Part shown: piece after piece, positions 1 through 64,000 of the stretch
How positions within the stretch are numbered: position 1 is the first letter of the stretch
Layout: each line of letters begins with the position of its first letter
The notes under the pieces: model-generated
Databases searched by the model: none
Told to the model about the DNA's origin: nothing
What the model saw: only the letters and a program-made list of their open reading frames with translations
Assembly (NCBI GenBank): GCA_963704675.1
Contig: OY969928.1
Location: 631,539 to 695,538, forward strand
Direction of reading: 5' to 3'
Source of the DNA: an uncultured Candidatus Saccharibacteria bacterium
GTDB taxonomy: Bacteria > Patescibacteriota > Saccharimonadia > Saccharimonadales > Saccharimonadaceae
Length of the DNA: 64,000 nt
Position numbers and translations under genes: made by a program

Positions 1-233
1 CGCAGCCACTGTTCTTTCTTTGGTTCTATTTCACCCTCAGTTTTGCGCGCTGCTTCTGGATATAAAGCTTTTATGGTATTAACAAATAGCCGATCATCCC
101 TTCGAATACGATCACTCCGATAGAAGTGGCGACTGCTTTCTATTGTCGTATCAGGCGGTGGAGACTCTGCGATAAACAGAATTTTTATTCGTTTTGGTCT
201 ATATTGTTCCCGCAGGGTATTGTATGTACTCAC
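1..233 (-). CDS. hypothetical protein, 3' end cut by the window edge
   Basis: An open minus-strand frame runs from a GTG at 233-231 off the left edge (..KILFIAESPPPDTTIESSRHFYRSD..). It is absent from the ORF track because there is no stop in the window. The start is uncertain. Confidence 0.3.
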   Translation of the reverse strand, partial: MSTYNTLREQYRPKRIKILFIAESPPPDTTIESSRHFYRSDRIRRDDRLFVNTIKALYPEAARKTEGEIEPKKEQWL

Positions 234-888
234 TGTAACTCTCTCTATAGCCAGTAAACTGGTCGGTTTTGATTAAATGGGGTGGCACGCCTAATTCATC
301 TAATAAAAGATCTTCTGTTTTTGTTACCATCAAAGCCGGGCCTGATATATAAATGTAGCCACCTGTTGTGTTAATATCACCTACCTGTAATCGCCTTTCT
401 CTTTGAGTAGCTTTGAAGTTGATGTATTCTTGTTGCCATAACTCTATATGATGTAAAAAAGGCAATACATTTGATAAACCGTTGTAAATTAAATGTACAT
501 TAAGGGGTAGCTTTTTATGGAGGCGATCTTTTAACATGGCATAGAATGGCGTAATTCCTATGCCACCTGCTATGAAAAGGTGCGGCCTGTCATATTCTTT
601 CCATAAGAAATCACCTTCAATAGCATCTGCATTTATGATATCCCCTTTCTCTAAGTGGAAAAGGCTACGCTTAAAAGCACTGTCTGTGGTCCGTGTGGTA
701 ATTGCGACATGACCTTCGTAAGGCGCCGATGAAATAGTAAAGCGATGTTCATCGGTGTCATACGCCCCCACAGGAAGCTCAAGCTTAATCGATTGGCCAG
801 CCTCCCAAAAAATCGGTTCTTCAGGAATAAAGACAAATGTGAAAACACTGTCCGCTTCTTGCCTTCTATCTTGCAGTCTCAATCTCAT
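199..888 (-). CDS. ferredoxin-NADP reductase-like (FNR family) FAD/NAD(P)-binding oxidoreductase
   Basis: 229-aa ORF. It has the flavin-binding motif HRFTISS and the NAD(P)-binding motif GGIGITP, at the spacing typical of FNR-like modules. Confidence 0.65.
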   Translation of the reverse strand: MRLRLQDRRQEADSVFTFVFIPEEPIFWEAGQSIKLELPVGAYDTDEHRFTISSAPYEGHVAITTRTTDSAFKRSLFHLEKGDIINADAIEGDFLWKEYDRPHLFIAGGIGITPFYAMLKDRLHKKLPLNVHLIYNGLSNVLPFLHHIELWQQEYINFKATQRERRLQVGDINTTGGYIYISGPALMVTKTEDLLLDELGVPPHLIKTDQFTGYRESYSEYIQYPAGTI

Positions 889-890
889 AT

Positions 891-1955
891 TTATTCAGAA
901 GTAATAGTAATGGACTTCGGTACATCAATATATTCTTGAATCTTTCCGGTACGCTGAAGTTCTGCAAAATCTTTTTTAAAGGCTTCGAACGGGATATATA
1001 ATCGTGCAAATCGAATTGCATCTGTTCTTTTCTCAAGAGTTTTTACAATATAAAGACCGTTAGCACCGGTTATAATCTCTGAGATCTGATTTGGTTGCAA
1101 ACTGTTGGCCGCATTAATAATACCGTCTGGATCTTCGCTACTAAGACTCACGAAACCAACATCACCACCCGCAAGATTGATTGCATCGTCTGCAGCATTT
1201 TGTTTTGTCAGTGTCGCGAAATCTGCGCCTTGTTTCAATTGCGCTAATAGAGTTTCGGCCTTTTGCCTTGCCGGTTCGTCAACGGCGGCCATCACTTTAT
1301 GACGCAAGAGTTGATCCTTGACTAATCTATGAGTGTCTTCGGCAGTCCAACCATAAAACTCTTGAATAATCTTTTTATAATCAGCTTCGCTGGCAATGCT
1401 TTCTTGTCCACTTACCTTCGTTTTGATGAAGCTGTTTACCTCTTCATCACTGATAGTAATATTTTTTTCTGTGGCTATCTTATCAATATACGCCTGCTCT
1501 AATACTGAATTCAGTGCACTACGCTTTTGATATTCAACTTGTCGTTTACCATCGTCGCTTGAGAGATTCACTGACTCAACAGTTTGTAAGTAGTATAGCG
1601 AACTACGCAGCTTAGTGAGGTAATCTCTGTAAGGAACGTCTGCGCCGTCCACTCGTGCCACTGGAAGCGGCAAAATTTGCGTAATTCGATAGAAGAAGTC
1701 TGAGGTCGCCTGTGCACGGTATAGCTGGAACCACGTAAATATACTGAGACTAGCAACCAAAAGCACAAGAATAATACTTGAAATAATGACAATCCGGTGC
1801 TTTGTTTGCTGCATCGGATACTTATAACGTTTACCTTTGGCAATAACCGCCTCGCGATGCTCCGCCAAGGTGTCGTTGGTAATTCGCGGCACTTCTTTCG
1901 TACCCTTTTTGACTTGCTTATGCTTCGGTGATATTTTCTGGAATAGTTGCTTCAT
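891..1955 (-). CDS. membrane-anchored PpiC/parvulin-type peptidyl-prolyl isomerase (PrsA/SurA-like)
   Basis: 354 aa with an N-terminal TM helix (IVIISSIILVLLVASLSIF) and a C-terminal parvulin-like block (FATLTKQNA..GGDVGFV..GLYIVKTLEKR). It overlaps the upstream gene by 38 nt, so the true start may be the Met at 1817. Confidence 0.65.
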   Translation of the reverse strand: MKQLFQKISPKHKQVKKGTKEVPRITNDTLAEHREAVIAKGKRYKYPMQQTKHRIVIISSIILVLLVASLSIFTWFQLYRAQATSDFFYRITQILPLPVARVDGADVPYRDYLTKLRSSLYYLQTVESVNLSSDDGKRQVEYQKRSALNSVLEQAYIDKIATEKNITISDEEVNSFIKTKVSGQESIASEADYKKIIQEFYGWTAEDTHRLVKDQLLRHKVMAAVDEPARQKAETLLAQLKQGADFATLTKQNAADDAINLAGGDVGFVSLSSEDPDGIINAANSLQPNQISEIITGANGLYIVKTLEKRTDAIRFARLYIPFEAFKKDFAELQRTGKIQEYIDVPKSITITSE

Positions 1956-2466
1956 TATTACTTATATTTCCTTGGGCATACGTGTTGACAATGTCGAGCA
2001 GCGATTCGTAAATCTTTTCAGGATGCTCAACACGATCAAGCACAAGATCACCCACATAGGTTTGCACTACTATTGTACCAAATCCGAACATGGCTGCGCT
2101 AAAACCAGGCACATTAACGGTTATATTTTGAACTTTGTTGAGGCCAAGGTCTATAATACTTCTTGAAAATAAGCCTTTTTGTGAAATCTGCCTAAGCCGC
2201 TTATTTGTTATTATAAAAACGCTAAAATACCAACTCATCCAGTGATAAAAGAAGCCAGTTATACCCAGAACAAAGCCTACCGCTGGAAACCATAAATTAT
2301 TCAGATTGTCTGGCCAGATAAGTACTGGCATTGCACTTAAAGCAAACGGTATTAAGAAAAAGTAAAAGCCTTTACGCATCGCAATAAGATGCCGACGAAA
2401 TACAAGCAGTACCTCTTCATCTTCATATTGGCCCTTAAAGGTTTGCATCTTGTTGTAATTATACAT
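1918..2466 (-). CDS. membrane protein with bacterial PH (bPH_2/YdbS-like) domain
   Basis: 182 aa. Two TM helices are followed by a small soluble domain. The family assignment is from memory of the YdbS/YdbT pattern. Confidence 0.45.
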   Translation of the reverse strand: MYNYNKMQTFKGQYEDEEVLLVFRRHLIAMRKGFYFFLIPFALSAMPVLIWPDNLNNLWFPAVGFVLGITGFFYHWMSWYFSVFIITNKRLRQISQKGLFSRSIIDLGLNKVQNITVNVPGFSAAMFGFGTIVVQTYVGDLVLDRVEHPEKIYESLLDIVNTYAQGNISNNEATIPENITEA

Positions 2467-2556
2467 TTATGAAGCATTAATTACAGCTCGTGGGCTCAGG
2501 TTTGTCGTATGCTAGGAGTAAACAATCAATAATAAACAGTTGAATGCCGGATGCTA

Positions 2557-3048
2557 TTAGTTTTTAAATGAAATGGTCGGTCCGATTTTTCTCTGATAAC
2601 CATCTTGGTTAGGAAACATGTCGAGAAGTGTAAGGCTATTAATTTGAATAGTTTCTCCCAGATATAAACGAGCATGTTTTTGAATCGTACTATGTGGAAC
2701 GTATCCCTCGCCTTCGAACTCAGGCTGATTAAACTTTGCTCCTGACTGCAATAGCAATTTATGTACTTCTTGATGCAAATTAGTAATCGCAGGAGTTTTT
2801 TCTAGTAGCATTACATGATACTGCCCCTTGTCACCCCAGTACCCCTCTTGCACGGCTCTTGTTGTAACCGCTTTTTTATTTGCCAGTAATACAGTGAGTT
2901 TCTTCAGTAAATCTGTATCGTCCCATTCCACCGCAAATACTGACGCCAGTGTTACGTGTAAGGGGTAATCTTTCCAAAAAAACTCGTAACCTTCAGCTAC
3001 GGGCTCAAGGAGCGATATGAGTGACCACTTTTGAGTAAGTTTTTGCAT
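2557..3048 (-). CDS. 2H phosphoesterase superfamily protein (LigT / 2'-5' RNA ligase-like)
   Basis: 163 aa with two H-x-[TS]-x motifs (HVTL and HSTI) at the expected spacing. Confidence 0.5.
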   Translation of the reverse strand: MQKLTQKWSLISLLEPVAEGYEFFWKDYPLHVTLASVFAVEWDDTDLLKKLTVLLANKKAVTTRAVQEGYWGDKGQYHVMLLEKTPAITNLHQEVHKLLLQSGAKFNQPEFEGEGYVPHSTIQKHARLYLGETIQINSLTLLDMFPNQDGYQRKIGPTISFKN

Positions 3049-3053
3049 ACAAT

Positions 3054-3167
3054 TTATTTACGATACACTCGCGCGATATAGCATGTAAGAAACCAATCTT
3101 TATTTTTTGGTTCAAGCATTTCTATGCTGAAGTTGTCGCCATAATACTCTCTCAGGAATGCTCGCAT
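3054..3167 (-). CDS. small ORF (37 aa) translationally coupled to the upstream 69-aa ORF
   Basis: Its ATG overlaps the TAA of ORF 3167..3376 as TAATG. It is not in the track because it is under 60 aa. It could be the tail of a frameshifted gene. Confidence 0.2.
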   Translation of the reverse strand: MRAFLREYYGDNFSIEMLEPKNKDWFLTCYIARVYRK

Positions 3168-3376
3168 TACATCTTCAGGCCGTTCATAGGCCCTCCGCTT
3201 GAGTGACCCTCCATGTCAAAGCAACAGTAAAGGTCGTTATTACTAATATCCTGAGTCAAGTAGAGATCCTCGGGCTCATGAGTTTCAATTGTTGCACGTT
3301 TCAACACCTTTAACTCACCGAGCAAATTAGGGTCAAGGTATTTACCAAAAGGTAAACTGAATAGGTTTGTTGGCAT
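3167..3376 (-). CDS. small hypothetical protein
   Basis: 69-aa ORF with no recognisable motif. Confidence 0.3.
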   Translation of the reverse strand: MPTNLFSLPFGKYLDPNLLGELKVLKRATIETHEPEDLYLTQDISNNDLYCCFDMEGHSSGGPMNGLKM

Positions 3377-3430
3377 GTAGTTAGAATATCAGAGATTCGT
3401 ACAAAAAAGATAATTACCTATTACATATGC

Positions 3431-3448
3431 TGGTACCCCGGGTAGGAC
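3431..3448. repeat. 18-nt direct copy of the tRNA-Arg 3' end (att-like)
   Basis: tggtaccccgggtaggac at 3431-3448 is identical to 3578-3595, which is the T-arm 3' half, acceptor 3' strand and CCA of the tRNA. Confidence 0.8.
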
Positions 3449-3540
3449 AGCGCTTCCCTCGCCTATGGCTCGTCGCTTCTCCGTTCGCTAGCTCACTACA
3501 CCGAACCTTGACGGTTCGAAACTCGCTACGCGAGTCTACC

Positions 3541-3578
3541 AAGTTAAATACCAACCCTTGCAGGTTGGTATTTAACTT
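3541..3578. terminator. perfect 16-bp hairpin immediately downstream of tRNA-Arg
   Basis: aagttaaataccaacc / ggttggtatttaactt with a 6-nt loop. It abuts the tRNA 3' end. Confidence 0.5.
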
Positions 3579-3654
3579 GGTACCCCGGGTAGGACTCGAA
3601 CCTACAACCTCTTCCTTAGGACGGAACTGCTCTATCCAATTGAGCTACCGAGGC
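3578..3654 (-). tRNA. tRNA-Arg (anticodon CCU), CCA encoded
   Basis: The reverse complement folds as a cloverleaf: acceptor GCCTCGG/CCGGGGT, D arm GCTC..GAGC, anticodon loop GT-CCT-AA, T arm GTAGG-TTCGAGT-CCTAC, then ACCA. Confidence 0.85.
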
Positions 3655-3713
3655 AAAATGGGTGATGCAATTGCATCACCCATAGTGTACGATAGATTTT
3701 CAATTACAGCGAG

Positions 3714-4244
3714 TTAGGCTCCTTCAGGTACTCGGCCCCTTACTGTTGTCTGGTGTGGAGTATTGTAATCAAGGATCTCATCTTTCGCGAACCATAACTC
3801 AATTTCCTGAGCAGCTTCTTTAGGATCAGCCGATGCATGCAATAGGTTCGGCAATGTACGGCCGCGTTCGACCGCATATTTGCGGCTAATATGTGTATAA
3901 TCGCCACGAATTGTACCTGGTGCTGCTTCTTTGGGATCGGTAGCACCAACCATCTTACGTACATGCTCGATTGCATCAACTCCTTCAAGCACCATTGCTA
4001 ACACTGGTGATTCAGCCATTGCCGCAAGTGTAACGTTATAAATCTCCTCACCACGTCGAGAAATTAGTGTGCCAATCTCTTCATAATGTTTATGGAAATG
4101 TTCATCACTTGGTGCAACGAGTTTCATTGCTACAATTTTTAAACCTGCTCGTTCAAAGCGAGTTATAATCTCACCAACTATGCCACGCTGGACAGTATCA
4201 GGCTTTAATACTACAAGCGTTTTTTGAATATCGTTTTCGCTCAC
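3714..4244 (-). CDS. ndk: nucleoside diphosphate kinase
   Basis: LVVLKPDTVQRGIVGEIITRFERAGLKIVAMKL and the active-site region NLLHASAD. Confidence 0.9.
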   Translation of the reverse strand: MSENDIQKTLVVLKPDTVQRGIVGEIITRFERAGLKIVAMKLVAPSDEHFHKHYEEIGTLISRRGEEIYNVTLAAMAESPVLAMVLEGVDAIEHVRKMVGATDPKEAAPGTIRGDYTHISRKYAVERGRTLPNLLHASADPKEAAQEIELWFAKDEILDYNTPHQTTVRGRVPEGA

Positions 4245-4337
4245 GTTCTTCCTTATTAATACTTAGGTTTTATACATTGTATCAGAAATAAACGACTGTA
4301 GATATTGTCAAAGTGTTAAAAAGGTTATAATAAAATT

Positions 4338-5243
4338 ATGTTTATTTCTGAGCTTATTGTTGATTTTATTGAACACGTTGAGGTTGAACGAGGACGATCG
4401 CAAAAGACAGCTGAAAATTATCATCTTTATCTTATGAGACTCGTAGAGTTTGCCGGAGACATTGATGTAAAAAAGATTGATAGCGAGCTTGTGCGTAAAT
4501 GGCGGCTTTGGCTTAATCGCTATAGGAACGACAACAATGGAGAGCTAGCAACTATTACACAAGGCTACCACCTTATCGCTCTTCGAAGTTTTTTGACCTA
4601 CTGCTCTAAACGAGATATTAAAACATTAACTCCAGAGAAAATTGAACTACCTAAAGTAAAACGAAAACAGGTTAGCTTCTTGCAGACTGAAGAAGTTGAA
4701 CGCCTACTAAATGCTATTAAAACCGACACTATCATTGGTCTTCGCGATAAGGCTATTGTTGAGCTGCTTTACTCAAGTGGCCTACGCGTTTCTGAGCTTA
4801 TTAATTTAAATCGCGATCACATTAACCTAAAGCGACGTGAATTTATGGTGCGTGGTAAGGGAGGGAAAGATCGGCCTGTCTTTATAAGCCAGCGTGCCGC
4901 GGCAGTGGTCACTGAATATCTAGAGAAGCGCCACGATACTATGCCCTCTTTATTTATTCGGTATAGCGGCAACGAGACAATTGATAACACGGGTGATTTT
5001 AAACGTTTGACCGCTCGCAGTATACAACGGTTAGTTGCTCGATATGCACTGTTAGCGGGGATTACGAAGCATGTTTCACCCCACACCCTACGCCATTCAT
5101 TTGCAACAAGTCTGCTAACGAATGGTGCGGATTTGCGATCAGTACAAGCTATGCTTGGGCACAGTAATATCGCCACAACCCAAATTTATACGCATGTTAC
5201 CGACCCACACCTCAAAGAAGTTTACGAAAAATTCCACGCCTAG
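4338..5243 (+). CDS. site-specific tyrosine recombinase, XerC/XerD family
   Basis: 301 aa with an N-terminal SAM-like domain. The catalytic region has ..GLRVSEL.., HTLRHSFATSLL and LGHSNIATTQIYTHV. Confidence 0.85.
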   Translation: MFISELIVDFIEHVEVERGRSQKTAENYHLYLMRLVEFAGDIDVKKIDSELVRKWRLWLNRYRNDNNGELATITQGYHLIALRSFLTYCSKRDIKTLTPEKIELPKVKRKQVSFLQTEEVERLLNAIKTDTIIGLRDKAIVELLYSSGLRVSELINLNRDHINLKRREFMVRGKGGKDRPVFISQRAAAVVTEYLEKRHDTMPSLFIRYSGNETIDNTGDFKRLTARSIQRLVARYALLAGITKHVSPHTLRHSFATSLLTNGADLRSVQAMLGHSNIATTQIYTHVTDPHLKEVYEKFHA

Positions 5244-6448
5244 GGATTATCCGAACACTCACTGCTATTGTCAACGAAGTCGGCAGGGTTTGTTGTAATA
5301 AAGAAGTCCTTACATACGCTATCAGCAACTTCAAAGCCATAACGGCTTATATCAAAGGTTTGCCCTGGAAATGTTGTACGAGCTACAATACGTCGATAAA
5401 CGTCTGATGCTGACCCCGTTGAATCAATGGCCGGCTGTACTTCATTGAAATTCACAATACTACCGGCATTCTGTAACTCTAACCTAAAGTGTGTTTTGCG
5501 ATAGAGCGGTGTAATTCTTAGATAGTAATTATTAGTATTAGTGTCAAGTGCTCCTGAGGGTAAGCTAAGCGTTGCTTTACAGGCATAATTACCAACGTTA
5601 GCAGCAGATGCTACTGCATCCATGCAGCGAACAGCATATGGAGAAGCTTTTGTTTGATTAAAGCCACGCGGGTCACCTGCTTGCATTGTTACATTAGTTG
5701 GAGATGGAACCGCACCACTACCAGTTGGACCAAGTGGAGTTAGAAATGCGGTAAAACTGCGTTGATCAAGCGCAGCTCGGTCAAAACTACCAGATTTAGG
5801 TACACCAAATAACTGCAAGCGCACGTAGGCTGGCGGCGACTGGCCATCTTTAGAAAAGTTATTGATTGATGGTAGATAACGACTATCGAGTGGCCAAGCC
5901 GCCGCACCAAAGTCTGGCGTTAAACCATCCTCATCATTTGTTTGGGTCAGACTATTTAGATGCCATGAGAGGTTAACCATATTAAAACTTGATGCACCCC
6001 TTAGTGGTACAATTTGACTTTTATCAGCATCGAGTGAACCAATAAAATCAGCGGTATTAAGCTGTACTGTTAAGCATTTATAGTAAAGGTTCTGCTGGTC
6101 AACGGGTGATATCTCACCATCTGGCTTCAGACCTATGGCAGCAGCAACTGGTGATCCTGCGCCGAACAAGGCGTCGCACTGGTTGCTGTTAAGCGCAGTA
6201 CGAAAGGCTGTCTTACTAGGATCAGTTTCAGCAAGTTTAGAATAAGCGAGAATAGCACGCTTACCATCTTCAATGCCAGCTTCTGCCGCCGAAAAGGCGC
6301 GCGCAGTAAGATCATTATTGATCGCTTGTCGTTGTTCAATTGTCATAATCCTTAGGAAGCCTACGGTAATGACCGTTGCAAGTAATGCAAAGAATACGAC
6401 GGTGAAGAGAGATACGAAGCCTTGTTGGTTTTGCCGTAATTTATACAT
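5240..6448 (-). CDS. PilX-like pilus-associated protein, last gene of the pilus operon
   Basis: The likely start is MYKLRQNQQGFVSLFTVVFFALLATVI at 6448. The longer track ORF would overlap the upstream gene. The protein has a hydrophobic PilX_N-like N-terminus. Confidence 0.45.
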   Translation of the reverse strand: MYKLRQNQQGFVSLFTVVFFALLATVITVGFLRIMTIEQRQAINNDLTARAFSAAEAGIEDGKRAILAYSKLAETDPSKTAFRTALNSNQCDALFGAGSPVAAAIGLKPDGEISPVDQQNLYYKCLTVQLNTADFIGSLDADKSQIVPLRGASSFNMVNLSWHLNSLTQTNDEDGLTPDFGAAAWPLDSRYLPSINNFSKDGQSPPAYVRLQLFGVPKSGSFDRAALDQRSFTAFLTPLGPTGSGAVPSPTNVTMQAGDPRGFNQTKASPYAVRCMDAVASAANVGNYACKATLSLPSGALDTNTNNYYLRITPLYRKTHFRLELQNAGSIVNFNEVQPAIDSTGSASDVYRRIVARTTFPGQTFDISRYGFEVADSVCKDFFITTNPADFVDNSSECSDNP

Positions 6449-6449
6449 T

Positions 6450-7073
6450 TTAATTCCCCCTATTCCTTGTCGTAACCGTTGTGGATAAGTCTGCAACAGC
6501 ACAGAACTCGCCTGCATTACCTGCTGGACAAATGATCTCACCTGCTTCGGAGGTAGGGGCATTTTCGCCTGCTGTTGAAAGGAACATCGTGATAATAGAG
6601 ATATTACCATTGTCTGCTTGCTGCAAGCTAAAGCGTTGCATCTGAACGGCGCCTCCGGCGAGCTCTGTTGTCTGATCTCTTGGGATATCTACAAGTGTAC
6701 CACCCGGTTTAGCACACATCTCTTTGGCGGTATCAACAACTCGGACAATGCCAACAATAGGCGTTCTATCAACTGCATAACGGTTCATGTCTGAACCAGG
6801 AGAGTTCCATACATATGCCTGGCCGCCTAAACAGATTCTTCCTTCCGTTTGCAATTGAATATTAACCGATCCGGGTTTAGCAGTACGTAGATTACGAGTC
6901 AACTCTTCGCTTATTGTACGGCCTGCTTGATTAATCTCTTTATACACTAAACCCTTGTTATATGTTCGCATCATCTGCAATAGCGCTGTCACCACAAATA
7001 ATAATACGAAGGCCAAGAATGCCATTGCAAGCATTAACTCTATAACCGTAAAACCGTCTTTTCTATTGAACAT
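6450..7073 (-). CDS. type IV minor pilin (PilW-like), prepilin-type N-terminus
   Basis: N-terminus MFNRKDGFTVIELMLAMAFLAFVLL, which is the G|FTxxE class III signal. Confidence 0.6.
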   Translation of the reverse strand: MFNRKDGFTVIELMLAMAFLAFVLLFVVTALLQMMRTYNKGLVYKEINQAGRTISEELTRNLRTAKPGSVNIQLQTEGRICLGGQAYVWNSPGSDMNRYAVDRTPIVGIVRVVDTAKEMCAKPGGTLVDIPRDQTTELAGGAVQMQRFSLQQADNGNISIITMFLSTAGENAPTSEAGEIICPAGNAGEFCAVADLSTTVTTRNRGN

Positions 7074-7623
7074 ATAACCTCACGACACTGTTTGATTGCT
7101 GTGATGTACTAGTGCCGAGCCCTCCCCAACAAGCACGGAGATAGAAATCAATATAAGCCGGGTTAATGACAGCCGGTGAACGAACTGCCTCCACCCACAT
7201 ACCACGGCCTGGTGTTGCAAAGGTTTCAGGCAGATTGCTCGTTGAGTAATCTTTTGGCGTTATTGTTGGCGGTTGGCTGGCTGTTACAAATGTTGTTTCA
7301 AGATAAAACGCACGCTTGCCGGCAACGGGCACACAGCTATCGACACTTCCAGGGGGGTTCGTATTTGTATAATCACTCTGTATCTTTCGCCATGTTTCAA
7401 GCGCAGCGCCAGAAGTCGTCGCTTGAGCAGTATCTCGTAGGTAGCGCAGCGCTTCTCCTTGACTGGCAATGACGTTACGAACTTGCGTATGCTCAACAGC
7501 ATTAATTGCATTACGTAGGCCTACGTTAATAATGAGACTAGAACCAACAACAACGATACTTAAAACCACCATCGCCAATAAGACTTCGACCAATGTGTCG
7601 CCGCGTTGTTTGCTATACACCAT
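7063..7623 (-). CDS. type IV minor pilin (PilV-like)
   Basis: From Met10, MVYSKQRGDTLVEVLLAMVVLSIVVV gives a prepilin-like G|DTLVE N-terminus. Confidence 0.55.
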   Translation of the reverse strand: MVYSKQRGDTLVEVLLAMVVLSIVVVGSSLIINVGLRNAINAVEHTQVRNVIASQGEALRYLRDTAQATTSGAALETWRKIQSDYTNTNPPGSVDSCVPVAGKRAFYLETTFVTASQPPTITPKDYSTSNLPETFATPGRGMWVEAVRSPAVINPAYIDFYLRACWGGLGTSTSQQSNSVVRLYVQ

Positions 7624-8404
7624 CACATACCCCTTCGTTAGCCACGTCAAATGCTACTTTGATTGCGTTTTGGCCTTGACCATCACCGACCGTCAGAGCT
7701 ACTCGGTTAACAGGAACTTCAACAGTTTCTATACAGTAGTTGGTCGCTTTTTCGGCTGCAGCAGATGTCAACACTGAAGATAAAAAGGTTGTACTTGCAA
7801 AATTAGCTGATTGGATATTCATATTATATGACACTAAACGAGAAGAACGAGGGCTACGCAGCAAGATATATGTGTTAGAGACAACACCATCACTTCGACG
7901 GCTTCCATTCAATGTTGCACCCCAAGGGATAGTATATTCCGAACGAGTCTCTTTCACGATATAAGGGTTAACCGATCTGATAAGCTCTTCGTCGCTTAAG
8001 GTAGAATCGGGTGCGATAGACAGGTTAGGAATACGAGTAGCAACAACATAGTATGAGTCAATGTGCTCACTTCCTTGCTCTAAACGAAGTAATTTACCGA
8101 GCAGTAAACAACCACTCGCACCGGGTTGATTACCAGTGGCTACTGGATCAGTGATTGCTTGAACGCCACTACTGTTACAGATTTGCTGACTATCACGCGG
8201 GTTAACACCATTCAAAATTTCATCATACTGCTGTTGAACGAAGGCGTGCGTGCTACGTCCAGTGTCCGAGAAACGAATCGAACGCATGACATTACCCGTA
8301 CCGATGATGGCGATCATGAATAAGAGCCCACTTATTGCTAAGAACAAAGAGACTTCTATTACCGTATAGCCAGCCATCCGAGCAGCATTCATCTTGAGGC
8401 TCAT
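7613..8404 (-). CDS. type IV minor pilin (FimT/GspH-like)
   Basis: The N-terminus ..ARMAGYTVIEVSLFLAISGLLFMIAII has a prepilin-type cleavage/methylation motif. Confidence 0.55.
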   Translation of the reverse strand: MSLKMNAARMAGYTVIEVSLFLAISGLLFMIAIIGTGNVMRSIRFSDTGRSTHAFVQQQYDEILNGVNPRDSQQICNSSGVQAITDPVATGNQPGASGCLLLGKLLRLEQGSEHIDSYYVVATRIPNLSIAPDSTLSDEELIRSVNPYIVKETRSEYTIPWGATLNGSRRSDGVVSNTYILLRSPRSSRLVSYNMNIQSANFASTTFLSSVLTSAAAEKATNYCIETVEVPVNRVALTVGDGQGQNAIKVAFDVANEGVCDGV

Positions 8405-8424
8405 TATAGCATAAGCGTCATAGT

Positions 8425-9282
8425 TTAGAGACCGCTACCAAGTGATAAATACCAAGAAACGATGCGGTCACCAAATAAGCCAGCGATGAAAAAACCAATA
8501 ATTAAAAAGGGGCCAAATGGAATTCGACTTTTACGCTGCAACCTACCGGCGAACAAAAGTGGTAATACCACGAGTGTGCCGAGTATGTTGGCAAGCAAAA
8601 ACGTTAGGAAGGCATTTTGCCATCCAAGAGCTAAGCCCATGAATATTCCAAGCTTTACATCACCAAAACCAACTAGCTTACCTTTTGAGAAAATATAAAT
8701 GAGCCAATAAACGCCAGCAATTGGCAGCAACCCATAAAGGTAAAACGACGCCGTTTCAAAGACCGAACCATAAGGCTGCCATGTGAAGAATTGAATGAGC
8801 GCATTGAGGATAGCCAAGCCAATAAGGGGCCAAACGATCTTATCGGGCAAGATGTACCATTTCAAGTCGTACACAAAGAGCGCTACTAAACCTACCGTAT
8901 ATGCTAACCAAATACCAAAGTTGACCCAGTCGAACCAAGTTACGATTGCGTTAGGCCATAGTAGGTATGAAGTCACGAACAGTAACGGCATAACAGCTTC
9001 AACAATTGGGCTGTCTTCGATTGGTTTTTTACAGTAGCGACACTTGCCTTTAAGAAGAAGCCAACTAAAAAGAGGTATGAGATCGGCGGCGGCTAACTTA
9101 TGGTGACAGTGTGGACATTCTGAACGATCATTCACTATTGATTTTTTCTCATGTAAACGCCACACTAAAGCGTTTATAAAGCTACCGAGGCAGAGGCCAA
9201 GCAGTGTCAACCCAACAATCACACTAATCATAAGCATTACTATAACCGAAGTATTTATAATAAAGAAACGAGCAAATTCCAT
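8425..9282 (-). CDS. pilD: prepilin peptidase / N-methyltransferase (A24 family)
   Basis: Polytopic membrane protein with paired Cys motifs CPHCHHKL..CRYCKKPI and A24-type Asp-containing loops. Confidence 0.85.
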   Translation of the reverse strand: MEFARFFIINTSVIVMLMISVIVGLTLLGLCLGSFINALVWRLHEKKSIVNDRSECPHCHHKLAAADLIPLFSWLLLKGKCRYCKKPIEDSPIVEAVMPLLFVTSYLLWPNAIVTWFDWVNFGIWLAYTVGLVALFVYDLKWYILPDKIVWPLIGLAILNALIQFFTWQPYGSVFETASFYLYGLLPIAGVYWLIYIFSKGKLVGFGDVKLGIFMGLALGWQNAFLTFLLANILGTLVVLPLLFAGRLQRKSRIPFGPFLIIGFFIAGLFGDRIVSWYLSLGSGL

Positions 9283-9308
9283 TGCCCGTTTCTTTATTTA
9301 CAAAGATA

Positions 9309-9782
9309 CTAATTATTATTACTCTGGCAGGTAAATTGGCCTTGCTCTACATAAACCGCTGCAGCCACACTTCGGCTACCAGTAGCGTCATCAATGTCCC
9401 CATCACCACATTTAGCGTTTTGGTAATAGAATAGCTGGCCAACTTCAGCTGGAACAACTGTCTTATTGTTTTGATATGTTACGTTATAAGTTGAACCGGT
9501 AGAAGGGTCATTAAAAGTTTGACCGCCGTTTGTTAAGTAGCCTGAAACGAAACTACCAAGTGTTGTGGTGCTATTTGGAACGGCACCGTTTCTATTACTA
9601 CTGTAATTTGTGAGCTGGCTCATAAAACGAGAGAGATCTTGTTTACGCTGAGTATCGCGTTGTGATCGTTGTAAAGCTGGCAACGCCAAAAAGACAATCA
9701 AGAAGATTAGCCCGGCAATTGCTAACACGAGCACGACCTCGATCAGCGTAAAGCCCTTTTTCTGTTGTAACGTTGTGTTCAT
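9309..9782 (-). CDS. pilA: type IV major pilin
   Basis: MNTTLQQKKGFTLIEVVLVLAIAGLIFLIVFLALP (G|FTLIE). 157 aa with a C-terminal Cys pair. Confidence 0.8.
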   Translation of the reverse strand: MNTTLQQKKGFTLIEVVLVLAIAGLIFLIVFLALPALQRSQRDTQRKQDLSRFMSQLTNYSSNRNGAVPNSTTTLGSFVSGYLTNGGQTFNDPSTGSTYNVTYQNNKTVVPAEVGQLFYYQNAKCGDGDIDDATGSRSVAAAVYVEQGQFTCQSNNN

Positions 9783-9826
9783 ACCACCCTTCCTCTGTTG
9801 TTTGGAATGCTTATGTTTATAATCTG

Positions 9827-9854
9827 ATTATAGTGATATTTGCAGCTTTCGCAA
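9827..9854 (-). promoter_or_regulatory. candidate sigma70-type promoter for pilA
   Basis: On the minus strand the pattern is TTGCGA, a 16-nt spacer, then TATAAT, located upstream of pilA. Confidence 0.4.
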
Positions 9855-9869
9855 GCGCTTCCCATAGCT

Positions 9870-11084
9870 CTATGTAATGGTTCCGCCGTTAATAAGACCG
9901 TATACTGGTAATAGAATAGCCGCTACAAGACCACCGGCCACAATTGCTAGCACAACCATTAAAACCGGTTCGATAGCAGTTGAAAGTGAGCGAACAGTAT
10001 TTTCAAGTTCATTCTCATAAAAAGTTGCGGCTTTACCCATCATTTTATCAATACCGCCAGATTGTTCACCAATACTAATCATTTGTGGCACAAGTGAAGC
10101 AATCATGTTTTCGTTCTTCAAAGCTGACGAGAGCGATTTGCCACCACGAACTTTTTCGGCTGCACGGTTAATCGCATTAGTAACCAGCACGTTATTGGCA
10201 GATTTTGAAGAGATTTCGAGCATTTGCAGCATCGGTACACCGGATGAGAGTAGTGTTTCAGCCGTGCGGGTAAACCGCGCCATATAGAGTTTTTCGAGCA
10301 GTGGCCCCACGAGTGGTAAGCGTAGTTTAAAGGTATCCCAAGCGCGTCGGCCATTATTGGTAGCGATATAGCGACGCAAGAAATATATAGCCGCAACAAT
10401 AAGAATAAGAATAAGCCACCAGAAACGTCCAATGAAATTGGCCGTACTAACCATAACTTGAGTAATAAATGGCAATTCTTGGCGCAGATCTTTAAACAAG
10501 CGCTCAATCTGTGGCACAACGGTGGTAAGCATGAAAACGATCACACCAACAATCACCACCATAACGATAGCCGGATACACCATGGCACCGCGAACCTTAC
10601 TGAGCAGTTCAGCATCCTTTTCTTGTTGGTCGGCAATGCGCTCTAACGACTTATCGAGGGTACCAGAAACTTCACCGGCAGCAATTAGTGCAACGTAAAC
10701 TTCATTAAAAACGTCTTTGTGCCGGCGAAAAGCATCAGCTAAGGTACTGCCACCTTCGATAGTGGTAATTACATCAAGGACAACACTTTTCAATTTTTTA
10801 TTATCAGTCTGTTCAGCAACGCTCCGAAGCGCTTGGGCAAGCGGCAAGCCAGCATTAATAAGCGTTGAAAGCTGGCGGGTAAAGATGACTCGATCTTTAG
10901 TACTCACTCGATTACGAAGCCGGCCAAGCAGACTTTCACTTTCATTTAGTTCTTTGATATCAAGCGGCACAATACCCTGAGCCATTAAGAGCTTAGCGGC
11001 AGCCCGCTCTGATTCGGCCTGAACTGCTGATTTAACAATCTTATTGCTAGCAATATCGCGGGCAGTGTAGGTAAAGGTTATCAT
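9870..11084 (-). CDS. pilC: type IV pilus platform protein (GspF/PilC family)
   Basis: 404 aa with two T2SSF repeats and three TM segments. Confidence 0.9.
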   Translation of the reverse strand: MITFTYTARDIASNKIVKSAVQAESERAAAKLLMAQGIVPLDIKELNESESLLGRLRNRVSTKDRVIFTRQLSTLINAGLPLAQALRSVAEQTDNKKLKSVVLDVITTIEGGSTLADAFRRHKDVFNEVYVALIAAGEVSGTLDKSLERIADQQEKDAELLSKVRGAMVYPAIVMVVIVGVIVFMLTTVVPQIERLFKDLRQELPFITQVMVSTANFIGRFWWLILILIVAAIYFLRRYIATNNGRRAWDTFKLRLPLVGPLLEKLYMARFTRTAETLLSSGVPMLQMLEISSKSANNVLVTNAINRAAEKVRGGKSLSSALKNENMIASLVPQMISIGEQSGGIDKMMGKAATFYENELENTVRSLSTAIEPVLMVVLAIVAGGLVAAILLPVYGLINGGTIT

Positions 11085-11086
11085 GC

Positions 11087-12160
11087 CTAACCTCGTATCA
11101 TCCTATCAAATTCAGTAGTATCAACCGCGTAGTTACGAGCTTCATCATAGGTAATCGTGCCCGACTGCACCAAGTTAACAAGCGTTTTATCCATAGACTG
11201 CATACCGAGGTCAGCACCGGTTTGAATAACGGCATCGAGTTGATGGCTTTTACCTTCGCGAATAATATTACGAACAGCGGGGTTCGCTACTAAAATCTCT
11301 GCCGCCACCACACGACCACCGCCAATGACCGGAATTAAGCGTTGCGATACGATTGATTGCAAAATATTAGCCAATTGTGAACGAATTTGTGGTTGCTGAT
11401 GCGGCGGAAAGACATCAATCATACGATCAATCGACTGCGAAGCAGAGTTAGTATGAAGCGTTGCAAACACAAGGTGACCGGTCTCGGCAATCGTAATAGC
11501 AGCGGAAATAGTCTCAAGGTCACGCATTTCACCGATTAATACAACATCCGGGTCCTGGCGCAAGCTTGAACGAAGAGCCGCTGAAAACGAATAAGTATCA
11601 TAATGTACTTCACGTTGCACCACAACCGACTTTTTTGATTTATGCGTAAATTCAATTGGATCTTCAATAGTAATAATATGATGCGCTTTAGTGTCGTTAA
11701 TTTGATCAACTATCGCCGCAAGGGTGGTTGACTTACCCGAGCCAGTTGGACCAGTAACAAGCACGAGACCACGCGGGAAATTCGCAAATGTACTGACTAT
11801 TTGGGGCATACCTAATTCTGCCACGCTCTTGATCTCATTGGGAATCAAGCGAAGAGCTGCCGCCAAATTACCGCGCTCGTGAAAGGCATTAACACGGAAA
11901 CGGCCGAGATCGCCAAAGGCAAAGCTAAAGTCAAATTCTTTATCTTTTAAAAGGATTTGTTTTTGATCTTCGTCGAGAATTGAAAATACTAACTGCTCAA
12001 CGGTTTCTTCATTCAAGGCTTCATAACCAGGTACCGGTACCAAAGCACCGTCAATTCTGAGCATTGGCGGTAAGCTAATTTGTAAATGAAGATCACTCGC
12101 TCGTTTACGAATAACTTCTTCGAGTAACAGTTCAATTCTGAGTTCTTGTGTATCGCTCAT
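11087..12160 (-). CDS. pilT: twitching-motility retraction ATPase
   Basis: Walker A GPTGSGKSTT, the AIRNIIREGK-like motif (AVRNIIREGK), and a 357-aa size typical of PilT. Confidence 0.9.
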   Translation of the reverse strand: MSDTQELRIELLLEEVIRKRASDLHLQISLPPMLRIDGALVPVPGYEALNEETVEQLVFSILDEDQKQILLKDKEFDFSFAFGDLGRFRVNAFHERGNLAAALRLIPNEIKSVAELGMPQIVSTFANFPRGLVLVTGPTGSGKSTTLAAIVDQINDTKAHHIITIEDPIEFTHKSKKSVVVQREVHYDTYSFSAALRSSLRQDPDVVLIGEMRDLETISAAITIAETGHLVFATLHTNSASQSIDRMIDVFPPHQQPQIRSQLANILQSIVSQRLIPVIGGGRVVAAEILVANPAVRNIIREGKSHQLDAVIQTGADLGMQSMDKTLVNLVQSGTITYDEARNYAVDTTEFDRMIRG

Positions 12161-12173
12161 TCCCCACCTTTCA

Positions 12174-13949
12174 CTACGCCATATTTGCCGCCACGCGGTT
12201 TACTTCATCAAGTGTCGTAAGACCTTGCAGTGCCTTGAGATATCCGTCGCGACGCATGGTAATCATGCCTTCTTCAACCGCTTTTTTCTGAATCTCAGCA
12301 CTAGTTGCACGCTTTACGATAAGGTTTTGGATGTTTTCAGTTATATCCATTACTTCATAGAGACCCATGCGACCCTTGAAACCCCTGGGGGTAGCTGGCG
12401 TATCCTTCCCCTTCACTAAAGTATAAGCTTTTTGGCCACTGAGCGGCAAGTCTTTATAACCTAAGTCTTCAGAAACTTTGGCGACTGATGCTTTATCTTT
12501 CGGTAATATATCGCCAAGTGTTTCATGGATAGTCTGAGTCTCAAGCGGGTTAGACTGATAGGTTTCGCGTTCCTCGCCTACTCGACGCACTAAACGTTGA
12601 CCAATGACGGTATTGACAGTGCTGGCAATTAAGAAAGGTTCAATGCCCATGTCGAGCAATCGTGGAAGCACTCCAGCCGCTGAGTTAGTATGAAGTGTCG
12701 AGAATACTAGGTGACCCGTTAGAGCGGCTTGCACGGCCAAGTTAGCGGTTTCACGATCACGAATCTCACCCACCATAATAACATTCGGGTCTTGGCGAAG
12801 AATTGAACGAAGACCATTTGCAAATGTCAGCCCAACTTCAGTATTAACCTGAATTTGGTTAACCCCTGATATTTTATATTCAACAGGGTCTTCAAGCGTA
12901 ACAATATTAATTTCATCGCTCTTAATCTCTTGAATGAGCGCATAAAGGCTGGTTGACTTACCAGAACCAGTTGGGCCAGAAGTAAGCACCATGCCATTCG
13001 GCTTGCGGATACCCTTACGAACCATGCGGAGCGCCCGGCCAGCATATCCCATATCTTCAAGCCTAAAGTTGGTGCCAGTCTTATCCAGCAGACGAATAAC
13101 AACTTGCTCACCCCACACCACTGGGCTGATAGCGATACGAAGGTCGATATCGCTCCCGGCAACATGCACTGTAAATTGTCCATCCTGAGGAATGCGATGC
13201 TCGTCAATTTTGAGATTCGAGAGAATTTTTACGCGTGAGATAAGAGCCGGCTCGATACTTTTTGGCAACTTCATAATCTCACGTAGCACGCCATCAACAC
13301 GAGCACGGATCTTCAAGGCATCCTCAAGTGGCTCAATATGAATGTCTGAGGCACGAGAACGGGCGGCGTATTCTAAAATTGTACTGAGTGCTCGGCTAAT
13401 TGGTGAATCTTGCACGATCGTTTTAATATCGGCATTTTGACGATCCTTTTCTTGCTTGGCGCCCTCTTCAGCAGAGCTAATAGCAGCGCTTACTCCCTGC
13501 TGAAGATCAGTATGGTACTGATCGAGTACGTGATTAATACCTTCCTCTGAAGCCATGTAAACTTTCAGCGGTCTTGCGATACGATTCGAAAGGTAATCAA
13601 CCGCCTGAACATTATTAGCATCAAGCATAGCCACTGCAAGACGATTCTGCACTTCACCAAGCGGTACAGCCATAAAGTGTTCTGCCACATCTCTTGGAAG
13701 CAGCCGAAGTACTGACTGATCAATATTCGCCTCAAGCAGATTCACATAGGGTACGCCCGAAACAGATGCCATCAAGCGAGTTAAAGCCTCGTTACCTACT
13801 AGCTTATGTTCAACGAGGTAGCTAATGAGAGGCTTGTTCTCTTTTTCGGCCTCTTTTTTATATTTCGCCAGATCCTCTTTAGTAATGACTCTCTCTTCAA
13901 CTAAGAGAATTTCGAGCTTTTTTTGACTGTCATCAGTTAGCAAACCCAT
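12174..13949 (-). CDS. pilB: type IV pilus assembly ATPase (GspE/PilB family)
   Basis: N-terminal T2SSE_N domain, Walker A GPTGSGKSTS, and Asp/His boxes. Confidence 0.9.
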   Translation of the reverse strand: MGLLTDDSQKKLEILLVEERVITKEDLAKYKKEAEKENKPLISYLVEHKLVGNEALTRLMASVSGVPYVNLLEANIDQSVLRLLPRDVAEHFMAVPLGEVQNRLAVAMLDANNVQAVDYLSNRIARPLKVYMASEEGINHVLDQYHTDLQQGVSAAISSAEEGAKQEKDRQNADIKTIVQDSPISRALSTILEYAARSRASDIHIEPLEDALKIRARVDGVLREIMKLPKSIEPALISRVKILSNLKIDEHRIPQDGQFTVHVAGSDIDLRIAISPVVWGEQVVIRLLDKTGTNFRLEDMGYAGRALRMVRKGIRKPNGMVLTSGPTGSGKSTSLYALIQEIKSDEINIVTLEDPVEYKISGVNQIQVNTEVGLTFANGLRSILRQDPNVIMVGEIRDRETANLAVQAALTGHLVFSTLHTNSAAGVLPRLLDMGIEPFLIASTVNTVIGQRLVRRVGEERETYQSNPLETQTIHETLGDILPKDKASVAKVSEDLGYKDLPLSGQKAYTLVKGKDTPATPRGFKGRMGLYEVMDITENIQNLIVKRATSAEIQKKAVEEGMITMRRDGYLKALQGLTTLDEVNRVAANMA

Positions 13950-13964
13950 ATATGCTAACTCATC

Positions 13965-14207
13965 CTACTGATCAAATGGTTGTTGATTTGCTGGATTACC
14001 AATTTCAATCACTACAGTTGGATCGATTGCTTGGTCGTTAAAAATCTTTTTGCTTGGTTCTGGTAATTCTGCCGAGATTGGCTCAACGACTTCAACTGTT
14101 TGGCGCTGACTACCAGGCTGACCAATTATTGCACTTAATGCAAAATAAGATACTAAAAGTGTCACTGAAACAATCAAAACGATGATTGCTATGTCGTTTT
14201 TTTTCAT
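13965..14207 (-). CDS. small single-pass membrane protein in the pilus operon
   Basis: 80 aa with one TM helix. It sits between the pilO-like gene and pilB. Confidence 0.4.
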   Translation of the reverse strand: MKKNDIAIIVLIVSVTLLVSYFALSAIIGQPGSQRQTVEVVEPISAELPEPSKKIFNDQAIDPTVVIEIGNPANQQPFDQ

Positions 14208-14845
14208 GACTTGACGACCTCTTTCTTTATCTCAACACCTTTAGCTGGTTGCCAGTAAGCCGTTATATCGAGTGCCAAGCGAGTATTCTTATCTGAGCCA
14301 GTCACGTTCATTGTATTAATAGTAATGGGCCGAATAACCCGTTCTAAATCGCGCACAAAGGCTAGAACTTGTTCATAGCTACCGCTTACAGTAATACTCG
14401 CATTGATAGGCTGTGGGCCACTAGCTTCATCAGATGGCTCTACGTCTTCTGCTTGGCTCTCGATCGACACACTTTCAAGCGTTACACCTGAAAGTGGTGT
14501 AATGACCTGCTGAATTGAAGTACCGAATGCACTTGTATCTTTTTCGCGAGGCAAGGCATTCAAAATCTTAGTTGAGCTCACGTTTTTATCGGTTCCTGCG
14601 TCAAGTGGCCCAAAGGCTTCTTTAAGCTTCACGATATTATTTTGATTTTCGGCTAAGGTGCTTGCGGCTTTAGATTTAGCGCTATATACATTGTTGTTAT
14701 ATAAAAATTGCTTATATAAGAATTGAGCCGCAACAAGCAAAATCGAGATTGCAATTGAAGCAATTGCGACCCAGGCAAACATTGTACGATTAGCACTACT
14801 AATTGCTTGGCGTTTCTTAAGACCAGTTGCACGTTTCAGTTCCAT
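14204..14845 (-). CDS. PilO-like pilus assembly protein
   Basis: 213 aa with a single TM followed by coiled coil. It follows pilN with overlapping stop and start. Confidence 0.5.
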   Translation of the reverse strand: MELKRATGLKKRQAISSANRTMFAWVAIASIAISILLVAAQFLYKQFLYNNNVYSAKSKAASTLAENQNNIVKLKEAFGPLDAGTDKNVSSTKILNALPREKDTSAFGTSIQQVITPLSGVTLESVSIESQAEDVEPSDEASGPQPINASITVSGSYEQVLAFVRDLERVIRPITINTMNVTGSDKNTRLALDITAYWQPAKGVEIKKEVVKS

Positions 14846-15576
14846 TAGTCATCTCCTTGGTCGCCTGAAGGATTGGCATTTTCGTCAAATATTGTATTGG
14901 CGCGCGATGGTGCACCAGTAATCGATTGTGTCGTTTGAATATTAGGTATATTTAATTTTACATCTTCAATGTTAGGATCAAATGCAAACTCGTTATAAGT
15001 TGCACGAACAATAAAACCTAACTCCTGCCTGCCTTGATTACGAGTAAGATTTTGGCTTTCAATTACAACACTATCAAACAGTTTGCCCGTCTGTTCTTCA
15101 TCATCTTCTTTATAAGTAAGCTCGGCATTAACAAGTGTGTCTTTAAAAATAGTGAAAGCTTGGAAATTACCAGCCACGCCATTAAACACAATTTCTTTAT
15201 TCTCTTGATCTGTTTGCAAACTTGAAAGCCGAATATTATTGGGTGGTGCTGGGTTTAAAACCTTAAGATATTCAAAAAGCCGTGAATATATGACTTTTTG
15301 ATCGTATAATTCTGGCAGTGCAATGAGTTGATTTTGAATAGTAAGGTATTTATCAATATCTTCTACCGACTTTAGGTCTTCTGTGCGTGTGTCAATTTCA
15401 GTTTGCTTACTAGCAATAAGTAGTGGCTGCCCCGCATAAACAGTCAGGAACAAGAAGACTGTCAAGCCAACTGCGCCTAGTGTGACTAAAATTGAAATAC
15501 CGATGACAGTCGTTTTTGTCCGCTGCGCCTGCAGAAACTCTTTTTTTACATCTGGTAGGAGATTTAACTGAATCAT
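14845..15576 (-). CDS. PilN-like pilus assembly protein
   Basis: N-terminal MIQLNLLPDVKKE (INLLP motif) followed by a TM helix. Confidence 0.6.
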   Translation of the reverse strand: MIQLNLLPDVKKEFLQAQRTKTTVIGISILVTLGAVGLTVFLFLTVYAGQPLLIASKQTEIDTRTEDLKSVEDIDKYLTIQNQLIALPELYDQKVIYSRLFEYLKVLNPAPPNNIRLSSLQTDQENKEIVFNGVAGNFQAFTIFKDTLVNAELTYKEDDEEQTGKLFDSVVIESQNLTRNQGRQELGFIVRATYNEFAFDPNIEDVKLNIPNIQTTQSITGAPSRANTIFDENANPSGDQGDD

Positions 15577-16610
15577 GCCGCTCTCTCCGCCAGACCAACA
15601 GCTACAGCGAATCTAGGTGCTAGCTGAAGCAGCGTTTGTTGATCGCCGCCAGCACGCACTCTTTGCCAGGGATTACCCGCCACTACCTGCAATCCGGTTT
15701 TGGTACTGACAAAATCATTAAATGCTGGCACCGAAACACCGTAACCCGTTAAAACAGCATTTTGAATAGGGAGGCTTGGATATCGTGTTTGAAAGAACTT
15801 TATCGTTTTTGTTAACTCTAAAACAAATTGCTCTAAAGTTGGTTCAAGCGATTTATAAATTTGACCCTCAAGCCTATCAGGATAAAGACCAAACTTCAGA
15901 ATAAATTGCATCGCCTGGTTCTGGTCAATACTAAGGTTTTGCTGAGCTGCTTTTACAAGTGTTTGCATGCCAGTTGGCAACGAACGCACAAGTCGGGGCG
16001 TATCACCAACAACCGCTACAATATCAGTTGAGAAATCTCCAAGATCAACAATTAATAAACCGTTTTGATTATCTTCAGGAGTAAGAGAACGCACAAGCGC
16101 TAATGGATCAGGCTCTAATGCAATAACATTGAGCCCCAAACCTTCAATAAGATCAAGGCGATCTTCGCTAAATTTATTAGCAACACTGGCGAGCAGTACT
16201 TCAATTTTATTCTCGTCTCTCAGTGATTTGCCCAAGACCGCCCAATCTATTTTTGCTTCTTCAATAGACATTGGAATATATTGCTCAGCTTGATATTTAA
16301 TTGTACTGGCTAATTCTTGTGGCGGTACATCTGGTAGATCAACAACTGTTACGAATGTTTTATTCGAAGGAACACCTACCACAACGTTTTTCGAAGTAAT
16401 ACCCGTTTGAGCAATAAGGTTCGTAATAACCTCACCTAATCGTTTTCGATCTTCGGGTGAGTCACTTGTAGCAACTTTCATATCAACAGGAGCTGAACCA
16501 TATCGAGCTAAGACCCAAGATCCTGGTGTACCTTTAAGTTCAATCGCTCGTACAGCGGTTGTGCCGATATCAAGTGCGAAGAAGTCGCCCACCGATTGAA
16601 ATAACTTCAT
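15573..16610 (-). CDS. pilM: type IV pilus assembly ATPase-like protein PilM (actin fold)
   Basis: 345 aa. ALDIGTTAVRAIEL and further actin-like phosphate motifs. It lies upstream of pilN. Confidence 0.8.
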   Translation of the reverse strand: MKLFQSVGDFFALDIGTTAVRAIELKGTPGSWVLARYGSAPVDMKVATSDSPEDRKRLGEVITNLIAQTGITSKNVVVGVPSNKTFVTVVDLPDVPPQELASTIKYQAEQYIPMSIEEAKIDWAVLGKSLRDENKIEVLLASVANKFSEDRLDLIEGLGLNVIALEPDPLALVRSLTPEDNQNGLLIVDLGDFSTDIVAVVGDTPRLVRSLPTGMQTLVKAAQQNLSIDQNQAMQFILKFGLYPDRLEGQIYKSLEPTLEQFVLELTKTIKFFQTRYPSLPIQNAVLTGYGVSVPAFNDFVSTKTGLQVVAGNPWQRVRAGGDQQTLLQLAPRFAVAVGLAERAA

Positions 16611-16668
16611 ACTTATGCTTGATTATAGCATAAGTACCTTACTTGTGAAGTAGTTTTCGCCCTTCAAA

Positions 16669-19005
16669 TTAGTAACGTGGTGGCAAGTCTTGTTCTTCAA
16701 TCGTATTGATGATCTCTTGATTGTTACTACTGCCCATCAATACGTTATTGAAGAATAATTCAGAACCATAAAAGAAACGCTCTGCCGGATCGCTGCTCGT
16801 CACTGGATCTGACCCCGCTGTTCGACGTAACGACACTGTATCGGCAATGACAAGCCCGTTAGCTAACAGTGGGGTGCTACACGTTCCTGCTGTCAATGCG
16901 CCTGGTGTATCACACGTTGAAAAGTTTTTCAGCGTAAAGAAAGCACCATCCATTTGCGAGACATTACCATTTACTATAATGTTACCTCTTGCAACAATAG
17001 CAAGCGACGGTATCTCGCTCGTCGTATTATATGGCCCAGCATAGGTGATGGTGTCAGTAATAGTAACGTCGCCATCAACAACAAGTAATAGTTGAGCACC
17101 CTTAGGAATAGTTGATTTTGCAATCGTCAAGTTACCACTGTAATGAACTTTAGTAACGCCATTTGTCGCTACTAAACTGCCAATATCCTGCGTGCCAGCT
17201 GGTGATGCGCTTACAGGCACCTGGGCTGCATATTGTGCATAATAATCTGTTATACAATGCGGATTATCGCCAAAGTGGCCAGGATTCGTGAGCGGAACAT
17301 TCGAGAACATAAGAGCTGTTGCTAAAAAGTGTTGCGCAGACGTATCAGGCTTACTTGCTGTACCAAATTGCTGAACCTTGCCGCGAGCAACGGCGGCATA
17401 CTCAACAACCGAACCATTCGCATCCGTATTTGCTGTTGTAAAGATGTTCCCTGAATTGGTTGCTTCGGTGCAAATACCGCTACTATTTGCAAAACCGCCG
17501 CCAACACTAATATCTCCACCTATAAAGTGCACTGTTGGGCGTTTTCCAACTGTCACACAACTTGGTGCACTCCATCGGTGACGTGGTGCAGCACCATGAG
17601 TAGGCGGATCAACAGCAAGCATACGACAGATGCGCGTACCTGTCGGGTAATTACCGACAACGAAATTACTCCCTGGATTGTTCGGCAATGAGGTTGTGTT
17701 ATTAGTAAATACCGTTGTACTAGGCGCAACATAGATATCGCGACAAACGACCCCTGGCACGCTAAATCGGGCACAGGTAAAGTTATTGTCAGTATAAGGC
17801 GCAGTAAGATCTATAGATACTCCTGGCTGAACGATCAATTCTTTAACCGCCCATGCAGTTGGACGACTTACTGTAATGCCCGACTTATTAACCGTATAGT
17901 TCACATTAACTGTTTCGTTTGCCGAAGCCGTCGTTTGCGACACTTGAGCACTTGGTGACAACGAATAACTATAGGCAACTATCACGCAAGCTGCCGCTCC
18001 AAGGCCAATGCCACCATTCGTAGAGGAAGCTGGCCGGAAGCTTATATATTGACAGTATTGCGTACCCGGCGGCGCCGTCAGTGGAATAGCAAGTTGACTA
18101 CGAACAACCTCAAGCTGTGTATTAGGCGCCAAGACTACATTACCAGGGTTCGCACGCGGCAAAGAGTTATTCGTAACCGGCTGATCAGGAGTGCCGGGAT
18201 ACACCCTTCGAGCCGTGTAGTCAATTGACTGTTGAGTTGAGCCCCCGTTCAACCGTAAAACGTGCGAAAATGTGACAGTTTGGCCTGGTACGGAGGTAAT
18301 ACTATTACGGCCACTAACTGGGCCGTCGTTTTGATCATTACCAGAGACAGTCGTGGAACCAGCAACTTGCCAAGGATCTGGAAGTGGTGCAAAGTTATGG
18401 CCAACTGGGTTACCGCAAGCCCTGCGAATAGCATAAATAATATTGCCGGCCTGATCCCTAAAAGTAATTGAATTGCCAACGACACCGTTATCAACAGTCC
18501 AGGGGTACCAAATAAATGTACCGTGATCACGACTGTAAAAGGCATTGTCACCATGCGCATCTTGATAATAACTATTGTATCGATACGATATACCCTCATC
18601 AAGGTTAACGCCCCCATATGTGGCAACGCCCCGAACTTTCCGTTCCCAGTCGTCCACATCAGCGGCTGACGGGAAGGTATGACCACCCGTACGCATGGTT
18701 TGCACAATGAATTGTGCACCTCGGATATCTTGAAGTGACCAGCCTCCGCCTTGATTTAAGGCGCGCGAACGAATCGCATTAATAAATTGGTCAAGATTAG
18801 CAGGAAATAAACCTCCTGGAATTACTATTCTTCCGGCAGGATCAAGACGACCATAGAAATAACCATGGTTCAGCGGTCGCCCATACGGACCAGGCTCACC
18901 CGGTTCGGCTTGAGCTGGCGGCATATATGAAAATAGCTGGCCAATAACAGCCACAACTATCATTACTACATGTATCCAGCGATGCTTATTCAGCAGGCGT
19001 GACAC
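16669..19005 (-). CDS. large secreted protein of unknown function, upstream of pilM
   Basis: 778 aa with a signal/anchor (VVMIVVAVIGQLFSYMPPAQA). It is Gly/Asn/Thr-rich, suggesting a beta-rich fold. No catalytic motif was recognised. Confidence 0.45.
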   Translation of the reverse strand: MSRLLNKHRWIHVVMIVVAVIGQLFSYMPPAQAEPGEPGPYGRPLNHGYFYGRLDPAGRIVIPGGLFPANLDQFINAIRSRALNQGGGWSLQDIRGAQFIVQTMRTGGHTFPSAADVDDWERKVRGVATYGGVNLDEGISYRYNSYYQDAHGDNAFYSRDHGTFIWYPWTVDNGVVGNSITFRDQAGNIIYAIRRACGNPVGHNFAPLPDPWQVAGSTTVSGNDQNDGPVSGRNSITSVPGQTVTFSHVLRLNGGSTQQSIDYTARRVYPGTPDQPVTNNSLPRANPGNVVLAPNTQLEVVRSQLAIPLTAPPGTQYCQYISFRPASSTNGGIGLGAAACVIVAYSYSLSPSAQVSQTTASANETVNVNYTVNKSGITVSRPTAWAVKELIVQPGVSIDLTAPYTDNNFTCARFSVPGVVCRDIYVAPSTTVFTNNTTSLPNNPGSNFVVGNYPTGTRICRMLAVDPPTHGAAPRHRWSAPSCVTVGKRPTVHFIGGDISVGGGFANSSGICTEATNSGNIFTTANTDANGSVVEYAAVARGKVQQFGTASKPDTSAQHFLATALMFSNVPLTNPGHFGDNPHCITDYYAQYAAQVPVSASPAGTQDIGSLVATNGVTKVHYSGNLTIAKSTIPKGAQLLLVVDGDVTITDTITYAGPYNTTSEIPSLAIVARGNIIVNGNVSQMDGAFFTLKNFSTCDTPGALTAGTCSTPLLANGLVIADTVSLRRTAGSDPVTSSDPAERFFYGSELFFNNVLMGSSNNQEIINTIEEQDLPPRY

Positions 19006-19558
19006 CCTGAGCCTCCAGTTCTTTTATTTTGGTATCGAGATATTGAATATTTTGCTCACTGAGCGGGTCTTCATTTTTCTGCTGCTCGGTGAGGGCTCTG
19101 GCCTCTTTAAAATACTTTAGCGCCTGAGATTTGTCATTCAACTTCTCAAGATATAAAACACCAATATTTTGCACCAACAACCCCACCTTTACACCTGCTT
19201 GATAAGCCTGTTCAAGATATGAAACGGCTGCTTTAAAATCACCGCGCCGCTGTGCGTCGTCTGCTAAGAACTGCAAAAGCTGCTGTTTTTCCTCAGTATT
19301 GGGGTTTTTACTGAGTGCTTCTTTCAGTGTTGCTTCACCAGGAGTCTTACCAGTATCAAGTGCCTCTTTGATGGTACCACTCGGCGTTACCTCTTTAGCC
19401 TGTTCGGTCTGCGTGGAGTTACGCGTTTGTAAAAATATAACTGCTACTAAAGCTGCGCCGGCCGCTATAACAATTACAGCAATTGTTATCCACATTGTCA
19501 TCGTGGAAGCTTTTTTAGCCTGCTTTTTTTCACTTGTATCAATAATTTTTTTAGCCAT
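18986..19558 (-). CDS. membrane-anchored TPR-repeat protein
   Basis: 190 aa with an N-terminal TM and TPR-like helical repeats (..AVSYLEQAYQAG..ALKYFKEARAL..). Confidence 0.5.
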   Translation of the reverse strand: MAKKIIDTSEKKQAKKASTMTMWITIAVIVIAAGAALVAVIFLQTRNSTQTEQAKEVTPSGTIKEALDTGKTPGEATLKEALSKNPNTEEKQQLLQFLADDAQRRGDFKAAVSYLEQAYQAGVKVGLLVQNIGVLYLEKLNDKSQALKYFKEARALTEQQKNEDPLSEQNIQYLDTKIKELEAQGVTPAE

Positions 19559-19624
19559 AGAAAATGTCCATTGCAGTTAAGTATAAACCGGTTATGCTCT
19601 ATCGGCAATGCTCTTCTAAAAGTG

Positions 19625-21391
19625 CTAACGATTAAAAAAATTGTATACACGGCGAGATAAATTGGCAAAAACAGGATCAGAACCACCACGGCTCATAATT
19701 CCCAAGATGTACGTTGCTTTTGGTGAGTAGATAATGCCAATGTCATGCACATAGCCATTATAAAAACCTACTTTATTTGCCACCACTGTGCCTCGCGGTA
19801 CGCCAGCTGGAATACCACCTCGCCAGACCTGTCGTTTAAACAAATTAAGCAGACGTTCAGTGTGTTCATCATTTAATAGAGTGCCGGCCTGCAGACGCAA
19901 CATAAAGTTTGTTTCATCCCTTACTGTTGAGTATTTGTCACCGCCATTTAAATTATTAACATGAGTATCTAAAAAGCCCGCTTCATGAATCATATCCTCA
20001 GAGGTTTGCCAACCAAGCCAATTCTGAAAGGCTATTGCACACGGATTTGTTGAGTGAAGGATCATCTCATTCATGCAAGCATTAACCGTCCAGCCATTAT
20101 CAAGTACCGTTTCATTCGTTATCTCGGCCCGTTCCATTTTAGTGAATATGTCGTAGGCGATAAACATCTTATAAGTGCTTGAGGTTACAAATGCTCGATC
20201 GGGTTGGAATTCGGCATAACGATTTTGGCCACCAATTTCACGTACGATAATACCGTACGTACCATAAGTATCAGCTTCCCAGTCGCGAATAAGCGCCAGC
20301 AAACCAATATCTCCTTTAGAATATGTGCGTGTATAGCTAAGCGATGGTGCTTGCTCTATAAGCGTCATCGCAACAGAAGCAGAAGCCTTAGGGTCAAAAA
20401 GCGCTTTTTCAATCATTTGCATGGCGGTGGCTATATTAATACTTTTACCGCTCGTACCATTCACCCGTTCTACCTCTTGTCCGTCAAGTAGGGTAATCTT
20501 AGTAACGCCAGCCGGCATTGCTATTTGCGCACTAATATCTGTTAAATACTTCTCAAGAGTATCCTTTTTAAGCTGCACGGTCATAACGTGCGAGATAGGG
20601 TCTTCACCCACCTGAAGCCACCCACCTTGGGTCGTGGCATCGGGTTTAAATGTTTTGTCTTCAATCGTTAACGTTAATGCCCGAGTAACAATCTGTTCAG
20701 TACGAACCTTCGTCGCAATTAATTCTTCGTAATTTACATCGGCTGTGACAATTCGAGGCTGTAAGGTGATTTCACTATTTACCTGAAAAGGCCTCGCCTG
20801 CAATTGATACTCAATGTCATCAACCGTAAACGCAAACCCACCTTTCCCCTCTTGCAAGATAACTTTGCCGTTTTGAATCACAATATCTGCTTCAGTTGCA
20901 GTTTGCTTGTTTTCTGCAGCGATTTTATCGGCAAAAGCACGAAGGCGCTCTTTATTAACAATAATAATTGACGTTGCGTTGGCAGTCTGCAGGGTTCGTA
21001 CAAATGATGAGAATGGAATTAATCGTTCCCAAAATGAATACATAGCTGCTGCTCGTGCCGTTGCCGAGTCATCAATCGTTAAGCCAATACTTGCCCATTT
21101 AGTTTCGTATATTTTTTGTGGTGTCTTTATTTTTAAGGTGGCGTCACCAGCCGTTGTTCCAAGTTTTTGTTCAATTTCGTCAAGCGTTAGTCCGCCTATT
21201 TCAAGTGTGTCGACTTTCGCAAATGGCAAAGCACGATCAGCCGGATAAAGAAGCTGGCCTATTATACTGAGCGCCGCCAAAATCCCAACAACTATCATGA
21301 GAGTATGAAACGTAAAAACGGCACGCCGAACATGTTTATGGCGAGCAATGCGCCACGCATGCTGTTTTAAGCGATCTGTTGTTTTATTCAT
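19625..21391 (-). CDS. membrane-anchored serine hydrolase, class A beta-lactamase/PBP-like C-terminal domain
   Basis: 588 aa. It has S-x-x-K (STYK), an S-x-N-like motif (STN) and a KTG-like motif (KVG) in the correct order. The N-terminal domain is of unknown type. Confidence 0.55.
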   Translation of the reverse strand: MNKTTDRLKQHAWRIARHKHVRRAVFTFHTLMIVVGILAALSIIGQLLYPADRALPFAKVDTLEIGGLTLDEIEQKLGTTAGDATLKIKTPQKIYETKWASIGLTIDDSATARAAAMYSFWERLIPFSSFVRTLQTANATSIIIVNKERLRAFADKIAAENKQTATEADIVIQNGKVILQEGKGGFAFTVDDIEYQLQARPFQVNSEITLQPRIVTADVNYEELIATKVRTEQIVTRALTLTIEDKTFKPDATTQGGWLQVGEDPISHVMTVQLKKDTLEKYLTDISAQIAMPAGVTKITLLDGQEVERVNGTSGKSINIATAMQMIEKALFDPKASASVAMTLIEQAPSLSYTRTYSKGDIGLLALIRDWEADTYGTYGIIVREIGGQNRYAEFQPDRAFVTSSTYKMFIAYDIFTKMERAEITNETVLDNGWTVNACMNEMILHSTNPCAIAFQNWLGWQTSEDMIHEAGFLDTHVNNLNGGDKYSTVRDETNFMLRLQAGTLLNDEHTERLLNLFKRQVWRGGIPAGVPRGTVVANKVGFYNGYVHDIGIIYSPKATYILGIMSRGGSDPVFANLSRRVYNFFNR

Positions 21392-21517
21392 ATATTTTTG
21401 TTTTATTTTTGAATACTAATAGTATAGCATCTACTGCTAGCATCGTTTACAAAATCTTCTCTAAAGGCCAAGCTTTGACTACCCGCCGCATTAACAGTTA
21501 AGCTGACTATGCTAGGG

Positions 21518-22771
21518 TTAGTTTTCTTTCGTAAAGACAGACTGGGTACGCTGTAACGTTCCATCTTCTTCTATTGTAACCGCCGGCAATTCACTCCGAT
21601 ACGGACGTTCTATAAAAGTTAAAGGCGGCATTGGCAGGTATGTATCGCTGGCTGCGATAGCAAATCTAATTGTTTCTTCAAATCCCCAGTCCATAGACGA
21701 ATGCGCTGATGTTGTACGCACATGGCCTTCAACCTCATGATTTTTGTAGTAGGCCTTGACCTGCACCCGAGTTTGCTGACCTGCGGCATCTAGATAAACC
21801 TGAAAACCATGCTCTAGTAATTTGCCAGGTGCGGCTAATAAATTAATCTCGACCGACTTTAGATATATCTCGTCTTCCCACTCATGCTTTACCTTGGCTA
21901 ATCCCAAGTATGGCGCCATCTCTGGTGTATCCATTTCTCGAAGTATGTCTTTTAATTGACTACCACTTATAGTGCTGTCATCAACAGCAATAATACGTGT
22001 ATAGTTTGGGTCAACGCCGAGCTCAGGTAGTTTAAGCGGGTCATCAATAATCCTGCCCTTGTAGGCTGCAAGCTCCTCATCGGTAAAGTTATCTAGTATC
22101 TTACCTATAATATACGGACCGCTTTTGAGCCGTGTGTTTTCTCCCTCGTTGGTTTTGTGTAGGGTTGTCAGGCATAGCACGTTTTTCGGGTCTTCTTCTA
22201 AAAAGTTTCTCCAAAGTACCGCCATGCCGGGAGTACTCTTGCGCACTTCCTTATCACCAAGAAACGTTAAGTTATTACGTATATCTTCTATCTCATGCCG
22301 ATGCTCGTCTGGTAAGCTAGAGGCAAGTAATCTGTCCAGGGTTTGACGAAGTTGATTGAGGGCCTCGTGTTCGGTTATGGCTATCGGGTTACTATCGATA
22401 TAAGGCCGATATTTTAATATATTCGTTCGGCTCGAATCTTTAGCCTGCTCGATAAAACGTGGTGTTTGACGAGCATAATGCTGCAATTCAATCGCTTGAG
22501 CGATAGCTTCCGGATGCTTGATTTGTTCATCACTTAGATTAATGCCAGCATCCGGAGTTGGCTGAATTATCGGAAGTGATTCTTCTTCTAATTCAAATGC
22601 TGATTCCGGTATTGCCGGTGCCTGATTGGCTACGAATAAGTCCAGCGCTCCATGGCCTAATGACGATATCTGTGGATCATCATAGGTAAGAAAATCAAAG
22701 TGCTGTTTAGTGATTTCCGGCTCTGGTGTTTCAACGTATGTAAAACGCCCAGAAGTTGCATTTGTTTTCAT
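21518..22771 (-). CDS. hypothetical protein with a possible phosphoribosyltransferase-like motif
   Basis: The start is probably MKTNATS at 22771. RIIAVDDSTISGSQL resembles a PRTase PRPP-binding loop, but only partly matches the consensus. Confidence 0.35.
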   Translation of the reverse strand: MKTNATSGRFTYVETPEPEITKQHFDFLTYDDPQISSLGHGALDLFVANQAPAIPESAFELEEESLPIIQPTPDAGINLSDEQIKHPEAIAQAIELQHYARQTPRFIEQAKDSSRTNILKYRPYIDSNPIAITEHEALNQLRQTLDRLLASSLPDEHRHEIEDIRNNLTFLGDKEVRKSTPGMAVLWRNFLEEDPKNVLCLTTLHKTNEGENTRLKSGPYIIGKILDNFTDEELAAYKGRIIDDPLKLPELGVDPNYTRIIAVDDSTISGSQLKDILREMDTPEMAPYLGLAKVKHEWEDEIYLKSVEINLLAAPGKLLEHGFQVYLDAAGQQTRVQVKAYYKNHEVEGHVRTTSAHSSMDWGFEETIRFAIAASDTYLPMPPLTFIERPYRSELPAVTIEEDGTLQRTQSVFTKEN

Positions 22772-22888
22772 TTTTTTGTGCTTAATATTACCACATATAT
22801 TATAGCATTGTCGAAGCATATAGTCAATATACTACGAATTCTGAAACTTTTACTACAATACTTAACCTGTCTCTGTTAATATATTGTC

Positions 22889-23977
22889 ATGAGCTCTCTA
22901 CAAATCGGCATTGTCGGCCTCCCAAACGTTGGCAAATCTACCCTTTTTAATGCCCTGACAAATAATAATATTTTGGCGGCTAATTATCCGTTTGCAACAA
23001 TTGAGCCAAATACTGGTATTGTGCCGGTGCCCGACCATCGGCTTGAAGCGCTTGGCAAACTTTATAATACCCAAAAAATCATACCGGCCACGGTCACGTT
23101 TGTTGATATTGCCGGCCTGGTTGCTGGCGCAAGCCAGGGCGAAGGGCTTGGTAATAAATTCTTAGCAAATATTCGCAGTTGTGATGCTATCTGCCATGTG
23201 GTACGAGCTTTTGCAAATGATGATGTGTTGCACGTTGCAAATCGGGTTGACCCAACTGAAGATGTAGCTATTATTAACACCGAGTTAGTGCTGGCCGATT
23301 TACAGACACTTGAAAATCGCCTCCCAAAACTACAAAAAGAAGCCAAGGCAAACCCAAAACTGCGCACTAGCATTGAGGCACTTGGCGAATTACAAAAACG
23401 TCTTGAAAATAATCAACCACTCTGGCAATTTCCAGCGCTCCTCGAAGCAAATCAGGAACTCCTGCGTGATTTACATCTGCTTACCGCAAAAGAAGTCATT
23501 TACGTATTCAATGTTGATGAAACAACTTTAAGCGATGAGACTCGCAAACAAGAATTAGCCGCCATTACTGCACCGAACCAAGCATTATTTTTATGTGCTG
23601 CGCTTGAAGATGAGTTACGTGGGCTCGAACTGGCAGACGCCGCCGAACTACTTGAGAGCTATGGCCAGCACGAATCAGGTTTAAGCCAGCTAATTCGTGC
23701 GGCTTACGATACCTTAGGATTACAAAGCTTTTTAACCGCCGGACCGAAAGAAGTTCGCGCCTGGACAATCAAAAAAGGCTCCACTGCCCCTGAAGCTGCT
23801 GGCGCTATTCATACTGACTTTCAAAAAGGTTTTATTGCCGCCCAAGCTGTCGATTTTCACGATTTAATCGAAGCTGGTTCAGAAACAGCCGCCAAAGCTG
23901 CCGGTAAAGTACGTACTGAAGGCAAAACATATATTATGCGACCAAACGACGTGATTGAATTCAGGTTTAATGTCTAA
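22889..23977 (+). CDS. ychF: redox-regulated ATPase YchF (Obg-like)
   Basis: GIVGLPNVGKSTLFNALT, the full-length 362-aa architecture, and a C-terminal TGS-like end ..IMRPNDVIEFRFNV. Confidence 0.9.
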   Translation: MSSLQIGIVGLPNVGKSTLFNALTNNNILAANYPFATIEPNTGIVPVPDHRLEALGKLYNTQKIIPATVTFVDIAGLVAGASQGEGLGNKFLANIRSCDAICHVVRAFANDDVLHVANRVDPTEDVAIINTELVLADLQTLENRLPKLQKEAKANPKLRTSIEALGELQKRLENNQPLWQFPALLEANQELLRDLHLLTAKEVIYVFNVDETTLSDETRKQELAAITAPNQALFLCAALEDELRGLELADAAELLESYGQHESGLSQLIRAAYDTLGLQSFLTAGPKEVRAWTIKKGSTAPEAAGAIHTDFQKGFIAAQAVDFHDLIEAGSETAAKAAGKVRTEGKTYIMRPNDVIEFRFNV

Positions 23978-24044
23978 GTTTTAGATAAAAATAAAAACGC
24001 CCTCAGGCGTTCTCGCAGATCAGCCTTCACTGTGTACTTTCCTA

Positions 24045-24091
24045 CCTGGAGCGTACGGGGGTGGCTGGCTGCCACTCACCGTACGTCCAGG
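24045..24091 (-). terminator. GC-rich hairpin downstream of the LAETG gene
   Basis: cctggagcgtacgg / ccgtacgtccagg form a 13-bp stem with one bulge. It lies 35 nt past the stop codon. Confidence 0.5.
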
Positions 24092-24125
24092 TTGGCGATG
24101 CGGGGTCAGGGCATCACCGGGTCAT

Positions 24126-25154
24126 TCAGTTGTTCTGCAACCTGCCACGCCGTCGGTAAATGAACAACAACACACCACCAGCGATCAGCAGCAGGGCAGC
24201 GATGCCCAGCGGCCAGCCAATGCTGGCACCGGTCTCAGCCAGCTCCTCACCACCGGGCGTGTTGTTGCCCACCGGCACGATGCCAGGTGTGGTTGTGCTG
24301 GTGGTCGGAACGGTGGTGTCCGTCGTCGTGGTCGGGACCGTAGTGGTCGTGGTCGGCGGCGAGCACTCCTCGACCACCACCGTAGTGGTGGTTCCATTGT
24401 GCTTGTCACTGACGGTGAGCTTGTACTCACCGGCCGCGAGACCCGAGAAGACGACCTCGCCGCTTGCGTTGCCGGCGATCTCGAGCTTCTTGGGCTCCAG
24501 CCCACCGAGCTTGACCCCGTAGGTGACCTTGTAGTGGTTCGGGTTGGTGATCGTGACGGTCACCTCACCGTCCTTGTCACCCTCGGCGACACAGGCCTTG
24601 ACCTCGGCGCTGACTTCAGGCTTCGCCGGCTTGCACTTCTTGGCATCGTCGAAGCTCCACGGCTTCGGCCCGCTGAAGTAGTGCCACAGCAGGTGCGGCT
24701 CGTCCGGGTCGCCCAGCTTGTCCAGCGTGCCGGGAACGTTCGGCTTGACGCCCTTCTCGACGTACCCGTCGGTTTGCCCGCACACCTTGCGCGGCGGTGC
24801 CGCCACGGTATACTGGCCGGGCTGCTTGATCTCGATGGACTCGCCCGTACCCACCAGGGTCTGGGGCCACATCTCGCCCAGCTTGTCATAGCGCCAGGTC
24901 GCACCGACCGCAATGTACTTGTCGCAGAGCGGCAGCTTGCCGCCGACCGTGACGACCCACGTGAAGGGGTCCTTGGCGACGTAGCTGACGACCTTCTTGA
25001 CGGCCTCGTGGCCTTCGACGCACCTGGTGGTGGTCTTGACCTCGGGACCGCCCGGAACCGGCAATTCGGGTTGCGCCATCGCCGGCGTCCCGGCGAACAC
25101 CATGGCAATCATGGCCGAAGCCACGCCTGCCACAGCAAGAGATCTCTTGATCAT
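24126..25154 (-). CDS. sortase-anchored surface protein (LAETG motif) with Thr-rich linker; high-GC islet
   Basis: Signal peptide MIKRSLAVAGVASAMIAMVFAGTPAMAQP. Thr-rich run PPTTTTTVPTTTTDTTVPTTSTTTPG. C-terminal LAETG followed by a hydrophobic helix and an RRRGR tail. Confidence 0.8.
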   Translation of the reverse strand: MIKRSLAVAGVASAMIAMVFAGTPAMAQPELPVPGGPEVKTTTRCVEGHEAVKKVVSYVAKDPFTWVVTVGGKLPLCDKYIAVGATWRYDKLGEMWPQTLVGTGESIEIKQPGQYTVAAPPRKVCGQTDGYVEKGVKPNVPGTLDKLGDPDEPHLLWHYFSGPKPWSFDDAKKCKPAKPEVSAEVKACVAEGDKDGEVTVTITNPNHYKVTYGVKLGGLEPKKLEIAGNASGEVVFSGLAAGEYKLTVSDKHNGTTTTVVVEECSPPTTTTTVPTTTTDTTVPTTSTTTPGIVPVGNNTPGGEELAETGASIGWPLGIAALLLIAGGVLLFIYRRRGRLQNN

Positions 25155-25306
25155 TTTTCCCTTTTCTGGAAAACTCGCCTTCGGAACAACTGAAACCGTA
25201 AAGACCCAGCACTACTGTGCTAGGCCTTCTTCATGTACCTCCTAAAGGTTTGTGTACAAGACAAAGATAATAATGCTAAAAAAATCATGAAAAGTAAAGA
25301 CTTTTA

Positions 25307-26050
25307 CTACTTTTTTATAGGAACAAGTAAATAAAAGCGTTCGTGGTTGCCTTTTGCACCTGCTATATCGCTGTCGGCCTTGGCGCTCACAAGCACATAT
25401 TGTTTCACCCATGATTCAAAATCTTTTAAAATCCGGCGGCGAACTGTATCATTTTTGATAATGCCTTTGTTTATCTGGTGCTTACCAGCTTCAAATTGCG
25501 GCTTAACCATAGCGACGATTTGCGTTGAAGGCTTTACAAGATAAGTGCAAAGATGCGGAATAATTTCACGCAAACTAATGAAACTTACATCAATAACAAT
25601 TATGTCCGGCAGAACCTCAAGTTCCTTGATATGCCGAATATCTGTCTTTTCATGTAAATCTACTCGAGAATCAGTGCGCAGGCTTGGATGAAGTTGGTTT
25701 GTGCCAACATCAACCGCAATCACTTTTTTTGCACCGTGTTGCAAAGCATAGTCAGTGAAACCTCCAGTCGAAGAGCCAACATCGAGTACCACTTCCCCCT
25801 GAAAACGTAGCCCGAGCACCTCGGCAACACTCGCTAGCTTAAGGCCGGCTCGGCTAACATATTGTGCATCTGTTTTCAAAGAAAGCTGTGCATTCTCATC
25901 CGCTAAGAAGCCGGGCTTTGTGATAATTTTGCCATTAACACTTACTTTTGCAAGCTTTATCCAGCTCTCTGCTTGCGAACGGGTTGGAACAATTCCTTTT
26001 TTTACCATTAATAGATCGATACGATACTTCACTCTTGACATTATACACAT
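25307..26050 (-). CDS. tlyA: TlyA-family rRNA 2'-O-methyltransferase (S4 + FtsJ domains)
   Basis: RIDLLMVKKGIVPTRSQAESWI (S4-like) and VLDVGSSTGGFTDYALQHGAKKV (SAM motif). The start may be Met4 at 26041. Confidence 0.8.
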   Translation of the reverse strand: MCIMSRVKYRIDLLMVKKGIVPTRSQAESWIKLAKVSVNGKIITKPGFLADENAQLSLKTDAQYVSRAGLKLASVAEVLGLRFQGEVVLDVGSSTGGFTDYALQHGAKKVIAVDVGTNQLHPSLRTDSRVDLHEKTDIRHIKELEVLPDIIVIDVSFISLREIIPHLCTYLVKPSTQIVAMVKPQFEAGKHQINKGIIKNDTVRRRILKDFESWVKQYVLVSAKADSDIAGAKGNHERFYLLVPIKK

Positions 26051-26098
26051 GATATTTTAGAGTCTCAATGAGTTTACCCGTTCGCAAGTAGGAGTGTC

Positions 26099-26578
26099 AT
26101 GATGCCAACAGCCAGGTACAGCAACTACGAGCTCATTATCGAGCTAGAGAACTGCAACATTGACCTGGACGTATTCCGAGCAACACCAGAAGATTTCCTT
26201 GCACAGCTACGAGAACGCCGACGAATTCCCGATGGGCTGCGAGTGCTCATCGCCAAGCTGTTCCAGCAGAGGGTGATCACAGGCTGCGTCATTACTTATG
26301 GCAAGACAATGACGCTCCGGCTATCGCCGATTTGCCCGTCTGGCCACGATTTGCTACTGGATGGGGCTCTTGAGAAGTTTAAGGAGGTATACACCAGCAT
26401 TACCAAACAGCCAATCACGGTAGGCTGGGAAAGCTCAAGTAAAAAACGTTTTCTTTCGCGCAGGTCGCGGCGTGACTGTAGTGGAATCCTGGGAGGCATC
26501 GTTCAGATTGTTGACCTGGCCGCTGATGCAGTTGTTGCCGCTGCTGCCCTCAAGGAACTATTCGGCGATTCAGAGTGA
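26099..26578 (+). CDS. orphan hypothetical protein, moderately GC-enriched islet
   Basis: 159-aa ORF with an AGGAG RBS. No motif was recognised. Confidence 0.45.
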   Translation: MMPTARYSNYELIIELENCNIDLDVFRATPEDFLAQLRERRRIPDGLRVLIAKLFQQRVITGCVITYGKTMTLRLSPICPSGHDLLLDGALEKFKEVYTSITKQPITVGWESSSKKRFLSRRSRRDCSGILGGIVQIVDLAADAVVAAAALKELFGDSE

Positions 26579-26583
26579 ACTCT

Positions 26584-26615
26584 TGCGAGGGGCGGTCAGC
26601 TGACCGCCCCTCGCA
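26584..26615 (+). terminator. perfect 16+16 palindrome after the orphan ORF
   Basis: tgcgaggggcggtcag|ctgaccgcccctcgca with no loop spacer and no U-tract. Confidence 0.6.
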
Positions 26616-26662
26616 GAGCCCTGTCAGAAAGTTAATATTTCTATTAATTATCATTATTTAAT

Positions 26663-26703
26663 AAATGAAAAGATCCGGTCCGAAGAGCCAGGTCTTTTCA
26701 TTT
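26663..26703 (-). terminator. efp terminator hairpin
   Basis: aaatgaaaagatc / ggtcttttcattt arms lie just downstream of the efp stop. Confidence 0.5.
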
Positions 26704-26711
26704 ACTACCAT

Positions 26712-27278
26712 CTAATCTTTTCGTCGTTCTAAATATTCACCAGTGCGGGTATCTACTTTGATTTCATCACCAGTCTTAATAAAAGCTGGCACCCTAATAA
26801 TGTGATCCGTTTCAAGCGTGACATCTTTTTGCACACTATTTGTCGTATCACCTTTGACGACATTCTCGGCATAGGTCACTTTTAAATACAGGTTTTTCGG
26901 CAATTCAATATTAATGACACGCCCATCAAAGAACTGCATATCAACATTGTCGCCCTCTTTTAAAAATGGCCTGGCGGTTTCAACAAGATCACTTGAAAGC
27001 TGAAACTGCTCAAAGCTTCCAGGGTCCATAAAGTGATAATCATCGCTATCTGCATACAAGAATTGTACGGTTCGGTGCTCAACAGTTGCGGGCTCGATTT
27101 TATCAGCACCTTTAAAGGTTTTTGGCAAAACACTGCCATCAATCAAATTCTTCAAACGAACGTTTACAATACTACCACCGCGGCCCATCACTTTTTGCGA
27201 ATATTCAATCACACGAAACGGTTTGCCGTCCAGTTCAATTACTTGCCCTTTTTTAAGATCAGTTACACCAAGTGCCAC
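26712..27278 (-). CDS. efp: elongation factor P
   Basis: 188 aa. ..DLKKGQVIELDGKPFRVIEYSQKVMGRGGSIVNVRLKNL.. is the typical EF-P N-terminus. Confidence 0.9.
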   Translation of the reverse strand: MALGVTDLKKGQVIELDGKPFRVIEYSQKVMGRGGSIVNVRLKNLIDGSVLPKTFKGADKIEPATVEHRTVQFLYADSDDYHFMDPGSFEQFQLSSDLVETARPFLKEGDNVDMQFFDGRVINIELPKNLYLKVTYAENVVKGDTTNSVQKDVTLETDHIIRVPAFIKTGDEIKVDTRTGEYLERRKD

Positions 27279-27291
27279 TCATTACTCCAAA

Positions 27292-27588
27292 TTACATGTG
27301 TTTAAATGTTTCGTGTATATCACGATAATGGTCACGGAAGGCCACTAAGTCGTTCGAGCTTATGATGTTCGTGCCGTTGTGGCTCAGCTCCTCTAACCGC
27401 CTATGAAGCCCCTCCGCGCGAACCGCAAGCTGGCCTGGGTTTTCCCCTGATTCTATTGCTTCACGAAAGCTTTTCGCACTCTGCTGTATTTGAGAAGCCA
27501 CAGGGTCGTGCGGTACATCCCACGATCCATGCATGCGGTCTTCCAGCTGCCGCGCTTGTTGACGTAACTGTGAGTATTGCGAATTCAT
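27292..27588 (-). CDS. small helical hypothetical protein
   Basis: 98-aa ORF between efp and rpsR, with no motif. GC is slightly elevated (hand counts 30/60 and 33/60). Confidence 0.4.
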   Translation of the reverse strand: MNSQYSQLRQQARQLEDRMHGSWDVPHDPVASQIQQSAKSFREAIESGENPGQLAVRAEGLHRRLEELSHNGTNIISSNDLVAFRDHYRDIHETFKHM

Positions 27589-27639
27589 ATTATCCTCCTT
27601 GCTTAATTTCAGTTTACTGGGGCGAGCAGTGCAAGCAAA

Positions 27640-27843
27640 CTAGCTTGCCACGAAAGGAAGTAAAGCCAGGTGGCGTGCACGTTTAATAGCAACGGCAAGT
27701 TGACGTTGTTGCTTGGCGCTTAAACCTGTTTTAGTAGCCGGTTCAATCTGGGCATACATATTAATAAATCGCTGCAGAGTTTTGACATCTCTATAGTCAA
27801 AATATGCAGGTGTATCCTTGCGGAAACGGTTAGTTGGTTTCAT
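27640..27843 (-). CDS. rpsR: 30S ribosomal protein S18
   Basis: ..[39 protein letters not shown]. Confidence 0.9.
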
Positions 27844-27864
27844 TAGTTATCCTTTGTTCAGTAA

Positions 27865-28344
27865 TTAGAATGGGATCTCTGAGAGATCAATTGGTTTATC
27901 GTCGATGTCTTCAATGACGACATCGTCGTTCTTTTTCTTTTGGCTTGAAGTGTTACTACCGCCAGCGTTGCCGTAAGAGCCAGCATTACCACCGCCACTA
28001 CCGCCGTCACCACCAGCACCATCAAGGAAGGTAACGTCGCTAGCAATAACCTCAACTTTGCTACGTTTTTGCCCCTCTTGTTCCCAGCTACGTTGGCTAA
28101 GGCGGCCTTGCACAAGACAGCGGCGGCCTTTGCTTAAGTATTGCGCGACGCGGTCACCTAGCTGTGCCCAGGCGACAATATCGATATAATCAGTATCTTC
28201 TTGCCAGTTACCGCTTTGATCTTTGTAACTGCGGTTTAAGGCCAAGCTGAAACTCGTAACATTTTGACCGTTTGGTGTTGTGCGCGTTTCAGGGTCACGT
28301 GTCAGGTTGCCCATTAAAATAACCTGATTGATACTTCGAGCCAT
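27865..28344 (-). CDS. ssb: single-stranded DNA-binding protein
   Basis: OB-fold N-terminus MARSINQVILMGNLTRDPE, a Gly-rich linker, and an acidic tip DLSEIPF. Confidence 0.9.
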   Translation of the reverse strand: MARSINQVILMGNLTRDPETRTTPNGQNVTSFSLALNRSYKDQSGNWQEDTDYIDIVAWAQLGDRVAQYLSKGRRCLVQGRLSQRSWEQEGQKRSKVEVIASDVTFLDGAGGDGGSGGGNAGSYGNAGGSNTSSQKKKNDDVVIEDIDDKPIDLSEIPF

Positions 28345-28347
28345 AGC

Positions 28348-28683
28348 TTAGTCCTCCTTTAGTTCGTCTTCTTTTGCTTCGTCAGTTTCGCTTGGACGTT
28401 TTGGATCGTTTGAAACCAGTAAGTGGCGAAGCACTTCATCGGTAATATTCAGCGTGCTATCAATTTTTTTAACAGCTTCAGCTGGCAATTCGAGCTCAAA
28501 ATATACGTAAGTTGCAAAATCTTCGTCTTTGATACGATACGCAAGCTTCTTCTTGCCCCAGTTGTCTTCTTTAGTAATTGAACCGCCATTATTCGTGATA
28601 ATATCGCGAACTTTTTTGAGCGGCTTTTCCAGATCAATTTCAAGATCTGGATGAATAAGTATGGTTAATTCATACTGTCGCAT
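28348..28683 (-). CDS. rpsF: 30S ribosomal protein S6
   Basis: MRQYELTILIHPDLE.. and the conserved rpsF-ssb-rpsR order. Confidence 0.9.
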   Translation of the reverse strand: MRQYELTILIHPDLEIDLEKPLKKVRDIITNNGGSITKEDNWGKKKLAYRIKDEDFATYVYFELELPAEAVKKIDSTLNITDEVLRHLLVSNDPKRPSETDEAKEDELKED

Positions 28684-28698
28684 AGTTCCTCCTATGGA

Positions 28699-28716
28699 TC
28701 CTGCTCACACGCAGGA
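28699..28716 (-). promoter_or_regulatory. hairpin in the rpsF 5' UTR (possible S6:S18 autoregulatory leader)
   Basis: tcctgc-tcacac-gcagga lies between the candidate promoter and the rpsF RBS. The family assignment is speculative. Confidence 0.25.
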
Positions 28717-28752
28717 GCGCTTTTTGTTAGCGCAGGTTAATTTACAGGTGTA

Positions 28753-28781
28753 ATTGTATCATGATCCTACCGTTTTTACAA
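28753..28781 (-). promoter_or_regulatory. candidate promoter of the rpsF-ssb-rpsR operon
   Basis: Minus strand: TTGTAA, a 17-nt spacer, then TACAAT. Confidence 0.45.
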
Positions 28782-28874
28782 TTCTGGCAGCTTACAACCT
28801 CAATCCACTAATCAGAAGAAATACTGTTGTAATTTTAGGGTTTACTCATAAAATTTATTTGCTATACTGCTTAT

Positions 28875-29056
28875 GTCTACACTTAGTCTTGTGCTGAGAA
28901 TTTGTTAGCTATTTTCTCTATTCTTTATCCACTGGCCGAAATGGGTAGCGATTAATAATGCAGTGGATAACCCTGCTAGGTGTAGACACCTTGCAATCGC
29001 TACCCTCACGGATAACTAATAACACAACACACGATAGAGTATCGGTGTTTTTATTT
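28875..29056 (+). promoter_or_regulatory. structured leader: three nested/pseudoknotted perfect stems plus a weak hairpin with T-run, upstream of the tail-fibre-like operon
   Basis: Stem A is 28875-86/28976-87 (12 bp, one G-U). Stem B is 28925-34/28961-70 (10 bp). Stem C is 28943-53/28995-29005 (11 bp). These are followed by acacgat..atcggtgt and ttttattt. Confidence 0.4.
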
Positions 29057-29077
29057 GACGCAAAAAAATGGAGGAAT

Positions 29078-29704
29078 ATGTCAAGACTACCAATACCCGG
29101 CGCAGACTTTGGAGACTGGGGAGAAATATTAAATGACTTTTTAAAACGCGAGCATACATCAGACGGTGCTTTAAAGATACGTGCTGACGGAACATTAAGT
29201 GGTTTATATAAAAAACCATCAAGCGGCATACCCGAAAACGATCTTGATAGCATTATTCAAAACAAACTGAACACCACTCTGCCCGCATCTACAAGCAGCC
29301 TTGGGGGGATTCAACTATCTGGTGATCTTGCAGGAAGCGCCACTACACCTGTTGTGCCGGCACTTAATACTAAGGCAGATATTGTCGAAGCTGTGAATAT
29401 CATAACTACTAGTAATAGTACCTTGACACTCCCAGATGTAACAACCGCTACCGTTCACGACGTTACACTTACTACCGATCTTATCATTACGCTGCCGACC
29501 CCTAGTGCCGGTAAAAGCTTGACACTTATCGTACGCCAAGATAGCAGTGGAGGACATAGTATTACTTGGCCTCCGGCGGTGAAATGGCCAAGCGGCATCC
29601 CAATGGAATTAACACCTACCGCAAATGCTATTGATGTTATCACATTTCTAGGGTTAAGTTCATCAGCGTGGCTTGGTTTTCAATCAGGATACGATCTACG
29701 ATGA
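29078..29704 (+). CDS. phage tail-fibre/receptor-binding-like protein
   Basis: The start MSRLPIPGADFGDWGEILNDFLKREHTSDGALK follows a GGAGG RBS. In my memory the N-terminal D-x-WG-x-ILN-x-FL..H..DG motif resembles actinophage minor tail proteins. The track ORF start at 28958 is less likely. Confidence 0.5.
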   Translation: MSRLPIPGADFGDWGEILNDFLKREHTSDGALKIRADGTLSGLYKKPSSGIPENDLDSIIQNKLNTTLPASTSSLGGIQLSGDLAGSATTPVVPALNTKADIVEAVNIITTSNSTLTLPDVTTATVHDVTLTTDLIITLPTPSAGKSLTLIVRQDSSGGHSITWPPAVKWPSGIPMELTPTANAIDVITFLGLSSSAWLGFQSGYDLR

Positions 29705-30873
29705 AAGCTGCTGTACGCATGAAGCAGCCGAGTTCAGTGCAGCAAGACTTAGTGATCCGTCGTGTCACCAACGAGCTCGCAATCTTTGGCCAGTGGTTAA
29801 ACAGAAATAACGTTAGAGGAGTTATCTCTGAAATTGGATGGCCTAACAACGCTTATCCTCAACTTTGGAATAATGTCGCTAAAGCATGGTATAGAGAAGC
29901 AAATAAATGGCACCTGCCCGTCCTTGCCTTTACCGCACAAGGCCCTGGCACGAATGTAGCGCAACTCACTATGTACAGCAGGAGTAATGGATCTGTTAGC
30001 GGCGGGCAATCTATAGATAAAGCAAATCAGCAGGCAAAAGTGAGCGAAGCATTTCAAACTACACCAGAATACTGGAGAGGCATTGATATATTCGGCGGTG
30101 CTGCCAACGATGGTGGCGGAGATGGTAACCCCTCTATCATGAATAATGTGCAGCAAAACACCTGGTGGTATGAAACGCCCGGCACATATACCTATTTAGC
30201 GAGTAGAGGTTATAAGGTTGCTCGTATAGGATTTCGATGGGAACGACTCCAACCAACACTAGGAGCTGCTCTCGACACTACAGAGGTAAACCGACTGCAG
30301 AATACTATTTCAAATGCTCAAAACGCTGGCATGCAGGTAGTGCTCGATCTACATAACTATAGTCGCTACGTGACTCCTAGTGGAGTCACTATACTTGGCA
30401 CAGCTCAACTACCGATAAGCGCCTTCATTGACGTATGGAGCCGCATTGCCACCACTTTTCAATCAAATACGGGTGTACTTGCCTACTCATTAATGAACGA
30501 GCCACATGATATGCCTCGAACGCCTCTGGGAGAGCCCTCTGCTAAGCACTGGGAGGCAGCGGCCCAATCAGCAGTCAATACAATTCGCCAAGCTGGAGAT
30601 ACTCACGAAATTCATGTTTCAGTTTATGAATGGGGGCGTGCACAAAACACTCCTCTTCACCATGCCACTGCATGGATCGTAGATCCAGCTAGCAATATAC
30701 GCTACGAAGCCCATCATTATCTCTACTTGCATCACGCTACGGCCATTAATTACCCAGATAGCTTCCAAACAGAGCTGCAAGATGCAAGTGGTATCTGGAC
30801 ACAAGAGATGACTCCAGGAAAACAGTGGGCCAATTACGCCAATTTAACATGGAATCAACTAATAGGAGCTTAG
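29701..30873 (+). CDS. glycoside hydrolase family 5 (cellulase-like)
   Basis: Acid/base region VLAYSLMNEPHD (NEP) and nucleophile region VSVYEWG. There is an ATGA overlap with the upstream stop. Confidence 0.65.
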   Translation: MKAAVRMKQPSSVQQDLVIRRVTNELAIFGQWLNRNNVRGVISEIGWPNNAYPQLWNNVAKAWYREANKWHLPVLAFTAQGPGTNVAQLTMYSRSNGSVSGGQSIDKANQQAKVSEAFQTTPEYWRGIDIFGGAANDGGGDGNPSIMNNVQQNTWWYETPGTYTYLASRGYKVARIGFRWERLQPTLGAALDTTEVNRLQNTISNAQNAGMQVVLDLHNYSRYVTPSGVTILGTAQLPISAFIDVWSRIATTFQSNTGVLAYSLMNEPHDMPRTPLGEPSAKHWEAAAQSAVNTIRQAGDTHEIHVSVYEWGRAQNTPLHHATAWIVDPASNIRYEAHHYLYLHHATAINYPDSFQTELQDASGIWTQEMTPGKQWANYANLTWNQLIGA

Positions 30874-30877
30874 AAAT

Positions 30878-31522
30878 ATGGCAACCTTTACACCAAACCT
30901 CGAATTAAAACAACATAACCCCAACGATCCTATTGACCCCGTTGATGCCTTTGCAAGTAACTTCGGTAAGATATCTGGGCTATATCAAGACGGCAATTCA
31001 ATATCAAATGGCATTTCGACATGTGACCGACGATTTGCAGATGGAACTATTACCCCGATCTCGGGCGAAATATACTTTTCTTATTTTACCTCGCCTCGAG
31101 GTAGCTTGAGCGGCGGCATTGTTTCTAAAATCGAATTAAGAACTGGTTCCCAGATTGCCAGTGGAGTAACCCTTGCACGTATTGGGCTTTATACTGTCAA
31201 TTCCGGTGATCAAGCATTAGCTCTCGTTGCCAGTACCGCAAATGAAACCAGCGGCTGGACAACTACTTTCACTGGTGTTGTTAAAAATCTTTCTGCTACC
31301 TATACGCTACAAGTTGGCAAACGCTATGCTCTAGGGGTTCTATTTGTGGCAACAACACCACCCAGCTACGTCCGCTACAAATGTAGCACCGATTTCGCTC
31401 TCAATGCTGTTCCCCCTCGCTTATGCGGCAAATTAGCCAGTCAATCTGACCTGCCTACCAACATCGCAGATAATATACTTGCGACAACTAGCGGAGGAGG
31501 CTTTGTTAGCCTTTTGCCATAA
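30878..31522 (+). CDS. hypothetical protein with phage tail-fibre-like N-terminus
   Basis: MATFTPNLELKQHNPNDPIDPVDAFASNFGKI resembles the TPNLGL..P...D......N...ID motif seen at N-termini of tail-fibre-type proteins. This is from memory. Confidence 0.4.
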   Translation: MATFTPNLELKQHNPNDPIDPVDAFASNFGKISGLYQDGNSISNGISTCDRRFADGTITPISGEIYFSYFTSPRGSLSGGIVSKIELRTGSQIASGVTLARIGLYTVNSGDQALALVASTANETSGWTTTFTGVVKNLSATYTLQVGKRYALGVLFVATTPPSYVRYKCSTDFALNAVPPRLCGKLASQSDLPTNIADNILATTSGGGFVSLLP

Positions 31523-31555
31523 GGATTTTATATCTGTTAAAATTATTAAAAAGTA

Positions 31556-31584
31556 TTGACATTACTCAATTATTATGTATAAAT
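31556..31584 (+). promoter_or_regulatory. near-consensus sigma70-type promoter in front of the glycosylation island
   Basis: TTGACA (31556-61), a 16-17 nt spacer, then TG-TATAAA(T). The context gtaTTGACa is shared with two other islet promoters. Confidence 0.5.
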
Positions 31585-31712
31585 GTAAGGAGCTTATAGA
31601 AGGCCAGCCCGAACAGGGCTGCTTTTTATGGGTGAAGGCGCTCTCGCTCAAAAAGCTAGGGGCCGCCTTTACAATTTGAAGTGTAGACAACGTTCTTTGA
31701 AAGGACTTCGTT

Positions 31713-34355
31713 TTGACGTCCCAGCAAGCCCCTGAGTATAGCGGCAAGAAGCGCAAGCTTCTGTTCGCTGCCGTGGGAATAACTGTAATGTTGCTCAGCT
31801 TTGTCGAGCTTTACGTCATGATCAGCATTTTCGGCATGGAAGCGTGGCTAGCCTACGCTATTCAGACAGTGCTGAGCGTGGAGCTCAACTTCGCGGGCAA
31901 CTGGATTCTCACTTTCCGTGACCGGAGACGCGAGAACAGCATCTGGAAGTCTTTACTGCTGTTTCACGCGACGCGAGTGTTCACCATCCCGTTCAACCAG
32001 GTCCTCTTCACCCTCCAGGTGTCGTGGGTACCGGTGTGGGAGTGGACAATCACAGCACCGTGGCCCATCAATCTCCTCGGAGAAAGCGGTCCGATCCTCA
32101 TTGCGCAAGCGGTGTGTATCGTCGCTACGACTGTTCTCAATTACGTCGCCGGTGACAAGCTGGCGTTCGGAGGAAAGTGGGCAAAAAAAGACTCAGCGCC
32201 GACGACATCACCGTTGCCGGCGCCAGAGTTGCCTGACAACCTTCCTTTCGTCAGCATCGTCATACCTGTTAAGAGCTCAGTGCCAACAGATACCCTGGAG
32301 GCACTTTGTCAGCAAACCTACCCCGGAGGCAACTTCGAGGTCATTGTGGTTGGCGACCTGGGCAGTCCAAGCCTTGCATCCATCAGGGAGCTGGACGTTC
32401 CATTCACTCTACAGGTACTCGAAGTTCAGGTTCGTACGCCGCGGCGTGATTCAAACGCCAAACGCGGGCGTGGTCTGAAAAAGGCGATCGGTGACATATT
32501 GGTCGTCATTGACGGTGACGTACTCCCTCGAAAGGAGTGGCTCTCACGAGTCGTCTCGCATCTTACCGTTGGCGGCCACCAGGCAGTCGCCGGCCCGCTC
32601 AGCGGGCACGGTGACTCTTGGTGGAATCGATACATCGACCACAATCGCATAGCCAGCAAAACACCTCGCATGACGACCGCTTATGAGGTCAACGGGTCAA
32701 ATACGCATCGCCGTAAGTTGCCCGTAACGGCTAATTTCGCGTGCCGCCGTGAGGTCTTCGAAAAAGTTGGCGGTCCGGATACTCGCTTCACCAATTCGTA
32801 CGAGGATTATTCGTGGTTCGAAACAATTGTGCAAAATGGCATAACCATTTACTGTGACCCGACGCTGGAAACCCCACGTCATCACCGAAGTGGGCTGTGG
32901 TCACTTCTCGACGAGTACAAGCGTTCAGGCATGGGCTGTGCTGACTTCATCGTCGCCTTCCCTTCCTCGCGCTTCGCTCGGAAACGAATTGTCCAGATCG
33001 TTTGCACAGCCGGTATCAGTATCGGCACCTTGGTGTGTGCATGGCTTAACCCCCTGCTGCTCACCGCGTTCGGTCCGTTCCTGGTACTAATCATGCTAGC
33101 CAACTGGGTCAACACAAAACGCACAGCAAGTCTCGCCTACCCGTTCGTGACCCTACTGCTTGCGAGCAGATTCCTACAAGGAGTATTCTCGCGCTTCCTG
33201 CGACAAGGCTTCCGTCACCCCACGGATTCCTATGTTGTTGAGGAACGATCATCGTTCACTGCCGGAGAAGCAGGCTGGCCATCAGTGAGCGTCGTAGTGC
33301 CCGTCAAGGATCGCCCTGGAACCATCCGCTCATTGGTTAACTCCTTGCTCGCCCAAGAATACAAGGGCGACATAGAGATTATCCTCGTGGGCGATGTGGG
33401 TGATACCACCTGGAATCCCATTCGATCCCTGATCGAGAAAGGGAAGATACGAGCCATAGAGGCTGATGTCGAATCCGCTGGACGTGATGCAAACGCCAAG
33501 CGTAATGTTGGTCTCACGGCTGCTAAGGGCGAGGTACTGATTCTCACCGACAGCGACATGGTTCTACCAAGTCACTGGCTTGAGAAGGGTGTCACGCTCA
33601 TGCGTCGGTCTGGCCACAAGATCGTGGCGGGGTCGATGCGAAGCGTAGAGGCAGCCGTCGAGAGCTCTTCGAGTTTTTGGGGGATGTACACCGATCTCAA
33701 TCCATTCGGAAGTAAAACCCCACGGATGGATCCAGCGTACGTCATTACGCCGCATAACCTCGGAAGGGGGAAAGAAAAGCCACCAATTACCGCGAGTATG
33801 TTCTTCGCACGCGAAGTGCTAGAAGCAACTGGCGGTCTCGATGCAAACTTTACCTCTCCGTACGAGGATTACCCCTTCGCCGATCAGATTATCGACGCAG
33901 GCTACTCGATCCTCTGCACGGATGAGCTGTCCGCCTACCACTACCATCGCGACGGCCTAAAGTCTCTCACCAAAGAGTACCTTCAGGCTGGTATCGGCTG
34001 TGCGGATTACATCCGCACATATCGCACCTCCCGATTTGCTGCAAAGCGTCTCGGGCAAGCGTTCGCGATGACTCTGTTCTTCATGACTGGCATTACGGCA
34101 ATGTGGCTGCTGCCCTTGGCAACAACGGCGGCTAGCTTCATCGGTATCACAGCGCTGGCTGGACTCAGCTGGCAGAAAACGAAACGCCCCATCGCGGCAA
34201 TCTTTCCGATCATCACAACTTACCTCGGCACTGTCTTCTACGTAGGGATAGTGACGGGAGCTGTAAGACGGTTTTGGTCAACCCAACCCGATACCCACAT
34301 CGTTGGAATACGGGAGATAACCGCAACGTTGGCACTGGAGGAAGACCATGTCTAA
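31713..34355 (+). CDS. fusion protein: GtrA-like N-terminal domain plus two tandem (GT2 glycosyltransferase + TM bundle) modules
   Basis: 880 aa with a TTG start. GtrA-like ..VLSVELNFAGNWILTFRDRR. GT2 module 1 is FVSIVIPVKS..VIDGDVLP. GT2 module 2 is VSVVVPVKDR..LTDSDMVLP. Each module is followed by GSKTPRM..YEDY..GCADF/Y..SRFA.KR and TM helices. Confidence 0.7.
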   Translation: MTSQQAPEYSGKKRKLLFAAVGITVMLLSFVELYVMISIFGMEAWLAYAIQTVLSVELNFAGNWILTFRDRRRENSIWKSLLLFHATRVFTIPFNQVLFTLQVSWVPVWEWTITAPWPINLLGESGPILIAQAVCIVATTVLNYVAGDKLAFGGKWAKKDSAPTTSPLPAPELPDNLPFVSIVIPVKSSVPTDTLEALCQQTYPGGNFEVIVVGDLGSPSLASIRELDVPFTLQVLEVQVRTPRRDSNAKRGRGLKKAIGDILVVIDGDVLPRKEWLSRVVSHLTVGGHQAVAGPLSGHGDSWWNRYIDHNRIASKTPRMTTAYEVNGSNTHRRKLPVTANFACRREVFEKVGGPDTRFTNSYEDYSWFETIVQNGITIYCDPTLETPRHHRSGLWSLLDEYKRSGMGCADFIVAFPSSRFARKRIVQIVCTAGISIGTLVCAWLNPLLLTAFGPFLVLIMLANWVNTKRTASLAYPFVTLLLASRFLQGVFSRFLRQGFRHPTDSYVVEERSSFTAGEAGWPSVSVVVPVKDRPGTIRSLVNSLLAQEYKGDIEIILVGDVGDTTWNPIRSLIEKGKIRAIEADVESAGRDANAKRNVGLTAAKGEVLILTDSDMVLPSHWLEKGVTLMRRSGHKIVAGSMRSVEAAVESSSSFWGMYTDLNPFGSKTPRMDPAYVITPHNLGRGKEKPPITASMFFAREVLEATGGLDANFTSPYEDYPFADQIIDAGYSILCTDELSAYHYHRDGLKSLTKEYLQAGIGCADYIRTYRTSRFAAKRLGQAFAMTLFFMTGITAMWLLPLATTAASFIGITALAGLSWQKTKRPIAAIFPIITTYLGTVFYVGIVTGAVRRFWSTQPDTHIVGIREITATLALEEDHV

Positions 34356-35832
34356 TATCAGACACCGCCACGCAGCAACCGTGGTAGGCAGTAAGGCGTT
34401 CTTACTCATCGGAGCAGTCATTGTCGTGCTCGGCGCTGCGCTCCGCTTCATCAACCTGTCCACTTGGCCGGGGGTGGAGTGGGACGAGAACGTCTACCGA
34501 GTAGTCGGTGAGCACGTCGCCCAGGCCGGTGACATCACCGCCAAAACCGAATACCTGGCCGCCGCTGAGCCGTACCTCTATCACCCGCCGTTCCACTTCG
34601 TGGTACTGGGCGGATGGTTCGAGATCTTTGGTTCATCGCTCCTGGCAGCTCGGGCACTTGCCGTTGTGGCATCTCTTGTCATGATGGTGGTGCTCAGTTA
34701 CTTCCTACGCTGGATGATCGGCAACTGGGCACTCCTGGCCGTCGGTCTCATCACCGTCGACGTGTGGATGATCTTCTCGAACCGCGTCTCGTGGATCGAG
34801 AACATCATGATCCCCGTGGGGATCATTGGCCTGTGGCTGTACCGTCGGGGCAGCGAGAAACATTCTTCTCGACTGTTCATCGCGGCCGGGATCGTACTTG
34901 GTCTGGCCGTCGCCTACAAGCACATCGGGCTCATTTTCCCGCTGGCTGTGGGCATCTGTTGGCTGCTCATGCGCAGACTTCACAACCTGCACGTGAAACT
35001 GTTCGCTGCTTTCGCGGCAACAAGTGGCCTCTACGTGGCTGCAATGGCACTGATCTTCGGCAAGGTGTACTTCGAGCAATCCGGCATCCAGTTCTTCCGT
35101 AGCACTGGAAGTCGCGAGTCTCGGGGTGCGCTCAACCTGAGCAACGTCATCACGCCGCTCGTCGATCAGTATGCCGTCTTCGTTGCAACCATGGTACTCG
35201 CGCTGGCGGCCGTGGTCCTGCTCCTGGTGCGCACTGCTCGAATCATCCAGCAGCGTAGCCTGGTCAGCCTGCAGCAGCACACGCTACTGTATGCTTGGGC
35301 AATGGCAGCACTGCTGTTCTTCCTGGTCCTCCAACTCCGTTTTCCCCACTACTTCATGCTCATGCTCATCCCACTGTTCTGCTATCTCGTCGCCGAGATC
35401 AAGTGGTTCAGCGAGAAGAGGCGTGCCAACGGCTCCAACCCCGCAGAGATGCGCAGGGTGATCGCGATCTGCGCCGTACTGGCGCTCGCGTTGAATGTCA
35501 ACGCCTTCATCCAGCGCTTCGTTACTCAAACCAGTGACGATGCGTTGACGGCAACGGCGAACTGGATGTCAGCAAACGCGCCGGCAGACGCCAAGGTTAT
35601 CACCGAAGAATCTGTCGGCTCCACCATCGGACAGCCTTACTGCAAGATCTGGAAGGGTGACGGCTGCGTCGGCGCCGAGTACGTGATTGTCTACACTTCG
35701 CACACGCAGAAGATCCCGGATAACCCCGGTCTTCGCCGCCTGATCGCCTCCGCTGGGTCCCCCGTCTTCACGACGCGGGGCTACAAGGAGATGATTACCG
35801 TGTACAAGCTGCCCTCTCCTGTGAGCGGCTAA
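34348..35832 (+). CDS. polytopic GT-C fold glycosyltransferase (PMT_2 / GT39 / ArnT-like)
   Basis: 494 aa with at least 10 TM segments. The first-loop acidic motif is EWDENVY (DE motif). It has a GGAGGA RBS and an 8-nt overlap with the upstream gene. Confidence 0.55.
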   Translation: MSNIRHRHAATVVGSKAFLLIGAVIVVLGAALRFINLSTWPGVEWDENVYRVVGEHVAQAGDITAKTEYLAAAEPYLYHPPFHFVVLGGWFEIFGSSLLAARALAVVASLVMMVVLSYFLRWMIGNWALLAVGLITVDVWMIFSNRVSWIENIMIPVGIIGLWLYRRGSEKHSSRLFIAAGIVLGLAVAYKHIGLIFPLAVGICWLLMRRLHNLHVKLFAAFAATSGLYVAAMALIFGKVYFEQSGIQFFRSTGSRESRGALNLSNVITPLVDQYAVFVATMVLALAAVVLLLVRTARIIQQRSLVSLQQHTLLYAWAMAALLFFLVLQLRFPHYFMLMLIPLFCYLVAEIKWFSEKRRANGSNPAEMRRVIAICAVLALALNVNAFIQRFVTQTSDDALTATANWMSANAPADAKVITEESVGSTIGQPYCKIWKGDGCVGAEYVIVYTSHTQKIPDNPGLRRLIASAGSPVFTTRGYKEMITVYKLPSPVSG

Positions 35833-35839
35833 CACGATC

Positions 35840-35885
35840 AAGGGCCCCGTGCGCATGCAATCAAATGCAAGCGTTCGGGGCCCTT
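35840..35885 (+). terminator. 10-bp perfect GC hairpin after the GT-C gene
   Basis: aagggccccg ... cggggccctt with a 26-nt loop. Confidence 0.4.
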
Positions 35886-35957
35886 TCAAATTGTATAACT
35901 TTAGCCGTTCTGGATTGGGTGTAATTTTCGAATAAAAAGTCTTCAGAAAAGCGCTCG

Positions 35958-35988
35958 CCTGGGGTCGTGGTTTGTCCACGACCCCAGG
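35958..35988 (-). terminator. 13-bp perfect GC hairpin after the Ppm1-like gene
   Basis: cctggggtcgtgg-tttgt-ccacgaccccagg, 12 nt past the stop codon. Confidence 0.6.
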
Positions 35989-36000
35989 CATTGACACCCT

Positions 36001-36774
36001 TTAGCTACTGGCGACCAGCGCACGCCTAGTAGCAAATCGCAACCGCAGCAATTGCCGCACGAATTTGAAGCCCGTGCGAATGTCGCTCTTTGTGTTACCG
36101 GCCGTTCGTTCACCGAACTGCATCGGTAGTTCCAGAATGCGCAGGCCGCGATGAGCACACAGCAGTTCGACCAAGATCTTGAATCCGTCAGACTTCAGAC
36201 GATCAATGTCAACAGCCGAACGACGAAATACGAAGTAACCGGTCATCGGATCGCTCACTTCGCCAAGCAGACGTGGGAACAATAACTTCGCCGCCAAGTT
36301 CGTGCCACGCGAAACAACGTGCCGCATGAACCCGTTCAACCCATCGGCACTGCCGCCACTGCGATAACGGCTCGTCGTGACTACGTCTACACACTCTGCT
36401 ATCTGGAATAGTAGCCTCGAGAGATAGGCGGGGTGTTGACCATCACCGTCAATGACACAAACGTATTCGTCAGTACTGCACATGCGAATACCGTGTACCA
36501 CCGCACCCGACAAGCCGTCGATGCGCTCCGCCCCCACCCGACGGAACCCCTCGACAACAAAACGCGACGTGCCAAACTCGGCAGCCGCGGTGGTAACAGC
36601 ATCTACCGTGGCAGTATTCTTGCTATCATCGATGACAAGCAGGCGAGTTACACCATCCAGCGGTGCCACCGCTTCTCTCAATAACTTCACCAGCAAGCTG
36701 ATGTTCTGGGCTTCATCGATTGTCGGCGCAATGATTGTACGTGTCGGAGCGTTGTGCTCGCGGACAGCAGACAT
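36001..36774 (-). CDS. polyprenol-phosphate glycosyltransferase (GT2; Ppm1/DPM1/GtrB-like)
   Basis: ..LLVIDDSKN..VCVIDGDGQHPP-like (DGDGQHPA)..SDPMTGYFVFRR..GFKILVELL..ERTAGNTK. The start at Met37 (36774) is preceded by GGAGG. Confidence 0.8.
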   Translation of the reverse strand: MSAVREHNAPTRTIIAPTIDEAQNISLLVKLLREAVAPLDGVTRLLVIDDSKNTATVDAVTTAAAEFGTSRFVVEGFRRVGAERIDGLSGAVVHGIRMCSTDEYVCVIDGDGQHPAYLSRLLFQIAECVDVVTTSRYRSGGSADGLNGFMRHVVSRGTNLAAKLLFPRLLGEVSDPMTGYFVFRRSAVDIDRLKSDGFKILVELLCAHRGLRILELPMQFGERTAGNTKSDIRTGFKFVRQLLRLRFATRRALVASS

Positions 36775-37056
36775 CAATACCTCCAAGAGAGCTATGTACT
36801 CCATGCAGCATCTTGACCGCTTTTGCGGATGTCGTCCTACATTATACATTAAACTAAATATTTTGTAAACTAATATATGCAAAAATTATTTCTAAAAGAC
36901 CAAACATATAACGTATTGATCAGCGCCGCGCAGAAAAAGGCCACCTCTATACTTACAGCCAGTATTACTCACAAGGGGCATGATTAAGCGCAACGACTAT
37001 TACGACAACGAGAGTCATATTTACGCCTCAGATGGCACTAACTGGTGTATCGCTGG

Positions 37057-37398
37057 TTAGACGCTTTGCTGCTCTAAGTAATGATGCTCGTTTGCCTTTT
37101 CGTCATCAAAAGCTCGTAAGTGTACGGCAATATAATGGTTTATTTGCTCAACAGCAATAGTGCCAAGCCCTTCAATAAGAACGTGAAGGCCCGGCGTCAC
37201 AGAAAGCTTCTCATTTTTAGGGGAATCACCAGCTGCTTCTCCGTAAACGGCGATCACGTTTTCTGGTAATTGCCCTTCTTTATAACCCATTAAAGCAGTT
37301 TGCGCTAAATCATATAATTCTTGGCCCCGATCGTCAGACTTTTCTCTGGTAGGCTCTTGGTCCAAAGGCCTAATGAGGCCCTCAACAGTTGCTGTCAT
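37057..37398 (-). CDS. hypothetical protein
   Basis: 113-aa ORF with no motif. Confidence 0.4.
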   Translation of the reverse strand: MTATVEGLIRPLDQEPTREKSDDRGQELYDLAQTALMGYKEGQLPENVIAVYGEAAGDSPKNEKLSVTPGLHVLIEGLGTIAVEQINHYIAVHLRAFDDEKANEHHYLEQQSV

Positions 37399-37560
37399 AG
37401 AAGTTCCTATTTACTTACAACAAGAGTAAATCAATAATATACACATATCAAGTGTATATTATTGTCATCTTAACAACAAGTTACGACGATTCCCCATTTA
37501 TTCTAGGCACTTGTTTTTAAAGTATTAACAATATAAAGATAAACCGTTAATAGATTGTTA

Positions 37561-39762
37561 CTATCCGTTGTTACTTGCTTGTGCAAGATCTTCGGCATTA
37601 TTAACTAATACATCGCGCGGGCGCGAGCCGTCGGCTGGGCCAATAATGCCCTGTTCTTCCATTTCTTCAATAATACGAGCGGCGCGTGAGTAGCCAATGC
37701 GTAAGCGGCGCTGCAATAAGCTGGTACTAGCTTTGCGGGCCTCAATAACAACACGCACCGCGTCTTTATACATATCGTCGTCACCGCCAACATCAAGATC
37801 TGAAACGATGCCACCCTTATTACCAATTTGCACTTGTTGAGCAACAACTTCATCATCATATTCTGGCGCGCGCTGCATACGCAGGTGATCTGTTATTTTC
37901 GTGACTTCTTCATCAGTCACCCACGCGCCCTGAATACGTTTTGGTTTATTCATGGCGGGAGTCAGCAGCAACATATCACCTTGGCCAAGCAGCTTTTCGG
38001 CACCAATCTGGTCAAGAATCGTGCGGCTATCTACCTGGCTAGCTACCGTAAAGGCAATGCGAGCAGGCACGTTGGCTTTAATAAGGCCGGTAATAACATC
38101 GACACTTGGGCGCTGCGTGGCAAGCACTAAGTGAATACCGACTGCACGGGCTTTTTGCGCTAGACGAACAACAAGGGCTTCAACATCGCGGGCAGCCAGC
38201 ATCATAAGATCAGCCAACTCATCAATGACGATCACGATATAAGGCATACTCTCGCCATCGGCGTGTTTGCGCTCGTTATAGCTTTTAATATCACGCACCT
38301 TTTCCTCTGCTAATAGGCTGTAGCGGCGTTCCATCTCATTCACCGCCCATTTGAGCGCACTAATACATTTTTCAGGCTGCGTGATAACAGGGGTTAGCAG
38401 ATGTGGAATATCTTCATAGGGCGCCATTTCAACTTGTTTTGGATCAACTAAAATCAGCTTCATATCAGCTGGTGAGTTGCGATAAAGTAAGCTGGTTAAC
38501 ACTGTATTAATCATAACTGACTTACCTGAACCAGTCTGGCCTGCAATTAAAAGATGCGGCATTTTGTTCAGCTCGCCTACCACCGCCTCACCAGCAATAT
38601 CTTTACCAATCGCAAAGCTTAAGGGTGCTGAAGATTGCTTCCAAGCTTTAGCACTTAAAATACCGTGCAAGCGCACATCAGCAGCTTTTCGGTTTGGCAC
38701 CTCAATACCAACCGCACGCTGGCCAGGAATCGGCGCTTCAATACGAATTGCTTGAGCCGCTAAGTTAAGTGCGATATTGGTTTCGAGCGCGGTAATACGG
38801 GTTAATTTTACACCAGCTGGTGGTTTGAGGGTATATTGCGTCACTTTCGGGCCAATATTTGCACCCTCCATCTCAACGTTAATATTAAATTCAGCCAAGG
38901 TATCTTGAATAACCTGGGCATTATATTTCACATCGCCTGCATCGGCCGGTGATTGCTTCTTCTCGAGTAAATCGAGACTCGGCGTTTGCCACTCGGGGTC
39001 GCTTTGTGTCGTGAGGGCCGATAATTCTTCGGCACCCTTATCTTGCTTAATACTATCGCGCAAGCTCGAAAGGCGTGAAGTTTTTTTATCATCTTCAGTC
39101 GAATCCAGCGTTGGCACACCCTGATTGAGCTTTAACTCACCAATGGGTGTACTTGGGCGGGGTTGATCCATCTTTGCCGCTTTACTCGCGATTTCTCGAT
39201 TGTGAGCTTCTTGCCCTAAATCGCGAGCGAATAGATTTTTAATGCCTTCAAGCAGCGTCTTCGGTGAAACACGCAAGACGAATAAAAGACTTATAAGGCT
39301 TAAGACTATCAAGAAAAAGCCAGCTGCGTTGGCATCGAACAAATTAAGCAAAAGCCTGTCGATACCATAGCCGATTAATCCACCGCCCTGCCCTGCAAGC
39401 GCTAGATTAGCATCGCGCGGCTCTGTGACAAATAAGTGTGCGAAACCAGCAATAAAGCCAATGCACAGAATCGATGAGGCAATTAACACCGGTGAAATAC
39501 GGTTCTCTTCTTCGCGAAACAGTTCAACCCCTATGTATATCAGCAATACTGGCAAAGCGTAGGCAATCATACCAATCATGACCTTGCTGGCCGTTAACAC
39601 CCATGCTAGCGCTGGGCCACCAGCGCCAAACGAGGCCACCGCCAGTAGTAACGCACATGCCACCAACAACACCGCCACGGCCTGACCCCAGAAACCGTTC
39701 GGTAATACATGTCGTGGCGCCGACTTAGCGGGCGCTTTCTTACGAGATTTTCGCTTTGCCAT
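37561..39762 (-). CDS. ftsK: DNA translocase FtsK/SpoIIIE
   Basis: N-terminal TM domain, motor domain Walker A GQTGSGKSV, and a C-terminal gamma (winged-helix) domain ..LLQRRLRIGYSRAARIIEEME. Confidence 0.9.
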   Translation of the reverse strand: MAKRKSRKKAPAKSAPRHVLPNGFWGQAVAVLLVACALLLAVASFGAGGPALAWVLTASKVMIGMIAYALPVLLIYIGVELFREEENRISPVLIASSILCIGFIAGFAHLFVTEPRDANLALAGQGGGLIGYGIDRLLLNLFDANAAGFFLIVLSLISLLFVLRVSPKTLLEGIKNLFARDLGQEAHNREIASKAAKMDQPRPSTPIGELKLNQGVPTLDSTEDDKKTSRLSSLRDSIKQDKGAEELSALTTQSDPEWQTPSLDLLEKKQSPADAGDVKYNAQVIQDTLAEFNINVEMEGANIGPKVTQYTLKPPAGVKLTRITALETNIALNLAAQAIRIEAPIPGQRAVGIEVPNRKAADVRLHGILSAKAWKQSSAPLSFAIGKDIAGEAVVGELNKMPHLLIAGQTGSGKSVMINTVLTSLLYRNSPADMKLILVDPKQVEMAPYEDIPHLLTPVITQPEKCISALKWAVNEMERRYSLLAEEKVRDIKSYNERKHADGESMPYIVIVIDELADLMMLAARDVEALVVRLAQKARAVGIHLVLATQRPSVDVITGLIKANVPARIAFTVASQVDSRTILDQIGAEKLLGQGDMLLLTPAMNKPKRIQGAWVTDEEVTKITDHLRMQRAPEYDDEVVAQQVQIGNKGGIVSDLDVGGDDDMYKDAVRVVIEARKASTSLLQRRLRIGYSRAARIIEEMEEQGIIGPADGSRPRDVLVNNAEDLAQASNNG

Positions 39763-39845
39763 ATCTTCAGTTTTTATTATATTGCTTTTGTTTTACATCT
39801 GTCGAGTAAATTGTAAATATATTGTAGCATTATTTACACTGAATA

Positions 39846-40562
39846 TCAAGTCGAGCTTTCTTCTAGATGCGCTGCATCAATAAACACTAGAGATCCAGGT
39901 TCTGACTGTACCGGAAATTTTTCTACAAGAATATTATGAAGCTCAAAATCATCATCATAATGTGGTTTAAGATTGGCTACTCCAAATCTCTCTAGAGCCA
40001 CATTAAACAATTGCCGCCTGGCTTCAGATGAAGGAAAATCAGTAGTTCTTGAAAGCCTACGCCTTTCTTCAATATCTAGTTTTATATGCTTGATACGCTC
40101 CATTGCCCAACGTGGTGTATTGAGCTCGTAATTCCCCTGCTCTTGTTCAAGGCGCCTTTCTGGCGTATCGTTGGGCAAAAAAGCACCGAACAATTCGGGT
40201 GATCTTATTCTCCATCGCCCGGCTTGCTGCATCCTATTCAGACCATAATATAAACCATAATTCACCTGCAGATCTTTAACAGTGCCCAACAGAAAGTTAT
40301 CTTGTTCCTCGTCTAAGAACACTCTTAAAGCAACGTTACCTCGTGACCTTACGCGCTGTTTAAAGATCTTGCTTTCATGCCCCTGCCCTAATGGCTTTTT
40401 TCTCTCTAGTTTTCGCAATGGTCGAAGCAATACTTCACCAAGTGCAAGAGATGCATCGTAAGGCAGAAGAAGCGTCCCTTCATGAGAGGTTACCTTCCAT
40501 GCACGCCACGATATCCCATCGCGTGTCATAGGAATTTCTCGCCCTAATTCATAGGTTGCCAT
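39846..40562 (-). CDS. hypothetical protein, possibly kinase-like fold
   Basis: The start is at MATYELG (40562). ..DDDFELHNILV..LVFIDA.. faintly resembles the APH/choline-kinase catalytic loop and DxG. Confidence 0.3.
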   Translation of the reverse strand: MATYELGREIPMTRDGISWRAWKVTSHEGTLLLPYDASLALGEVLLRPLRKLERKKPLGQGHESKIFKQRVRSRGNVALRVFLDEEQDNFLLGTVKDLQVNYGLYYGLNRMQQAGRWRIRSPELFGAFLPNDTPERRLEQEQGNYELNTPRWAMERIKHIKLDIEERRRLSRTTDFPSSEARRQLFNVALERFGVANLKPHYDDDFELHNILVEKFPVQSEPGSLVFIDAAHLEESST

Positions 40563-40584
40563 AATTCTGTTTAAGTCAGAATTA

Positions 40585-42690
40585 TTACGCGCCGACTTCG
40601 TGTTCGACTGGTTTTTCGTGACGCTGATAGAGCGGTTTGCGGCGTAAGGCTGGCGATGGGCGTGTATCACCCGCTACAACCGGTGCAGCTTGTGGCACAA
40701 TTTCGTTAACAACTGGAATAACAATTGGTGTGCGGCGAGTTTGGTCATAAAGAATATGTGTAATATCATCTTTAATTTCTTTTTTAACAATATCAAGGTC
40801 AACTTTGCGTGCAGCGCCAAAGCTGCGAGCAACTTTTTGTTTCAAATATTGGCGAATCAAGCCCATTAATTCTTCGGAGTCACGCAAATAAATAAACCCT
40901 CGGCTAATAATATCGGGGCTTGTGAGCAGCCGCCCGCTTTGCTTGTGTACCGTTAAGATAACAACAAACATGCCTTCGCTAGCCATGTGCACACGATCTT
41001 TTAAGACCACCTCAGTAACAATCGCGCCTGAATCGTCATACATAACACCACCAACTGGCACCCGGCCAATTTTCTGGGCCGTACCCTCATGCGTAAATTG
41101 CACGACATCGCCAGCGTCACACACAAAGATACGGTCTTTGCTGATACCGCATTCTTTTTCAGCTAGCTCAGCATTATGCACCAACATATGGAACTCACCA
41201 TGAATTGGCAGATAGTATTTAGGGTTAATTATATTAATAAGTTTAACGTGATCATCATAATAACCGTGACCCGAGAGGTGAATACGGCCAACGCCGTAGA
41301 GATGGGTCTTCTTATCTTGAATAACATCACCGCCTTCACGCATCAACCCATCAACAGTTCGAACAACATATTTATCGTTGCCCGGCACAACGCTTGAGCT
41401 GAACACAACGACATCCGTGCTCTTAATTTTCAAATGCTTATGAGCACCAGTGGCCATACGATTCAAAACAGCGTTAAATTCACCTTGGCTACCCGTACAA
41501 ATAACGACTGCTTTGCCATCAGGGTATTTTATCAAATCTTCCATTTTTACCACGACATCTTTTGGCACCTTAATGGTGCCGGTGCGCAACGCAACTTCCA
41601 TATTCTGTAACATGCTATAACCGGCAATGGCCACTTTGCGGCCACGTACTTTTGCTTCTTCAAGAATAATCTGAATACGGTGAATCTGACTTGAGAAGGT
41701 TGAAACCAGCACCCGGCTTTCAGAGTAATTATCCATGATCTGACCAATGCTCTGTTTAATGTCGTACTCACCATGCTGGTGCGTACCGGCATCTTCACAG
41801 TTGGTACTTTCATTCATCATCAGCAAAATACCTTCTTTGCTGGCAATTTCGCTGAGACGTTCAAGATCAAACTTCACACCATCAATCGGGTTTTCTTCAA
41901 AACGCCAGTCACCAGTATTCAATAACACGCCAATTGGGGTGCGAATCACAACTGCTGAAGCATCTGGGATCGAGTGACAAACCCTCACCAATTCAACGCC
42001 AAAGCTGTCGCCAATTTGTACGCGATCATGCGCTTCAGGGTTCATCTCAATATACTTTGGCTGGAAGTTATCGGTTGACTCTTCCATGATGCGCTGCACC
42101 ATCGCCAGCGTAAAGCGACTACCATACACCGGTGCATCAAGCTGTGCCAAAAGATGACGAGCAGCGCCAATATGATCAAGGTGACCGTGCGTAAAGACAA
42201 TACCACGAATTTTATGCTTGTTTTCAAGCAAATAAGTAATGTCAGGCACGATGTAATTAATGCCAGGATAATCAGAGCCCGGGAATAAAAAGCCCATATC
42301 AATGATGATAATGTCATTATCATATTCAATGGCCATCATGTTTTTGCCGATACCCATTTCGCCAAGACCGCCAATAGGAATGACCTTAAGGCTTGGCAAA
42401 CCCTTACCGCTTGCCTGTTGCATGCGCTTTTTTGCTTCAGTGTTCCAAATAAACTGTTTGCCATCAGAGCCATTAAATTTCGATTTATTAACCGGTACAC
42501 TAATAAGGTGCTGGCTGGCAGTCAGGTTAACGTTTTCGCTAACGCGTCGCGTCGCACGTTGAACTTCACCACGCCGGGTTTGAGTACGTGCAAGCACCGA
42601 GTTCTGCTGTTGGTTTTTATTATTTTCTTTATAGCCAGGTCGCTTGCTTACATCATCTGCTTGCGGCTTTGCTATTCTTCTTTGTCCCAT
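40585..42690 (-). CDS. rnj: ribonuclease J (metallo-beta-lactamase/beta-CASP)
   Basis: VIPIGGLGEMGKNM.., the HGHLDHIG motif (FTHGHLDHIG), and beta-CASP and C-terminal domains. There is a basic N-terminal extension of about 95 aa. Confidence 0.9.
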   Translation of the reverse strand: MGQRRIAKPQADDVSKRPGYKENNKNQQQNSVLARTQTRRGEVQRATRRVSENVNLTASQHLISVPVNKSKFNGSDGKQFIWNTEAKKRMQQASGKGLPSLKVIPIGGLGEMGIGKNMMAIEYDNDIIIIDMGFLFPGSDYPGINYIVPDITYLLENKHKIRGIVFTHGHLDHIGAARHLLAQLDAPVYGSRFTLAMVQRIMEESTDNFQPKYIEMNPEAHDRVQIGDSFGVELVRVCHSIPDASAVVIRTPIGVLLNTGDWRFEENPIDGVKFDLERLSEIASKEGILLMMNESTNCEDAGTHQHGEYDIKQSIGQIMDNYSESRVLVSTFSSQIHRIQIILEEAKVRGRKVAIAGYSMLQNMEVALRTGTIKVPKDVVVKMEDLIKYPDGKAVVICTGSQGEFNAVLNRMATGAHKHLKIKSTDVVVFSSSVVPGNDKYVVRTVDGLMREGGDVIQDKKTHLYGVGRIHLSGHGYYDDHVKLINIINPKYYLPIHGEFHMLVHNAELAEKECGISKDRIFVCDAGDVVQFTHEGTAQKIGRVPVGGVMYDDSGAIVTEVVLKDRVHMASEGMFVVILTVHKQSGRLLTSPDIISRGFIYLRDSEELMGLIRQYLKQKVARSFGAARKVDLDIVKKEIKDDITHILYDQTRRTPIVIPVVNEIVPQAAPVVAGDTRPSPALRRKPLYQRHEKPVEHEVGA

Positions 42691-42734
42691 ATATGTTTAT
42701 CTCCTTCTTTGGGAGGCCCGTCTGAACGGCACAT

Positions 42735-42811
42735 TTTGGGCGAAAGGCTGTGCTCCGTGCTCAGCGTACCATTTGTACGGCTGCGCGCGGTGCTTCGCCT
42801 TTCATCCCAAA
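42735..42811 (-). promoter_or_regulatory. long imperfect GC-rich hairpin in the rnj 5' leader
   Basis: tttggg/cccaaa and gaaaggc/gcctttc form the outer stems. They enclose cagcgtac..gtacggctg. The whole sits about 45-120 nt upstream of the rnj start. Confidence 0.4.
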
Positions 42812-42850
42812 CTGCACTCGTTCATACGAACCTTGTTTACCACATACTTG

Positions 42851-43441
42851 TTAATTACTATTTTTCTTCGCAAGTTCCACAATTTTTGGAATTCTTTCGA
42901 AATCGTCCAGTAGTGTTTGGCGCATATTGCCGTTATAAAGGGCTGCTGCCGGGTGAAACAGCGGCACAATTACTACTTTTCTCTCACCAAACTGAATCCG
43001 CTTTGGCTCACCATGAATCTGACTAATCTTCATGCCAGGCAAGAAATATTCCATGCTATGACGGCCAAGGGTCACAATAATGAGCGGCTCAATCACGTCG
43101 AGCTGTCGGATGAGAAACGGCCAAAACGCCTTTTTCTCATCTGGCAGCGGGTCACGATTGTTTGGTGGACGATACTTAACGATGTTTGTAATGTAAATAT
43201 CTTGCCGATCCAGCCCGATGCTCGCCAACATTTCGTTTAAAAACTTGCCAGCGGCACCAACAAACGGCAAGCCCTGTTCATCTTCATTCTTGCCGGGTGC
43301 TTCACCAATAAACACAATCTCGGCATTCACATTGCCATCACCCATTACTAAATTTGTCGCAGACTTGGCAAGCTCCGGACAAATATTTTGTTCCAGAATA
43401 GCTTTCTTAATTGCATCAAGCAGTGCTTGCTTTTGTTTCAT
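42851..43441 (-). CDS. uracil-DNA glycosylase, family 4
   Basis: FIGEAPGKNEDEQGLPFVGAAGKFL (GEAPG motif), ..HPAAALY.. The start is probably MKQKQALL. Confidence 0.8.
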   Translation of the reverse strand: MKQKQALLDAIKKAILEQNICPELAKSATNLVMGDGNVNAEIVFIGEAPGKNEDEQGLPFVGAAGKFLNEMLASIGLDRQDIYITNIVKYRPPNNRDPLPDEKKAFWPFLIRQLDVIEPLIIVTLGRHSMEYFLPGMKISQIHGEPKRIQFGERKVVIVPLFHPAAALYNGNMRQTLLDDFERIPKIVELAKKNSN

Positions 43442-43616
43442 TGACCCTCTAAAAGGTGTTAGGTGATACCACAAGATCGTTAAGCTGCTTAGAGTATAGC
43501 ATAGTTTACTATATTCTCCTATACGAGAATGCTCATCTAGCTAGCGCGATAACGACCAACTATACCTAACAGTGCACATATTCAATGACTTACAGAGAGT
43601 CATCGCCTGGCAAGTA

Positions 43617-43645
43617 TTGACTGATAGTTGTTCGGGTTGTATAGT
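43617..43645 (+). promoter_or_regulatory. near-consensus promoter upstream of the orphan gene 43771
   Basis: TTGACT, a 17-nt spacer, then TATAGT, in the context agtaTTGACt. Confidence 0.45.
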
Positions 43646-43710
43646 AATACAATTACAGCTGGTAGCTGCGTGGCAAGCTTCACCGATTTGGTGAAGATTT
43701 TTACGCAGCT

Positions 43711-43727
43711 TCTCGCTGTCGCACAGC
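43711..43727. repeat. left arm of the 17-bp inverted repeat bracketing ORF 43771..44322
   Basis: tctcgctgtcgcacagc is the reverse complement of 44337-44353. Each arm is itself a 5-bp stem with a 3-nt loop. Confidence 0.75.
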
Positions 43728-43770
43728 AAGTATTCGACCAGGAGCAAGGCCCGAGATAAGGAGATCACCC

Positions 43771-44322
43771 ATGCGGGTTCGATTCTACGTCAGCATGGAC
43801 AAAACCGGCTTCGAGAACGACGAAAACGACCCAGTCTACAAGATCATCCAGCGGATTCGCAACGATTTTGCCGCAAGAGAGGCAAGCTCGCACTACAGCT
43901 CAGAGCCGGTTCGCATCCAGGGCGTCGGCTTCTTCCAGAACGAGGAAGGAACGTATGCCGAGTTCGAGCACTTCTTGTTCGGCCTTCCAACTGCCATTGT
44001 CGACGAGCTCTACTTGAGCGTTCGCCGTGTCGAAATCCATGAGGAGTTTCCGCTGCCAAGCAGTGGCTTCTCGAAAGCGACCTTCACGATGCCCCAGGGG
44101 GACTACGAACACAATGGCGCCGAGGCCATCGTCTACGAAGCTCCAACTGCGGGCGGCGTATCGCGTCAGATTCGCGTTCGGGTAGTCGCTGAGACTCTCG
44201 ACAAGGCTGTCGAACTCTTCAACCTCATTCGCGAGGGCGAGGGCGAGCCGGTTCGCCACTGGATTGATCAGCCGAAGAAGAACGAGCAGAACGACGCGGT
44301 CCCCAGCGAGCAGCCGACATGA
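43771..44322 (+). CDS. orphan hypothetical protein (high-GC islet)
   Basis: 183-aa ORF with an AAGGAG RBS. No motif was recognised. Confidence 0.5.
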   Translation: MRVRFYVSMDKTGFENDENDPVYKIIQRIRNDFAAREASSHYSSEPVRIQGVGFFQNEEGTYAEFEHFLFGLPTAIVDELYLSVRRVEIHEEFPLPSSGFSKATFTMPQGDYEHNGAEAIVYEAPTAGGVSRQIRVRVVAETLDKAVELFNLIREGEGEPVRHWIDQPKKNEQNDAVPSEQPT

Positions 44323-44336
44323 CCACATAGTTTTCC

Positions 44337-44353
44337 GCTGTGCGACAGCGAGA
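44337..44353. repeat. right arm of the 17-bp inverted repeat
   Basis: gctgtgcgacagcgaga. Confidence 0.75.
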
Positions 44354-44360
44354 GCAAAAT

Positions 44361-44399
44361 GGCGGGTGACCTACGGGTTACCCGCCTGCTTTCGTTTTT
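44361..44399 (+). terminator. intrinsic terminator of ORF 43771
   Basis: ggcgggtgacc-tac-gggttacccgcc followed by tgctttcgttttt. Confidence 0.6.
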
Positions 44400-44452
44400 G
44401 ATCCTTTTCTTCTCCTATAGCTTCATGTATGACATGAAAATATAGGGGAATG

Positions 44453-44505
44453 CCCGTGCGTTCTGAAAATGTGAGAACACACGGGCCAGCCGGGGGTTGC
44501 CCGGC
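44453..44505 (-). terminator. two GC hairpins downstream of ORF 44523..45608
   Basis: cccgtgcgttct..agaacacacggg and gccggg-ggtt-gcccggc. Confidence 0.5.
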
Positions 44506-44522
44506 GAACTTGAAATTCCCTG

Positions 44523-45608
44523 TTAGCGAGCAGGAAGGTTGCGCAGTTGCGCCGCCAGAGCTTCGCCTTGGAAACCTTCGGCAGACTTCTGTTCACCTTC
44601 GATACGAATCCACCACTTGAGGTGGTCGTGTGGCAGCGCAGGCAAGAGACTGCCTTCTGCGACAGCGGCGATCAGCGCTCGCTTCCTTGCCTTCGCTTCT
44701 TCCCTGTCCTTCAACTTGGGGTTAAAAGCACTAAGAGGAATGACCACGCAAGCAGCAGCTTGCCGCTGCTCACCCTCGCCCTTGTAAGCGTAGTTGACCT
44801 TCAACTTCGGGTCAGCTTCGTTCTTCGGTGCCACGAGGCCATCAGGATACGGGATCTCCAGGGGTGCCCAGTCAATCTCCTCGTCACTTTCGGAGACAGC
44901 CGCGAAGTCCTCAAGCTTGAGATGCAAGTCAACGTCGCAGAACTCAGCGAGAGTCGTCACCTTGGCGGCCTTGAGTTTTTCTCGGTAGAACTCTTCGAGC
45001 GAAGGAACCTCCACGTACTCACCCGCACCGCGAAGCACAAGCAGCTCCAATTGCTCCAGCACGTCACGGTTGTGCGAGTGCAGACTCCACCCGCCCAACC
45101 TTTCGGCCAGAAGCTCTTCCAGGATGAGCTCCAGCGGATCGCTTATAGTGATGCGTTCAAATTCGGTGCACACCGCCTGTACCGCTTTTTTGATTGAAGC
45201 AAGCACGGTGGCATGTCTACTATACGAGTTATGGAGCCTTTCGTATGCCTTTTGGATTAGCGCATTGAGGTCGGCAGTCGGGAGTATGTTGACAAGTTTG
45301 TCTCGCTCCATCGAAAGCCGCCGCAACTCCTCTCTTGCATGGAGATTAACTAGAGCAGATGAAGCGTGTTCTAGACTAAGAATTCGCTGCCTTGATCCGC
45401 CACGCGTGGTAACATAAATGTCTCCCCGTGTCGCCGCTTTTATCTCAGGCCAAGTCAACAGTCTACCTTCAGCCTCGGGCATTAGCTCGAGGTTCGCAAA
45501 CAGATAGCCCCGACTAGTAGCATCATACTTTACCACACCGCACATCACACCATCAACGATGATGTCTTCGTCGGCGGGCATGGTGATCTGGGGCTCGGTG
45601 AAGCTCAT
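44523..45608 (-). CDS. orphan hypothetical protein (high-GC islet)
   Basis: 361-aa ORF with an AAGAGG RBS. No motif was recognised. It is convergent with ORF 43771. Confidence 0.5.
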   Translation of the reverse strand: MSFTEPQITMPADEDIIVDGVMCGVVKYDATSRGYLFANLELMPEAEGRLLTWPEIKAATRGDIYVTTRGGSRQRILSLEHASSALVNLHAREELRRLSMERDKLVNILPTADLNALIQKAYERLHNSYSRHATVLASIKKAVQAVCTEFERITISDPLELILEELLAERLGGWSLHSHNRDVLEQLELLVLRGAGEYVEVPSLEEFYREKLKAAKVTTLAEFCDVDLHLKLEDFAAVSESDEEIDWAPLEIPYPDGLVAPKNEADPKLKVNYAYKGEGEQRQAAACVVIPLSAFNPKLKDREEAKARKRALIAAVAEGSLLPALPHDHLKWWIRIEGEQKSAEGFQGEALAAQLRNLPAR

Positions 45609-45820
45609 GAGGTCGCCTCTTTCGGCAGTTGTAGGGTAATTTCAAGTTCAACCGCATATACGCGGGGATCTTTTTTAAAGCTCAAAAGAAATCTCCACGT
45701 ATATACTTGTGTAAAAATACAATTCAAATGAATCTTACATATTATAACATATGCGAATGCTAAAGTAAATTTAGAGCTATCCGTTTTACTACGAGATTAA
45801 CTTGATTTATAATCTACCAA

Positions 45821-47941
45821 TTAATCTTGTTTCGCTTCTTTCATACTAAGGTTGAGGCGACCTTGGTCGTCAATAGCAACTAATTTCACACGGACCTTAT
45901 CGCCTTCTTTCACAACATCGCTCACCTTTTCAACCCGCTGGTCAGACATTTGTGAAATGTGCACTAAGCCGTCGCGGCCAGGCATAATATTCACAAAAGC
46001 GCCGAACTCCATTAGTTTTACCACAATACCATCGTAAACTTTGCCAACTTCGGGCTCAGCCACGATCGCTTGAATCATTTGTATAGCTGCGGTAATGCTC
46101 TTGGTATCAATCGCCGAAACAGTTACCAGGCCGTCATCTTTAATATCAATTTCAGCACCGGTATCGGCGATGATCTTGTTGATCATCTCGCCGCCTTTAC
46201 CAATTACTTCGCGGATTTTCTCAGGCTTAATCATTAGTTTTTCAATACGCGGAGCGTAAGGACTTAGCTGTTCGCGCGGTGCGCTCAAGGTTTCAAGCAT
46301 GTGTTGCAAAATGTGCGCCCGGCCGGTTTTGCCCTGCATTAAGGCTTGACGCAAAATGTCCACCGGTAAACCATGCACCTTCATATCCATTTGGAGCGCT
46401 GTAATGCCCTTTTCAGTGCCAGCAACTTTGAAATCCATATCACCGGCAAAATCTTCGGCATCGGCAATATCACTCATAACATAAGGCGTGTCGCCATCCA
46501 TCATGAGGCCCATAGCAATGCCCGACACTGGAGCTTTCAATGGTACACCAGCATCCATTAGTGCTAAACAGCTCGAGCAGGCCGCAGCCATTGAGGTTGA
46601 GCCATTCTGGCTCATAATCTCAGTGACACTACGAATGGTGTACGGAAAGTCTTCAATTGATGGCAATACATTAAGTAATGCCCGTTCGGCGAGATAACCA
46701 TGACCAATCTCGCGACGACCCGCTGAACCAAGGCGGCGTACTTCGCCCACTGTATAACCAGGCGCGTTGTAATGGTGCATGTAACGCCGTTCGAAGTCGT
46801 TTTGCTCCATGGTATCTACCATCTGCGCATAGCTTAAAGGTGCGAGCGTCACAACGTTCATGCCCTGCGTAACTCCACGGGTGAATAAGCTTGAACCGTG
46901 CGTGCGTGGCAAAATACCAACTTCGCTTGAAAGCGGGCGAATTTCATCAAGCTTGCGGCCATCGGGGCGCAGGCCCTTTTCGACAATACCGCGGCGCACG
47001 TCTTTATGTAGCGCCGTAGTAAAAGCTTCGTCATATTCGCCGCGCAGCAGCTCGTATTCTTCACCAACACTCTCAGCCATGACTTCATGGAATTCACCAC
47101 GCAAAATCGTGATCATTTCATTGCGCTCTGGGTACGGACGTCGCAGATCTTCACTGAGTTTGTCGGCCATCCAAGCGTCAACAGATGTTTGAATCTCTTC
47201 ATTGGGCAATACAAGTTCATATTCAAGAGCTTCGACACCGATTTTTTCAGTCAGTTCTTTTTGCACGGCAATAGCTGGCTGGAAGGTTTCATGCGCCCAA
47301 GCAAGTGCATCAGCTACCACATCTTCGGCAACTTCTTTAGCACCAGCCTCAACCATAGTGATACCACTCTCAATACCAGCAACTACTAAATCAAGCTCAC
47401 TTTGTTCAATTTCTTCAGGGCTGGCAAACGCTTTGAACTCGCCATTTACTCGCGAAATGCGAAGCCCAGCTACTGGGCCGTCAAATGGCGCACCCGTTAA
47501 TGTCAACGCGGCGCTCGCAGCGATCATCGCTACCATATCTGGCCGGAAGTTCGGGTCCATTGAAAGCACTGTTGCGACCACCTGCACTTCTTGACGATAG
47601 CCTTTTGGAAAGAGTGGTCGAATTGGCCGGTCAATAATACGACCAATAAGAATCGCTTCGTCACTCGGGCGACCTTCACGTTTAATAAAACGTGAGCCAC
47701 TAATCTTACCGGCTGCATAAAACTTTTCTTCGTAATCAACACTGAGCGGGAAGTAATCCATACCACTAATTGGCTTGTTACCAACCATAGCCGTTCCAAG
47801 CACAACAGTGTCGCCATAGCGCACCAATACGCTCGCGGTAGTGCGAAAACCAACTCGCCCAACTTCTAGGGTAAGCGGCTTGCCGCATAACTCGACTTCA
47901 ACTTTAATAATATCTTTACCGAATGGGTTAATGGTGCCCAT
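45821..47941 (-). CDS. pnp: polynucleotide phosphorylase
   Basis: 706 aa with two RNase PH domains, KH and S1 (..GKVYDGIVVKLMEFGAFVNI..). Confidence 0.95.
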   Translation of the reverse strand: MGTINPFGKDIIKVEVELCGKPLTLEVGRVGFRTTASVLVRYGDTVVLGTAMVGNKPISGMDYFPLSVDYEEKFYAAGKISGSRFIKREGRPSDEAILIGRIIDRPIRPLFPKGYRQEVQVVATVLSMDPNFRPDMVAMIAASAALTLTGAPFDGPVAGLRISRVNGEFKAFASPEEIEQSELDLVVAGIESGITMVEAGAKEVAEDVVADALAWAHETFQPAIAVQKELTEKIGVEALEYELVLPNEEIQTSVDAWMADKLSEDLRRPYPERNEMITILRGEFHEVMAESVGEEYELLRGEYDEAFTTALHKDVRRGIVEKGLRPDGRKLDEIRPLSSEVGILPRTHGSSLFTRGVTQGMNVVTLAPLSYAQMVDTMEQNDFERRYMHHYNAPGYTVGEVRRLGSAGRREIGHGYLAERALLNVLPSIEDFPYTIRSVTEIMSQNGSTSMAAACSSCLALMDAGVPLKAPVSGIAMGLMMDGDTPYVMSDIADAEDFAGDMDFKVAGTEKGITALQMDMKVHGLPVDILRQALMQGKTGRAHILQHMLETLSAPREQLSPYAPRIEKLMIKPEKIREVIGKGGEMINKIIADTGAEIDIKDDGLVTVSAIDTKSITAAIQMIQAIVAEPEVGKVYDGIVVKLMEFGAFVNIMPGRDGLVHISQMSDQRVEKVSDVVKEGDKVRVKLVAIDDQGRLNLSMKEAKQD

Positions 47942-48082
47942 ATTTACTCCTTATTACTCGTTTATGAGCGGATAAGTAACGGGTATAACGCTTCTATTGA
48001 AAAACGTTATGTCCACCACTTACACCACTCCGTGAGCCAACGCCATTATAACGCATTTTTGAGCATCGTGATAGTGAAGGTA

Positions 48083-48111
48083 TTGACACTTTTAATCTAA
48101 CATTATATTAT
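48083..48111 (+). promoter_or_regulatory. near-consensus promoter of the WhiB-like gene
   Basis: TTGACA (48083-88), a 17-nt spacer, then TATTAT (48106-11), in the context ggtaTTGACa. Confidence 0.5.
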
Positions 48112-48159
48112 ATCTACCTGGTACACCTCAACCGGTCCCAAACCTCTGGAGGTAATGAC

Positions 48160-48414
48160 ATGGACTGGCGTTACAACAGTGCCTGCCGCGACGAGGACCC
48201 GGATCTGTTCTTTCCCGTGGGAACGAGCGGTCCGGCCATTTTGCAGACGGCGCAGGCCAAGTCGGTCTGCCACCGCTGCACCGTCGCGTCAGACTGCCTG
48301 ACCTGGGCGCTGCAGAGCGGCCAGGACAGCGGCGTCTGGGGCGGCATGAGTGAGGACGAGCGTCGCGCGCTCAAGCGGCGCAACGCGCGCGTTCGCACTC
48401 GCAGCAACGTCTGA
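48160..48414 (+). CDS. whiB: WhiB-like (Wbl) [4Fe-4S] transcription factor
   Basis: 84 aa. Cys pattern C9-x27-C37-x2-C40-x5-C46, GVWGG turn (SGVWGGMSEDER), basic tail RRNARVRTRSNV, and a GGAGG RBS. Confidence 0.85.
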   Translation: MDWRYNSACRDEDPDLFFPVGTSGPAILQTAQAKSVCHRCTVASDCLTWALQSGQDSGVWGGMSEDERRALKRRNARVRTRSNV

Positions 48415-48471
48415 TCACTGGGTGCGACCCGCTTGGCACACGCCACGCTTTCGCACCCATCAGTACCACCC

Positions 48472-48507
48472 GGGTTCGGAAGCTCCACTACTGGAGCTTC
48501 CGAACCC
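48472..48507 (+). terminator. 16-bp perfect hairpin terminator after whiB
   Basis: gggttcggaagctcca-ctac-tggagcttccgaaccc followed by ttttcgatttt. Confidence 0.7.
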
Positions 48508-48586
48508 TTTTCGATTTTAAACGAAAGTATCTTAATAAAAAATAACCCCCGAAACAGGAGCTATTCTTAGAAGATTACTTTAGTTA

Positions 48587-48853
48587 TTACTTACGCAGGC
48601 CAAGCTTTGCCACTGTCGCCTTGTATGTTTCAAAATCGGTTTTTTCGAGGTAGCGTAAAAGCTTCCTACGACGACCGACCATTTGTAGTAACCCACGGCG
48701 AGCCATAAAGTCATGCTTATTAACTTTTAAGTGTTCGGTAATTTCTTTAATGCGGGCTGTTAAAACAGCAATTTGCACCTCAGGAGAACCGACATCACCT
48801 TCATGGCGCTGGTTATCTGCAATAACCTTTGTTTTTACATCTTGTGCAATCAT
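48587..48853 (-). CDS. rpsO: 30S ribosomal protein S15
   Basis: ..[51 protein letters not shown].. Confidence 0.9.
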
Positions 48854-48898
48854 ATCTCAGAGATAGTAACAGATGACGAACCCTTTGGCAAGCGTTGC

Positions 48899-49627
48899 CT
48901 ATTTTTTTGCAATTATCGTTGTTTGCTTATCAAAGCCGAAGTTTTTATAAATAACACTCTTTAGCCCAAAACTTTGCTCGGTAGCACGAGCCGGAACAAC
49001 ATAGACCTCTTTAAAACCAGCTTCGTAAAACTTTGCGACTAAGTTTTTTGCATCTTCTGGATTCACAACAGCAATCTCTCTATCAATAAACAAGCCGCCG
49101 TCTTGAAGAGAGTTGTGTATGCTTTTAAGCATCGCGGCAGTTTCTTCAGGGGGGTGAGGTGTATAGATCGCATCTGAGGCGTATACTTCAGTTACTGTTC
49201 CCTCTTGGAATACATCTTTCGTTGCATCAGCAACTACAAAATTCACATTTTCTTGCCCCTGCGACTCCAGGAGCGCCTGCATATCGCTATATCGTTCGGC
49301 AGCAAGCATTGTTGTCGTTGCCATGTCAGGCGAACCTAAGCCCTGACGATCAAGCCGTTCAGCCTCTGCCACATCAGCCTTATTCTTACCATAATCAACT
49401 CCAACATAGACAGAATCCTCGGTATCAAATCGCCTTTGGCTTCCATACGCGTCAAGGATAATCGAAGAATTCAAATATGACCGGCTTCCGGGGCCAATCT
49501 CGACATATATACCATGCAAAGGAGCATCAATTTTCGCTTTTAAAGTCTCTGCCACTTCAGGGGTTAGTTCTTTGGCTTCCCTTTTAGGGAGGCCTTCTTG
49601 ATTGTCGTTTGGTATTTCAGAACTCAT
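48899..49627 (-). CDS. possible class I SAM-dependent methyltransferase-like protein
   Basis: 242 aa. It has a motif I-like VEIGPG, plus VVADA and LQDGG spacing. The evidence is weak. Confidence 0.35.
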   Translation of the reverse strand: MSSEIPNDNQEGLPKREAKELTPEVAETLKAKIDAPLHGIYVEIGPGSRSYLNSSIILDAYGSQRRFDTEDSVYVGVDYGKNKADVAEAERLDRQGLGSPDMATTTMLAAERYSDMQALLESQGQENVNFVVADATKDVFQEGTVTEVYASDAIYTPHPPEETAAMLKSIHNSLQDGGLFIDREIAVVNPEDAKNLVAKFYEAGFKEVYVVPARATEQSFGLKSVIYKNFGFDKQTTIIAKK

Positions 49628-49757
49628 AAACTTATTTTTGATTTACGCAGAGATATTACGCACTAAAAGTATCATGTTTAGCTGGTTGTGTCAAGGGTTA
49701 AATCAATTTGATACTTAATCTACCCTGTGTAGAATAGACGAATCTGCACCATGAACT

Positions 49758-50543
49758 TTAGTGTATTGCAATTGGTTGCACCGAAGGTACAACTCCCCTG
49801 AGATGTCTTGCATGGTGGAGCTCTGTAGCCAGTACATCTAAAACCAGCCGATCCTCTTGATTAATGCTTTCTGTTGCCGTAAAACCTTTTAAAAATCCAA
49901 GATATACTCGACGAGCAAAGTCTCCGGAGCGATCGGTAAAATGGTTAAGCTCAATTACGCCTATGCCATGCTCACATAACGACGATGGCACTGCGGCATG
50001 CATTAAAGTTAATCCTTCGGCAATCTAGTAGTAGCCTTTTACCTTTAAAGCAATAGTTTTGCCACTTAATTAAACTACTGATATACGTCAATCCAGCAGA
50101 TAGAATTTGCTATGCCATAAGTATGACGTGCCGATTAGATGCTTCTCTTATAATCGTTCCACCAACATCTGAGTCGTTTTCATCAACAAGCTGAGACATC
50201 ACAGCATAGGCAGTTTGCAGACTTTGTTCATACAGCGCATGCCTATGGCGAATGTGCGCTATGACTGCTTCTTCTTGAGCCTGTTTAAAACGCCGACTGC
50301 TTGAATGAGAGCTTCGTCAAGTTCGGGAAACAAGGCCCGAAAACGGCGAGCATGAAGTTGTTGACGATATCGCTTACCATGAAGAGATGCTGCGTCAAAA
50401 TGAACACTAAAGTTATTGCAACTATGATAGAAGACCTCATGAGATGGCCTAATGAGCATCTCTTTGCCAGTATCTTCATCCGTATGCCATACGTCAGACA
50501 CCAGATGAGCAGGCTCTTGTTCATTTTGCTCTGGTGAATGCAT
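49758..50543 (-). pseudogene. probable decayed gene, fragmented into short frames
   Basis: Only 81-aa and 94-aa fragments, plus an overlapping 115-aa alternative frame, are found in about 0.9 kb of an otherwise tightly packed genome. The minus-strand reading continues across frame changes. Confidence 0.3.
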
Positions 50544-51200
50544 CTATAACTCCTTTGCATTAGTAACACTATACTGTGCAATCTGTGTACGACGAAGCTG
50601 CGAGCAGTAGGCGCCAGTTTGTAACTGGGCACCTATATCTTCAGCCAACGTACGGATATAAGTACCGCTTGAGACATGGGTTCGAATTGTTACGTCTGGA
50701 TAAGTGTAATCAAGTAATTCCAAGGAATAAATATTTACTGTACGACTGGGCATTTCAACTGTCTCACCCTTTCGGGCAAGTTTATAGGCTCGCTGACCGT
50801 TAATCTTTATAGCACTATAGGCAGGCGGAGTTTGCTTAACTTCACCGGCAAACTCTTTTAAGACCGCCTTTATTTCTTTGTAATCTGGTACGCGGTCGTT
50901 AATTTTAGTAATCTCACCTTCAGGATCGCCAGTACTACTGATTTCGCCAAGGCGAATGGTAGCTTCATACATTTTATCGAGTTTTGAATATCGCTCGGCT
51001 TTTTTACATTCTTGGCCGATAACTAAAATCATTAAGCCGGTTGCAAATGGGTCTAGTGTGCCTGTATGACCGACTTTGACTTTTTTACCCGCTCGTTCAC
51101 TCAATACTCGCCGCACACGAGCAACAACACCAAAACTTGTCATATGCGGTGGTTTGTTAATAAGTAAAATACCATCTTGTATATCTGGGATATCGTTCAT
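50544..51200 (-). CDS. truB: tRNA pseudouridine(55) synthase
   Basis: GILLINKPPHMTSFGVV..VGHTGTLDPFATGLMIL (catalytic Asp motif). Confidence 0.9.
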   Translation of the reverse strand: MNDIPDIQDGILLINKPPHMTSFGVVARVRRVLSERAGKKVKVGHTGTLDPFATGLMILVIGQECKKAERYSKLDKMYEATIRLGEISSTGDPEGEITKINDRVPDYKEIKAVLKEFAGEVKQTPPAYSAIKINGQRAYKLARKGETVEMPSRTVNIYSLELLDYTYPDVTIRTHVSSGTYIRTLAEDIGAQLQTGAYCSQLRRTQIAQYSVTNAKEL

Positions 51201-51234
51201 TCTTTCTCCATAATGTCAGTATGGCATGTTTTGC

Positions 51235-51270
51235 GCGGGGCCAGAGACTCATCGCTAGCTCTGGCCCCGC
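51235..51270 (-). terminator. 12-bp perfect GC hairpin after the M23-like gene
   Basis: gcggggccagag..ctctggccccgc, 10 nt past the stop codon, with no U-tract. Confidence 0.5.
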
Positions 51271-51279
51271 GTATCTTAC

Positions 51280-52188
51280 CTACTCATCAGCGAAAAGCGC
51301 TTCGCCGCGCCGGTTGGTTAGCCACAAGGGGCGTGGTCCAACGCGAATCTTGCCCGGGCGCACGTTGTGAAGGCTGAACTCGGGATAATCCTGCCGTTCT
51401 TGGCCGTACAGGCCCGAGAGGCAGAGCCGGTTCTTACGAGCAAAACTCCGGCCGGGGTCGCGGCCACAGTTCGCCGCCATGTGCAGCTGCTGGGGGTCCC
51501 ACAGCGTCGTATCTTCGGGAATGATGACGGTGTGATTGGCCGGATTGAAGTGTTCCCGGCCGATACCTGTCGCCCCGAATGTGCCGATGACATCGCCGGC
51601 CCGCACTGGAATACCCAGCCGACGGAGCTCGTCTTGAGTTTTCATGACACCCGATGGATGCCAATCGAACTCATCCGTTTGAACGGCTGGCAAGTACGGA
51701 ATATCTTCCGCAACCGAGCCCAGGTGAATCAGCTGTGTGGTCAACTTACCGAAACCTGGCACATCAACGTGTTCGTGCTGGATTTCGACAAATAGCCCGG
51801 CACCGCCCCCATAGACAACATCATTCTCAATTCGAAGTGTCAAGAACTGGTAGCTGCACCAGGCGATGCCATCTGCCGGCGCCAGGATCGGTACCCCCAG
51901 CTCCAGACCTTCAAAGTCGAGCGCCTGGTGCGAGTTGTCGTCCCAGCCAATGAGCGGCATCTCGTCGGCAGCATCGAAGAAGCCATTCGTGACAGTCAGC
52001 TTGGAAGCGTCACACTTGCGGAATGGCTGCTTCAAGCATGGCGGTGGCACCACCCGCTCACGCGGTGTTGGGTCGAGTCGCGGACGATGATGCTGGTTTG
52101 ATGCGGCCATTGCCTCGTCAACGCTCACCGAGCCAACGGCTCCGACCGCCACAGCGCCCATGAGGACGCTCCTTCTAGAAGCACACAT
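51280..52188 (-). CDS. Tat-signal secreted M23/LytM-like metallopeptidase (high-GC islet)
   Basis: Twin-arginine N-terminus MCASRRSVLMGAVAVGA..AMAA. M23-like blocks are SHQALDF (HxxxD), GVPILAPADGIA, GLFVEIQH, TQLIHLGS and VRAGDVIGTFGATG. The terminal HxH is not obvious. Confidence 0.55.
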   Translation of the reverse strand: MCASRRSVLMGAVAVGAVGSVSVDEAMAASNQHHRPRLDPTPRERVVPPPCLKQPFRKCDASKLTVTNGFFDAADEMPLIGWDDNSHQALDFEGLELGVPILAPADGIAWCSYQFLTLRIENDVVYGGGAGLFVEIQHEHVDVPGFGKLTTQLIHLGSVAEDIPYLPAVQTDEFDWHPSGVMKTQDELRRLGIPVRAGDVIGTFGATGIGREHFNPANHTVIIPEDTTLWDPQQLHMAANCGRDPGRSFARKNRLCLSGLYGQERQDYPEFSLHNVRPGKIRVGPRPLWLTNRRGEALFADE

Positions 52189-52324
52189 CTCGCCACCCTT
52201 TCATGTGTAGGTACGTGGCATACTTAATGTACGCTATTTTGCAATCAAAAGTTATATCTGTTGTAGCTTTTGCACTATTTAATTTCAACCTCAATATAAG
52301 ACATAGCTTGCTATACTAGAATAT

Positions 52325-53035
52325 ATGCAAAAAGTTTTATTTGGTATTTTCGCCCACCCAGATGATGAAGCGTTTGGACCCAGCGGCACACTTATTAAAA
52401 TGGCCCGCGACGGCATAGATATTCATCTTATGTGCCTAACTCGTGGTGAAGCAGGCGTTAACCTCGATGGCTATGAAGATTTGGGTGCCATGCGAAGTCA
52501 CGAACGGCAAAAAGCTGGTGAAATTATCGGTGTTAAAAGCACGCAGCAATTTGATTTTGGTGACGGCCAGCTTTGCAACAACCAATATCACAAAATAGCC
52601 GCCGCGATTGAACAGCGCGTTAGTGAAAAGCTTAGTGAATATCAAGAGCCAGCCAAAGTAGAGTTTTTAACATTCGAACACGGCGGGCTAACCGGGCATC
52701 TCGATCATATCGCGGCCAGCATGATAACAAGTTATGTATTTTTGCGACTTTGCCAGCAGCCTAGCAAGCATCGTTTCACGCAAGTTCGTTATTTCTGTTT
52801 GCCACACAGCAACTTTGATAATGATGTCTCGTTTGTCTACTGGCCAGCCGGACGCTCACCAGAACAGATTGAAGAAATTGTTGATATCTCGGATGTAGCC
52901 GGCATAAAGCTTGCCGTTACACAGGCTCATCGCTCACAACGCAGCGATGCAAATATGTGGCTCGAGAAATTCGATAAATACCTACAACAAGAATCGTTTT
53001 GCTTCTTGAAATCGCCTACTGACCAGGAATCTTGA
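52325..53035 (+). CDS. PIG-L/LmbE family deacetylase
   Basis: LFGIFAHPDDEAFG (AHPDDE motif) and downstream HxDH-type His residues (HLDHIA). Confidence 0.75.
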   Translation: MQKVLFGIFAHPDDEAFGPSGTLIKMARDGIDIHLMCLTRGEAGVNLDGYEDLGAMRSHERQKAGEIIGVKSTQQFDFGDGQLCNNQYHKIAAAIEQRVSEKLSEYQEPAKVEFLTFEHGGLTGHLDHIAASMITSYVFLRLCQQPSKHRFTQVRYFCLPHSNFDNDVSFVYWPAGRSPEQIEEIVDISDVAGIKLAVTQAHRSQRSDANMWLEKFDKYLQQESFCFLKSPTDQES

Positions 53036-54929
53036 ACTGGGTCGGAGATGACGGTGCAGGCGGAGTTGGCCCTGCACCACCCACTGGCGGATTAGCCGGC
53101 GGCATATTATCAAACTGTAATGGTGGCGGACCATAAGGGTCAGGCTGAGGCGTATTATTGCTAGATGGAGCTGTATTATCACTTGTTGGTAGTGACGGCA
53201 TCGGTGGTAGATTATCCATTGGAGGAAGCGGGGGTGGTAATGGAGCATCAAAAGCCGGTGGCGGCGGTGGCACTAGTTGTGTCGATGAAGCCTGTATAGG
53301 AGGCTCCGGGTGAACATCAAGCGCCTGAGACGCGCCAACCGAAGCCAGTGGCTGGTTACTAGGGTCAAATGGCTGCGAATTCAATGCCGCTTCAACCGCT
53401 TGCCGGGCGTTATCAACGTGAGCCTGTGCTGGCGGCTCCGCTACTGGTGGTAGTTGATCAGCTAAGTTTGGTGCGCTAGCCTGCTCAGTCGGTGTGGGCA
53501 TAGCCGGCAGTTGCGGGAGTGGTGGAGTTGGTGCAGCTGGTGCAGTTGGCGGCGCTGGTACTGGCGCTAGTGCAGGTGCTGGTGGCAATACAGGCACCTG
53601 TGGCGGTTTATTGGCGAGCTTTTGGGCTTCAGCTTTTATAAGCTCTCGGTTATCAGGCTTTTGTTCAGCGATAGCTGTAGGATTATTGTGGCTAAGAATT
53701 GTTTTATTACGCTCTTCTTCCTCTGCTCGTTCTTTATCTTCAAAAGCTTGATCAGTTGTCGCATTGAGCGTGCCGCCGAGCGTTGGTGGTTCAATACGCT
53801 TCCCCATCCATGAAGGGTGACCTTCATGCTCAATTTTTGTTTCTTCTTTTTTGGCAGGGAGATTAGGTGCTTCTTCAAACTGTTTTGGCGCATCTGCCTC
53901 TTTTTTAACCTCAGCCTCAAGTTCGGCTAGTGTCGGTGCTTGTTTTGCCTCTGGCGCAGGAGGCTGCTTCGGAAGTACCCCGGCTAACGCTTCTTCAGCC
54001 GCCTTAACTGCATCTTGTTGCTTCTCTTTAGAAATTTGCTCAGGCGTTGGCGCCTTTTTAGTATGATCAATATCAATCTCACCATCAGCCTTCTTCTTTC
54101 TCTGTTTTTTAACCTTTGTCGAAGCATTTTCTTCTAAATTAGTACTACCGTCGTCATTAACTGATGGAATCGCATGACCCTGCTGCAGTTTAGTAGCAAT
54201 GAGTTGCTGATTAGCGCCGGCCGCCATTAGTTGCGCCGACATCGTCATGACGCGGGGTGTGGTGTGCTCATTACTAAAACGCTCAGTGGCAGCAACAATA
54301 CCTGTCAGTAAAGCAGTGGCAATTTGTTCATCAATTAAACCAGTTTGCAGCGCTTCGCTAAGGCTCATGAGCATTTCACACAGGCTCGAAGCATTCGGAT
54401 CCTGCCAATCAATAGAGCCAAGCGCGCCTTTGCCAGCCGCAGCATTAATAGTAATAACGGTGGCATCATGCAGGATACGACCGTGAGCAACAATTGCTTG
54501 ATCGAGCGCTTCGCGCTGCTCAACACCAAGTGCCACAATCACTTCAACGTTAAAATCACCTTGGCTAAATTCAAGATCTTTATTAGTGATGGTCGTGCGA
54601 TATGGTGTAATAAAAATCTTCACCATTTCACCTTCAACTTTATAGCGTAGACGATCAGCTTTTTCTTTATCAAGAGCAATAATAAAATCACGCAGGCTAT
54701 CAACCGCACCTTCAAAAGTTTTTTCAGGGTCTAAAAACTCAATTGCTGGTGGAATTGCACCACTAAAGACAGCCGTTGCATGCTTATCTAATTTATTAAG
54801 CATAAGTGTAAAAGCAAGTGCTGCTGAAAGTTCGTCAACCGAAGGATTATTGCTTACCGTTACCAAGATGTTAGTAGCGTTTTTGAGCTGTTCAACAATC
54901 TGTTGTTTTGCGTTCGGCCCGCTATCCAT
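53016..54929 (-). CDS. NrnA/DHH-like domain protein with degenerate catalytic motifs and a long Pro-rich C-terminal region
   Basis: The N-terminal ~330 aa follow DHH/DHHA1 architecture, but DHH-type Asp/His motifs are replaced (..VSNNPSVDELSAALA.., ..TGIVAATERFSN..). The C-terminal ~300 aa are low-complexity P/A/Q-rich. Confidence 0.5.
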   Translation of the reverse strand: MDSGPNAKQQIVEQLKNATNILVTVSNNPSVDELSAALAFTLMLNKLDKHATAVFSGAIPPAIEFLDPEKTFEGAVDSLRDFIIALDKEKADRLRYKVEGEMVKIFITPYRTTITNKDLEFSQGDFNVEVIVALGVEQREALDQAIVAHGRILHDATVITINAAAGKGALGSIDWQDPNASSLCEMLMSLSEALQTGLIDEQIATALLTGIVAATERFSNEHTTPRVMTMSAQLMAAGANQQLIATKLQQGHAIPSVNDDGSTNLEENASTKVKKQRKKKADGEIDIDHTKKAPTPEQISKEKQQDAVKAAEEALAGVLPKQPPAPEAKQAPTLAELEAEVKKEADAPKQFEEAPNLPAKKEETKIEHEGHPSWMGKRIEPPTLGGTLNATTDQAFEDKERAEEEERNKTILSHNNPTAIAEQKPDNRELIKAEAQKLANKPPQVPVLPPAPALAPVPAPPTAPAAPTPPLPQLPAMPTPTEQASAPNLADQLPPVAEPPAQAHVDNARQAVEAALNSQPFDPSNQPLASVGASQALDVHPEPPIQASSTQLVPPPPPAFDAPLPPPLPPMDNLPPMPSLPTSDNTAPSSNNTPQPDPYGPPPLQFDNMPPANPPVGGAGPTPPAPSSPTQFKIPGQ

Positions 54930-55103
54930 AGTGCCTTTTCTCTTTTTTGTTTTGTAGTTAGATTTTATTTCACTGTAGCACAAGCGTTTTTAGCAAGTCA
55001 ATAAAATAGCACAACTTCTTTACAGATATGTGGTTTTTCGCTATAATTACTCTTCGAAGTCAATAAATATATAACTTTTTGTAAGCAAGGATAAAAACAC
55101 CAT

Positions 55104-55502
55104 ATGCCACTTATTCAATCAGCCATTAAACGCATGCGTCAAACAGCCAAGCGACGCGCTCGCAACGTCAGCACTAAGCGTGATGTTAAAAGCGCCGTTA
55201 AAGCTTTTTTTGCCAAGCCAAGTGCTGAACTATTAAGTGCAGCTCAGTCAGAGATCGACACCGCTGTCAAAAAGAATATTTTAAAGAAAAACACTGCCGC
55301 TCGCCGCAAAGCAGCGTTAGCTAAAACCGCAAAAGAAGCTGGCGTGAAACTTGTTGCTGGCGCCAAAAAAACCGCCGCAAAACCAGCAACTGAGAAAAAA
55401 GCTCCAGCCAAAGCCACTACTGCAAAAAAGCCAGCGGCAAAGACAACAGCCAAGGCCCCCACAAAGAAACCTGCCGCCAAGAAATCAATCGCTAAAAAAT
55501 AA
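55104..55502 (+). CDS. rpsT: 30S ribosomal protein S20 with Lys/Ala-rich C-terminal extension
   Basis: MPLIQSAIKRMRQTAKRRARNVSTKRDVKSAVK.., then about 45 aa of AKK/PAAK repeats. Confidence 0.85.
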   Translation: MPLIQSAIKRMRQTAKRRARNVSTKRDVKSAVKAFFAKPSAELLSAAQSEIDTAVKKNILKKNTAARRKAALAKTAKEAGVKLVAGAKKTAAKPATEKKAPAKATTAKKPAAKTTAKAPTKKPAAKKSIAKK

Positions 55503-55510
55503 GATACCTC

Positions 55511-55553
55511 AATCATTAAGAATAGCCTCGTGAAGAGGCTATTCTTAATGATT
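55511..55553 (+). terminator. 19-bp perfect hairpin terminator of rpsT
   Basis: aatcattaagaatagcctc-gtgaa-gaggctattcttaatgatt. Confidence 0.7.
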
Positions 55554-55579
55554 GACAGATTATCATATATAGTTATAAA
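55552..55579 (+). promoter_or_regulatory. candidate promoter of the islet gene 55612; its -35 overlaps the rpsT terminator arm
   Basis: TTGACA (55552-57), a 16-nt spacer, then TATAAA (55574-79). Confidence 0.45.
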
Positions 55580-55611
55580 ATTTACTTACCTCGAACAACC
55601 TGGAGGAACTG

Positions 55612-55968
55612 GTGTTTGACGCAATAACTCGGGCAATCCTGATGATTACGTTCGCAAGCAATATCTACTTCATCCTGACTTTTGTCCCGGCCTTGCAAAA
55701 AAGCAGAGAGGCCCTCAGAACTGAGGAGCTGGGGCCGCGCGGCCGCGACTTCTCTCTGAGCGATTATTGGAAGTCCTGCGGGTTACTTTCACTCCACCTT
55801 GGAAGTGGCTTGGCGATACTCACGCTCATTGTCGTTGGCGTACCTCTTCTATTCCCAAGAGTGGGAGTGTGGATCGCCATAGCGCTGGCGGCAATCGGCT
55901 TTGCCGGTGCAGTTTTCAGCCAGAGACGCTACGCCAAGATCGAACGTCGCCTTATGCCCTCACCCTAA
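55612..55968 (+). CDS. small polytopic membrane protein (high-GC islet)
   Basis: 118 aa with a GTG start after GGAGGA and about 3 TM helices. No motif was recognised. Confidence 0.45.
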   Translation: MFDAITRAILMITFASNIYFILTFVPALQKSREALRTEELGPRGRDFSLSDYWKSCGLLSLHLGSGLAILTLIVVGVPLLFPRVGVWIAIALAAIGFAGAVFSQRRYAKIERRLMPSP

Positions 55969-55998
55969 CTCCAGGACGAGCTTCTGCGTGCGACAGAA

Positions 55999-56038
55999 AA
56001 GACGGTTCAGCACTACTCATGAAGTGCTGAACCGTCTT
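55999..56038. terminator. 15-bp perfect hairpin between the convergent genes 55612 and holA
   Basis: aagacggttcagcac-tactcatgaa-gtgctgaaccgtctt. Confidence 0.6.
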
Positions 56039-56058
56039 CGCACACCCCTAAAGATTCG

Positions 56059-56976
56059 TCATGAGCGAGCGACTATTTTCATAAGCGTTTGCTCAAGTAA
56101 AAGCCAAGGGTCAAGACCAGTTGACTTTAGTTGAGTATCAAGCATTGCCGTAGCCTCAATAATATCTTTTAATTCACCTGACGAGGTGCTACGTGCCAGC
56201 GGAGTCAGTTTTTTCAGCGGAAATGGGTGCGTGCCAAGTGTTTTAGCAATCTCCTCAGCGGAACGGCCCTGACCGTGTACTAAGGCCGCTAATTGTAAAA
56301 GTTGCGCGCCGAGCAATCCAAAAAGCATATAAGGGTCTTCGGTCGCTTTGGCGGTACTTATCTGTTGTTCGACTAAGGCACGTTTTTTATGTAACACGGC
56401 ATCGAGTAAGGCAAAAGCATTCGCCTGCGGAGTTGATTCAACTAGCACTTTGATCGCCTCTTTACTTACTCCGTGCGCTAATAATTTATCCAGCTCATTT
56501 GAGAGCCGCCATTGATCATTACCAGCCTGAGTAACTATTTGTTCAGCATCTTTAAGCGTTAAGTTCCCGCCGCGTTTTTTTGATTCTTCTCTAAGCCATG
56601 CGATTGCATCGGGTTCAGCTAAAGTTTTATATTCTTTGCCAACCGCATGTTTTTGCAAGAGTTTAAATGTTTTGGTACGCCTATCGGGCGCTGTTTCAAT
56701 CAACAAAAGATCCGTCCCTTCAGGAGCAGCTTCAGCCCACTTTTCTAACTCGTTCCACAAGACTTTGTTTTTGCTTGCTTCCGAAATGACAACCAACTTC
56801 TCGGTTGAAAATAACGAGACACCTTGCAGAATATTACCGAGTTGTCTTGAATCTAAGCTTTCACCATCAAAACGCTCAATTGATGGTATTTGAGATTTTT
56901 TTTGCGCAGCTTCAATAAGTTCCAGGCTGGCCTGGTGTTTTGCGTATGCATTGTCACCCCAAAAGAGATAGATCAT
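56059..56976 (-). CDS. holA: DNA polymerase III delta subunit
   Basis: 305 aa. MIYLFWGDNAYAKHQ.. and the overall length and helical C-terminus are typical of HolA. The sequence is only moderately distinctive. Confidence 0.6.
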   Translation of the reverse strand: MIYLFWGDNAYAKHQASLELIEAAQKKSQIPSIERFDGESLDSRQLGNILQGVSLFSTEKLVVISEASKNKVLWNELEKWAEAAPEGTDLLLIETAPDRRTKTFKLLQKHAVGKEYKTLAEPDAIAWLREESKKRGGNLTLKDAEQIVTQAGNDQWRLSNELDKLLAHGVSKEAIKVLVESTPQANAFALLDAVLHKKRALVEQQISTAKATEDPYMLFGLLGAQLLQLAALVHGQGRSAEEIAKTLGTHPFPLKKLTPLARSTSSGELKDIIEATAMLDTQLKSTGLDPWLLLEQTLMKIVARS

Positions 56977-57062
56977 AAATTTATTACTGTCTTTAAAAAA
57001 GTGTCAAGCCACGGTCGCTGCGTTTCATCTTCAGTCATAAAGCCTCTCGTTACTTTCATACT

Positions 57063-57785
57063 TCATGAGACAGGTACTACTACCTCGTAAAGCGATACCC
57101 CTGTGCGATATTTCGCCGCATCCTCCTCAGGCAAGCGAGTACCGAAAACATCACCTTCGGGCCATTGCTCTATTGATATACGTTGATTTTGATCAACCCT
57201 CGAAAGTGGTACGATAATTACTTGATCATTAGAAGGTGCTTGATCTGTGAGAGACGTTCTTGCTGCTTGCTCTAATCTTAAATATTGTGCATGGATATAT
57301 GTTCGACCGGCAACACTGCCAGGGCGACATTCATCAGATTCTGTCATTGCTCCAGGTTCGCCTGGCGTTCCTTTAGCACTACTAATTCTCCATCGAGCAG
57401 TCTTTAATTGACCCCGATCAAGTGGTACGACGCGAAAACCGTTAGCCTCAACGTCGAAGACTAACTCTTGGGCAGCTAAGATACTTGTTTGACCCAACTG
57501 AATAACTGGTTGCACAACAATATCGCCAGATTCGGGAAACTCAAGTGTACCCGGAAAGACGCTCACGGCTTCACCCTCACTAACCTTCAGTATAGTCGGA
57601 TCTGGATCGCCAGGGCGGGCGTTTAGTTCGCACTCAACAAGTTCTTTAGGGGCAGATGAAGGTGCTGGCTTTGGCGCGTAGCGACAACTTGCCAGCGTCG
57701 CAGTTATAGTGGCTATACCGACTGCTGCGACCGTCTTTTTGGCCGCTTTTCTCAACCGTTCCGAATAAGCTAACCTCTCAGCCAT
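57063..57785 (-). CDS. putative lipoprotein
   Basis: From Met35, ..AAVGIATITATLASCRY provides a lipobox (LASC). Confidence 0.45.
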   Translation of the reverse strand: MAERLAYSERLRKAAKKTVAAVGIATITATLASCRYAPKPAPSSAPKELVECELNARPGDPDPTILKVSEGEAVSVFPGTLEFPESGDIVVQPVIQLGQTSILAAQELVFDVEANGFRVVPLDRGQLKTARWRISSAKGTPGEPGAMTESDECRPGSVAGRTYIHAQYLRLEQAARTSLTDQAPSNDQVIIVPLSRVDQNQRISIEQWPEGDVFGTRLPEEDAAKYRTGVSLYEVVVPVS

Positions 57786-57805
57786 AAAAAACTCCTTTAG
57801 CCCTT

Positions 57806-58681
57806 CTACCCTATCAGTTTTTGGCAATGTGGGCAAAGATGAGTACCTCGCCCGGCAACGCGTGTTTTTACGATAATCGTCGCGCAACGCGGACAGGGCT
57901 TACCCTCACGACGAAAAACGCGTGCAAAACTGATATAACTTCCCTTCTTGCCTTCGGCGTTGACGTAGTTTCGGTCAGTTGAGCCGCCTTTTTCAATTGA
58001 GATAAGCAGCACTTCGCGAATCTCATTGAAAAGCTTTTTGAGCTTAGCATCACTTACATTTTTGACAAGAGTAGCTGGATGAATTTTAGCACCCCACAGC
58101 GACTCGTCAGCATAAATATTACCAATACCAGCAAGCACAGTTTGATCAAGCAATGCCGCTTTAATATTCGTGCCAGCCCGACGACGAATTCGCTGTATAA
58201 ATTGCCCGGGCGTAAACTCAGCATTCAAAGGTTCCGGGCCTACTTTCTGCATAAAGTTAATGTTCGGAATTTCTATTGTTGGCAGTAAACGTACCCACCC
58301 AAACTTGCGTTGATCATTAAAAAATAAATGGCTGTTGTCGCTAAATGTGAGGGTCACGCGTGTCGATCTATCAGGTAATTTGTGAATAAGGCTATCGGTT
58401 GGATGCCCGGCGCCAAAACGCGCATGATCATCAACATACACCAATTGCCCCGTCATCTTAAGGTGAACCATTAAACTATATTCATTATTCAAATCAACTA
58501 ATAGCACTTTGGCACGACGGCGAATAGCAATAATAGTAGTGTCATTTAAAAACAGTTCAACGTCGCGCTTAGCGTTAGGAAAACTTTTTGGGTTATCGTG
58601 CTCAACTTTGGCTACTGTTTTACCAATAATGAGCGCTTCTAAACCTCGTTTAACTGTTTCGACTTCTGGAAGCTCGGGCAT
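57806..58681 (-). CDS. mutM: formamidopyrimidine-DNA glycosylase
   Basis: N-terminal MPELPEVETV and a C-terminal zinc finger CPRCATIIVKTRVAGRGTHLCPHCQ. Confidence 0.9.
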   Translation of the reverse strand: MPELPEVETVKRGLEALIIGKTVAKVEHDNPKSFPNAKRDVELFLNDTTIIAIRRRAKVLLVDLNNEYSLMVHLKMTGQLVYVDDHARFGAGHPTDSLIHKLPDRSTRVTLTFSDNSHLFFNDQRKFGWVRLLPTIEIPNINFMQKVGPEPLNAEFTPGQFIQRIRRRAGTNIKAALLDQTVLAGIGNIYADESLWGAKIHPATLVKNVSDAKLKKLFNEIREVLLISIEKGGSTDRNYVNAEGKKGSYISFARVFRREGKPCPRCATIIVKTRVAGRGTHLCPHCQKLIG

Positions 58682-58686
58682 ATAAA

Positions 58687-59244
58687 TTATTGTAACAATT
58701 GTTTAATTGAACGAATATCCTTAAATTGCATTGTTTGCATACCAACTGATTCAGCGCCAGCACAATTTTCGGCTATGTCATCAATGAATAAACATTCATC
58801 CGGATAAACATCAAGACGCTGGGCAGTTCGTTCGAAGATTAGGGGGTTTGGTTTTGTGATACCTTCATCGCTTGAAAGTACAACGACGTCAAATAAACCA
58901 TGTAGCTGATGCTCATTGAAGAAATCTTGCAACCAATCGCGTCCAATATTTGATAGAAGGGCAACTTTAAAACGAGGTTTGATCTCACTTCGAATTAGCT
59001 CAATAAGCGGTTTATTGATAGTATGTTCTTTCTGAAAAGCCTTCTTGACTTCATTTATCGGTTCGCCAGTTATCTTACTGACAGCGTGTATATAATCATA
59101 TCGCTCAATAAACCCATGATTGCTCATTTTATCAAGATCATGCAGTTCTTCATATTTTTCTGAAAACTTTGAAAAATAAGCCTCGCTGGCATCAAGATAG
59201 AGCACACCGAAACAATCAAAGATAATTGCTTTAATATTCTGCAT
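58687..59244 (-). CDS. HAD-superfamily hydrolase
   Basis: Motif I IIFDCFGVL (DxF/DxxG variant), motif III/IV ..LFIDDIAENC. Confidence 0.7.
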   Translation of the reverse strand: MQNIKAIIFDCFGVLYLDASEAYFSKFSEKYEELHDLDKMSNHGFIERYDYIHAVSKITGEPINEVKKAFQKEHTINKPLIELIRSEIKPRFKVALLSNIGRDWLQDFFNEHQLHGLFDVVVLSSDEGITKPNPLIFERTAQRLDVYPDECLFIDDIAENCAGAESVGMQTMQFKDIRSIKQLLQ

Positions 59245-59860
59245 CAGCTAAAAGTTTGCCAAGTTTAGTCAGCTGATAAGATTGCGCACGCTCTAATCGT
59301 TGCTCACGCGGCAGCGATGGTGCTGTCGTGACCAGCCCGCGTGCAATATAGGTGTTCACGTAGCGCTCACCAATTTTCTTTTCGGGCAGAATAAGACTCT
59401 CGTGCGTAAATAAGCCTTTTAATTTTTGTAGATCAATCAAAGTTAATTGCGCCACGGTTTCAACAAGATCGTAGTAATCAGCCCGACGAATTTTGCCTTC
59501 AAGATAGTGAATCGTTAGTACACCGAGTATACGGCATTTTTCGCCATCTTCCTGTTTGTCTAAAATGAATAATAGTTTTTCAACAAAATCACGAGGCTTA
59601 GCTTGAAACTTCTCGTAAATAGCCTGCCGCTCGTTTTGATGAAGTGTTTCCCAGGCACTATAAAATTTTTGCACCTTGCGCGCCAGTAGATAGTCGCTCC
59701 AGGCATTGCCACTCTGGATGGCCGCAACGAGTGTTGAGAGTAATGGAATCTTGGCTAATCCCGGCACCGATTTCTCAAGTGCCTCATCTAGCAATGCTTC
59801 GCCGATTTCTTTAGCTGGATCTTGCCAAATTTCAAGCTGTTTCTGAACGTCTTTCGACAT
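59231..59860 (-). CDS. hypothetical protein
   Basis: 209-aa helical ORF with no firm motif. It overlaps the HAD gene start by 14 nt. Confidence 0.4.
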   Translation of the reverse strand: MSKDVQKQLEIWQDPAKEIGEALLDEALEKSVPGLAKIPLLSTLVAAIQSGNAWSDYLLARKVQKFYSAWETLHQNERQAIYEKFQAKPRDFVEKLLFILDKQEDGEKCRILGVLTIHYLEGKIRRADYYDLVETVAQLTLIDLQKLKGLFTHESLILPEKKIGERYVNTYIARGLVTTAPSLPREQRLERAQSYQLTKLGKLLADAEY

Positions 59861-59864
59861 GACG

Positions 59865-60659
59865 CTAACTCAAAACCTCTCTTAGTTCGGGATCTCCTTC
59901 GCGCAGGTAACGAGCCGAATCTTCATCTAGTTGACTGAGGAGTAATTTGAAGCGTTCTTTGCATTGCAGGGCTTGCTGATGATCGCCTTTTTGTTCGTAA
60001 ATGAGTGCTTTTAAGCCTTCGTATTCAGCTATCCTTCGAAGGTGCTTCTTTTCGCCGCCATCTGCTTGTAGAATCTCTTCAGCTTTATTTATCTCCGAAA
60101 GTGCACCATCGCTGTCGCTTGTTTGTAGCAGAAATACACTTAAGTGCATACGAGCTGTCGAAATATAAAAAGCTTGATTAGTCTTAAGGAGCCTCAATAA
60201 CCCCCGCCGCAGCCAAATCTCAGCTTGCTGCATGTCTTTTTGTAGCCTATAAAGATTGCCGAGTTTTACTTCAGAAATACCAAGCTCTGCTGCATCGTCA
60301 CTTTTTTCAAGTATATTAACACTTTGCTGCAGAAGCGGTAATGCATGATCATAGTCTTGTTTATACTGATAGGCAATCCCTTCATCACGCAATACTCGTC
60401 CAATACCCACCTCTTCACCAATTGCCGCATAGCGTTTCTTTGCTTCGACATATGCTTCGACTGCGGCTTCCGTGCGGTTTCCTACTTTGTTTGCAACGCC
60501 AATCATATGTTGCGCCCCAGCCGCACGTCTTTTATCACCAGCTTTTTCAGACTTTGTTATAAGCTCATAATACGCTTTAATGGCAGCATCAATCTGGCCA
60601 TTATTTCGTAAATTCGTTGCTTCAACTTCTAGTGCAGTTAACGGATCTAATCTTTCCAT
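59865..60659 (-). CDS. TPR-repeat protein
   Basis: 264 aa with repeated A..Y......G......A 34-aa periodicity. Confidence 0.6.
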   Translation of the reverse strand: MERLDPLTALEVEATNLRNNGQIDAAIKAYYELITKSEKAGDKRRAAGAQHMIGVANKVGNRTEAAVEAYVEAKKRYAAIGEEVGIGRVLRDEGIAYQYKQDYDHALPLLQQSVNILEKSDDAAELGISEVKLGNLYRLQKDMQQAEIWLRRGLLRLLKTNQAFYISTARMHLSVFLLQTSDSDGALSEINKAEEILQADGGEKKHLRRIAEYEGLKALIYEQKGDHQQALQCKERFKLLLSQLDEDSARYLREGDPELREVLS

Positions 60660-60678
60660 AAAATTATTATACCAATTA

Positions 60679-61119
60679 TTAACGACCCGTATGCCCTAAG
60701 CCGCCTTCGCCGCGCATTGTTTCGTCAAGTTCATCAACTGCTTGCCAGTTAACATGCTCGCATTTTGCAACAACCAGTTGAGCAATACGATCACCATCTT
60801 GCACTTCATAAGGTTCATTTGAAAGGTTCGCAAGTAAGATACTGAGCTCTCCGCGATAATCAGCGTCAATAGTACCCGGCGAGTTAATGCATACTATGCC
60901 GTATTTAAGCGAAAGGCCGCTCCGCGAACGAACCTGTAGTTCATATCCTTCGGGGATAGCCATATAGAGGCCAGTTCCAACCACCGTTCGCTCAAATGGC
61001 TGCATTGTTAGCGAGCCATCAGGCAAAAAAGCCCGAGCATCCATCGCTGCAGCATGCTCGGTATGATATTTCGGTGTCGGGTGGGTCGACTTGTTAATAA
61101 TGTGGATTTTCATACTCAT
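60679..61119 (-). CDS. dut: dUTP diphosphatase
   Basis: ..AAMDARA.., GLSLKYGI.., NSPGTIDADYRGEL.., GDRIAQLV.., C-terminal RGEGGLGHTGR. Confidence 0.9.
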   Translation of the reverse strand: MSMKIHIINKSTHPTPKYHTEHAAAMDARAFLPDGSLTMQPFERTVVGTGLYMAIPEGYELQVRSRSGLSLKYGIVCINSPGTIDADYRGELSILLANLSNEPYEVQDGDRIAQLVVAKCEHVNWQAVDELDETMRGEGGLGHTGR

Positions 61120-61137
61120 ACTCTAACAGAAGGCGGC

Positions 61138-61215
61138 GGACCGGATGAAGCATTTCACTTCACCCGGCCGCACACCAGTGCTTCGTCGTTAATGCGGTGT
61201 TGTTTCATCCGGTTC
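61138..61215 (+). other. GC-rich 15-bp stem with a large structured loop between dut and the upstream gene; the pairing favours the plus-strand transcript
   Basis: ggaccggatgaagca / tgtttcatccggttc have two positions that pair as G-U only in plus-strand RNA. A T-rich run follows (cctttttattgattttt). Confidence 0.3.
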
Positions 61216-61226
61216 TTCGGACCTTT

Positions 61227-61613
61227 TTATTGATTTTTCGACCTCTTTACTAGATCATCAATCAAACACGTGATCGCAGCGAGTTTTGACTCAGCATTGC
61301 TGAGCTTCTCAAGATCCATCTCATGATCAAGGTCGTCAAGCCAAGACTCAAGTTGTTTCAAGTTTTGGCTGATTCTCTGAGCCATTTGGGCAAGTTCTGG
61401 AGTTAGATCCGGTGCAGTACTCTTACCAAGCAGCACCTGTTCAAATGGCAAATATCGGGGCCGTTCCTCTTGAAGATTCAGATACACTCTGTCTTTCCGT
61501 CGCTGCAATCCCCTTCGTTCGAAATATTTCACAGTACAAAACGCGATAATTCCAACGAGGGCCACACAAACTGCGACTGCCAGGTAAAACATCACACTCA
61601 CCAACCTCATCAT
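61227..61613 (-). CDS. single-pass membrane protein, unknown function
   Basis: 128 aa with an N-terminal TM (VMFYLAVAVCVALVGIIAF) and a helical tail. Confidence 0.45.
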   Translation of the reverse strand: MMRLVSVMFYLAVAVCVALVGIIAFCTVKYFERRGLQRRKDRVYLNLQEERPRYLPFEQVLLGKSTAPDLTPELAQMAQRISQNLKQLESWLDDLDHEMDLEKLSNAESKLAAITCLIDDLVKRSKNQ

Positions 61614-61773
61614 CGTCGACTAGGCGGCCCTTATTATGCACATAGTGTGTGTACTATTGAAGGATTGTAGTTACTTTTACAATATTACATGAGTGTAGGA
61701 TTCACTAATATGTCTTAGTGTTGTGCGGGTATTCAATAGCATTTACAATAACAACGTAATTTAAAGGATAGTT

Positions 61774-62667
61774 ATGCAACCAAGGACGCCTCCAGATCAA
61801 GGGCCACAACAGCCCCTAGGGCCAACAGATCAAAATACACAACCCGCGCAGCCGCAGGGAGTCCGAAAAAATAGAAAGGCACTCATTATTTGGCTTATTG
61901 CAGGTGGTGTCGTACTGCTCGCAGCAATTGCTGTGCTTGTTATTTACTTAACAATGTTTAATATTTCTAAAGATGATTATAAAAAAGCGCTTGACACCAC
62001 TAAATCAGTGAACGAAAAGACTGAAGCTATTAACGGCATTGTTGTCGAACTCAGCTCAGACGATAATGAAAAGATTGCCGAGGCACAGCCAAAGGTACAT
62101 AAATCCATTGAAGACGCTCGAACCGAGATGGATAAGCTCCGCAAAGAGAAAGCTCTTAATGATAAAGATGTGAAAGAAAAGAGTGACGCCTATCTCACCA
62201 AACTAGATAAAACCATCACTTATCTAAGCAATTATGCAACCGATCTTGGAAGTTTGCGCATTATCATTAATGAATGTTCAGCTGCACTTGAAACAAAGCT
62301 TGGTAATGGCAGTGCTAGTGAACTCGCAGCCTCGCTTAATAAGATGGGCAACGATCTTACTGAGTGCACAAATAAATTAGAGCAAGCTCAAGAAAAAATG
62401 AAAAGTGACGATGCCCAAGCACTTGCCAACTCATTCGTTGGGCCTTACAAGACTCTGGCCCAGCAATCAAAGCTCGCCGGACAAGCAGCAAGCGCCGGTG
62501 ATTTCACAGCTTACGATCAAGCTTCGACTAAAATGAATCAAGCACTCGAAGAGATGACCACTAACAGTATCAAGGCATTAGAGCAAACTACCGATCATAT
62601 TAAGGCAATTGATCCTACTGAAGCATACGGTGCACTTGTTGCAGTGCTCGAAGGAAAAACTAAGTAA
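61774..62667 (+). CDS. single-pass membrane protein with a coiled-coil ectodomain
   Basis: 297 aa with a Pro/Gln-rich N-terminus and a TM (LIIWLIAGGVVLLAAIAVLVIYL). Confidence 0.45.
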   Translation: MQPRTPPDQGPQQPLGPTDQNTQPAQPQGVRKNRKALIIWLIAGGVVLLAAIAVLVIYLTMFNISKDDYKKALDTTKSVNEKTEAINGIVVELSSDDNEKIAEAQPKVHKSIEDARTEMDKLRKEKALNDKDVKEKSDAYLTKLDKTITYLSNYATDLGSLRIIINECSAALETKLGNGSASELAASLNKMGNDLTECTNKLEQAQEKMKSDDAQALANSFVGPYKTLAQQSKLAGQAASAGDFTAYDQASTKMNQALEEMTTNSIKALEQTTDHIKAIDPTEAYGALVAVLEGKTK

Positions 62668-62681
62668 TAAACTTGAGCTAA

Positions 62682-63224
62682 TTAAATATTTAGTTCCGCA
62701 ATTGTTGCATTTTTCTGATCTAAGGGAGTATCGAATTCGGCGACAGTTTTCTTGCCATTCGCTATCTGACGCAGATAAAAACCTGCGGTCGCATGGCCAA
62801 CAACCAACACTACCCCCTGTTCGTTAACGGTAATACGACGCAGTTTTGCAACACAGGCTTTCATTCGCTCTATGAGAGCCTGATGCGACTCGATACCATA
62901 TTTGTTATTGGTTAGGTAGTACCACGGTGTTTCATGATCTTTTGGCCCACCCTCTTTCTCACCAAAACCACGCTCACGTAATTCATCAATAACTTCAATT
63001 TTACCAGGGTCATAACTAATTTCTCGTGCAATAATTTCAGCAGTTTGTCGTGCTCGAATATAAGGTGAGCAAACTATTTTTGTGACCCCTCTGCCTTTCA
63101 GAGCCTGCCCGGTTTGAGAAGCTTGTAACTTACCGAGCTCACTTAGTGGGGTATTTGCGGTTGCGATCATTTTAGTAGCATTAGCTTCACTTTGACCGTG
63201 ACGAACAAAAAGCATTCTTGGCAT
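62682..63224 (-). CDS. histidine phosphatase family protein (phosphoglycerate mutase-like)
   Basis: LFVRHGQSEAN (RHG motif) and a downstream ..VVGHA.. His. Confidence 0.75.
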   Translation of the reverse strand: MPRMLFVRHGQSEANATKMIATANTPLSELGKLQASQTGQALKGRGVTKIVCSPYIRARQTAEIIAREISYDPGKIEVIDELRERGFGEKEGGPKDHETPWYYLTNNKYGIESHQALIERMKACVAKLRRITVNEQGVVLVVGHATAGFYLRQIANGKKTVAEFDTPLDQKNATIAELNI

Positions 63225-63226
63225 TA

Positions 63227-64000
63227 TTATAGCTCTCCCCAGTTTGCCCCTACTTTAATATCGACCTTAAGTTCAACTGGCAACTCGTAAATACGCTCCA
63301 TCGTTTGTTGCATAATATACGACGCCTCTTCAGCATTCTCTCTTGGTACTTCTACTAGGATTGAATCGTGTACCTGTAAAAGCTGTTCACCAAAGTTTAC
63401 TAAGCGCTCTTCAACTTGCAGCATGGCCATTTTCATTAAATCAGCCTCGGTGCCTTGAATCGGCATATTCATAGCGGCCCTTTTAGCAGCCTCTCGAACC
63501 ATAAAATTACTTGATTTCAAATCAGGAGTGGGCCGACGACGACCAAAGAGAGTTTGTACATAGCCATCGGTTAATGCCTGTTTAACGGTATTATCCATGT
63601 AATCACGAACTGGTTGACGAAGCGCAAAATATGCATCAATGAAAGCCTTGGCTTCATCTCGTGTCATGCCAGTAGCAACACTGAGACCATGCGGGCTCAT
63701 GCCATAAAGAATACCGAAATTCACTACTTTAGCATTACGACGCTGCTCTTTGCTAACTTGCTCGAGCGGCACGCCATAGACTTCGGCAGCGGTCGCCGTA
63801 TGAATATCAAGCCCTTCATTAAAATCCTCAATCATTTTCTTATCGCCGGCAAGAACGGCGGCCAATCGAAGCTCAAACTGGCTATAATCAGCACTAATAA
63901 ATACATTGCCCTCAGCCGGCACAAATGCTGCTCGAATAGCATTACCAATATCAGTTCGAGTCGGAATATTTTGCAAATTAGGATCTCTTGAGCTCAAGCG
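63227..64000 (-). CDS. polA: DNA polymerase I, C-terminal polymerase domain (5' part lies outside the window)
   Basis: ..DPNLQNIPTRTD.., ..DYSQFELRLAA.., ..RRNAKVVNFGILYGMS.., ..QVHDSILVE.. are family A motifs A, B and C. Confidence 0.9.
   Translation of the reverse strand, partial: RLSSRDPNLQNIPTRTDIGNAIRAAFVPAEGNVFISADYSQFELRLAAVLAGDKKMIEDFNEGLDIHTATAAEVYGVPLEQVSKEQRRNAKVVNFGILYGMSPHGLSVATGMTRDEAKAFIDAYFALRQPVRDYMDNTVKQALTDGYVQTLFGRRRPTPDLKSSNFMVREAAKRAAMNMPIQGTEADLMKMAMLQVEERLVNFGEQLLQVHDSILVEVPRENAEEASYIMQQTMERIYELPVELKVDIKVGANWGEL

Follow-up and report, generated by a model that had tools for sequence, protein, structure and literature searches.

The WhiB1 regulator is not known to occur outside Actinobacteria and the phages that infect them. 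Every cultivated Saccharibacteria grows on Actinobacteria, and ComEC-dependent natural transformation has been experimentally shown in the group (PMC10633639). Horizontal gene transfer in Patescibacteria is mostly intra-phylum, with Actinomycetota being a rare donor (PMC12455944). Here we describe a 64-kb stretch of DNA (the window, that is, the whole stretch analysed) whose backbone belongs to Saccharibacteria and which is punctuated by seven short islets, foreign by composition, one of them harboring a WhiB1 gene. Taken together, we regard the islets as horizontal acquisitions of mixed age and mixed source.

The GC content of the window is 46.1% (backbone 42-46%), and its two-state segmentation yields the following high-GC blocks:

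23998-25136, GC 64.7%
31832-36768, GC 56.3%
43704-45626, GC 55.5%
48117-48507, GC 65.2%
51233-52198, GC 60.0%

These five agree to tens of bases with the first-pass annotation, which had described at least seven abrupt high-GC islets on a low-GC backbone. The segmentation misses the two weaker islets, 26090-26620 and 55600-56040, which are nevertheless clear third-codon-position outliers. Compared with a backbone GC3 of 0.381 +/- 0.048 (n = 57 genes), all seven deviate strongly (z 3.9-9.8, shifts of up to +0.47), and the observation is confirmed. A sixth segmented block (53039-53606), missing from that annotation, falls in a DHH-family gene, at its tail rich in Pro and Ala. It was rejected as foreign: GC3 there is normal (0.35, z -0.6), and amino-acid composition accounts for the high GC. 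The islet genes, together with a low-GC block adjoining islet 3, are as follows:

Islet 1 (I1): 24126..25154, minus strand; 342-aa secreted surface protein with LAETG signal; GC 64.7%, GC3 0.85, z 9.7
Islet 2 (I2, weak): 26099..26578, plus strand; 159-aa orphan in the tlyA-efp spacer; GC3 0.57, z 3.9
Low-GC block: 28958..31522, plus strand; three genes co-inserted with islet 3 between rpsF and ftsK
Islet 3a: 31713..34355, plus strand; 880-aa fusion of a GtrA-like flippase domain with two GT2 glycosyltransferase domains; GC3 0.63, z 5.1
Islet 3b: 34348..35832, plus strand; 494-aa GT-C glycosyltransferase, PMT_2 (ArnT/Pmt-like) family; GC3 0.76, z 7.8
Islet 3c: 36001..36882, minus strand; GT2 glycosyltransferase, polyprenol-phosphate-sugar synthase type (Ppm1/GtrB/AglJ-like); GC3 0.58-0.60, z 4.1 (at 0.58)
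Islet 4a (I4a): 43771..44322, plus strand; 183-aa orphan; GC3 0.73, z 7.3
Islet 4b (I4b): 44523..45608, minus strand; 361-aa orphan, alpha/beta fold; GC3 0.60, z 4.6
Islet 5: 48160..48414, plus strand; 84-aa WhiB1-type [4Fe-4S] transcription factor (PF02467, 90.6 bits); GC3 0.85-0.86, z about 9.8
Islet 6 (I6): 51280..52188, minus strand; 302-aa secreted protein; GC 60%, GC3 0.66, z 5.8
Islet 7 (I7, weak): 55612..55968, plus strand; 118-aa hydrophobic ORFan in the rpsT-holA spacer; GC3 0.61, z 4.8

The islets are protein-coding, with no RNA genes among them, and their GC boundaries are abrupt and match gene ends, while the promoters remain AT-rich. Codon models assign 7 of 7 control genes to the backbone, and a foreign model describes each islet gene better. 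When 80 related Saccharibacteria loci (1.49 Mb in total) are segmented in the same way, 0.95 blocks are obtained per 64 kb, covering 1.3% of the bases, as compared to 6 blocks and 14.7% in the window, where islets are about 10 times denser.

Concerning location, the housekeeping pairs named as interrupted by the first-pass annotation are correct. In relatives, truB and PIG-L are neighbours in 12 of 12 cases, and ychF/tlyA, tlyA/efp and rpsT/holA lie at most 300 bp apart in 5 of 7, 12 of 20 and 36 of 52, respectively. The UDG/pnp and pnp/rpsO junctions are also variable hot spots in other genomes of the group, with median gaps of about 0.9 kb, but what they contain there has host-like GC. The islets are missing from the matching slots of up to 80 related species, and a search of the 80 loci with the ten islet proteins gave no homologue. 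Four of them (I1, I2, I4b and WhiB) do occur at the same slots in an independently assembled congener, GCA_036378955.1, whose backbone synonymous sites are near saturation with respect to the genome under study (median dS about 1.7).

The WhiB gene is the only one of the seven islets for which a donor was found. It is preceded by a sigma-70-type promoter at 48083-48111 (TTGACA, 17 nt, TATTAT) and a GGAGG Shine-Dalgarno sequence, and followed by a terminator with a 16-bp stem (48472-48507). The protein matches Mycobacterium tuberculosis WhiB1 (PDB 5oay) with E = 7.5e-41 and 71% positional identity, and retains all four Cys as well as W3/F17/F18/W60. Its identity to the chromosomal whiB1 of Pseudonocardiales (Actinophytocola-like) is 89-93% at the protein level and 83-86% at the DNA level. 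The best matches occur on contigs of 65-70% GC, one of which is annotated as Actinophytocola, and there whiB1 has its canonical surroundings, DAGK-whiB1-pdtaS-anti-sigma/sigma. The 80 closest metagenome loci are all high-GC (median 0.67) and carry no Saccharibacteria genes. Judged from these similarities, the donor is clearly an actinomycetotal, specifically a Pseudonocardiales, chromosome. The congener protein is 91% identical; both are sisters in the tree, have Y5 and T30 in common, and their genes share the promoter -35 box, leader, Shine-Dalgarno sequence and terminator hairpin, reflecting a single ancestral insertion before the two Saccharimonadales species split. Purifying selection acts on the gene, with dN/dS = 0.054/0.67, about 0.08.

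The I1 protein has a signal peptide and two domains of the beta-sandwich (Ig/FN3-like) type. Its Thr/Pro-rich stalk leads to a LAETG sorting signal, after which come a membrane helix and a basic tail. Two anchor models exceed their cut-offs (NF058582, 39.3 bits vs 27; TIGR01167, 16.8 vs 15.9), and the AF2 model (pLDDT above 90 for residues 50-260) matches tandem beta-sandwich structures. An intrinsic terminator lies at 24014-23993. Homologues occupy the same tlyA/ychF slot in the congener (48% identity, LADTG, GC3 0.82) and in a third species' assembly, L090 (37-38%, LASTG, GC3 0.67); no close source, actinobacterial or other, is found among 1.84 billion representatives. While the protein sequence evolves rapidly, its composition-corrected synonymous signal follows that of the flanking genes in each of the three pairs of species; hence, I1 is an old resident, older than the three-species split and vertically co-diverging since.

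The glycosylation cassette of islet 3 belongs to a different setting. Islet 3a matches GtrA_DPMS_TM (53.3 bits) and, over two stretches, Glycos_transf_2 (105.5 bits), and 3b, which overlaps it by 8 nt, matches PF13231 (39.7 bits vs a cut-off of 26.1). The closest relatives of 3a are on Saccharibacteria/Patescibacteria-type contigs L085 (61%) and L086 (49-65%), whose taxonomy, like that of L089, was judged by gene content and flanking-gene similarity, not marker phylogeny. The gene directly 3' of the GtrA-GT2 gene in these contigs is 58% (L085) and 55% (L086) identical to 3b. Islet 3c matches PF00535 (47.9 bits) and, below threshold, the NCBIfam models for AglJ, dolichyl-phosphate hexose transferase and ArnC; it is 50% identical to a GT2 of L086, and its true start is probably near 36774, downstream of a promoter-like site at 36869-36841. 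The gene set is also found between rpsF and ftsK in L086, and the cassette is GC-rich at two unrelated loci of different genomes. The co-inserted block encodes a DUF5907 (phage tail-fibre-like repeat) protein, a GH5 cellulase-family protein and a 214-aa protein, with GC3 of 0.35-0.41 and backbone-type codon usage. It is missing from the congener; the GH5 and 214-aa proteins have no match in all 80 relatives and the block's 248-aa protein matches in 2 of 80, while all three adjoin the cassette in L086 with 50-70% identity. The rpsF-ftsK gap spans 8.9 kb as compared to at most 2.3 kb in 36 relatives.

The remaining islets are orphans. I2, with a promoter-like site at 26035-26063, has no Pfam or NCBIfam match; its homologue in the congener, in the same slot and relative strand, is 54% identical (GC3 0.53), and none is found in L090. 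I4a, which has no Pfam match, lies between a promoter-like site of its own (43617-43645) and a terminator hairpin (44361-44386), and its top homologue (48% identity) is annotated as coming from a Saccharimonadales MAG. It is not present in the congener, where I4b lies 88 bp from UDG. I4b (promoter-like site 45769-45741) has a homologue there, in the same slot beside UDG, with 37-41% identity and GC3 0.59; its predicted fold (AF2 pLDDT 82) has no solved relative, the top PDB match having E = 0.048. The N-terminus of I6 is twin-arginine-like (SRRSVLMG), and the protein has a metal-site signature resembling that of M23/LytM, with H87, D91 (HxxxD), H155 and H236 invariant in an alignment of 23 sequences. 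It has no sequence match in Pfam, PHROG or PDB and no close source, actinobacterial or other, among 1.84 billion representatives. Its top homologues are only 40-45% identical, the one context examined being non-actinobacterial (hrcA-grpE-dnaK-dnaJ order), and in the congener a 140-aa ORF fills the slot instead. I7, behind a near-consensus promoter at 55552-55581 (TTGACA, 18 nt, TAAAAT), has the worst fit to backbone codon usage, and its sole match among 1.84 billion representatives is itself.

In its strong form, the reading of the first-pass annotation would make all seven islets recent, independent acquisitions of actinobacterial-type genes from the host or its phages, jointly forming a host-mimicking set. 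The growth habit of all cultivated Saccharibacteria is in line with this, as are the origin of WhiB, the LAxTG anchor of I1, and the Pseudonocardiales-like codon class of I1, WhiB and the PMT_2 gene. The actinobacterial assignment stands for WhiB and, weakly, for I1 (anchor motif, codon usage), but not for the rest: the closest relatives of I1 itself, the cassette, I4a and I4b belong to other Saccharibacteria, I6 has only distant matches and I7 none, and 7 of 10 islet genes prefer a high-GC Saccharibacteria-like codon model (GC3 about 0.65) over the actinobacterial one. Nor are all acquisitions recent and piecemeal in this genome, since I1, I2, I4b and WhiB are older than the split from the congener. 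Concerning phages, their WhiBs are at most about 46% identical to that of the islet, PHROGs matched only WhiB, and no close relatives of I1, I4b or I6 were found on viral contigs. We thus consider this explanation quite unlikely, and a host-mimicking gene set is speculation. An assembly or binning chimera, with actinobacterial reads mis-joined into a Saccharibacteria MAG, is suggested at first sight by the abrupt GC changes and the WhiB gene, but its probability is very remote: each islet is flanked on either side by the syntenic neighbour expected there, a single contig of 1,264,584 bp encodes all islet proteins, and four islets are found again in the congener, each in its same slot, as is I1 in L090. 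The 37-91% protein identity to the congener reflects divergence, not read duplication, the two genomes share conserved WhiB flanks, promoter and hairpin included, and WhiB is at least 7% in protein and 13% in DNA away from every actinobacterial sequence found.

A third possibility is that the islets are native, fast-evolving, lineage-specific genes whose GC3 some local mechanism raises and keeps high, for instance GC-biased gene conversion at recombination hot spots or mRNA selection. In its favor, I1 keeps a GC3 of 0.67-0.85 in three species through near-saturating synonymous turnover, I2 and I4b have similar GC3 in both congeners at dS about 2, single high-GC3 ORFans exist elsewhere in Saccharibacteria (one within the same pnp/rpsO slot), and the islet junctions are variable hot spots across the phylum. 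Speaking against the explanation favored below, amelioration modelled crudely with two states would give a GC3 of about 0.65-0.73, which fits L090 but not the genome under study or the congener, where I1 and WhiB show 0.75-0.86 despite near-saturated backbone synonymous sites; hence something may be slowing amelioration. Against it, WhiB is demonstrably imported, with a GC3 inside the donor range (0.77-0.90), the boundaries are abrupt at gene ends and the promoters AT-rich, the cassette is GC-rich at two unrelated loci, the GC3 shifts are large, and islet genes are missing from most relatives. Hence, we regard it as unlikely. The explanation we favor, and consider probable, is that of short foreign inserts of mixed age and mixed source in a genuine stretch of a Saccharimonadales chromosome of about 1.26 Mb.

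According to this favored explanation, one gene or one small operon at a time would have entered intergenic spacers between conserved housekeeping genes. The whiB1 gene was copied from an Actinophytocola-close Pseudonocardiales chromosome into the pnp/rpsO spacer in the ancestor of at least two species; purifying selection has maintained it since, and its promoter is a native one, AT-rich and of the sigma-70 type. The LAxTG two-domain protein reached the tlyA/ychF spacer ahead of a three-species split, being vertically inherited ever since with still actinobacterial-like codon usage. The three-gene extracytoplasmic glycosylation cassette, GC-rich in each recipient examined, would belong to a gene pool moving among Saccharibacteria. 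I2, I4a, I4b, I6 and I7 would be orphans restricted to the lineage, with the codon usage expected of a donor of GC3 around 0.65, e.g. a higher-GC Saccharibacteria, or of an older, partly ameliorated arrival. As for the entry route, the type IV pilus locus reported earlier is indeed in the window (PilC, PilT, PilB, PilM, prepilin peptidase and pilins). Pilus- or competence-mediated uptake of free DNA is plausible in view of the transformation shown experimentally in Saccharibacteria (PMC10633639) and of islet junctions that bear no mobile-element signature; since they show no integrase, tRNA target or flanking repeat, we infer subsequent illegitimate recombination.

Functionally, the islets may contribute to envelope decoration and adhesion, wall remodelling and redox- or NO-responsive transcription control, the most notable among them being WhiB, a WhiB1 orthologue outside Actinobacteria.

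The window as a whole has a GC content of 46.1%, and two-state segmentation resolves sharp high-GC blocks against a background of 42-46%. Together with two weaker islets, which are not segmented and yet are clear outliers in third-codon-position GC (GC3), they are the following:

23998-25136 (64.7% GC): islet 1, gene for an LAETG surface protein
26090-26620 (weaker, GC3 outlier): islet 2, an orphan
31832-36768 (56.3% GC): islet 3, a glycosylation cassette of three genes
43704-45626 (55.5% GC): islet 4, orphans 4a and 4b, the latter at 44523-45608
48117-48507 (65.2% GC): islet 5, the whiB1 gene at 48160..48414
51233-52198 (60.0% GC): islet 6, gene for an M23/LytM-like secreted protein at 51280..52188
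55600-56040 (weaker, GC3 outlier): islet 7, an ORFan of 118 aa

The first-pass annotation had listed seven high-GC islets on a low-GC backbone, and this description is borne out by the segmentation for five of them, with block edges lying within tens of bases of those originally assigned, and by GC3 for all ten genes, which display values of 0.57-0.86 against 0.381 +/- 0.048 for the backbone (57 genes; z = 3.9-9.8). As a control, the same segmentation was applied to 1.49 Mb from 80 related Saccharibacteria, in which high-GC blocks number 0.95 per 64 kb and cover 1.3% of bases, as compared with 6 blocks that cover 14.7% of bases in the window. The compositional observation is confirmed, being right, robust and well beyond chance. 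Structured RNA can be ruled out as the cause of the short GC-rich blocks: no RNA gene is found among them, and the only tRNA of the window is far from the islets. Codon usage separates the islet genes into two classes, a Pseudonocardiales-like one comprising the islet 1, whiB and PMT_2 genes, and a second one with the other seven genes, which are best fitted by higher-GC Saccharibacteria (GC3 ~0.65); seven control genes were all (7/7) best fitted by the backbone.

It should be noted that the sixth segmented block (53039-53606, 58% GC), not listed in the earlier reading, corresponds to the C-terminal tail, rich in Pro and Ala, of a DHH-family gene (53016-54983), and is not considered foreign because its GC3 is normal (0.35) and the amino-acid composition accounts for its GC. 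One further GC3 outlier, the 'ORF' at 3427-3717, is spurious, as it overlaps tRNA-Arg(CCT) (3578-3654) on the opposite strand. Between efp and rpsR, a 98-aa helical ORF on the minus strand (27292-27588; GC3 0.54, z 3.2; Shine-Dalgarno AAGGAGG) is a possible eighth mini-islet. It has no Pfam match and no homologue in any of the retrieved loci; rpsR itself (27643-27843) is 98.5% identical to that of the congeneric MAG GCA_036378955.1 (hereafter REL), where the efp-rpsR gap is only 10 bp. Domain-less single-gene ORFans whose GC3 reaches 0.85-0.92 also occur in other Saccharibacteria with a backbone GC of ~48%, where one of them occupies the pnp/rpsO slot, which is that of whiB in the window:

L058:12211-12735: high-GC3 ORFan
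L058:17110-17553: high-GC3 ORFan
L058:20161-20631: high-GC3 ORFan
L004:7608-8189: high-GC3 ORFan

Small high-GC ORFan inserts may be a general feature of Saccharibacteria.

Concerning the identity of the backbone, the window PNPase shares 72-79% identity with those of Saccharibacteria species representatives, and ychF, tlyA, efp, ssb, rpsF, ftsK, RNase J, UDG, pnp, rpsO, truB, PIG-L, DHH, rpsT and holA are syntenic with Saccharibacteria genomes. The islet proteins, or variants 99-100% identical to them, map to one contig of 1,264,584 bp in a public protein collection. REL, whose backbone proteins are 81-96% identical and collinear with the window, harbors homologues of islets 1, 2, 4b and WhiB in identical slots; a third assembly (L090) has an islet 1 homologue between tlyA and ychF, and a fourth (L086) has the islet 3 gene set between rpsF and ftsK. 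Mis-assembly and mis-binning, including the MAG chimerism that the first-pass annotation had raised, are excluded, because divergent copies occupy identical positions in independent assemblies.

Islet 5 encodes a protein of 84 aa that matches PF02467 with 90.6 bits (cut-off 23.6) over residues 3-71 and Mtb WhiB1 with E = 7.5e-41 and 71% positional identity, while other Wbl chains (WhiB2-type, WhiB3, WhiB4 and WhiB7) yield E = 5e-15 or weaker; by these matches it is a WhiB1 orthologue and not another Wbl paralogue. Compared with the WhiB1/WblE subfamily (PF02467; Mtb Rv3219, PDB 5OAY and 6ONO), it has the same 84-residue length and a basic C-terminal tail, and it keeps the four [4Fe-4S]-ligating Cys (C9, C37, C40 and C46 in Mtb WhiB1 numbering; 4/4 in the window genome and in REL), as well as the aromatic patch W3/F17/F18/W60 and the GVWGG turn, both identical to Mtb WhiB1 in the two genomes. 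The Fe-S assembly genes of the genome lie beyond the window. A conserved WhiB1 orthologue outside the Actinobacteria is the surprising member of the islet set: a 2026 paper still confines the WhiB family to Actinobacteria and their phages (PMC13013590), and our literature search found no report of a published Wbl protein in Patescibacteria.

The closest database matches to this WhiB show 89-93% protein identity, and every named one belongs to the Pseudonocardiales. Those with readable context lie on contigs of 65-70% GC and display the canonical order diacylglycerol kinase, whiB1, PdtaS kinase, anti-sigma and sigma; one of them is annotated as Actinophytocola. DNA identity of the coding sequence to the closest matches is 83-86% and ends at the gene boundaries. 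Whereas actinobacterial whiB1 resides in a DAGK-whiB1-pdtaS-rshA/sigH neighbourhood, the window copy occupies the pnp/rpsO slot behind an AT-rich sigma-70-type promoter. All of the 80 closest metagenome loci are high-GC throughout (median 0.67) and none (0/80) carries a Saccharibacteria gene, therefore a Saccharibacteria-borne copy must be rare. The proposal that this gene came from the Actinomycetota thus stands, through its identity to Pseudonocardiales whiB1, the canonical context of the matches and the tree position. Actinophage WhiBs are only ~46% identical at most, which rules out a phage as donor and makes the source a chromosome. One of the closest WhiB1 genes is carried by an Actinophytocola MAG (L081; GCA_036378875.1, DASUVO...), whose assembly and WGS accessions are near-adjacent to those of REL (L087/L088; GCA_036378955.1, DASUVM...). 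This suggests that both MAGs derive from the same study and possibly from the same sample, a weak lead to a donor lineage co-occurring with the recipient.

In a tree of the 120 best WhiB matches, the copies of the window genome and REL are sisters. They have in common Y5 and T30, missing in the Actinophytocola-like group, and their flanks agree in the -35 box and in a leader element, as well as in the GGAGG Shine-Dalgarno and a portion of the terminator hairpin. Taken together, the sister copies, the two residues and the regulatory flanks point to a single insertion in the common ancestor of both genomes. The dN/dS between the two copies, 0.054/0.67, shows the gene to be functional.

The islet 1 protein resembles the LAxTG sortase substrates (class E) of Actinobacteria (NF058582, NF041528) in its signal peptide, its folded ectodomains, which are two confidently predicted beta-sandwich domains, and its Thr/Pro stalk. 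The anchor also follows those substrates, with a hydrophobic helix and then a basic tail after LAETG: the C-terminal sorting signal LAETGASIGWPLGIAALLLIAGGVLLFIYRRRGR comprises the motif, the hydrophobic segment and the positively charged tail, and scores 39.3 with NF058582 (cut-off 27) and 16.8 with TIGR01167 (cut-off 15.9). None of the window proteins scanned showed a sortase domain. Unlike the actinobacterial substrates, the ectodomain family shows no named actinobacterial member among its matches, and each of the three family members whose context is readable is a Saccharibacteria gene located in a single conserved slot, tlyA/ychF, LAxTG being kept across the family (LADTG in REL, LASTG in L090). 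This slot is empty in more distant Saccharibacteria. No actinobacterial homologue appears among 1.84 billion representatives, tblastn against plasmids gave no match, and exact-sequence look-ups of the islet 1, islet 4b and WhiB proteins found nothing on record.

Composition-corrected third-position similarity at conserved amino acids is 0.39, 0.19 and 0.23 for islet 1 in the three species pairs formed by the window genome, REL and L090, and 0.40-0.46, 0.23-0.30 and 0.28-0.35, respectively, for the flanking genes. Since islet 1 tracks its flanking genes, it has been inherited vertically from a time before the three species split. Its protein evolves fast (dN 0.44), and its codon usage, for which a Pseudonocardiales model is the best fit, is compatible with an old actinobacterial origin.

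The high GC3 of both islet 1 and whiB has persisted in spite of this divergence. Backbone synonymous sites are near saturation between the window genome and REL (median dS ~1.7), and in both genomes the two genes nevertheless have a GC3 of 0.75-0.86. From a crude two-state model of amelioration, ~0.65-0.73 would be expected, a range that fits L090 and misses the window genome and REL. Independent re-acquisition of both genes in the two genomes was considered for this reason, and stands against the shared derived residues, the shared regulatory flanks and the co-divergence with the backbone, which lead us to reject it.

Islet 3 consists of a GtrA-GT2-GT2 fusion, a PMT_2-family GT-C enzyme and a polyprenol-phosphate-type GT2, with profile scores all above cut-off (PF04138, 53.3 bits; PF00535, 47.9 bits for the 293-aa gene; PF13231, 39.7 bits). 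Extracytoplasmic glycosylation by three components is known from GtrA/GtrB/GtrC in enterobacterial phages, CsbB/GtcA/YfhO in Firmicutes and Ppm1/Pmt in Actinobacteria. By analogy, the cassette is predicted to be a three-component polyprenol-phosphate glycosylation system, with a polyprenol-phosphate-sugar GT2 (class assigned from sub-threshold NCBIfam matches only), a GtrA-type flippase domain and a multi-span PMT_2 GT-C transferase. Unlike in systems of the GtrA/GtrB/GtrC type, a single protein of 880 aa joins the GtrA domain to two GT2 domains in tandem.

Its closest relatives, 49-65% identical, lie on two contigs. L086 belongs to a related Saccharibacterium (FtsK C-terminus 87% identical), in which the same seven genes lie, rearranged in order, between rpsF and ftsK. 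On L085 (backbone ~50% GC), the GtrA-GT2 and PMT_2 genes are paired at an unrelated locus, where they form a sharply bounded block whose GC3 is 0.79-0.88. The cassette is absent from the rpsF/ftsK slot in REL and 36 other relatives. This distribution argues that the cassette moves among Saccharibacteria, and the view of Ppm1/PMT-type glycosylation as a hallmark of Actinomycetota proves too narrow for it. A low-GC block of three genes, encoding a protein with a DUF5907 tail-fibre-like repeat, a GH5 cellulase-family protein and a 214-aa protein, lies beside the cassette:

window 28958-31522: low-GC three-gene block
L086:4817-7265: corresponding block

This block is missing in REL and accompanies the cassette in L086, so that the rpsF/ftsK insert (8.9 kb) is made of two halves of different composition.

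The best relatives of the islet 4 orphans (48% for 4a and 41% for 4b) are assigned by annotation to Saccharimonadales MAGs. The 4b protein shows a confident predicted fold, yet no solved structure is alike: the fold search gave no significant match, the top one being the C-terminal region of HrpA (9gft_B, E = 0.048). Two distant relatives of ~1100 aa, P0196 and P0213, contain a 4b-like region at their C-terminus, and 4b may correspond to a helicase accessory domain present as a stand-alone copy.

Islet 6 encodes a member of a secreted family of ~300 aa in which H87, D91, H155 and H236 are invariant in the alignment of 23 members. As in M23/LytM zinc peptidoglycan peptidases, an HxxxD (H87, D91) is combined with H155/H236 at the spacing of the M23 metal site. 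Unlike in M23, the first His of HxH is a Gln (QLHM), and the protein has no match to Peptidase_M23 or any other Pfam family and no PDB sequence match; it could represent a LytM-like domain with altered catalysis or a regulatory role. Its N-terminus, MCASRRSVLMGAVAVGAVGSVSVDEAMAA, when read directly, resembles the twin-arginine motif (S/T-R-R-x-F-L-K); no tat genes are found within the window. The best relatives are 40-45% identical, and the one with readable context lies in lepA-gmk-hrcA-grpE-dnaK-X-dnaJ, which is not the actinobacterial arrangement, with a GC3 above that of its neighbours. No homologue was found for islet 7. A word-indexed search with six orphan proteins joined gave no match, a weak negative as only 8000 candidates sharing most words were scored; exhaustive HMMER searches with five of the six yielded small families.

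How did the islets arrive? The first-pass annotation had taken them as actinobacterial-type genes captured piecemeal from a host or an actinophage. Of this reading, the actinobacterial type holds for WhiB only, since islets 1, 3, 4a and 4b have their nearest relatives in Saccharibacteria, and capture from a host holds for WhiB, with its Pseudonocardiales donor, is possible for islet 1 and lacks support for the remaining islets. An actinophage source finds no support either: islets 1, 4b and 6 have no relative among viral contigs, phage WhiBs are too distant, and PHROGs matched only WhiB among the islet proteins. Nor do the islets resemble a classical mobile genomic island, as there is no integrase or tRNA target adjacent to them and no flanking direct repeats; junction motifs, target duplications and flanking or inverted repeats are limited to 8-11-mers at chance level. 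The only recombinase (XerC/D-like, 4338-5243) and the only tRNA are separated from the nearest islet by at least ~19 kb, and this tyrosine recombinase gene is itself low-GC, 0.7 kb from tRNA-Arg(CCT) and unrelated to the islets.

Most islet genes are located directly 3' of near-consensus, AT-rich sigma-70-type promoters and 5' of hairpin terminators (both predicted), so foreign coding sequence is placed within native-looking expression signals. The type IV pilus locus reported in the window is real, and Saccharibacteria undergo natural transformation via ComEC, with which type IV pili normally act (PMC10633639). Given this transformability and the lack of any mobile-element signature, the most economical route would be for free DNA to be taken up and then inserted into intergenic spacers by illegitimate recombination.

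Our verdict is that the islets are horizontal acquisitions of mixed age and mixed source, a phenomenon of a known kind. Their source pattern matches a survey in which ~83% of Patescibacteria transfers are intra-phylum and Actinomycetota are a rare donor (PMC12455944), and host-to-symbiont gene flow is documented in Saccharibacteria, for example by the acquisition of arginine deiminase (PMC8764695). As in the transfers and genomic islands of that survey, deviant, lineage-restricted genes are found in a reduced episymbiont, most with intra-phylum nearest relatives. The differences are that, unlike in large Patescibacteria islands, the inserts are of one to three genes scattered between core housekeeping genes, and that one of them is a lineage-defining actinobacterial regulator, WhiB1.

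Lineage-specific turnover of low-GC genes is also observed. Between whiB and pnp, REL has two additional low-GC ORFs of 150 and 139 aa, and at the RNase J/ftsK junction a Zn_peptidase gene, unrelated to the 274-aa orphan of the window:

L088:6617-7533 (REL) against window 47942-48159: low-GC turnover site
L088:14140-15036 (REL) against window 39846-40670: low-GC turnover site

Downstream of ychF, L090 presents two ADP-ribosyltransferase-like genes (L090:6532-7984; weak ART-PolyVal/ADPrib_exo_Tox matches), where the window has a 433-aa orphan; this variable slot may house a toxin module.

A final point concerns the partner of the captured WhiB1. All Wbl proteins use a His-Pro pair in sigma region 4 for docking. 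The window contains no sigma gene, and the sigma genes compared are from relatives: the primary sigma, RpoD, of two related Saccharibacteria (L033:9-830 and L045:~201-317) ends in ...KALAKLRKHKDVKKLHEYLK and shows KLRKHKD where Mtb SigA has KLRHPSR, with K-H in place of the H516-P517 pair of Mtb SigA. This led us to consider WhiB1 as a molecular mimic aimed at the host and not a regulator of the Saccharibacterium's own genes, because the protein is still ~91-93% identical to that of Pseudonocardiales, its sigma-A-docking patch is untouched and the sigma of relatives is without His-Pro. We regard this as a long shot. If the genome's own sigma were also without His-Pro, WhiB1 could dock on host sigma-A only, which, if true, would imply its delivery into the actinobacterial host and the rewiring of an essential redox/NO-responsive regulon.

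For the Saccharibacteria at large, these data correct a tempting over-reading, as high GC alone does not mean that a gene was taken from the actinobacterial host. Most inserts circulate within the group or are old residents, and their high GC3 has persisted through long vertical descent. If the WhiB1 assignment holds, a gene that is fixed, conserved and apparently expressed in a Patescibacterium would break the rule that makes WhiB a signature of Actinobacteria and their phages, and would offer a concrete example, which can be dated, of an episymbiont capturing a host-lineage regulator. In its milder form, the host-directed reading predicts that the donor clade, Actinophytocola-like Pseudonocardiales, is the natural host of this uncultured soil Saccharimonadales genus, a testable prediction that could guide co-cultivation.

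Follow-up and report, generated by a model that had tools for sequence, protein, structure and literature searches.

GC-rich islets between backbone operons of a Saccharibacteria chromosome: probable autonomous transcription units, of ordinary type, in an unusual accessory compartment

The GC-rich islets lying between the conserved operons of a Saccharibacteria (TM7) chromosome (complete, 1.26 Mb, 45.8% GC) were analyzed in a window of 64,000 nucleotides, the whole stretch of DNA under study, and they are probably ordinary autonomous transcription units within an unusual GC-rich accessory compartment. The islet genes are fast-evolving and accessory, and each unit carries its own predicted promoter, ribosome-binding site, gene and hairpin terminator. 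With a probability of about 60%, we propose that the islets are accessory, fast-evolving GC3-rich genes, arranged as autonomous units between conserved backbone operons, which arrived sporadically and without a dedicated cassette recombinase. The first-pass annotation of this DNA had instead suggested that coding region and 3′ hairpin travelled together from a donor behind native promoters, possibly through a specific insertion mechanism.

Results

Islet genes form a variable GC-rich class

The PNPase relatives are Saccharibacteria MAGs, in line with assignment of the chromosome to the order Saccharimonadales. The gene order holA-rpsT-dhh-truB-rpsO-pnp-udg-rnj-ftsK is kept in 80 loci with highly variable gap content, and the islet positions between backbone operons are variable in all Saccharibacteria. 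Defined by GC3 >0.55, the islet class makes up 13.6% (~14%) of the genes of the whole genome; about 98 GC-rich patches were counted across it, and a genome-wide test found the islet-type architecture of the window throughout. In G001, a comparison genome of the same genus, a homologue was found for 38% of the GC-rich genes versus 66-71% of the backbone, with median identities of 43-48% and 79%, respectively. At the syntenic G001 sites i183, i118, i302 and an 8.3-kb block are absent, and the LPXTG gene, i159, i361 and whiB are present.

Anatomy of the units

The features at 24-36 kb are as follows.

23993-24014, plus strand: native ychF terminator; its minus-strand reading is a hairpin followed by a T-run
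24045-24091, minus strand: 3′ hairpin of the LPXTG gene, CCTGGAGCGTACGG...CCGTACGTCCAGG
24126-25154, minus strand: islet gene for an LAETG-anchored surface protein (LPXTG gene), GC 0.64, GC3 0.85
26035-26063, plus strand: predicted i159 promoter, TTGACA-17-TAGAGT, abutting or overlapping the tlyA 5′ end
26099-26578, plus strand: islet gene i159, 159 aa, GC3 0.57
26584-26615, plus strand: i159 hairpin, a 16-bp perfect GC palindrome 6 nt past the stop, lacking a T-run
26663-26703, minus strand: separate native efp terminator hairpin, with a homologous hairpin in G001
31556-31583, plus strand: doubtful promoter-like site ahead of the glycosylation island, TTGACA-16-TATAAA
31713-35832, plus strand: islet operon, GtrA + 2xGT2 fusion (880 aa) and PMT_2/GT39 protein (494 aa)
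35840-35885, plus strand: hairpin after PMT_2, 10-bp GC stem, 26-nt loop, 8 nt past the stop
35957-35989, minus strand: hairpin of the GT2 gene, 14-bp perfect GC, 12 nt past the stop
36001-36882, minus strand: islet gene, GT2 polyprenol-phosphate sugar synthase-like, GC3 0.58

The LPXTG gene has a syntenic G001 orthologue (54% amino acid identity, GC3 0.80), and its 3′ hairpin is ~90% identical there, far above the identity of its neighbouring ORF. The i159 protein, with no Pfam match, is 56% identical to its G001 orthologue; spacer, -10 box and 5′ UTR of its promoter are conserved in G001 over a compared stretch that excludes the -35, and an unrelated 15-bp perfect GC hairpin occupies the place of the i159 hairpin, giving no support to a hairpin brought along from a donor. 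In the glycosylation operon, GC3 is 0.63 for the GtrA-2xGT2 fusion and 0.76 for the PMT_2/GT39 protein; the corresponding gene pair at another locus (L081) likewise stands ~12% above its own backbone GC. PMT_2 homologues are few, the best being 63% identical, and both named ones belong to Saccharimonadales.

Two units lie at 43-46 kb.

43514-43523, strand not assigned: left copy of the 10-bp direct repeat TTCTCCTATA flanking the i183 unit
43617-43645, plus strand: predicted i183 promoter, TTGACT-17-TATAGT, within the segment absent from G001
43711-43727, plus strand: 5′-UTR arm of a 17-nt inverted repeat of i183, partner at 44337-44353
43771-44322, plus strand: islet gene i183, orphan, GC3 0.73
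44361-44386, plus strand: i183 hairpin, 11-bp GC including one G-U pair, then the T-rich tail TGCTTTCGTTTTT
44410-44419, strand not assigned: right copy of the 10-bp direct repeat
44452-44505, minus strand: two GC hairpins past the i361 stop
44523-45608, minus strand: islet gene i361, GC3 0.60

The 10-bp repeat around the i183 unit is exact and its sequence occurs as a single copy at the G001 empty site; terminal inverted repeats were sought at the i183 ends and none was found. Searches of 5.8 billion protein clusters, of 300 Saccharimonadales genomes and of a phage collection brought up no i183 homologue. The i361 gene, having no Pfam match, has a G001 orthologue of 42% identity with the same GC3 of 0.60.

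Three further units were delimited at 48-56 kb.

48083-48111, plus strand: predicted whiB promoter, TTGACA-17-TATTAT
48160-48414, plus strand: WhiB-family regulator, 84 aa, GC3 0.85, Pfam E-value 9e-26
48472-48507, plus strand: predicted canonical intrinsic terminator of whiB, 16-bp perfect hairpin + TTTTCGATTT
51234-51271, minus strand: i302 hairpin, 13-bp perfect GC, 12-nt loop, 9 nt past the stop, lacking a T-run
51280-52188, minus strand: islet gene i302, GC3 0.66, encoding a secreted protein (twin-arginine-like signal)
55509-55555, plus strand: native rpsT terminator, 21-bp perfect AT-rich hairpin lacking a T-run
55552-55581, plus strand: predicted i118 promoter, TTGACA-18-TAAAAT
55612-55968, plus strand: islet gene i118 for a small membrane protein, GC3 0.61, missing from G001
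55999-56038, minus strand: hairpin between i118 and holA, 16-bp perfect, only 50% GC

The whiB gene was found in 23 of 61 related genomes. In G001 its promoter (TTGACA-17-TAGACT) sits in the corresponding place, with TGGTACACC after it in both genomes, and its hairpin is homologous, with one compensatory change from T-A to A-T. The i302 family is small and rare, its relatives being at most 44% identical; the homologue at locus L152 lies ~10% above backbone GC and shows the same unit build with a 15-bp perfect hairpin.

The GC-rich domain matches the predicted transcript

All four promoter sites named in the first-pass annotation were located in the sequence. Those of whiB (48083) and i118 (55552) match the consensus at 11 of 12 positions and that of i183 (43617) at 10 of 12; the site at 31556, whose -10 lacks the conserved final T, is doubtful as a promoter because a terminator-like hairpin with a T-run (31605-31631) sits ahead of the ORF. 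The ribosome-binding sites GGAGG or AAGGAG were indeed seen ahead of whiB, i118, i183 and i159. The suggested 'agta' prefix did not hold as a motif, since GTATTGAC is found at 48 genomic sites, close to the expected number, and only nine of these are intergenic. Genome-wide, an upstream promoter match of at least 10/12 was found for 26.9% of the GC-rich genes and 14% of the backbone genes, compared with 4.7% when upstream regions were shuffled; the islet promoters thus fit the genome's consensus and exceed shuffled AT-rich sequence.

Across the islet units of the genome, mean GC is 0.26-0.36 at the promoter and climbs to 0.49-0.58 downstream of it, and it drops from 0.63 to 0.38 immediately past the hairpin, so that the domain is limited by the -10 box on the 5′ side and by the 3′ end of the hairpin. 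ORF and 3′ hairpin do form a single compositional unit with sharp edges, as had been proposed, and the GC-rich domain coincides with the predicted transcribed segment, transcription starts and termination sites of the islet units being predictions from sequence. Capture of native promoters fails as a general account: in G001, whiB and i159 have kept their promoters along with the rest of the unit, and that of i183 is located 93 nt within the segment missing there.

Stem-loops as the probable native terminator style

A canonical (L-shaped) intrinsic terminator is a GC-rich hairpin with a U-tract directly after it; I-shaped, U-tract-less hairpin terminators have been described for mycobacteria and other Actinomycetota, and their efficiency is debated. 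The seven hairpins assigned to the islets, which had been described as perfect, GC-rich and lacking a U-tract, all exist, and not every one has each of these properties. The lack of a U-tract is wrong for the canonical whiB and i183 hairpins, with their T-rich tails, and only partly true for 35957-35989. The hairpin at 55999-56038 has a positional homologue at the G001 empty site, where a hairpin with the same outer stem (GACGGT/ACCGTC) lies 7 nt past the holA stop; it is most likely holA's native terminator, which i118 is predicted to share, and it lends no support to transport from a donor.

The window holds eight perfect stems of at least 13 bp, versus ~0.01 expected per 64 kb of random sequence, and 149 perfect non-repeat stems of 11 bp or longer were counted in the genome. 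When genes of at least 150 aa are considered, a significant hairpin (z <=-3) follows 85-87% of islet genes versus 28-48% of backbone genes, a roughly twofold difference that also holds after composition normalization and is inflated to some degree by the longest-ORF gene calls, which make backbone operon structure approximate. In absolute counts, 148 such hairpins follow backbone genes and 73 follow islet genes, and a T-run (at least 5 T in 8 nt) comes after 7% and 14% of them, respectively. The U-tract-less hairpin therefore cannot serve as a donor signature. In the window, U-tract-less backbone hairpins lie at 16610-16636, at the rpsT terminator, and at the following positions.

3537-3582, minus strand: backbone comparison hairpin, 20-bp perfect, AT-rich, adjoining a tRNA gene
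37432-37464, minus strand: backbone comparison hairpin, 13-bp perfect, AT-rich, after ftsK

Long, often perfect and mostly U-tract-less stem-loops are thus shown to end backbone units too, as the probable native terminator style, with a stem composition that follows the gene (stem GC versus gene GC, r = 0.49). We rejected the I-shaped hairpin as a marker of actinobacterial import, as the feature is not confined to islet genes; its occurrence, with AT-rich stems, on backbone genes makes it a feature of the recipient genome. In G001, each of the 34 islet homologues that were tested has a hairpin of -15 kcal/mol or stronger, yet only 9% share its sequence, compared with 84% and 18%, respectively, for backbone homologues. 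Promoter and hairpin positions are kept in G001, and the hairpin sequence is often turned over or compensatorily substituted; such conservation of structure during sequence turnover gives indirect support to a putative terminator role. Promoters and hairpins alike are of types native to this genome and so point neither to a foreign donor nor to a special insertion machine.

Discussion

Possible actinobacterial import

Each islet could have come recently from an actinobacterial host of high GC, as an ORF and its I-shaped terminator now expressed from a captured or newly selected native promoter, which we consider unlikely. The WhiB family is otherwise confined to Actinomycetota and their phages, and the islet copy is up to 73% identical to those of Streptomyces, Tsukamurella and Nocardia, a family-level match. 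The best plasmid-borne relatives of the islet GDSL lipase and S1 protease are also from Actinomycetota, at 30-34% identity. The GC domain beginning past the -10 box and stopping at the hairpin would fit such an import, as would the i118 -35, whose start is the last 4 nt of the rpsT terminator hairpin, together with a -35 of i159 that abuts tlyA. However, searches with five proteins (PMT_2, i302, i183, the LPXTG protein and the S1 protease) turned up no close donor, their direct reach stopping short of Actinomycetota genomes themselves; PMT_2 reaches 63%, i302 44% and the S1 protease 35% at most, and i183 and the LPXTG protein yielded no relative. The islet proteins tested other than WhiB have closest relatives of ~30-63% or none.

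A recent island from Actinomycetota was judged unlikely on this ground, within the reach of those searches, and because the expected composition decay is not seen. In 52 syntenic islet pairs, GC3 is 0.62 here and 0.60 in G001 (r = 0.79), although the orthologues have diverged like the backbone at 4-fold sites (excess identity 0.34 for islet orthologues versus 0.22 for backbone). The absence of U-tracts from backbone hairpins too, promoters that belong to conserved or indel units, and the assignment of one listed hairpin to holA also argue against import.

Possible active maintenance of GC

Alternatively, the high GC might be no relic of transfer but actively maintained, by selection on the transcript or by GC-biased gene conversion in accessory genes that recombine frequently, so that the domain edges would be those of a transcribed or converted tract. 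Such maintenance seems to us quite improbable, even though it addresses an observation outside the account of our preferred reading, namely that GC3 of 0.8-0.86 is kept in syntenic orthologues with nearly saturated 4-fold sites. In a rough neutral-decay calculation, the LPXTG gene along with several more would need an ancestral GC3 >1, the same families lie ~10-14% over the local backbone in four genomes (backbones of 45%-54% GC), and the domain coincides with the predicted transcript. Yet highly expressed backbone genes are AT3-rich, the variable inserts of 80 other Saccharibacteria show no GC enrichment, and the decay calculation is crude, ignoring codon selection and possible allelic replacement. 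To our knowledge, no known bacterial process yields GC offsets this large, which also counts against maintenance.

Possible mobile cassettes

The units might also be mobile cassettes moved by a dedicated mechanism, be it hairpin-recognizing (integron- or IS200/REP-like), Campbell-type integration of circles, or retro-insertion of mRNA copies, which would explain why the GC domain equals the transcript. We give this little credence. At the truB|pigL site, G000 and G001 carry GC-rich units that are unrelated to each other, that of G001 having two ORFs, TTGACT-17-TATTAT, GGAGG and a GC hairpin; such re-use of a site, together with the one clean 10-bp repeat of the i183 unit, could reflect an unrecognised mechanism. 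Inverted repeats of at least 12 nt between 5′ and 3′ UTRs occur in eight genes, five of them GC-rich, versus none in permuted controls. One IS200-like Y1 ORF and one reverse transcriptase of the genome lie next to GC-rich orphan genes, and the same architecture recurs at L152.

However, the flanks of 107 islet hairpins hold at most 0.12 bit of positional information, and the hairpins, single-copy in the window, are mutually unrelated outside one repeat family and share no core. The 54 junctions of islets with empty sites show no shared motif or general target-site duplication; overlaps (3-28 bp) occur in only four, none an exact duplication like that of i183, and 37 of the 54 sites with this presence/absence pattern hold normal-GC single genes instead. 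A pure mRNA copy is contradicted by the i183 indel, which takes in promoter DNA upstream of the transcript. As to enzymes, the genome has a single Phage_integrase-family (Xer-like) ORF, at 4338-5243 of the window in backbone syntenic with G001, and the Y1_Tnp ORF, which is partial and distant from the window; neither TnpB nor an integron-type integrase was found in it.

Among specific candidates, an IS or transposon insertion was rejected on the missing terminal inverted repeats of i183 and the junctions, a REP/MITE family on the single-copy hairpins, the ~42-copy hairpin-bearing repeat family of the genome having no member in the window, and integron cassettes on the lack of a common attC-like motif, the lone Xer-like ORF with dispersed units, and the near-consensus promoters directly upstream of units that, as cassettes, would usually lack one.

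Proposed sporadic arrival of insulated units

Returning to the islets as sporadically acquired accessory units, each would consist of a sigma-70-type housekeeping promoter that follows the native consensus, a Shine-Dalgarno sequence, one or two ORFs, and a long, stable stem-loop 5-30 nt past the stop. This build recurs in the truB|pigL unit of G001 and around the i302 homologue at L152. The stem-loops may act as hairpin-dependent terminators or 3′-end stabilisers and be selectively kept; that many are perfect across 13-22 bp lies outside this account. Strong-promoter/strong-terminator units, often antisense or convergent, would be tolerated between essential operons because they would not read into their neighbours, a putative selection for insulation. 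Saccharibacteria are naturally competent (PMC10633639), ComEC is present in this genome, and the gene transfers detected in Patescibacteria mostly have other members of that group as their source (PMC12455944). The units were probably gained or replaced sporadically, by natural transformation with illegitimate or microhomology recombination, a dedicated cassette recombinase being unlikely. Some families may ultimately be actinobacterial (WhiB and, more distantly, the GDSL lipase and S1 protease), in which case the transfers would be old.

Comparison with known systems

Integron cassettes are usually promoterless and arrayed beside an IntI tyrosine recombinase and an attI/Pc platform, and their attC cores have the form R''/L''-L'/R', with GTTRRRY at the crossover point. 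The islets resemble them as short ORF units closed by an imperfect-to-perfect palindrome, with different units at the same sites, but differ in having a promoter per unit (predicted), no R/L core in the palindromes, no IntI or attI/Pc, and a scattered rather than arrayed placement on the chromosome. With REP/RAYT and IS200/IS605 elements they have in common extragenic palindromes at gene 3′ ends, in a genome with a Y1-like ORF and a multicopy hairpin repeat, whereas the islet hairpins are single-copy and mutually unrelated and that repeat lies elsewhere. Like I-shaped actinobacterial terminators, they place a stable GC stem right after the stop codon, mostly without a T-run, although here AT-rich stems of the same style end backbone genes in a 46% GC genome.

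Natural transformation of Saccharibacteria (PMC10633639) offers a similar route for uptake of foreign DNA and its integration at intergenic sites, through homologous recombination of engineered DNA there and presumably by illegitimate integration here. Compared with the accessory islets of Patescibacteria/CPR (PMC12455944), ours are mostly single genes, each with its own predicted promoter and terminator, their GC offset persists in syntenic orthologues, and the family-level actinobacterial affinity of WhiB is the only donor indication. They nevertheless share with those islets an atypical composition, a patchy distribution among relatives, a genome share of ~13%, a majority of relatives among other Patescibacteria, and surface, secreted and glycosylation functions.

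Islet units and their signals

The islet architecture is that of ordinary autonomous transcription units with native signals, and it is real and statistically supported. The window (C1:631539-695538) belongs to a genome assembled as a single contig of 1,264,584 bp with 45.8% GC, and this continuity, together with the occurrence of four islets at the same syntenic places in the independently assembled same-genus genome G001, rules out an assembly chimera. A stable stem-loop lies no more than about 30 nt from the stop codon in all nine islet units of the window.

Islet units of the window (coordinates, strand, product; names such as i159 give the protein length in aa)
24126-25154, minus strand, LPXTG protein
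26099-26578, plus strand, i159
31713-35832, plus strand, GtrA-2xGT2 with PMT_2
36001-36882, minus strand, GT2
43771-44322, plus strand, i183
44523-45608, minus strand, i361
48160-48414, plus strand, WhiB
51280-52188, minus strand, i302
55612-55968, plus strand, i118

All four promoter sites and all seven 3′ hairpins listed in the first-pass annotation are present where it placed them, and its description of them holds in part. The supposed lack of a U-tract does not apply to the hairpins at 48472-48507 and 44361-44386, both of which are followed by T-rich tails, nor does the perfect GC stem of 10-16 bp apply to that at 55999-56038, whose stem is only 50% GC; the hairpin at 35840-35885 has a 10-bp stem and a 26-nt loop. 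The promoter-like site at 31556 lacks the final T of the -10 box, and between this site and the ORF lies a T-run hairpin (31605-31631). The recurrent 'agta' prefix proved to be a coincidence, and the extended -35 motif AGTATTGAC, with 48 copies genome-wide, 9 of them intergenic, is not enriched and is ruled out as an islet signal.

In the leader ahead of the LPXTG start (about 25215-25235, minus strand), a mini-ORF that reads MKKA-stop and has a strong AGGAGG site may be a leader peptide or attenuator; the AT-rich leader around it is conserved in G001. The N-terminus of i302 (51280-52188) resembles a twin-arginine signal (SRRSVLMGAVAVGA). One tRNA only reached the Rfam gathering score in the window.

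Promoters, hairpins and GC domain across the genome

A simple ORF model gave 1442 genes, of which 13.6% have a GC content at third codon positions (GC3) above 0.55, and about 98 GC-rich patches occur genome-wide. Promoter matches of at least 10/12 were found upstream of 26.9% of the GC-rich genes, 14% of the backbone genes and 4.7% of shuffled upstream regions, which bears out the claim that islet promoters match the native consensus and are enriched over random AT-rich sequence. The TTGACA/TATAAT consensus fits both gene classes alike, and neither has conservation upstream of the -35 box.

For genes of at least 150 aa, shuffled sequence served as the control in scoring the hairpins downstream, with one repeat family masked, and the claimed excess at islets holds, as z ≤ -3 was reached in 85-87% of the islet genes versus 28% of the co-directional and 48% of the convergent backbone genes. 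Significant hairpins number 73 at islets and 148 in the backbone; T-runs (at least 5 T in 8 nt) accompany 14% of the islet and 7% of the backbone hairpins. Stem GC tracks gene GC, and long perfect AT-rich hairpins occur in the window after rpsT, after ftsK and adjoining a tRNA gene. In averaged profiles, GC climbs from a promoter value of about 0.3 to 0.49 over 40 nt, reaches 0.58 in the ORF, and falls from 0.63 to 0.38 at the 3′ end of the hairpin. By these promoter, hairpin and GC-profile tests, the islet architecture is real and enriched. The promoter and terminator types of the islets are the genome's own; judged from sequence, the elements would function in the islet units as promoters and terminators.

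Islets shared with and absent from a same-genus genome

Backbone proteins of the present genome (G000) and G001 are about 80% identical, with 4-fold sites close to saturation. Four islet genes occupy the same site in both, namely those for the LPXTG protein (54% aa identity), i159 (56%), i361 (42%) and WhiB (about 90%). For whiB, a TTGACA-17-TAnnnT promoter at the same position and the 5′ UTR element TGGTACACC are common to both genomes, and the homologous hairpins, which show a compensatory T-A to A-T change, are each followed by a T-run; i159 ends in a long perfect GC hairpin in both genomes, the two sequences being unrelated. The LPXTG 3′ hairpin (24045-24091) is about 90% identical, unlike its ORF, a conservation exceeding a terminator's needs.

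Genome-wide, a strong hairpin is kept at the G001 homologue of 34/34 islet genes and its sequence in only 9%; the corresponding values for backbone homologues are 84% and 18%. Such retention of structure with turnover of sequence suggests that selection acts on an RNA or DNA structure, and does not fit the hairpin as an insertion scar. Many stems are perfect over 13-22 bp and are replaced by other perfect stems; one idea for the source of such palindromes is template-switch formation.

The remaining comparisons concern absences. Where G001 lacks i118, the empty site keeps, 7 nt downstream of the holA stop, a hairpin whose outer stem is the same, and therefore the hairpin at 55999-56038 is most likely holA's own. 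The i183 segment, also absent from G001, is an 896-bp unit with its promoter included, bracketed by an exact 10-bp direct repeat TTCTCCTATA (43514-43523 and 44410-44419), of which the empty site has one copy; the repeat is compatible with two histories, a single crossover at microhomology with a circular fragment and a deletion in G001 mediated by the repeat. In place of i302, G001 has a GC-rich unit of two ORFs that is unrelated to it and carries TTGACT-17-TATTAT, GGAGG and a GC hairpin. An 8.3-kb block (28742-37077), combining a normal-GC DUF5907-GH5-214aa operon with a GC-rich glycosylation island, is absent from G001 at that site; its genes are present in another order, adjoining rpsF, on the metagenome contig L082. 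Conversely, G001 has at pnp|whiB two extra AT-rich ORFs of 139 and 164 aa (G001:C7:70622-71580, that is L092:622-1580) that are absent in G000, so hot-spot inserts can be AT-rich too.

Beyond the genus, the best relatives of the window's PNPase are Saccharibacteria/Saccharimonadales MAGs (≤79% identity), and the order of genes, holA-rpsT-dhh-(pigL)-truB-rpsO-pnp-udg-rnj-ftsK, is kept in 80 loci of this kind. Since the intergenic gaps of this backbone are highly variable (at rpsO|pnp, for example, from 125 to 9719 bp, with more than 600 bp in 67% of the loci), islet positions vary throughout the phylum. None of the window's GC-rich proteins was found within the 80 loci, and the variable inserts there average 0.03 below backbone GC, which rules out GC-rich inserts as a general Saccharibacteria trait and makes the GC-rich compartment lineage-specific.

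Origin of the genes

WhiB is of an actinobacterial-type family, shares up to 73% identity with the copies of Streptomyces, Tsukamurella and Nocardia and 46% with those of phages, and is present in 23/61 related Saccharibacteria; two more WhiB-family genes lie at G000:C1:697373-698408, less than 3 kb past the window's right end, giving three copies in the genome. The other families are more isolated. PMT_2 has 19 matches including itself, the closest relative at 63% and the two named ones from Saccharimonadales, and in locus L081 the GtrA-2xGT2/PMT_2 pair is again about 12% above backbone GC. The i302 family is rare (≤44% identical), and its homologue in locus L152 has 62-65% GC against a backbone of about 54%, is preceded by an AT-rich region and has a perfect hairpin of 15 bp. 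No homologue of i183 was found anywhere searched, and none of the LPXTG protein outside the genus. S1 proteases, a GDSL lipase and a Zn peptidase are products of further GC-rich genes; their best plasmid-borne relatives come from Actinomycetota and are only 30-34% identical, and for the S1 protease the relatives in JGI metagenomes reach ≤35%.

A close donor relative was thus not found for PMT_2, i302, i183, the LPXTG protein or the S1 protease, and recent import from a sampled actinobacterium is not supported, while an old actinobacterial ancestry is plausible for some of the islet families. In line with this, other Patescibacteria are reported as the source of most of the transfers detectable in Patescibacteria (PMC12455944).

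Mode of insertion

We compared 54 sites at which a G000-specific segment faces a G001 gap of 400 bp or less. GC-rich genes occur in only about 17/54, so single-gene gain and loss is general. No general target-site duplication was found, as 4/54 junction pairs overlap (3-28 bp), none an exact duplication, with breakpoints rarely placed exactly because most intergenic DNA is too diverged. The flanks of 107 islet hairpins hold ≤0.12 bit of positional information and no outstanding k-mer. No motif shared among junctions or hairpins was found, nor were the anticipated common boundary features. In the genome as a whole, a single Xer-like recombinase, a single IS200-like Y1 ORF, a single reverse transcriptase and ComEC were found, and no TnpB; natural competence is documented in the phylum (PMC10633639). 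DNA uptake followed by sporadic illegitimate recombination is the simplest reading of islet insertion, and a dedicated mechanism finds no support in the present comparisons.

Several further elements of the genome deserve record. A MITE/REP-like repeat of about 100 bp, which has long inverted repeats at its termini (CCAAAAGACCAGCATGTGTCTCTCCAGA...) and contains two perfect hairpins, occurs at G000:C1:106590-106700 and some 41 other places (about 42 copies, 80-96% identity), with no copy in the window. The Y1 transposase ORF, the genome's only one (L233:3963-4586, plus strand, that is G000:C1:1187963-1188586; 207 aa, Pfam E-value 4e-11), adjoins two GC-rich orphan genes and may be a RAYT-type mobiliser of this repeat. 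The single stand-alone reverse transcriptase is at L233:7945-9333, minus strand (G000:C1:1191945-1193333; 462 aa, RVT_1 E-value 8e-19, about 38% GC). Exact inverted repeats between 5′ UTR and 3′ UTR bracket the ORFs of i183 (43711-43727 / 44337-44353) and i361 (12 nt, GAACTTGAAATT); such repeats of at least 12 nt occur at 8 genes genome-wide versus 0 in permuted controls, 5/8 of them GC-rich, and may reflect 5′-3′ mRNA pairing.

Discussion

The first-pass annotation suggested that the islets are donor ORFs that arrived with their 3′ hairpins and came under native-looking 5′ control regions, by promoter capture or selection for expression; neither the donor-terminator nor the promoter-capture part is supported by the comparisons made here, and GC-rich hairpins should not be taken as donor fingerprints. 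Saccharibacteria live as obligate epibionts on Actinomycetota and have tiny genomes, and their accessory genes, such as those for surface proteins, secreted hydrolases, WhiB regulators and glycosylation systems, are the most likely to act in host interaction. The islets would offer promoter and terminator parts for the phylum's new genetic systems if each of them is a self-contained insulated unit on native signals.

A far bolder reading, which we consider improbable, is that this Saccharibacteria lineage has a separate GC-rich compartment (about 14% of genes; largely secreted, surface and regulatory), whose composition has its limits exactly at the transcript ends and is either under active maintenance or renewed all the time, with promoter-to-hairpin units swapped at re-used intergenic hot spots by an undescribed mechanism; retro-insertion would be one example, integration of circularised fragments through microhomology another.

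Finally, among 52 syntenic GC-rich orthologue pairs, GC3 stays at 0.62 and 0.60 in the two genomes (r = 0.79), and the 4-fold excess identity is 0.34, versus 0.22 in 702 backbone pairs. By a rough estimate, if GC3 decayed neutrally toward about 0.4-0.47 with that much turnover, its ancestral value would have to exceed 1 for several genes, that of the LPXTG protein (0.86/0.81) among them. GC-richness is therefore either maintained or renewed through allelic replacement, unless the model is too simple. High GC3 persisting past near-saturated synonymous sites goes beyond standard amelioration theory.

Follow-up and report, generated by a model that had tools for sequence, protein, structure and literature searches.

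To our knowledge, no host-binding factor of ultrasmall epibiotic bacteria other than type IV pilus adhesins has been characterised. In a cultured Saccharibacterium, the peptidoglycan to which the PilX1 pilus adhesin binds as its receptor is masked by a polysaccharide of the host cell wall (bioRxiv 10.64898/2026.10.06.756255). Among bacteria that live on other bacteria, Bdellovibrio bacteriovorus makes fibres of its own out of components of phage tail fibres, the mosaic adhesive trimer (MAT) fibres, which carry a signal peptide and a conserved beta-rich N-terminal domain of ∼130 aa, and in which the N-terminal module stays constant while the C-terminal binding domains vary (Caulton et al. 2024, PMC10769870). 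Searches of the literature for tail-fibre or minor tail proteins in Saccharibacteria or Patescibacteria returned nothing relevant.

Here we describe three tightly coupled open reading frames, all on the + strand and spanning positions 29078-31522 of a 64-kb window (the whole stretch of DNA that was analysed), which encode a tail-fibre-like protein (gene 1), a glycoside hydrolase of family GH5 (gene 2) and a probably lectin-like protein (gene 3). The source is a small, soil-dwelling bacterium, by its gene content a putative Saccharibacterium, that probably lives attached to other bacteria; the three listed sequencing runs containing the locus are all of soil metagenome DNA, and no RNA runs matched it in the sequence-run search. 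We hold with moderate confidence that the trio is a phage adsorption cassette that was captured by an ancestor of this soil lineage and has been kept as the cell's own operon, the cell itself probably using what was a viral bind-and-cut tool.

The MAT fibres are the closest published analogue, the likeness being a functional one only, in that both belong to bacteria living on other bacteria and both derive a fibre from phage tail parts. Unlike the MAT fibres, gene 1 has neither the signal peptide nor the N-terminal domain that define that family and begins instead with an unrelated module of ∼39 aa, and the enzyme and the lectin-like protein are encoded by separate genes. Phage tailspike and fibre depolymerases likewise pair a fibre with a polysaccharide hydrolase, binding and cutting their way through a surface glycan, but the enzyme described here is a separate TIM barrel with a gene of its own next to that of the fibre, rather than a beta-helix fused to it.

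Organization of the locus

The coordinates of the features are listed in Table 1. Direct reading of the sequence and the ORF coordinates both bear out the coupled three-gene arrangement of the original prediction, with genes 1 and 2 overlapping in an ATGA (29701-29704) and genes 2 and 3 separated by 4 nt (30874-30877). A GGAGG lies ahead of gene 1 and a GGAG ahead of gene 3. An alternative start for gene 1 at 28958 was ruled out in favour of that at 29078, because the orthologues begin MARLP and the GGAGG sits before 29078.

Gene 1 is separated from rpsF, which is on the - strand, by a 394-nt spacer containing a promoter-like site that is only suggestive, the count of such sites in the region being no higher than the shuffled expectation. 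The terminator-like hairpin between gene 3 and the GtrA-GT2 gene is a consensus match from a scan that likewise does not rise above the shuffled (chance) expectation; if it does act as a terminator, the trio would form a transcription unit of its own. Rfam matched no family in the long leader or the operon, and NCBIfam has no match for the trio.

Table 1. Features of the three-gene locus, with nucleotide positions in the window.
Feature	Residues	Position	Strand	Description
Promoter-like site		28841..28868	+	TTTACT-16-TATACT with TG, in the rpsF/gene 1 spacer; suggestive only
Gene 1		29078-29704	+	208 aa, begins MSRLPIPGADFGDWGEILNDFL
Gene 1 N-terminal module 'MSRLP'	1-39		+	Widespread module; absent from the phage trio copies
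Gene 1 N-terminal region	1-66	29078..29275	+	N-terminal module and first DUF5907-like repeat
Gene 1 C-terminal knob	101-208	29378..29701	+	Predicted from PF26209 label, tblastn and homologues
Gene 2		29701-30873	+	390 aa
Gene 2 transposed segment	12-120	29734..30060	+	Helix, beta7, alpha7, beta8
Gene 2 nucleophile	E44	29830-29832	+	In SEIGWP on beta7, near the N-terminus
Gene 2 beta1 to beta6	121-345	30061..30735	+	Includes R175, H218, N266-E267, H338 and Y340
Gene 2 acid/base	N266-E267	30496-30501	+	LMNEPH motif; E267 is the acid/base
Gene 3		30878-31522	+	214 aa, begins MATFTPNLELKQHNPNDPIDPVD
Terminator-like hairpin		31605..31621	+	GC hairpin then T-run, in the gene 3/GtrA-GT2 gene interval; consensus match

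Phage counterparts of the trio

A trio in the same order (knob gene, GH5 gene, lectin-like gene) is present in at least six other contigs, and the 4-nt overlap of the first two genes recurs in L001, L003, L042 and L044; this recurrence indicates that the arrangement does not reflect chance. The phage copies lie in tail regions of contigs with high GC. In L002 (IMG/VR UViG 3300044840_000108, GC 66%) the trio is among tail-type genes, with a PhageMin_Tail tape-measure gene about 7.9 kb upstream of it; a 952-aa protein of this tail region had no tblastn match among isolated phages. The 48.7-kb contig containing L042 and L043 (GC 61%) has a trio of 216, 386 and 214 aa, matching all three window genes in size, and also encodes Lsr2, NlpC/P60, a holin, an integrase and an endolysin, the last of which is 67-72% identical at the DNA level to endolysins of Microbacterium and Curtobacterium phages. 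This contig is from a temperate actinophage. L044/L045 likewise contain the trio. A further contig, L046 (GC 47%), has a GH5 and gene-3 pair.

The trio of the window shares its gene order with actinophage tail modules, but differs from them in standing alone among core chromosomal genes, in its host-like composition, and in the N-terminal module of its fibre.

Genes 1 and 3 are related to phage tail proteins

The resemblance of genes 1 and 3 to phage tail proteins that was originally proposed holds for both, through profile and tblastn matches for gene 1 and through the predicted fold and a phage homologue for gene 3. PDB sequence searches with either protein found nothing. Among the PHROG tail-fibre families considered for gene 1 (9017, 7760 and 8780), the best match is PHROG 9017 (E 3e-10); PHROG 7760 also matches (E 5.6e-8), and the Pfam family DUF5907 scores above its cut-off (E 2.7e-7). 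The putative fibre is a mosaic: it opens with the 'MSRLP' module, continues with DUF5907-type repeats and ends in a knob.

The two ends of this mosaic have different distributions. Over its first 66 residues gene 1 is 46-51% identical (tblastn) to the fibre proteins of Streptomyces BRock-like phages. A search with the N-terminal region matched 3464 representative clusters at E<=1e-3, of which 317 reach E<=1e-10, some of these matches stemming from the DUF5907-like repeat part and not from the module itself; in most of the 150 matches listed the module occupies residues 1-65 of a protein that is 100-1200 aa long. The module is widespread, at the extreme N-terminus of many other proteins, but is absent from the gene-1 homologues of the phage trios L002, L042 and L044. 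The knob is the sole part of gene 1 common to those copies, with which it shares 34-46% identity, and L044 gene 1 consists of the knob alone; relative to the phage trio copies, the N-terminus of the window fibre has been replaced by the MSRLP module. PF26209 (Phage_phiTE_241_C) is attached to gene 1 as a precomputed label only, and by tblastn residues 143-207 match minor tail and tail-fibre proteins of Curtobacterium, Arthrobacter, Microcystis, Roseobacter, Salmonella and Halorubrum viruses. Both knob and N-terminal module occur in actinophage fibres.

The predicted model of gene 3 (pLDDT 80, pTM 0.75) is a jelly-roll beta-sandwich, extending from about residue 45 to residue 214, that is like the tips of actinophage minor tail proteins; the short N-terminal segment that precedes it is kept in the phage trio copies. 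Foldseek, whose use against phage tail structures had been suggested, matched the tail tips of mycobacteriophages Bxb1 (9d93) and Douge (gp20, 8zdp/8zdq) with E-values of 5e-6 to 6e-6 and TM scores of 0.57-0.62; with a cyanophage A4 capsid chain included, the TM scores span 0.55-0.62. The 86 viral models that match at E<=1e-3 are mostly actinophage minor tail proteins, and the modelled fold is shared with tip domains in phages of Mycobacterium, Gordonia and Streptomyces. At the sequence level, gp30 of Gordonia phage LonelyBoi, a minor tail protein, is 37.5% identical (tblastn E 2e-14), and more distant relatives are found in phage structural modules.

Gene 2 encodes a circularly permuted GH5 enzyme

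Gene 2 belongs to GH5 by its match to the Pfam profile PF00150 (Cellulase/GH5, clan GH-A; E 8.3e-29, 101 bits against a cut-off of 23.5). Its PDB neighbours in both sequence and structure searches are endo-beta-1,4-glucanases of 26-32% identity, the closest being RBcel1 (4ee9), XacCel5A (4w7u/5hos), P. stutzeri Cel5A (4lx4) and Thermoascus TaCel5A (1gzj). These are members of GH5 subfamily 5 (GH5_5), and gene 2, as judged from its nearest neighbours, appears to be a GH5_5-like glucanase.

The family membership rests on homology, as gene 2 departs from the canonical chain order of beta1 to beta8; its (beta/alpha)8 barrel is circularly permuted, with the order b7-b8-b1..b6. The transposed segment corresponds to the C-terminal quarter of a canonical GH5 barrel, and because of the permutation the nucleophile lies near the N-terminus. 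Several lines of evidence point to this arrangement. Residues 28-92 align to residues 236-297 of 4lx4 in a split alignment that places E44 with the GEYG glutamate, and E44, G46, W47 and P48 are invariant in 21 homologues, ahead of beta1. The predicted model has eight strands, including 40-45 and 74-79, whose order is assigned from the 4lx4 alignment and the motif positions. When the segment is moved to the C-terminus the Pfam match rises from 101 to 108 bits and extends over profile positions 14-266 instead of 14-206 (of 272), and the PDB matches are longer too. Foldseek alignments of gene 2 to GH5 endoglucanases cover about 230-250 columns, with no solved structure aligning beyond ∼250.

The GH5 catalytic signatures that had been read from the middle gene are half correct: LMNEPHD contains the acid/base, but YEWG is not a nucleophile motif because its glutamate, E310, gives way to N or D in the more remote members of the family, and the nucleophile is instead E44 in SEIGWP. 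E44, N266, E267, R175, H218 and H338 are invariant in both of our alignments (A2 and A4), and Y340 is invariant in A4. Gene 2 is thus like the solved GH5 endo-beta-1,4-glucanases in its Arg on b2, His on b3, Asn-Glu on b4, His/Tyr on b6 and Glu on b7, and unlike them in its permuted order and in having neither a signal peptide nor a CBM.

The permuted family runs to several hundred members; some are secreted enzymes of Actinomycetota and Chloroflexota, and several viral contigs are represented. A literature search found no description of a circularly permuted GH5. An alignment of the GH5 clade of gene 2 against 185,579 representative genomes yielded only distant relatives (23-35% identity), and none of the isolated phages in INPHARED carries this clade. 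The family bears on the evolution of TIM barrels, and also on CAZy annotation, because the profile matches end at beta6 and the nucleophile is easily misassigned.

Chromosomal setting of the cassette

In the window and in two other genomes (L001 and L003) the trio occupies one chromosomal site, between rpsF-ssb-rpsR-efp and ftsK; in the window, RNase J, UDG and PNPase genes are also among its flanks. It adjoins a GtrA/GT2/PMT_2 glycosylation cassette in all three, with the side and orientation of that cassette varying among them. A Pfam scan of a subset of the ORFs of >=150 aa within 29 kb on each side found housekeeping and glycosyltransferase genes, a type IV pilus cluster and a few ORFs without a match (about a dozen of the scanned proteins), and no phage structural families, in agreement with the earlier observation that no phage genes are adjacent. 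The sole recombinase is Xer-like and encoded 24 kb from the trio (4338-5243). An intact prophage, which would have told against domestication, was looked for through capsid, portal, terminase, tail-tube/tape-measure, lysis and integrase genes, and no such set is present in the 64-kb window, which has no baseplate genes either.

The proximity of the glycosylation genes raises the question as to whether the trio acts on the cell's own envelope, with the GH5 as the hydrolase dedicated to whatever glycan the adjacent GtrA-GT2/PMT_2 cassette produces, either in the manner of the endoglucanases of cellulose-synthase operons or as part of a phage-derived seroconversion-plus-tail remnant that controls phage adsorption or cell separation by remodelling the surface. 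The trio keeps its place beside the cassette in three genomes despite the differing side and orientation, and genes for surface modification adjoin tail-type genes at other loci too: a GT1 gene follows the GH5/gene-3 pair in L046, an O-acetyltransferase gene follows the LonelyBoi minor tail gene, and an Acyl_transf_3/SGNH gene adjoins the trio in L001. We nonetheless consider this explanation unlikely. Known synthase-associated glucanases are exported, whereas the trio proteins have no signal peptides, and a fibre and a lectin would be unexpected partners for a biosynthetic hydrolase. The glycosylation cassette of the window has a GC content of 53-59% compared with 45-47% for the trio, and from one genome to another its proteins have diverged further (42-56% identity) than those of the trio, differences in composition and divergence that suggest a separate history; the hairpin matching a terminator consensus also falls between the two.

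Age and maintenance of the probably captured genes

Between the window and L001 the three trio proteins are 51, 60 and 61% identical, and EF-P, RpsF, RpsR, SSB, FtsK and RNase J are 67-75% identical. Trio dN values are 0.25-0.44, and pairwise dS is saturated or uncomputable, so that dN/dS, mostly uncomputable for this reason, is used qualitatively only. The GC3 of the trio is 0.33-0.41 in the window, 0.54-0.63 in L001 and L003, and 0.73-0.80 in the phages L002 and L042; it has drifted to the value of each host genome. All nine trio ORFs in the three genomes are intact and nearly unchanged in length, encoding proteins that are 50-70% identical. This drift, together with the saturated synonymous sites and the kept catalytic residues, points to an old capture maintained by selection and not to prophage debris. 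With its phage counterparts, its conservation at one site and its amelioration at saturated dS, the case for the domesticated module of the original prediction is a strong one.

These data also bear on whether the trio still serves a virus, by supplying a prophage, satellite or tail-like particle encoded elsewhere, or by mis-targeting the progeny of infecting phages as a defence. Virion proteins normally have no signal peptides, and the N-terminal module of gene 1 is also present in the fibres of Streptomyces BRock-like phages, both in favour of this reading. However, none of the three proteins matches a PADLOC defence-system model, the Pfam-scanned ORFs within 29 kb on each side include no phage structural family, the composition of the trio is fully ameliorated, and its position among core genes is stable across three genomes whose housekeeping proteins differ by 25-33%; we regard continued service to a virus as improbable. 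That the trio is no more than the inert remains of a decayed prophage, with no present function, is very improbable indeed, for although all three families are of phage type, the nine ORFs remain intact at nearly constant length, the proteins are 50-70% identical in the face of saturated synonymous sites, the six active-site residues are invariant, and the 4-nt overlap is retained.

A proposed role at the surface of another cell

We therefore return to capture of an adsorption cassette for the cell's own use. The donor would have been a tailed phage of the kind infecting Actinobacteria, from which the ancestor took one protein serving as fibre or adaptor, an enzyme that cuts glycans and a third protein that is lectin-like. 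The three proteins may assemble as one complex, in which the gene 1 knob would serve as adaptor for the signal-less GH5 and gene 3, and the MSRLP module would provide the attachment to a cellular partner. This complex would bind to the wall of another cell, at a beta-linked polysaccharide of glucan type, and cleave that polysaccharide. The target cell would most likely be an actinobacterial host, because phages of such hosts carry the sister copies of the trio. The suggested check for secretion came out negative, as no signal peptide or hydrophobic segment is present in any trio protein in any of the three genomes; there is accordingly no known route for surface exposure, which counts against use at the surface.

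A more specific version, in which an episymbiotic Saccharibacterium took the whole adsorption cassette of a phage of its own actinobacterial host, exchanged the virion-docking end for the MSRLP handle and now recognises and cuts through the wall polysaccharide of that host with the fibre, the permuted GH5 and the lectin, is a tentative proposal that we think could be right but would not presume. If it is, phage receptor-binding hardware would set the host range of an epibiont, and the lineage-wide MSRLP handle would mark an undescribed, signal-peptide-independent means of mounting proteins on the cell. For the choice and breaching of hosts by ultrasmall epibiotic bacteria, the trio offers a candidate for passing the glycan layer, and one that is directly testable because its sister copies belong to the tails of actinophages. 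The trio would also be a clear case of the cellular re-use of viral adsorption hardware.

Phylogenetic placement of the chromosomal copies

The three chromosomal GH5 copies group as a single clade in the tree of that gene (support 100/99), within a signal-less clade (100/100) and beside the phage copies. The L046 pair blurs the direction of transfer in this tree. The gene-3 tree nests the chromosomal copies among the phage ones.

Organization of the operon

The three genes, encoding a tail-fibre-like protein (gene 1), a GH5 glycoside hydrolase (gene 2) and a probably lectin-like beta-sandwich (gene 3), are as tightly coupled as the original prediction had it, with an ATGA overlap (29701–29704) and a 4-nt gap (30874–30877) that were both read directly. 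Because the orthologues begin at the equivalent MARLP/MSRLP residue, gene 1 is taken to start at 29078, with a GGAGG motif upstream; an ATG further upstream, at 28958, was ruled out as its start. The 394-nt leader has no family matches in Rfam. There are also plus-strand hairpins at 28699–28733, just beyond the start codon of rpsF, which lies on the minus strand.

Features of the trio and its flanks (window coordinates)
Feature	Position	Strand	Description
Non-coding spacer	28684–29077	n/a	394 nt, separates divergent rpsF and gene 1
Promoter-like site	28841–28868	+	Class of site not above chance in the region
Gene 1	29078–29704	+	ORF, 208 aa
Gene 2	29701–30873	+	ORF, 390 aa
Gene 3	30878–31522	+	ORF, 214 aa
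Terminator-like hairpin	31605–31621	+	Between gene 3 and the next gene; class not above chance in the region

The same trio in phage genomes

The proposal that these genes are a domesticated phage receptor-binding and depolymerase module is supported in its main points: the trio is of phage ancestry, the cassette is complete and conserved, and gene 1 has undergone a swap of its N-terminal module. Phage contigs carry a gene with the gene 1 C-terminal knob, a GH5 gene and a gene 3 homologue in the identical order, and two of them (L042 and L044) also have the 4-nt overlap of the first two genes. In L002 (IMG/VR UViG 3300044840_000108, GC 66%) a PhageMin_Tail tape-measure gene lies ∼7.9 kb upstream of the trio; a phrog_5313 protein (a phage family of unknown function) and six more genes are encoded ahead of the trio, and a protein matching PHROG tail families follows it. 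The trio of L042/L043 (GC 61%; 216, 386 and 214 aa) shares its contig with genes for Lsr2, NlpC/P60, a holin, an HNH protein, an integrase and an endolysin, part of which has 67–72% DNA identity to Microbacterium and Curtobacterium phage endolysins. L044/L045 (GC 56%) also has the trio, with gene 1 reduced to a 115-aa knob. None of the isolated phages in INPHARED has a member of the gene 2 GH5 clade. Several other IMG/VR contigs (viral loci L050, L051, L058) contain GH5 copies whose match begins at about query residue 8–21.

Gene 1 is a mosaic

As had been claimed, genes 1 and 3 both resemble phage tail proteins. Gene 1, whose precomputed label is PF26209 (Phage_phiTE_241_C), has a Pfam match to DUF5907 (E 2.7e-7); in PHROG it hits several families of tail-fibre and minor-tail proteins, the best at E 3e-10. 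In tblastn against isolated phages, the fibre proteins of Streptomyces BRock-like phages, which carry collagen-repeat or hypothetical-protein annotations, share 46–51% identity with residues 1–66. For residues 143–207 the hits are minor tail or tail-fibre proteins from viruses of Curtobacterium, Arthrobacter, Microcystis, Roseobacter, Salmonella and Halorubrum. With its equivalents in the phage trios gene 1 shares only the knob (∼106 aa, 34–46% identity), plus one short DUF5907-type repeat in L002 (query 40–64); its first 39 residues (MSRLPIPGADFGDWGEILNDFLKREHTSDGALKIRADGT) are missing from the phage copies. By these comparisons the protein is a mosaic.

The first 66 residues retrieve 3464 representative clusters at E≤1e-3, part of them through the repeat portion and not the N-terminal module; among the matches listed, most have the module at residues 1–65, in proteins of 100 to >1200 aa. 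It is carried, for example, by P0158, from an NCBI-named Candidatus Saccharibacteria MAG, and by P0148, a pectate-lyase-like fragment. In P0161 (346 aa, 191-kb contig) the module is fused to a gene 3-like beta-sandwich (hhalign probability 92%, E 6e-7), and parts encoded separately in the trio can therefore be joined elsewhere. Two chromosomal loci have a module protein followed directly by a larger signal-less one: 183 aa and a 734-aa protein with an fn3 domain in L048 (8001–10760), and 125 aa and a 457-aa protein in L047 (8001–9766), an NCBI-named Candidatus Saccharibacteria MAG with a T4SS coupling-protein gene nearby. A further locus, L062 (8001–9598, GCA_029288315.1), encodes a 301-aa protein with an MxRLPxPG module, DUF5907 and the phiTE_241_C knob, and next to it a 228-aa Laminin_G_3 protein, with no phage genes in view. 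Judged by the genes in the vicinity (histidine kinase, ZnuABC, Fur and DinB), this bacterium does not appear to belong to the CPR, and thus stand-alone fibre-plus-lectin pairs are not limited to Saccharibacteria.

Gene 2 encodes a permuted GH5 barrel

The match of gene 2 to Pfam Cellulase covers only profile positions 14–206 of 272, and its alignment to P. stutzeri Cel5A (4lx4) falls into two pieces, query 138–341 with chain 19–209 and query 28–92 with chain 236–297, the second of which holds the nucleophile strand (SEIGWP against GEYGIP). In 21 aligned homologues, with identity down to 32%, E44, G46, W47 and P48 are the same in every sequence and lie ahead of beta1 throughout. The AlphaFold model (pLDDT 83, pTM 0.85) has eight predicted strands, which the 4lx4 alignment and motif positions suggest are 40–45 (b7), 74–79 (b8) and 126–130 (b1) through to 333–339 (b6). 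When residues 9–120 are placed after residue 365, the Pfam match runs from 14 to 266 in a single stretch and scores 108 bits instead of 101; several of the PDB alignments also become ∼50 residues longer. Foldseek returned only GH5 endo-beta-1,4-glucanases (∼230–250 columns each), with the permuted strand order in no solved structure. Taken together, these observations show that the barrel is circularly permuted; our literature search found no paper on a permuted GH5.

E44 is the nucleophile and E267 the acid/base. The YEWG motif, originally read as a GH5 signature, is not catalytic, because more distant relatives have N or D in place of its E310. Strands b7–b8 precede b1 in all 21 homologues, and the permutation is probably shared by much of a several-hundred-member GH5 family (within homologues P0040–P0146). 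No member of the 11-member clade that includes gene 2 has a signal peptide or membrane anchor. Such features do occur in distant relatives, whose source names include Acidimicrobiales, Dactylosporangium, Homoserinimonas, Rhabdothermincola and Abditibacteriaceae, and most of the 15 more distant homologues aligned have a hydrophobic N-terminal segment.

Gene 3 has a tail-tip-like fold

Gene 3 has no sequence matches in Pfam, NCBIfam or the PDB. Its model (pLDDT 80) is a beta-sandwich whose fold matches (E 2e-7 to 6e-6, TM 0.55–0.62) are a chain associated with the cyanophage A4 capsid, the central fibre gp20 of Douge and a Bxb1 tail-tip protein; the model also matches 86 viral models, chiefly minor tail proteins of Mycobacterium, Gordonia and Streptomyces phages; in sequence it matches the minor tail protein of Gordonia phage LonelyBoi (37.5% identity). 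More distant family members occur in phage structural regions, at 28 IMG/VR loci and in L004, ahead of a beta-helix protein. In two high-GC phage contigs (L005 7706–8305; L006 2877–3476) a 199-aa relative directly follows the major capsid gene, and the best PDB fold match of gene 3 is the A4 chain, which belongs to that capsid's asymmetric unit. Proteins with this fold may therefore also decorate capsids or serve as fibres.

Chromosomal copies and their history

Two further contigs, L001 (459 kb) and L003, have the trio at the same site, between an rpsF-ssb-rpsR(-efp) block and ftsK. Between the window and L001, housekeeping proteins are 67–75% identical and the trio proteins 51, 60 and 61%; trio dS is saturated and dN is 0.25–0.44. 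Trio GC3 tracks each resident genome, at 0.33–0.41 in the window, 0.54–0.63 and 0.56–0.60 in L001 and L003, against 0.73–0.80 in the phages L002 and L042. The GH5 tree unites the three chromosomal copies in a single clade (100/99) and places it next to the phage copies, within the signal-less clade (100/100); in the gene 3 tree the chromosomal copies are nested among phage copies. The identities, saturated dS, host-like GC3 and both trees fit one ancient capture and subsequent vertical inheritance, with purifying selection acting on the trio. The direction of transfer is somewhat blurred by L046 (1–5323; 5.3 kb, GC 47%), a phage or cellular contig that is basal in the GH5 tree but falls with the chromosomal copies in that of gene 3; it encodes a GH5 (414 aa), a gene 3 homologue (214 aa), a GT1 glycosyltransferase, a collagen-like Gly-X-Y protein and a protein with a Thr/Gly/Ala-rich repeat region.

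Proposed function and genomic setting

We suggest that fibre, enzyme and lectin would form one complex, which could bind and cut a beta-linked glycan in the wall of another cell; the most plausible target cell would be the actinobacterial host. The receptor of a Saccharibacteria pilus adhesin is reported to be masked by wall polysaccharides of the host (bioRxiv 10.64898/2026.10.06.756255), and such masking offers an obvious use for a bind-and-cut tool. No signal peptide was found in the trio proteins, and export is therefore the main gap in this proposal; the Bdellovibrio MAT fibres, in contrast, have signal peptides (PMC10769870).

In L001 and L003, too, the trio adjoins a GtrA/GT2/PMT_2 cassette, and it might instead act on the cell's own glycan, the product of that cassette, although we consider this unlikely. 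It is improbable that the trio serves a virus or tail-like particle encoded elsewhere; as originally claimed, no further phage genes lie near it in the window, among the ORFs scanned against Pfam within 29 kb on either side, nor beside it in L001 or L003, its neighbours being the housekeeping block, ftsK and the glycosylation cassette. That a trio with this history of descent is inert debris seems very improbable indeed.

In the window the GC-rich GtrA-GT2/PMT_2 cassette (31713–36882; GC 53–59% against 46% for the genome) follows the trio on the plus strand; in L001 (3030–6163) and L003 (563–4690) it is found upstream, on the minus strand. Its proteins are 42–56% identical between genomes, compared with 67–75% for housekeeping proteins, 60–70% for the GH5 and gene 3 proteins and 50–51% for gene 1, and it may have been re-acquired or replaced at one spot. 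The window also has a cluster of type IV pilus genes (8425–16610; prepilin peptidase, PilC-like protein, two T2SSE ATPases and PilM), 12–20 kb upstream of the trio, and a Xer-type tyrosine recombinase gene at 4338–5243; neither adjoins the trio.
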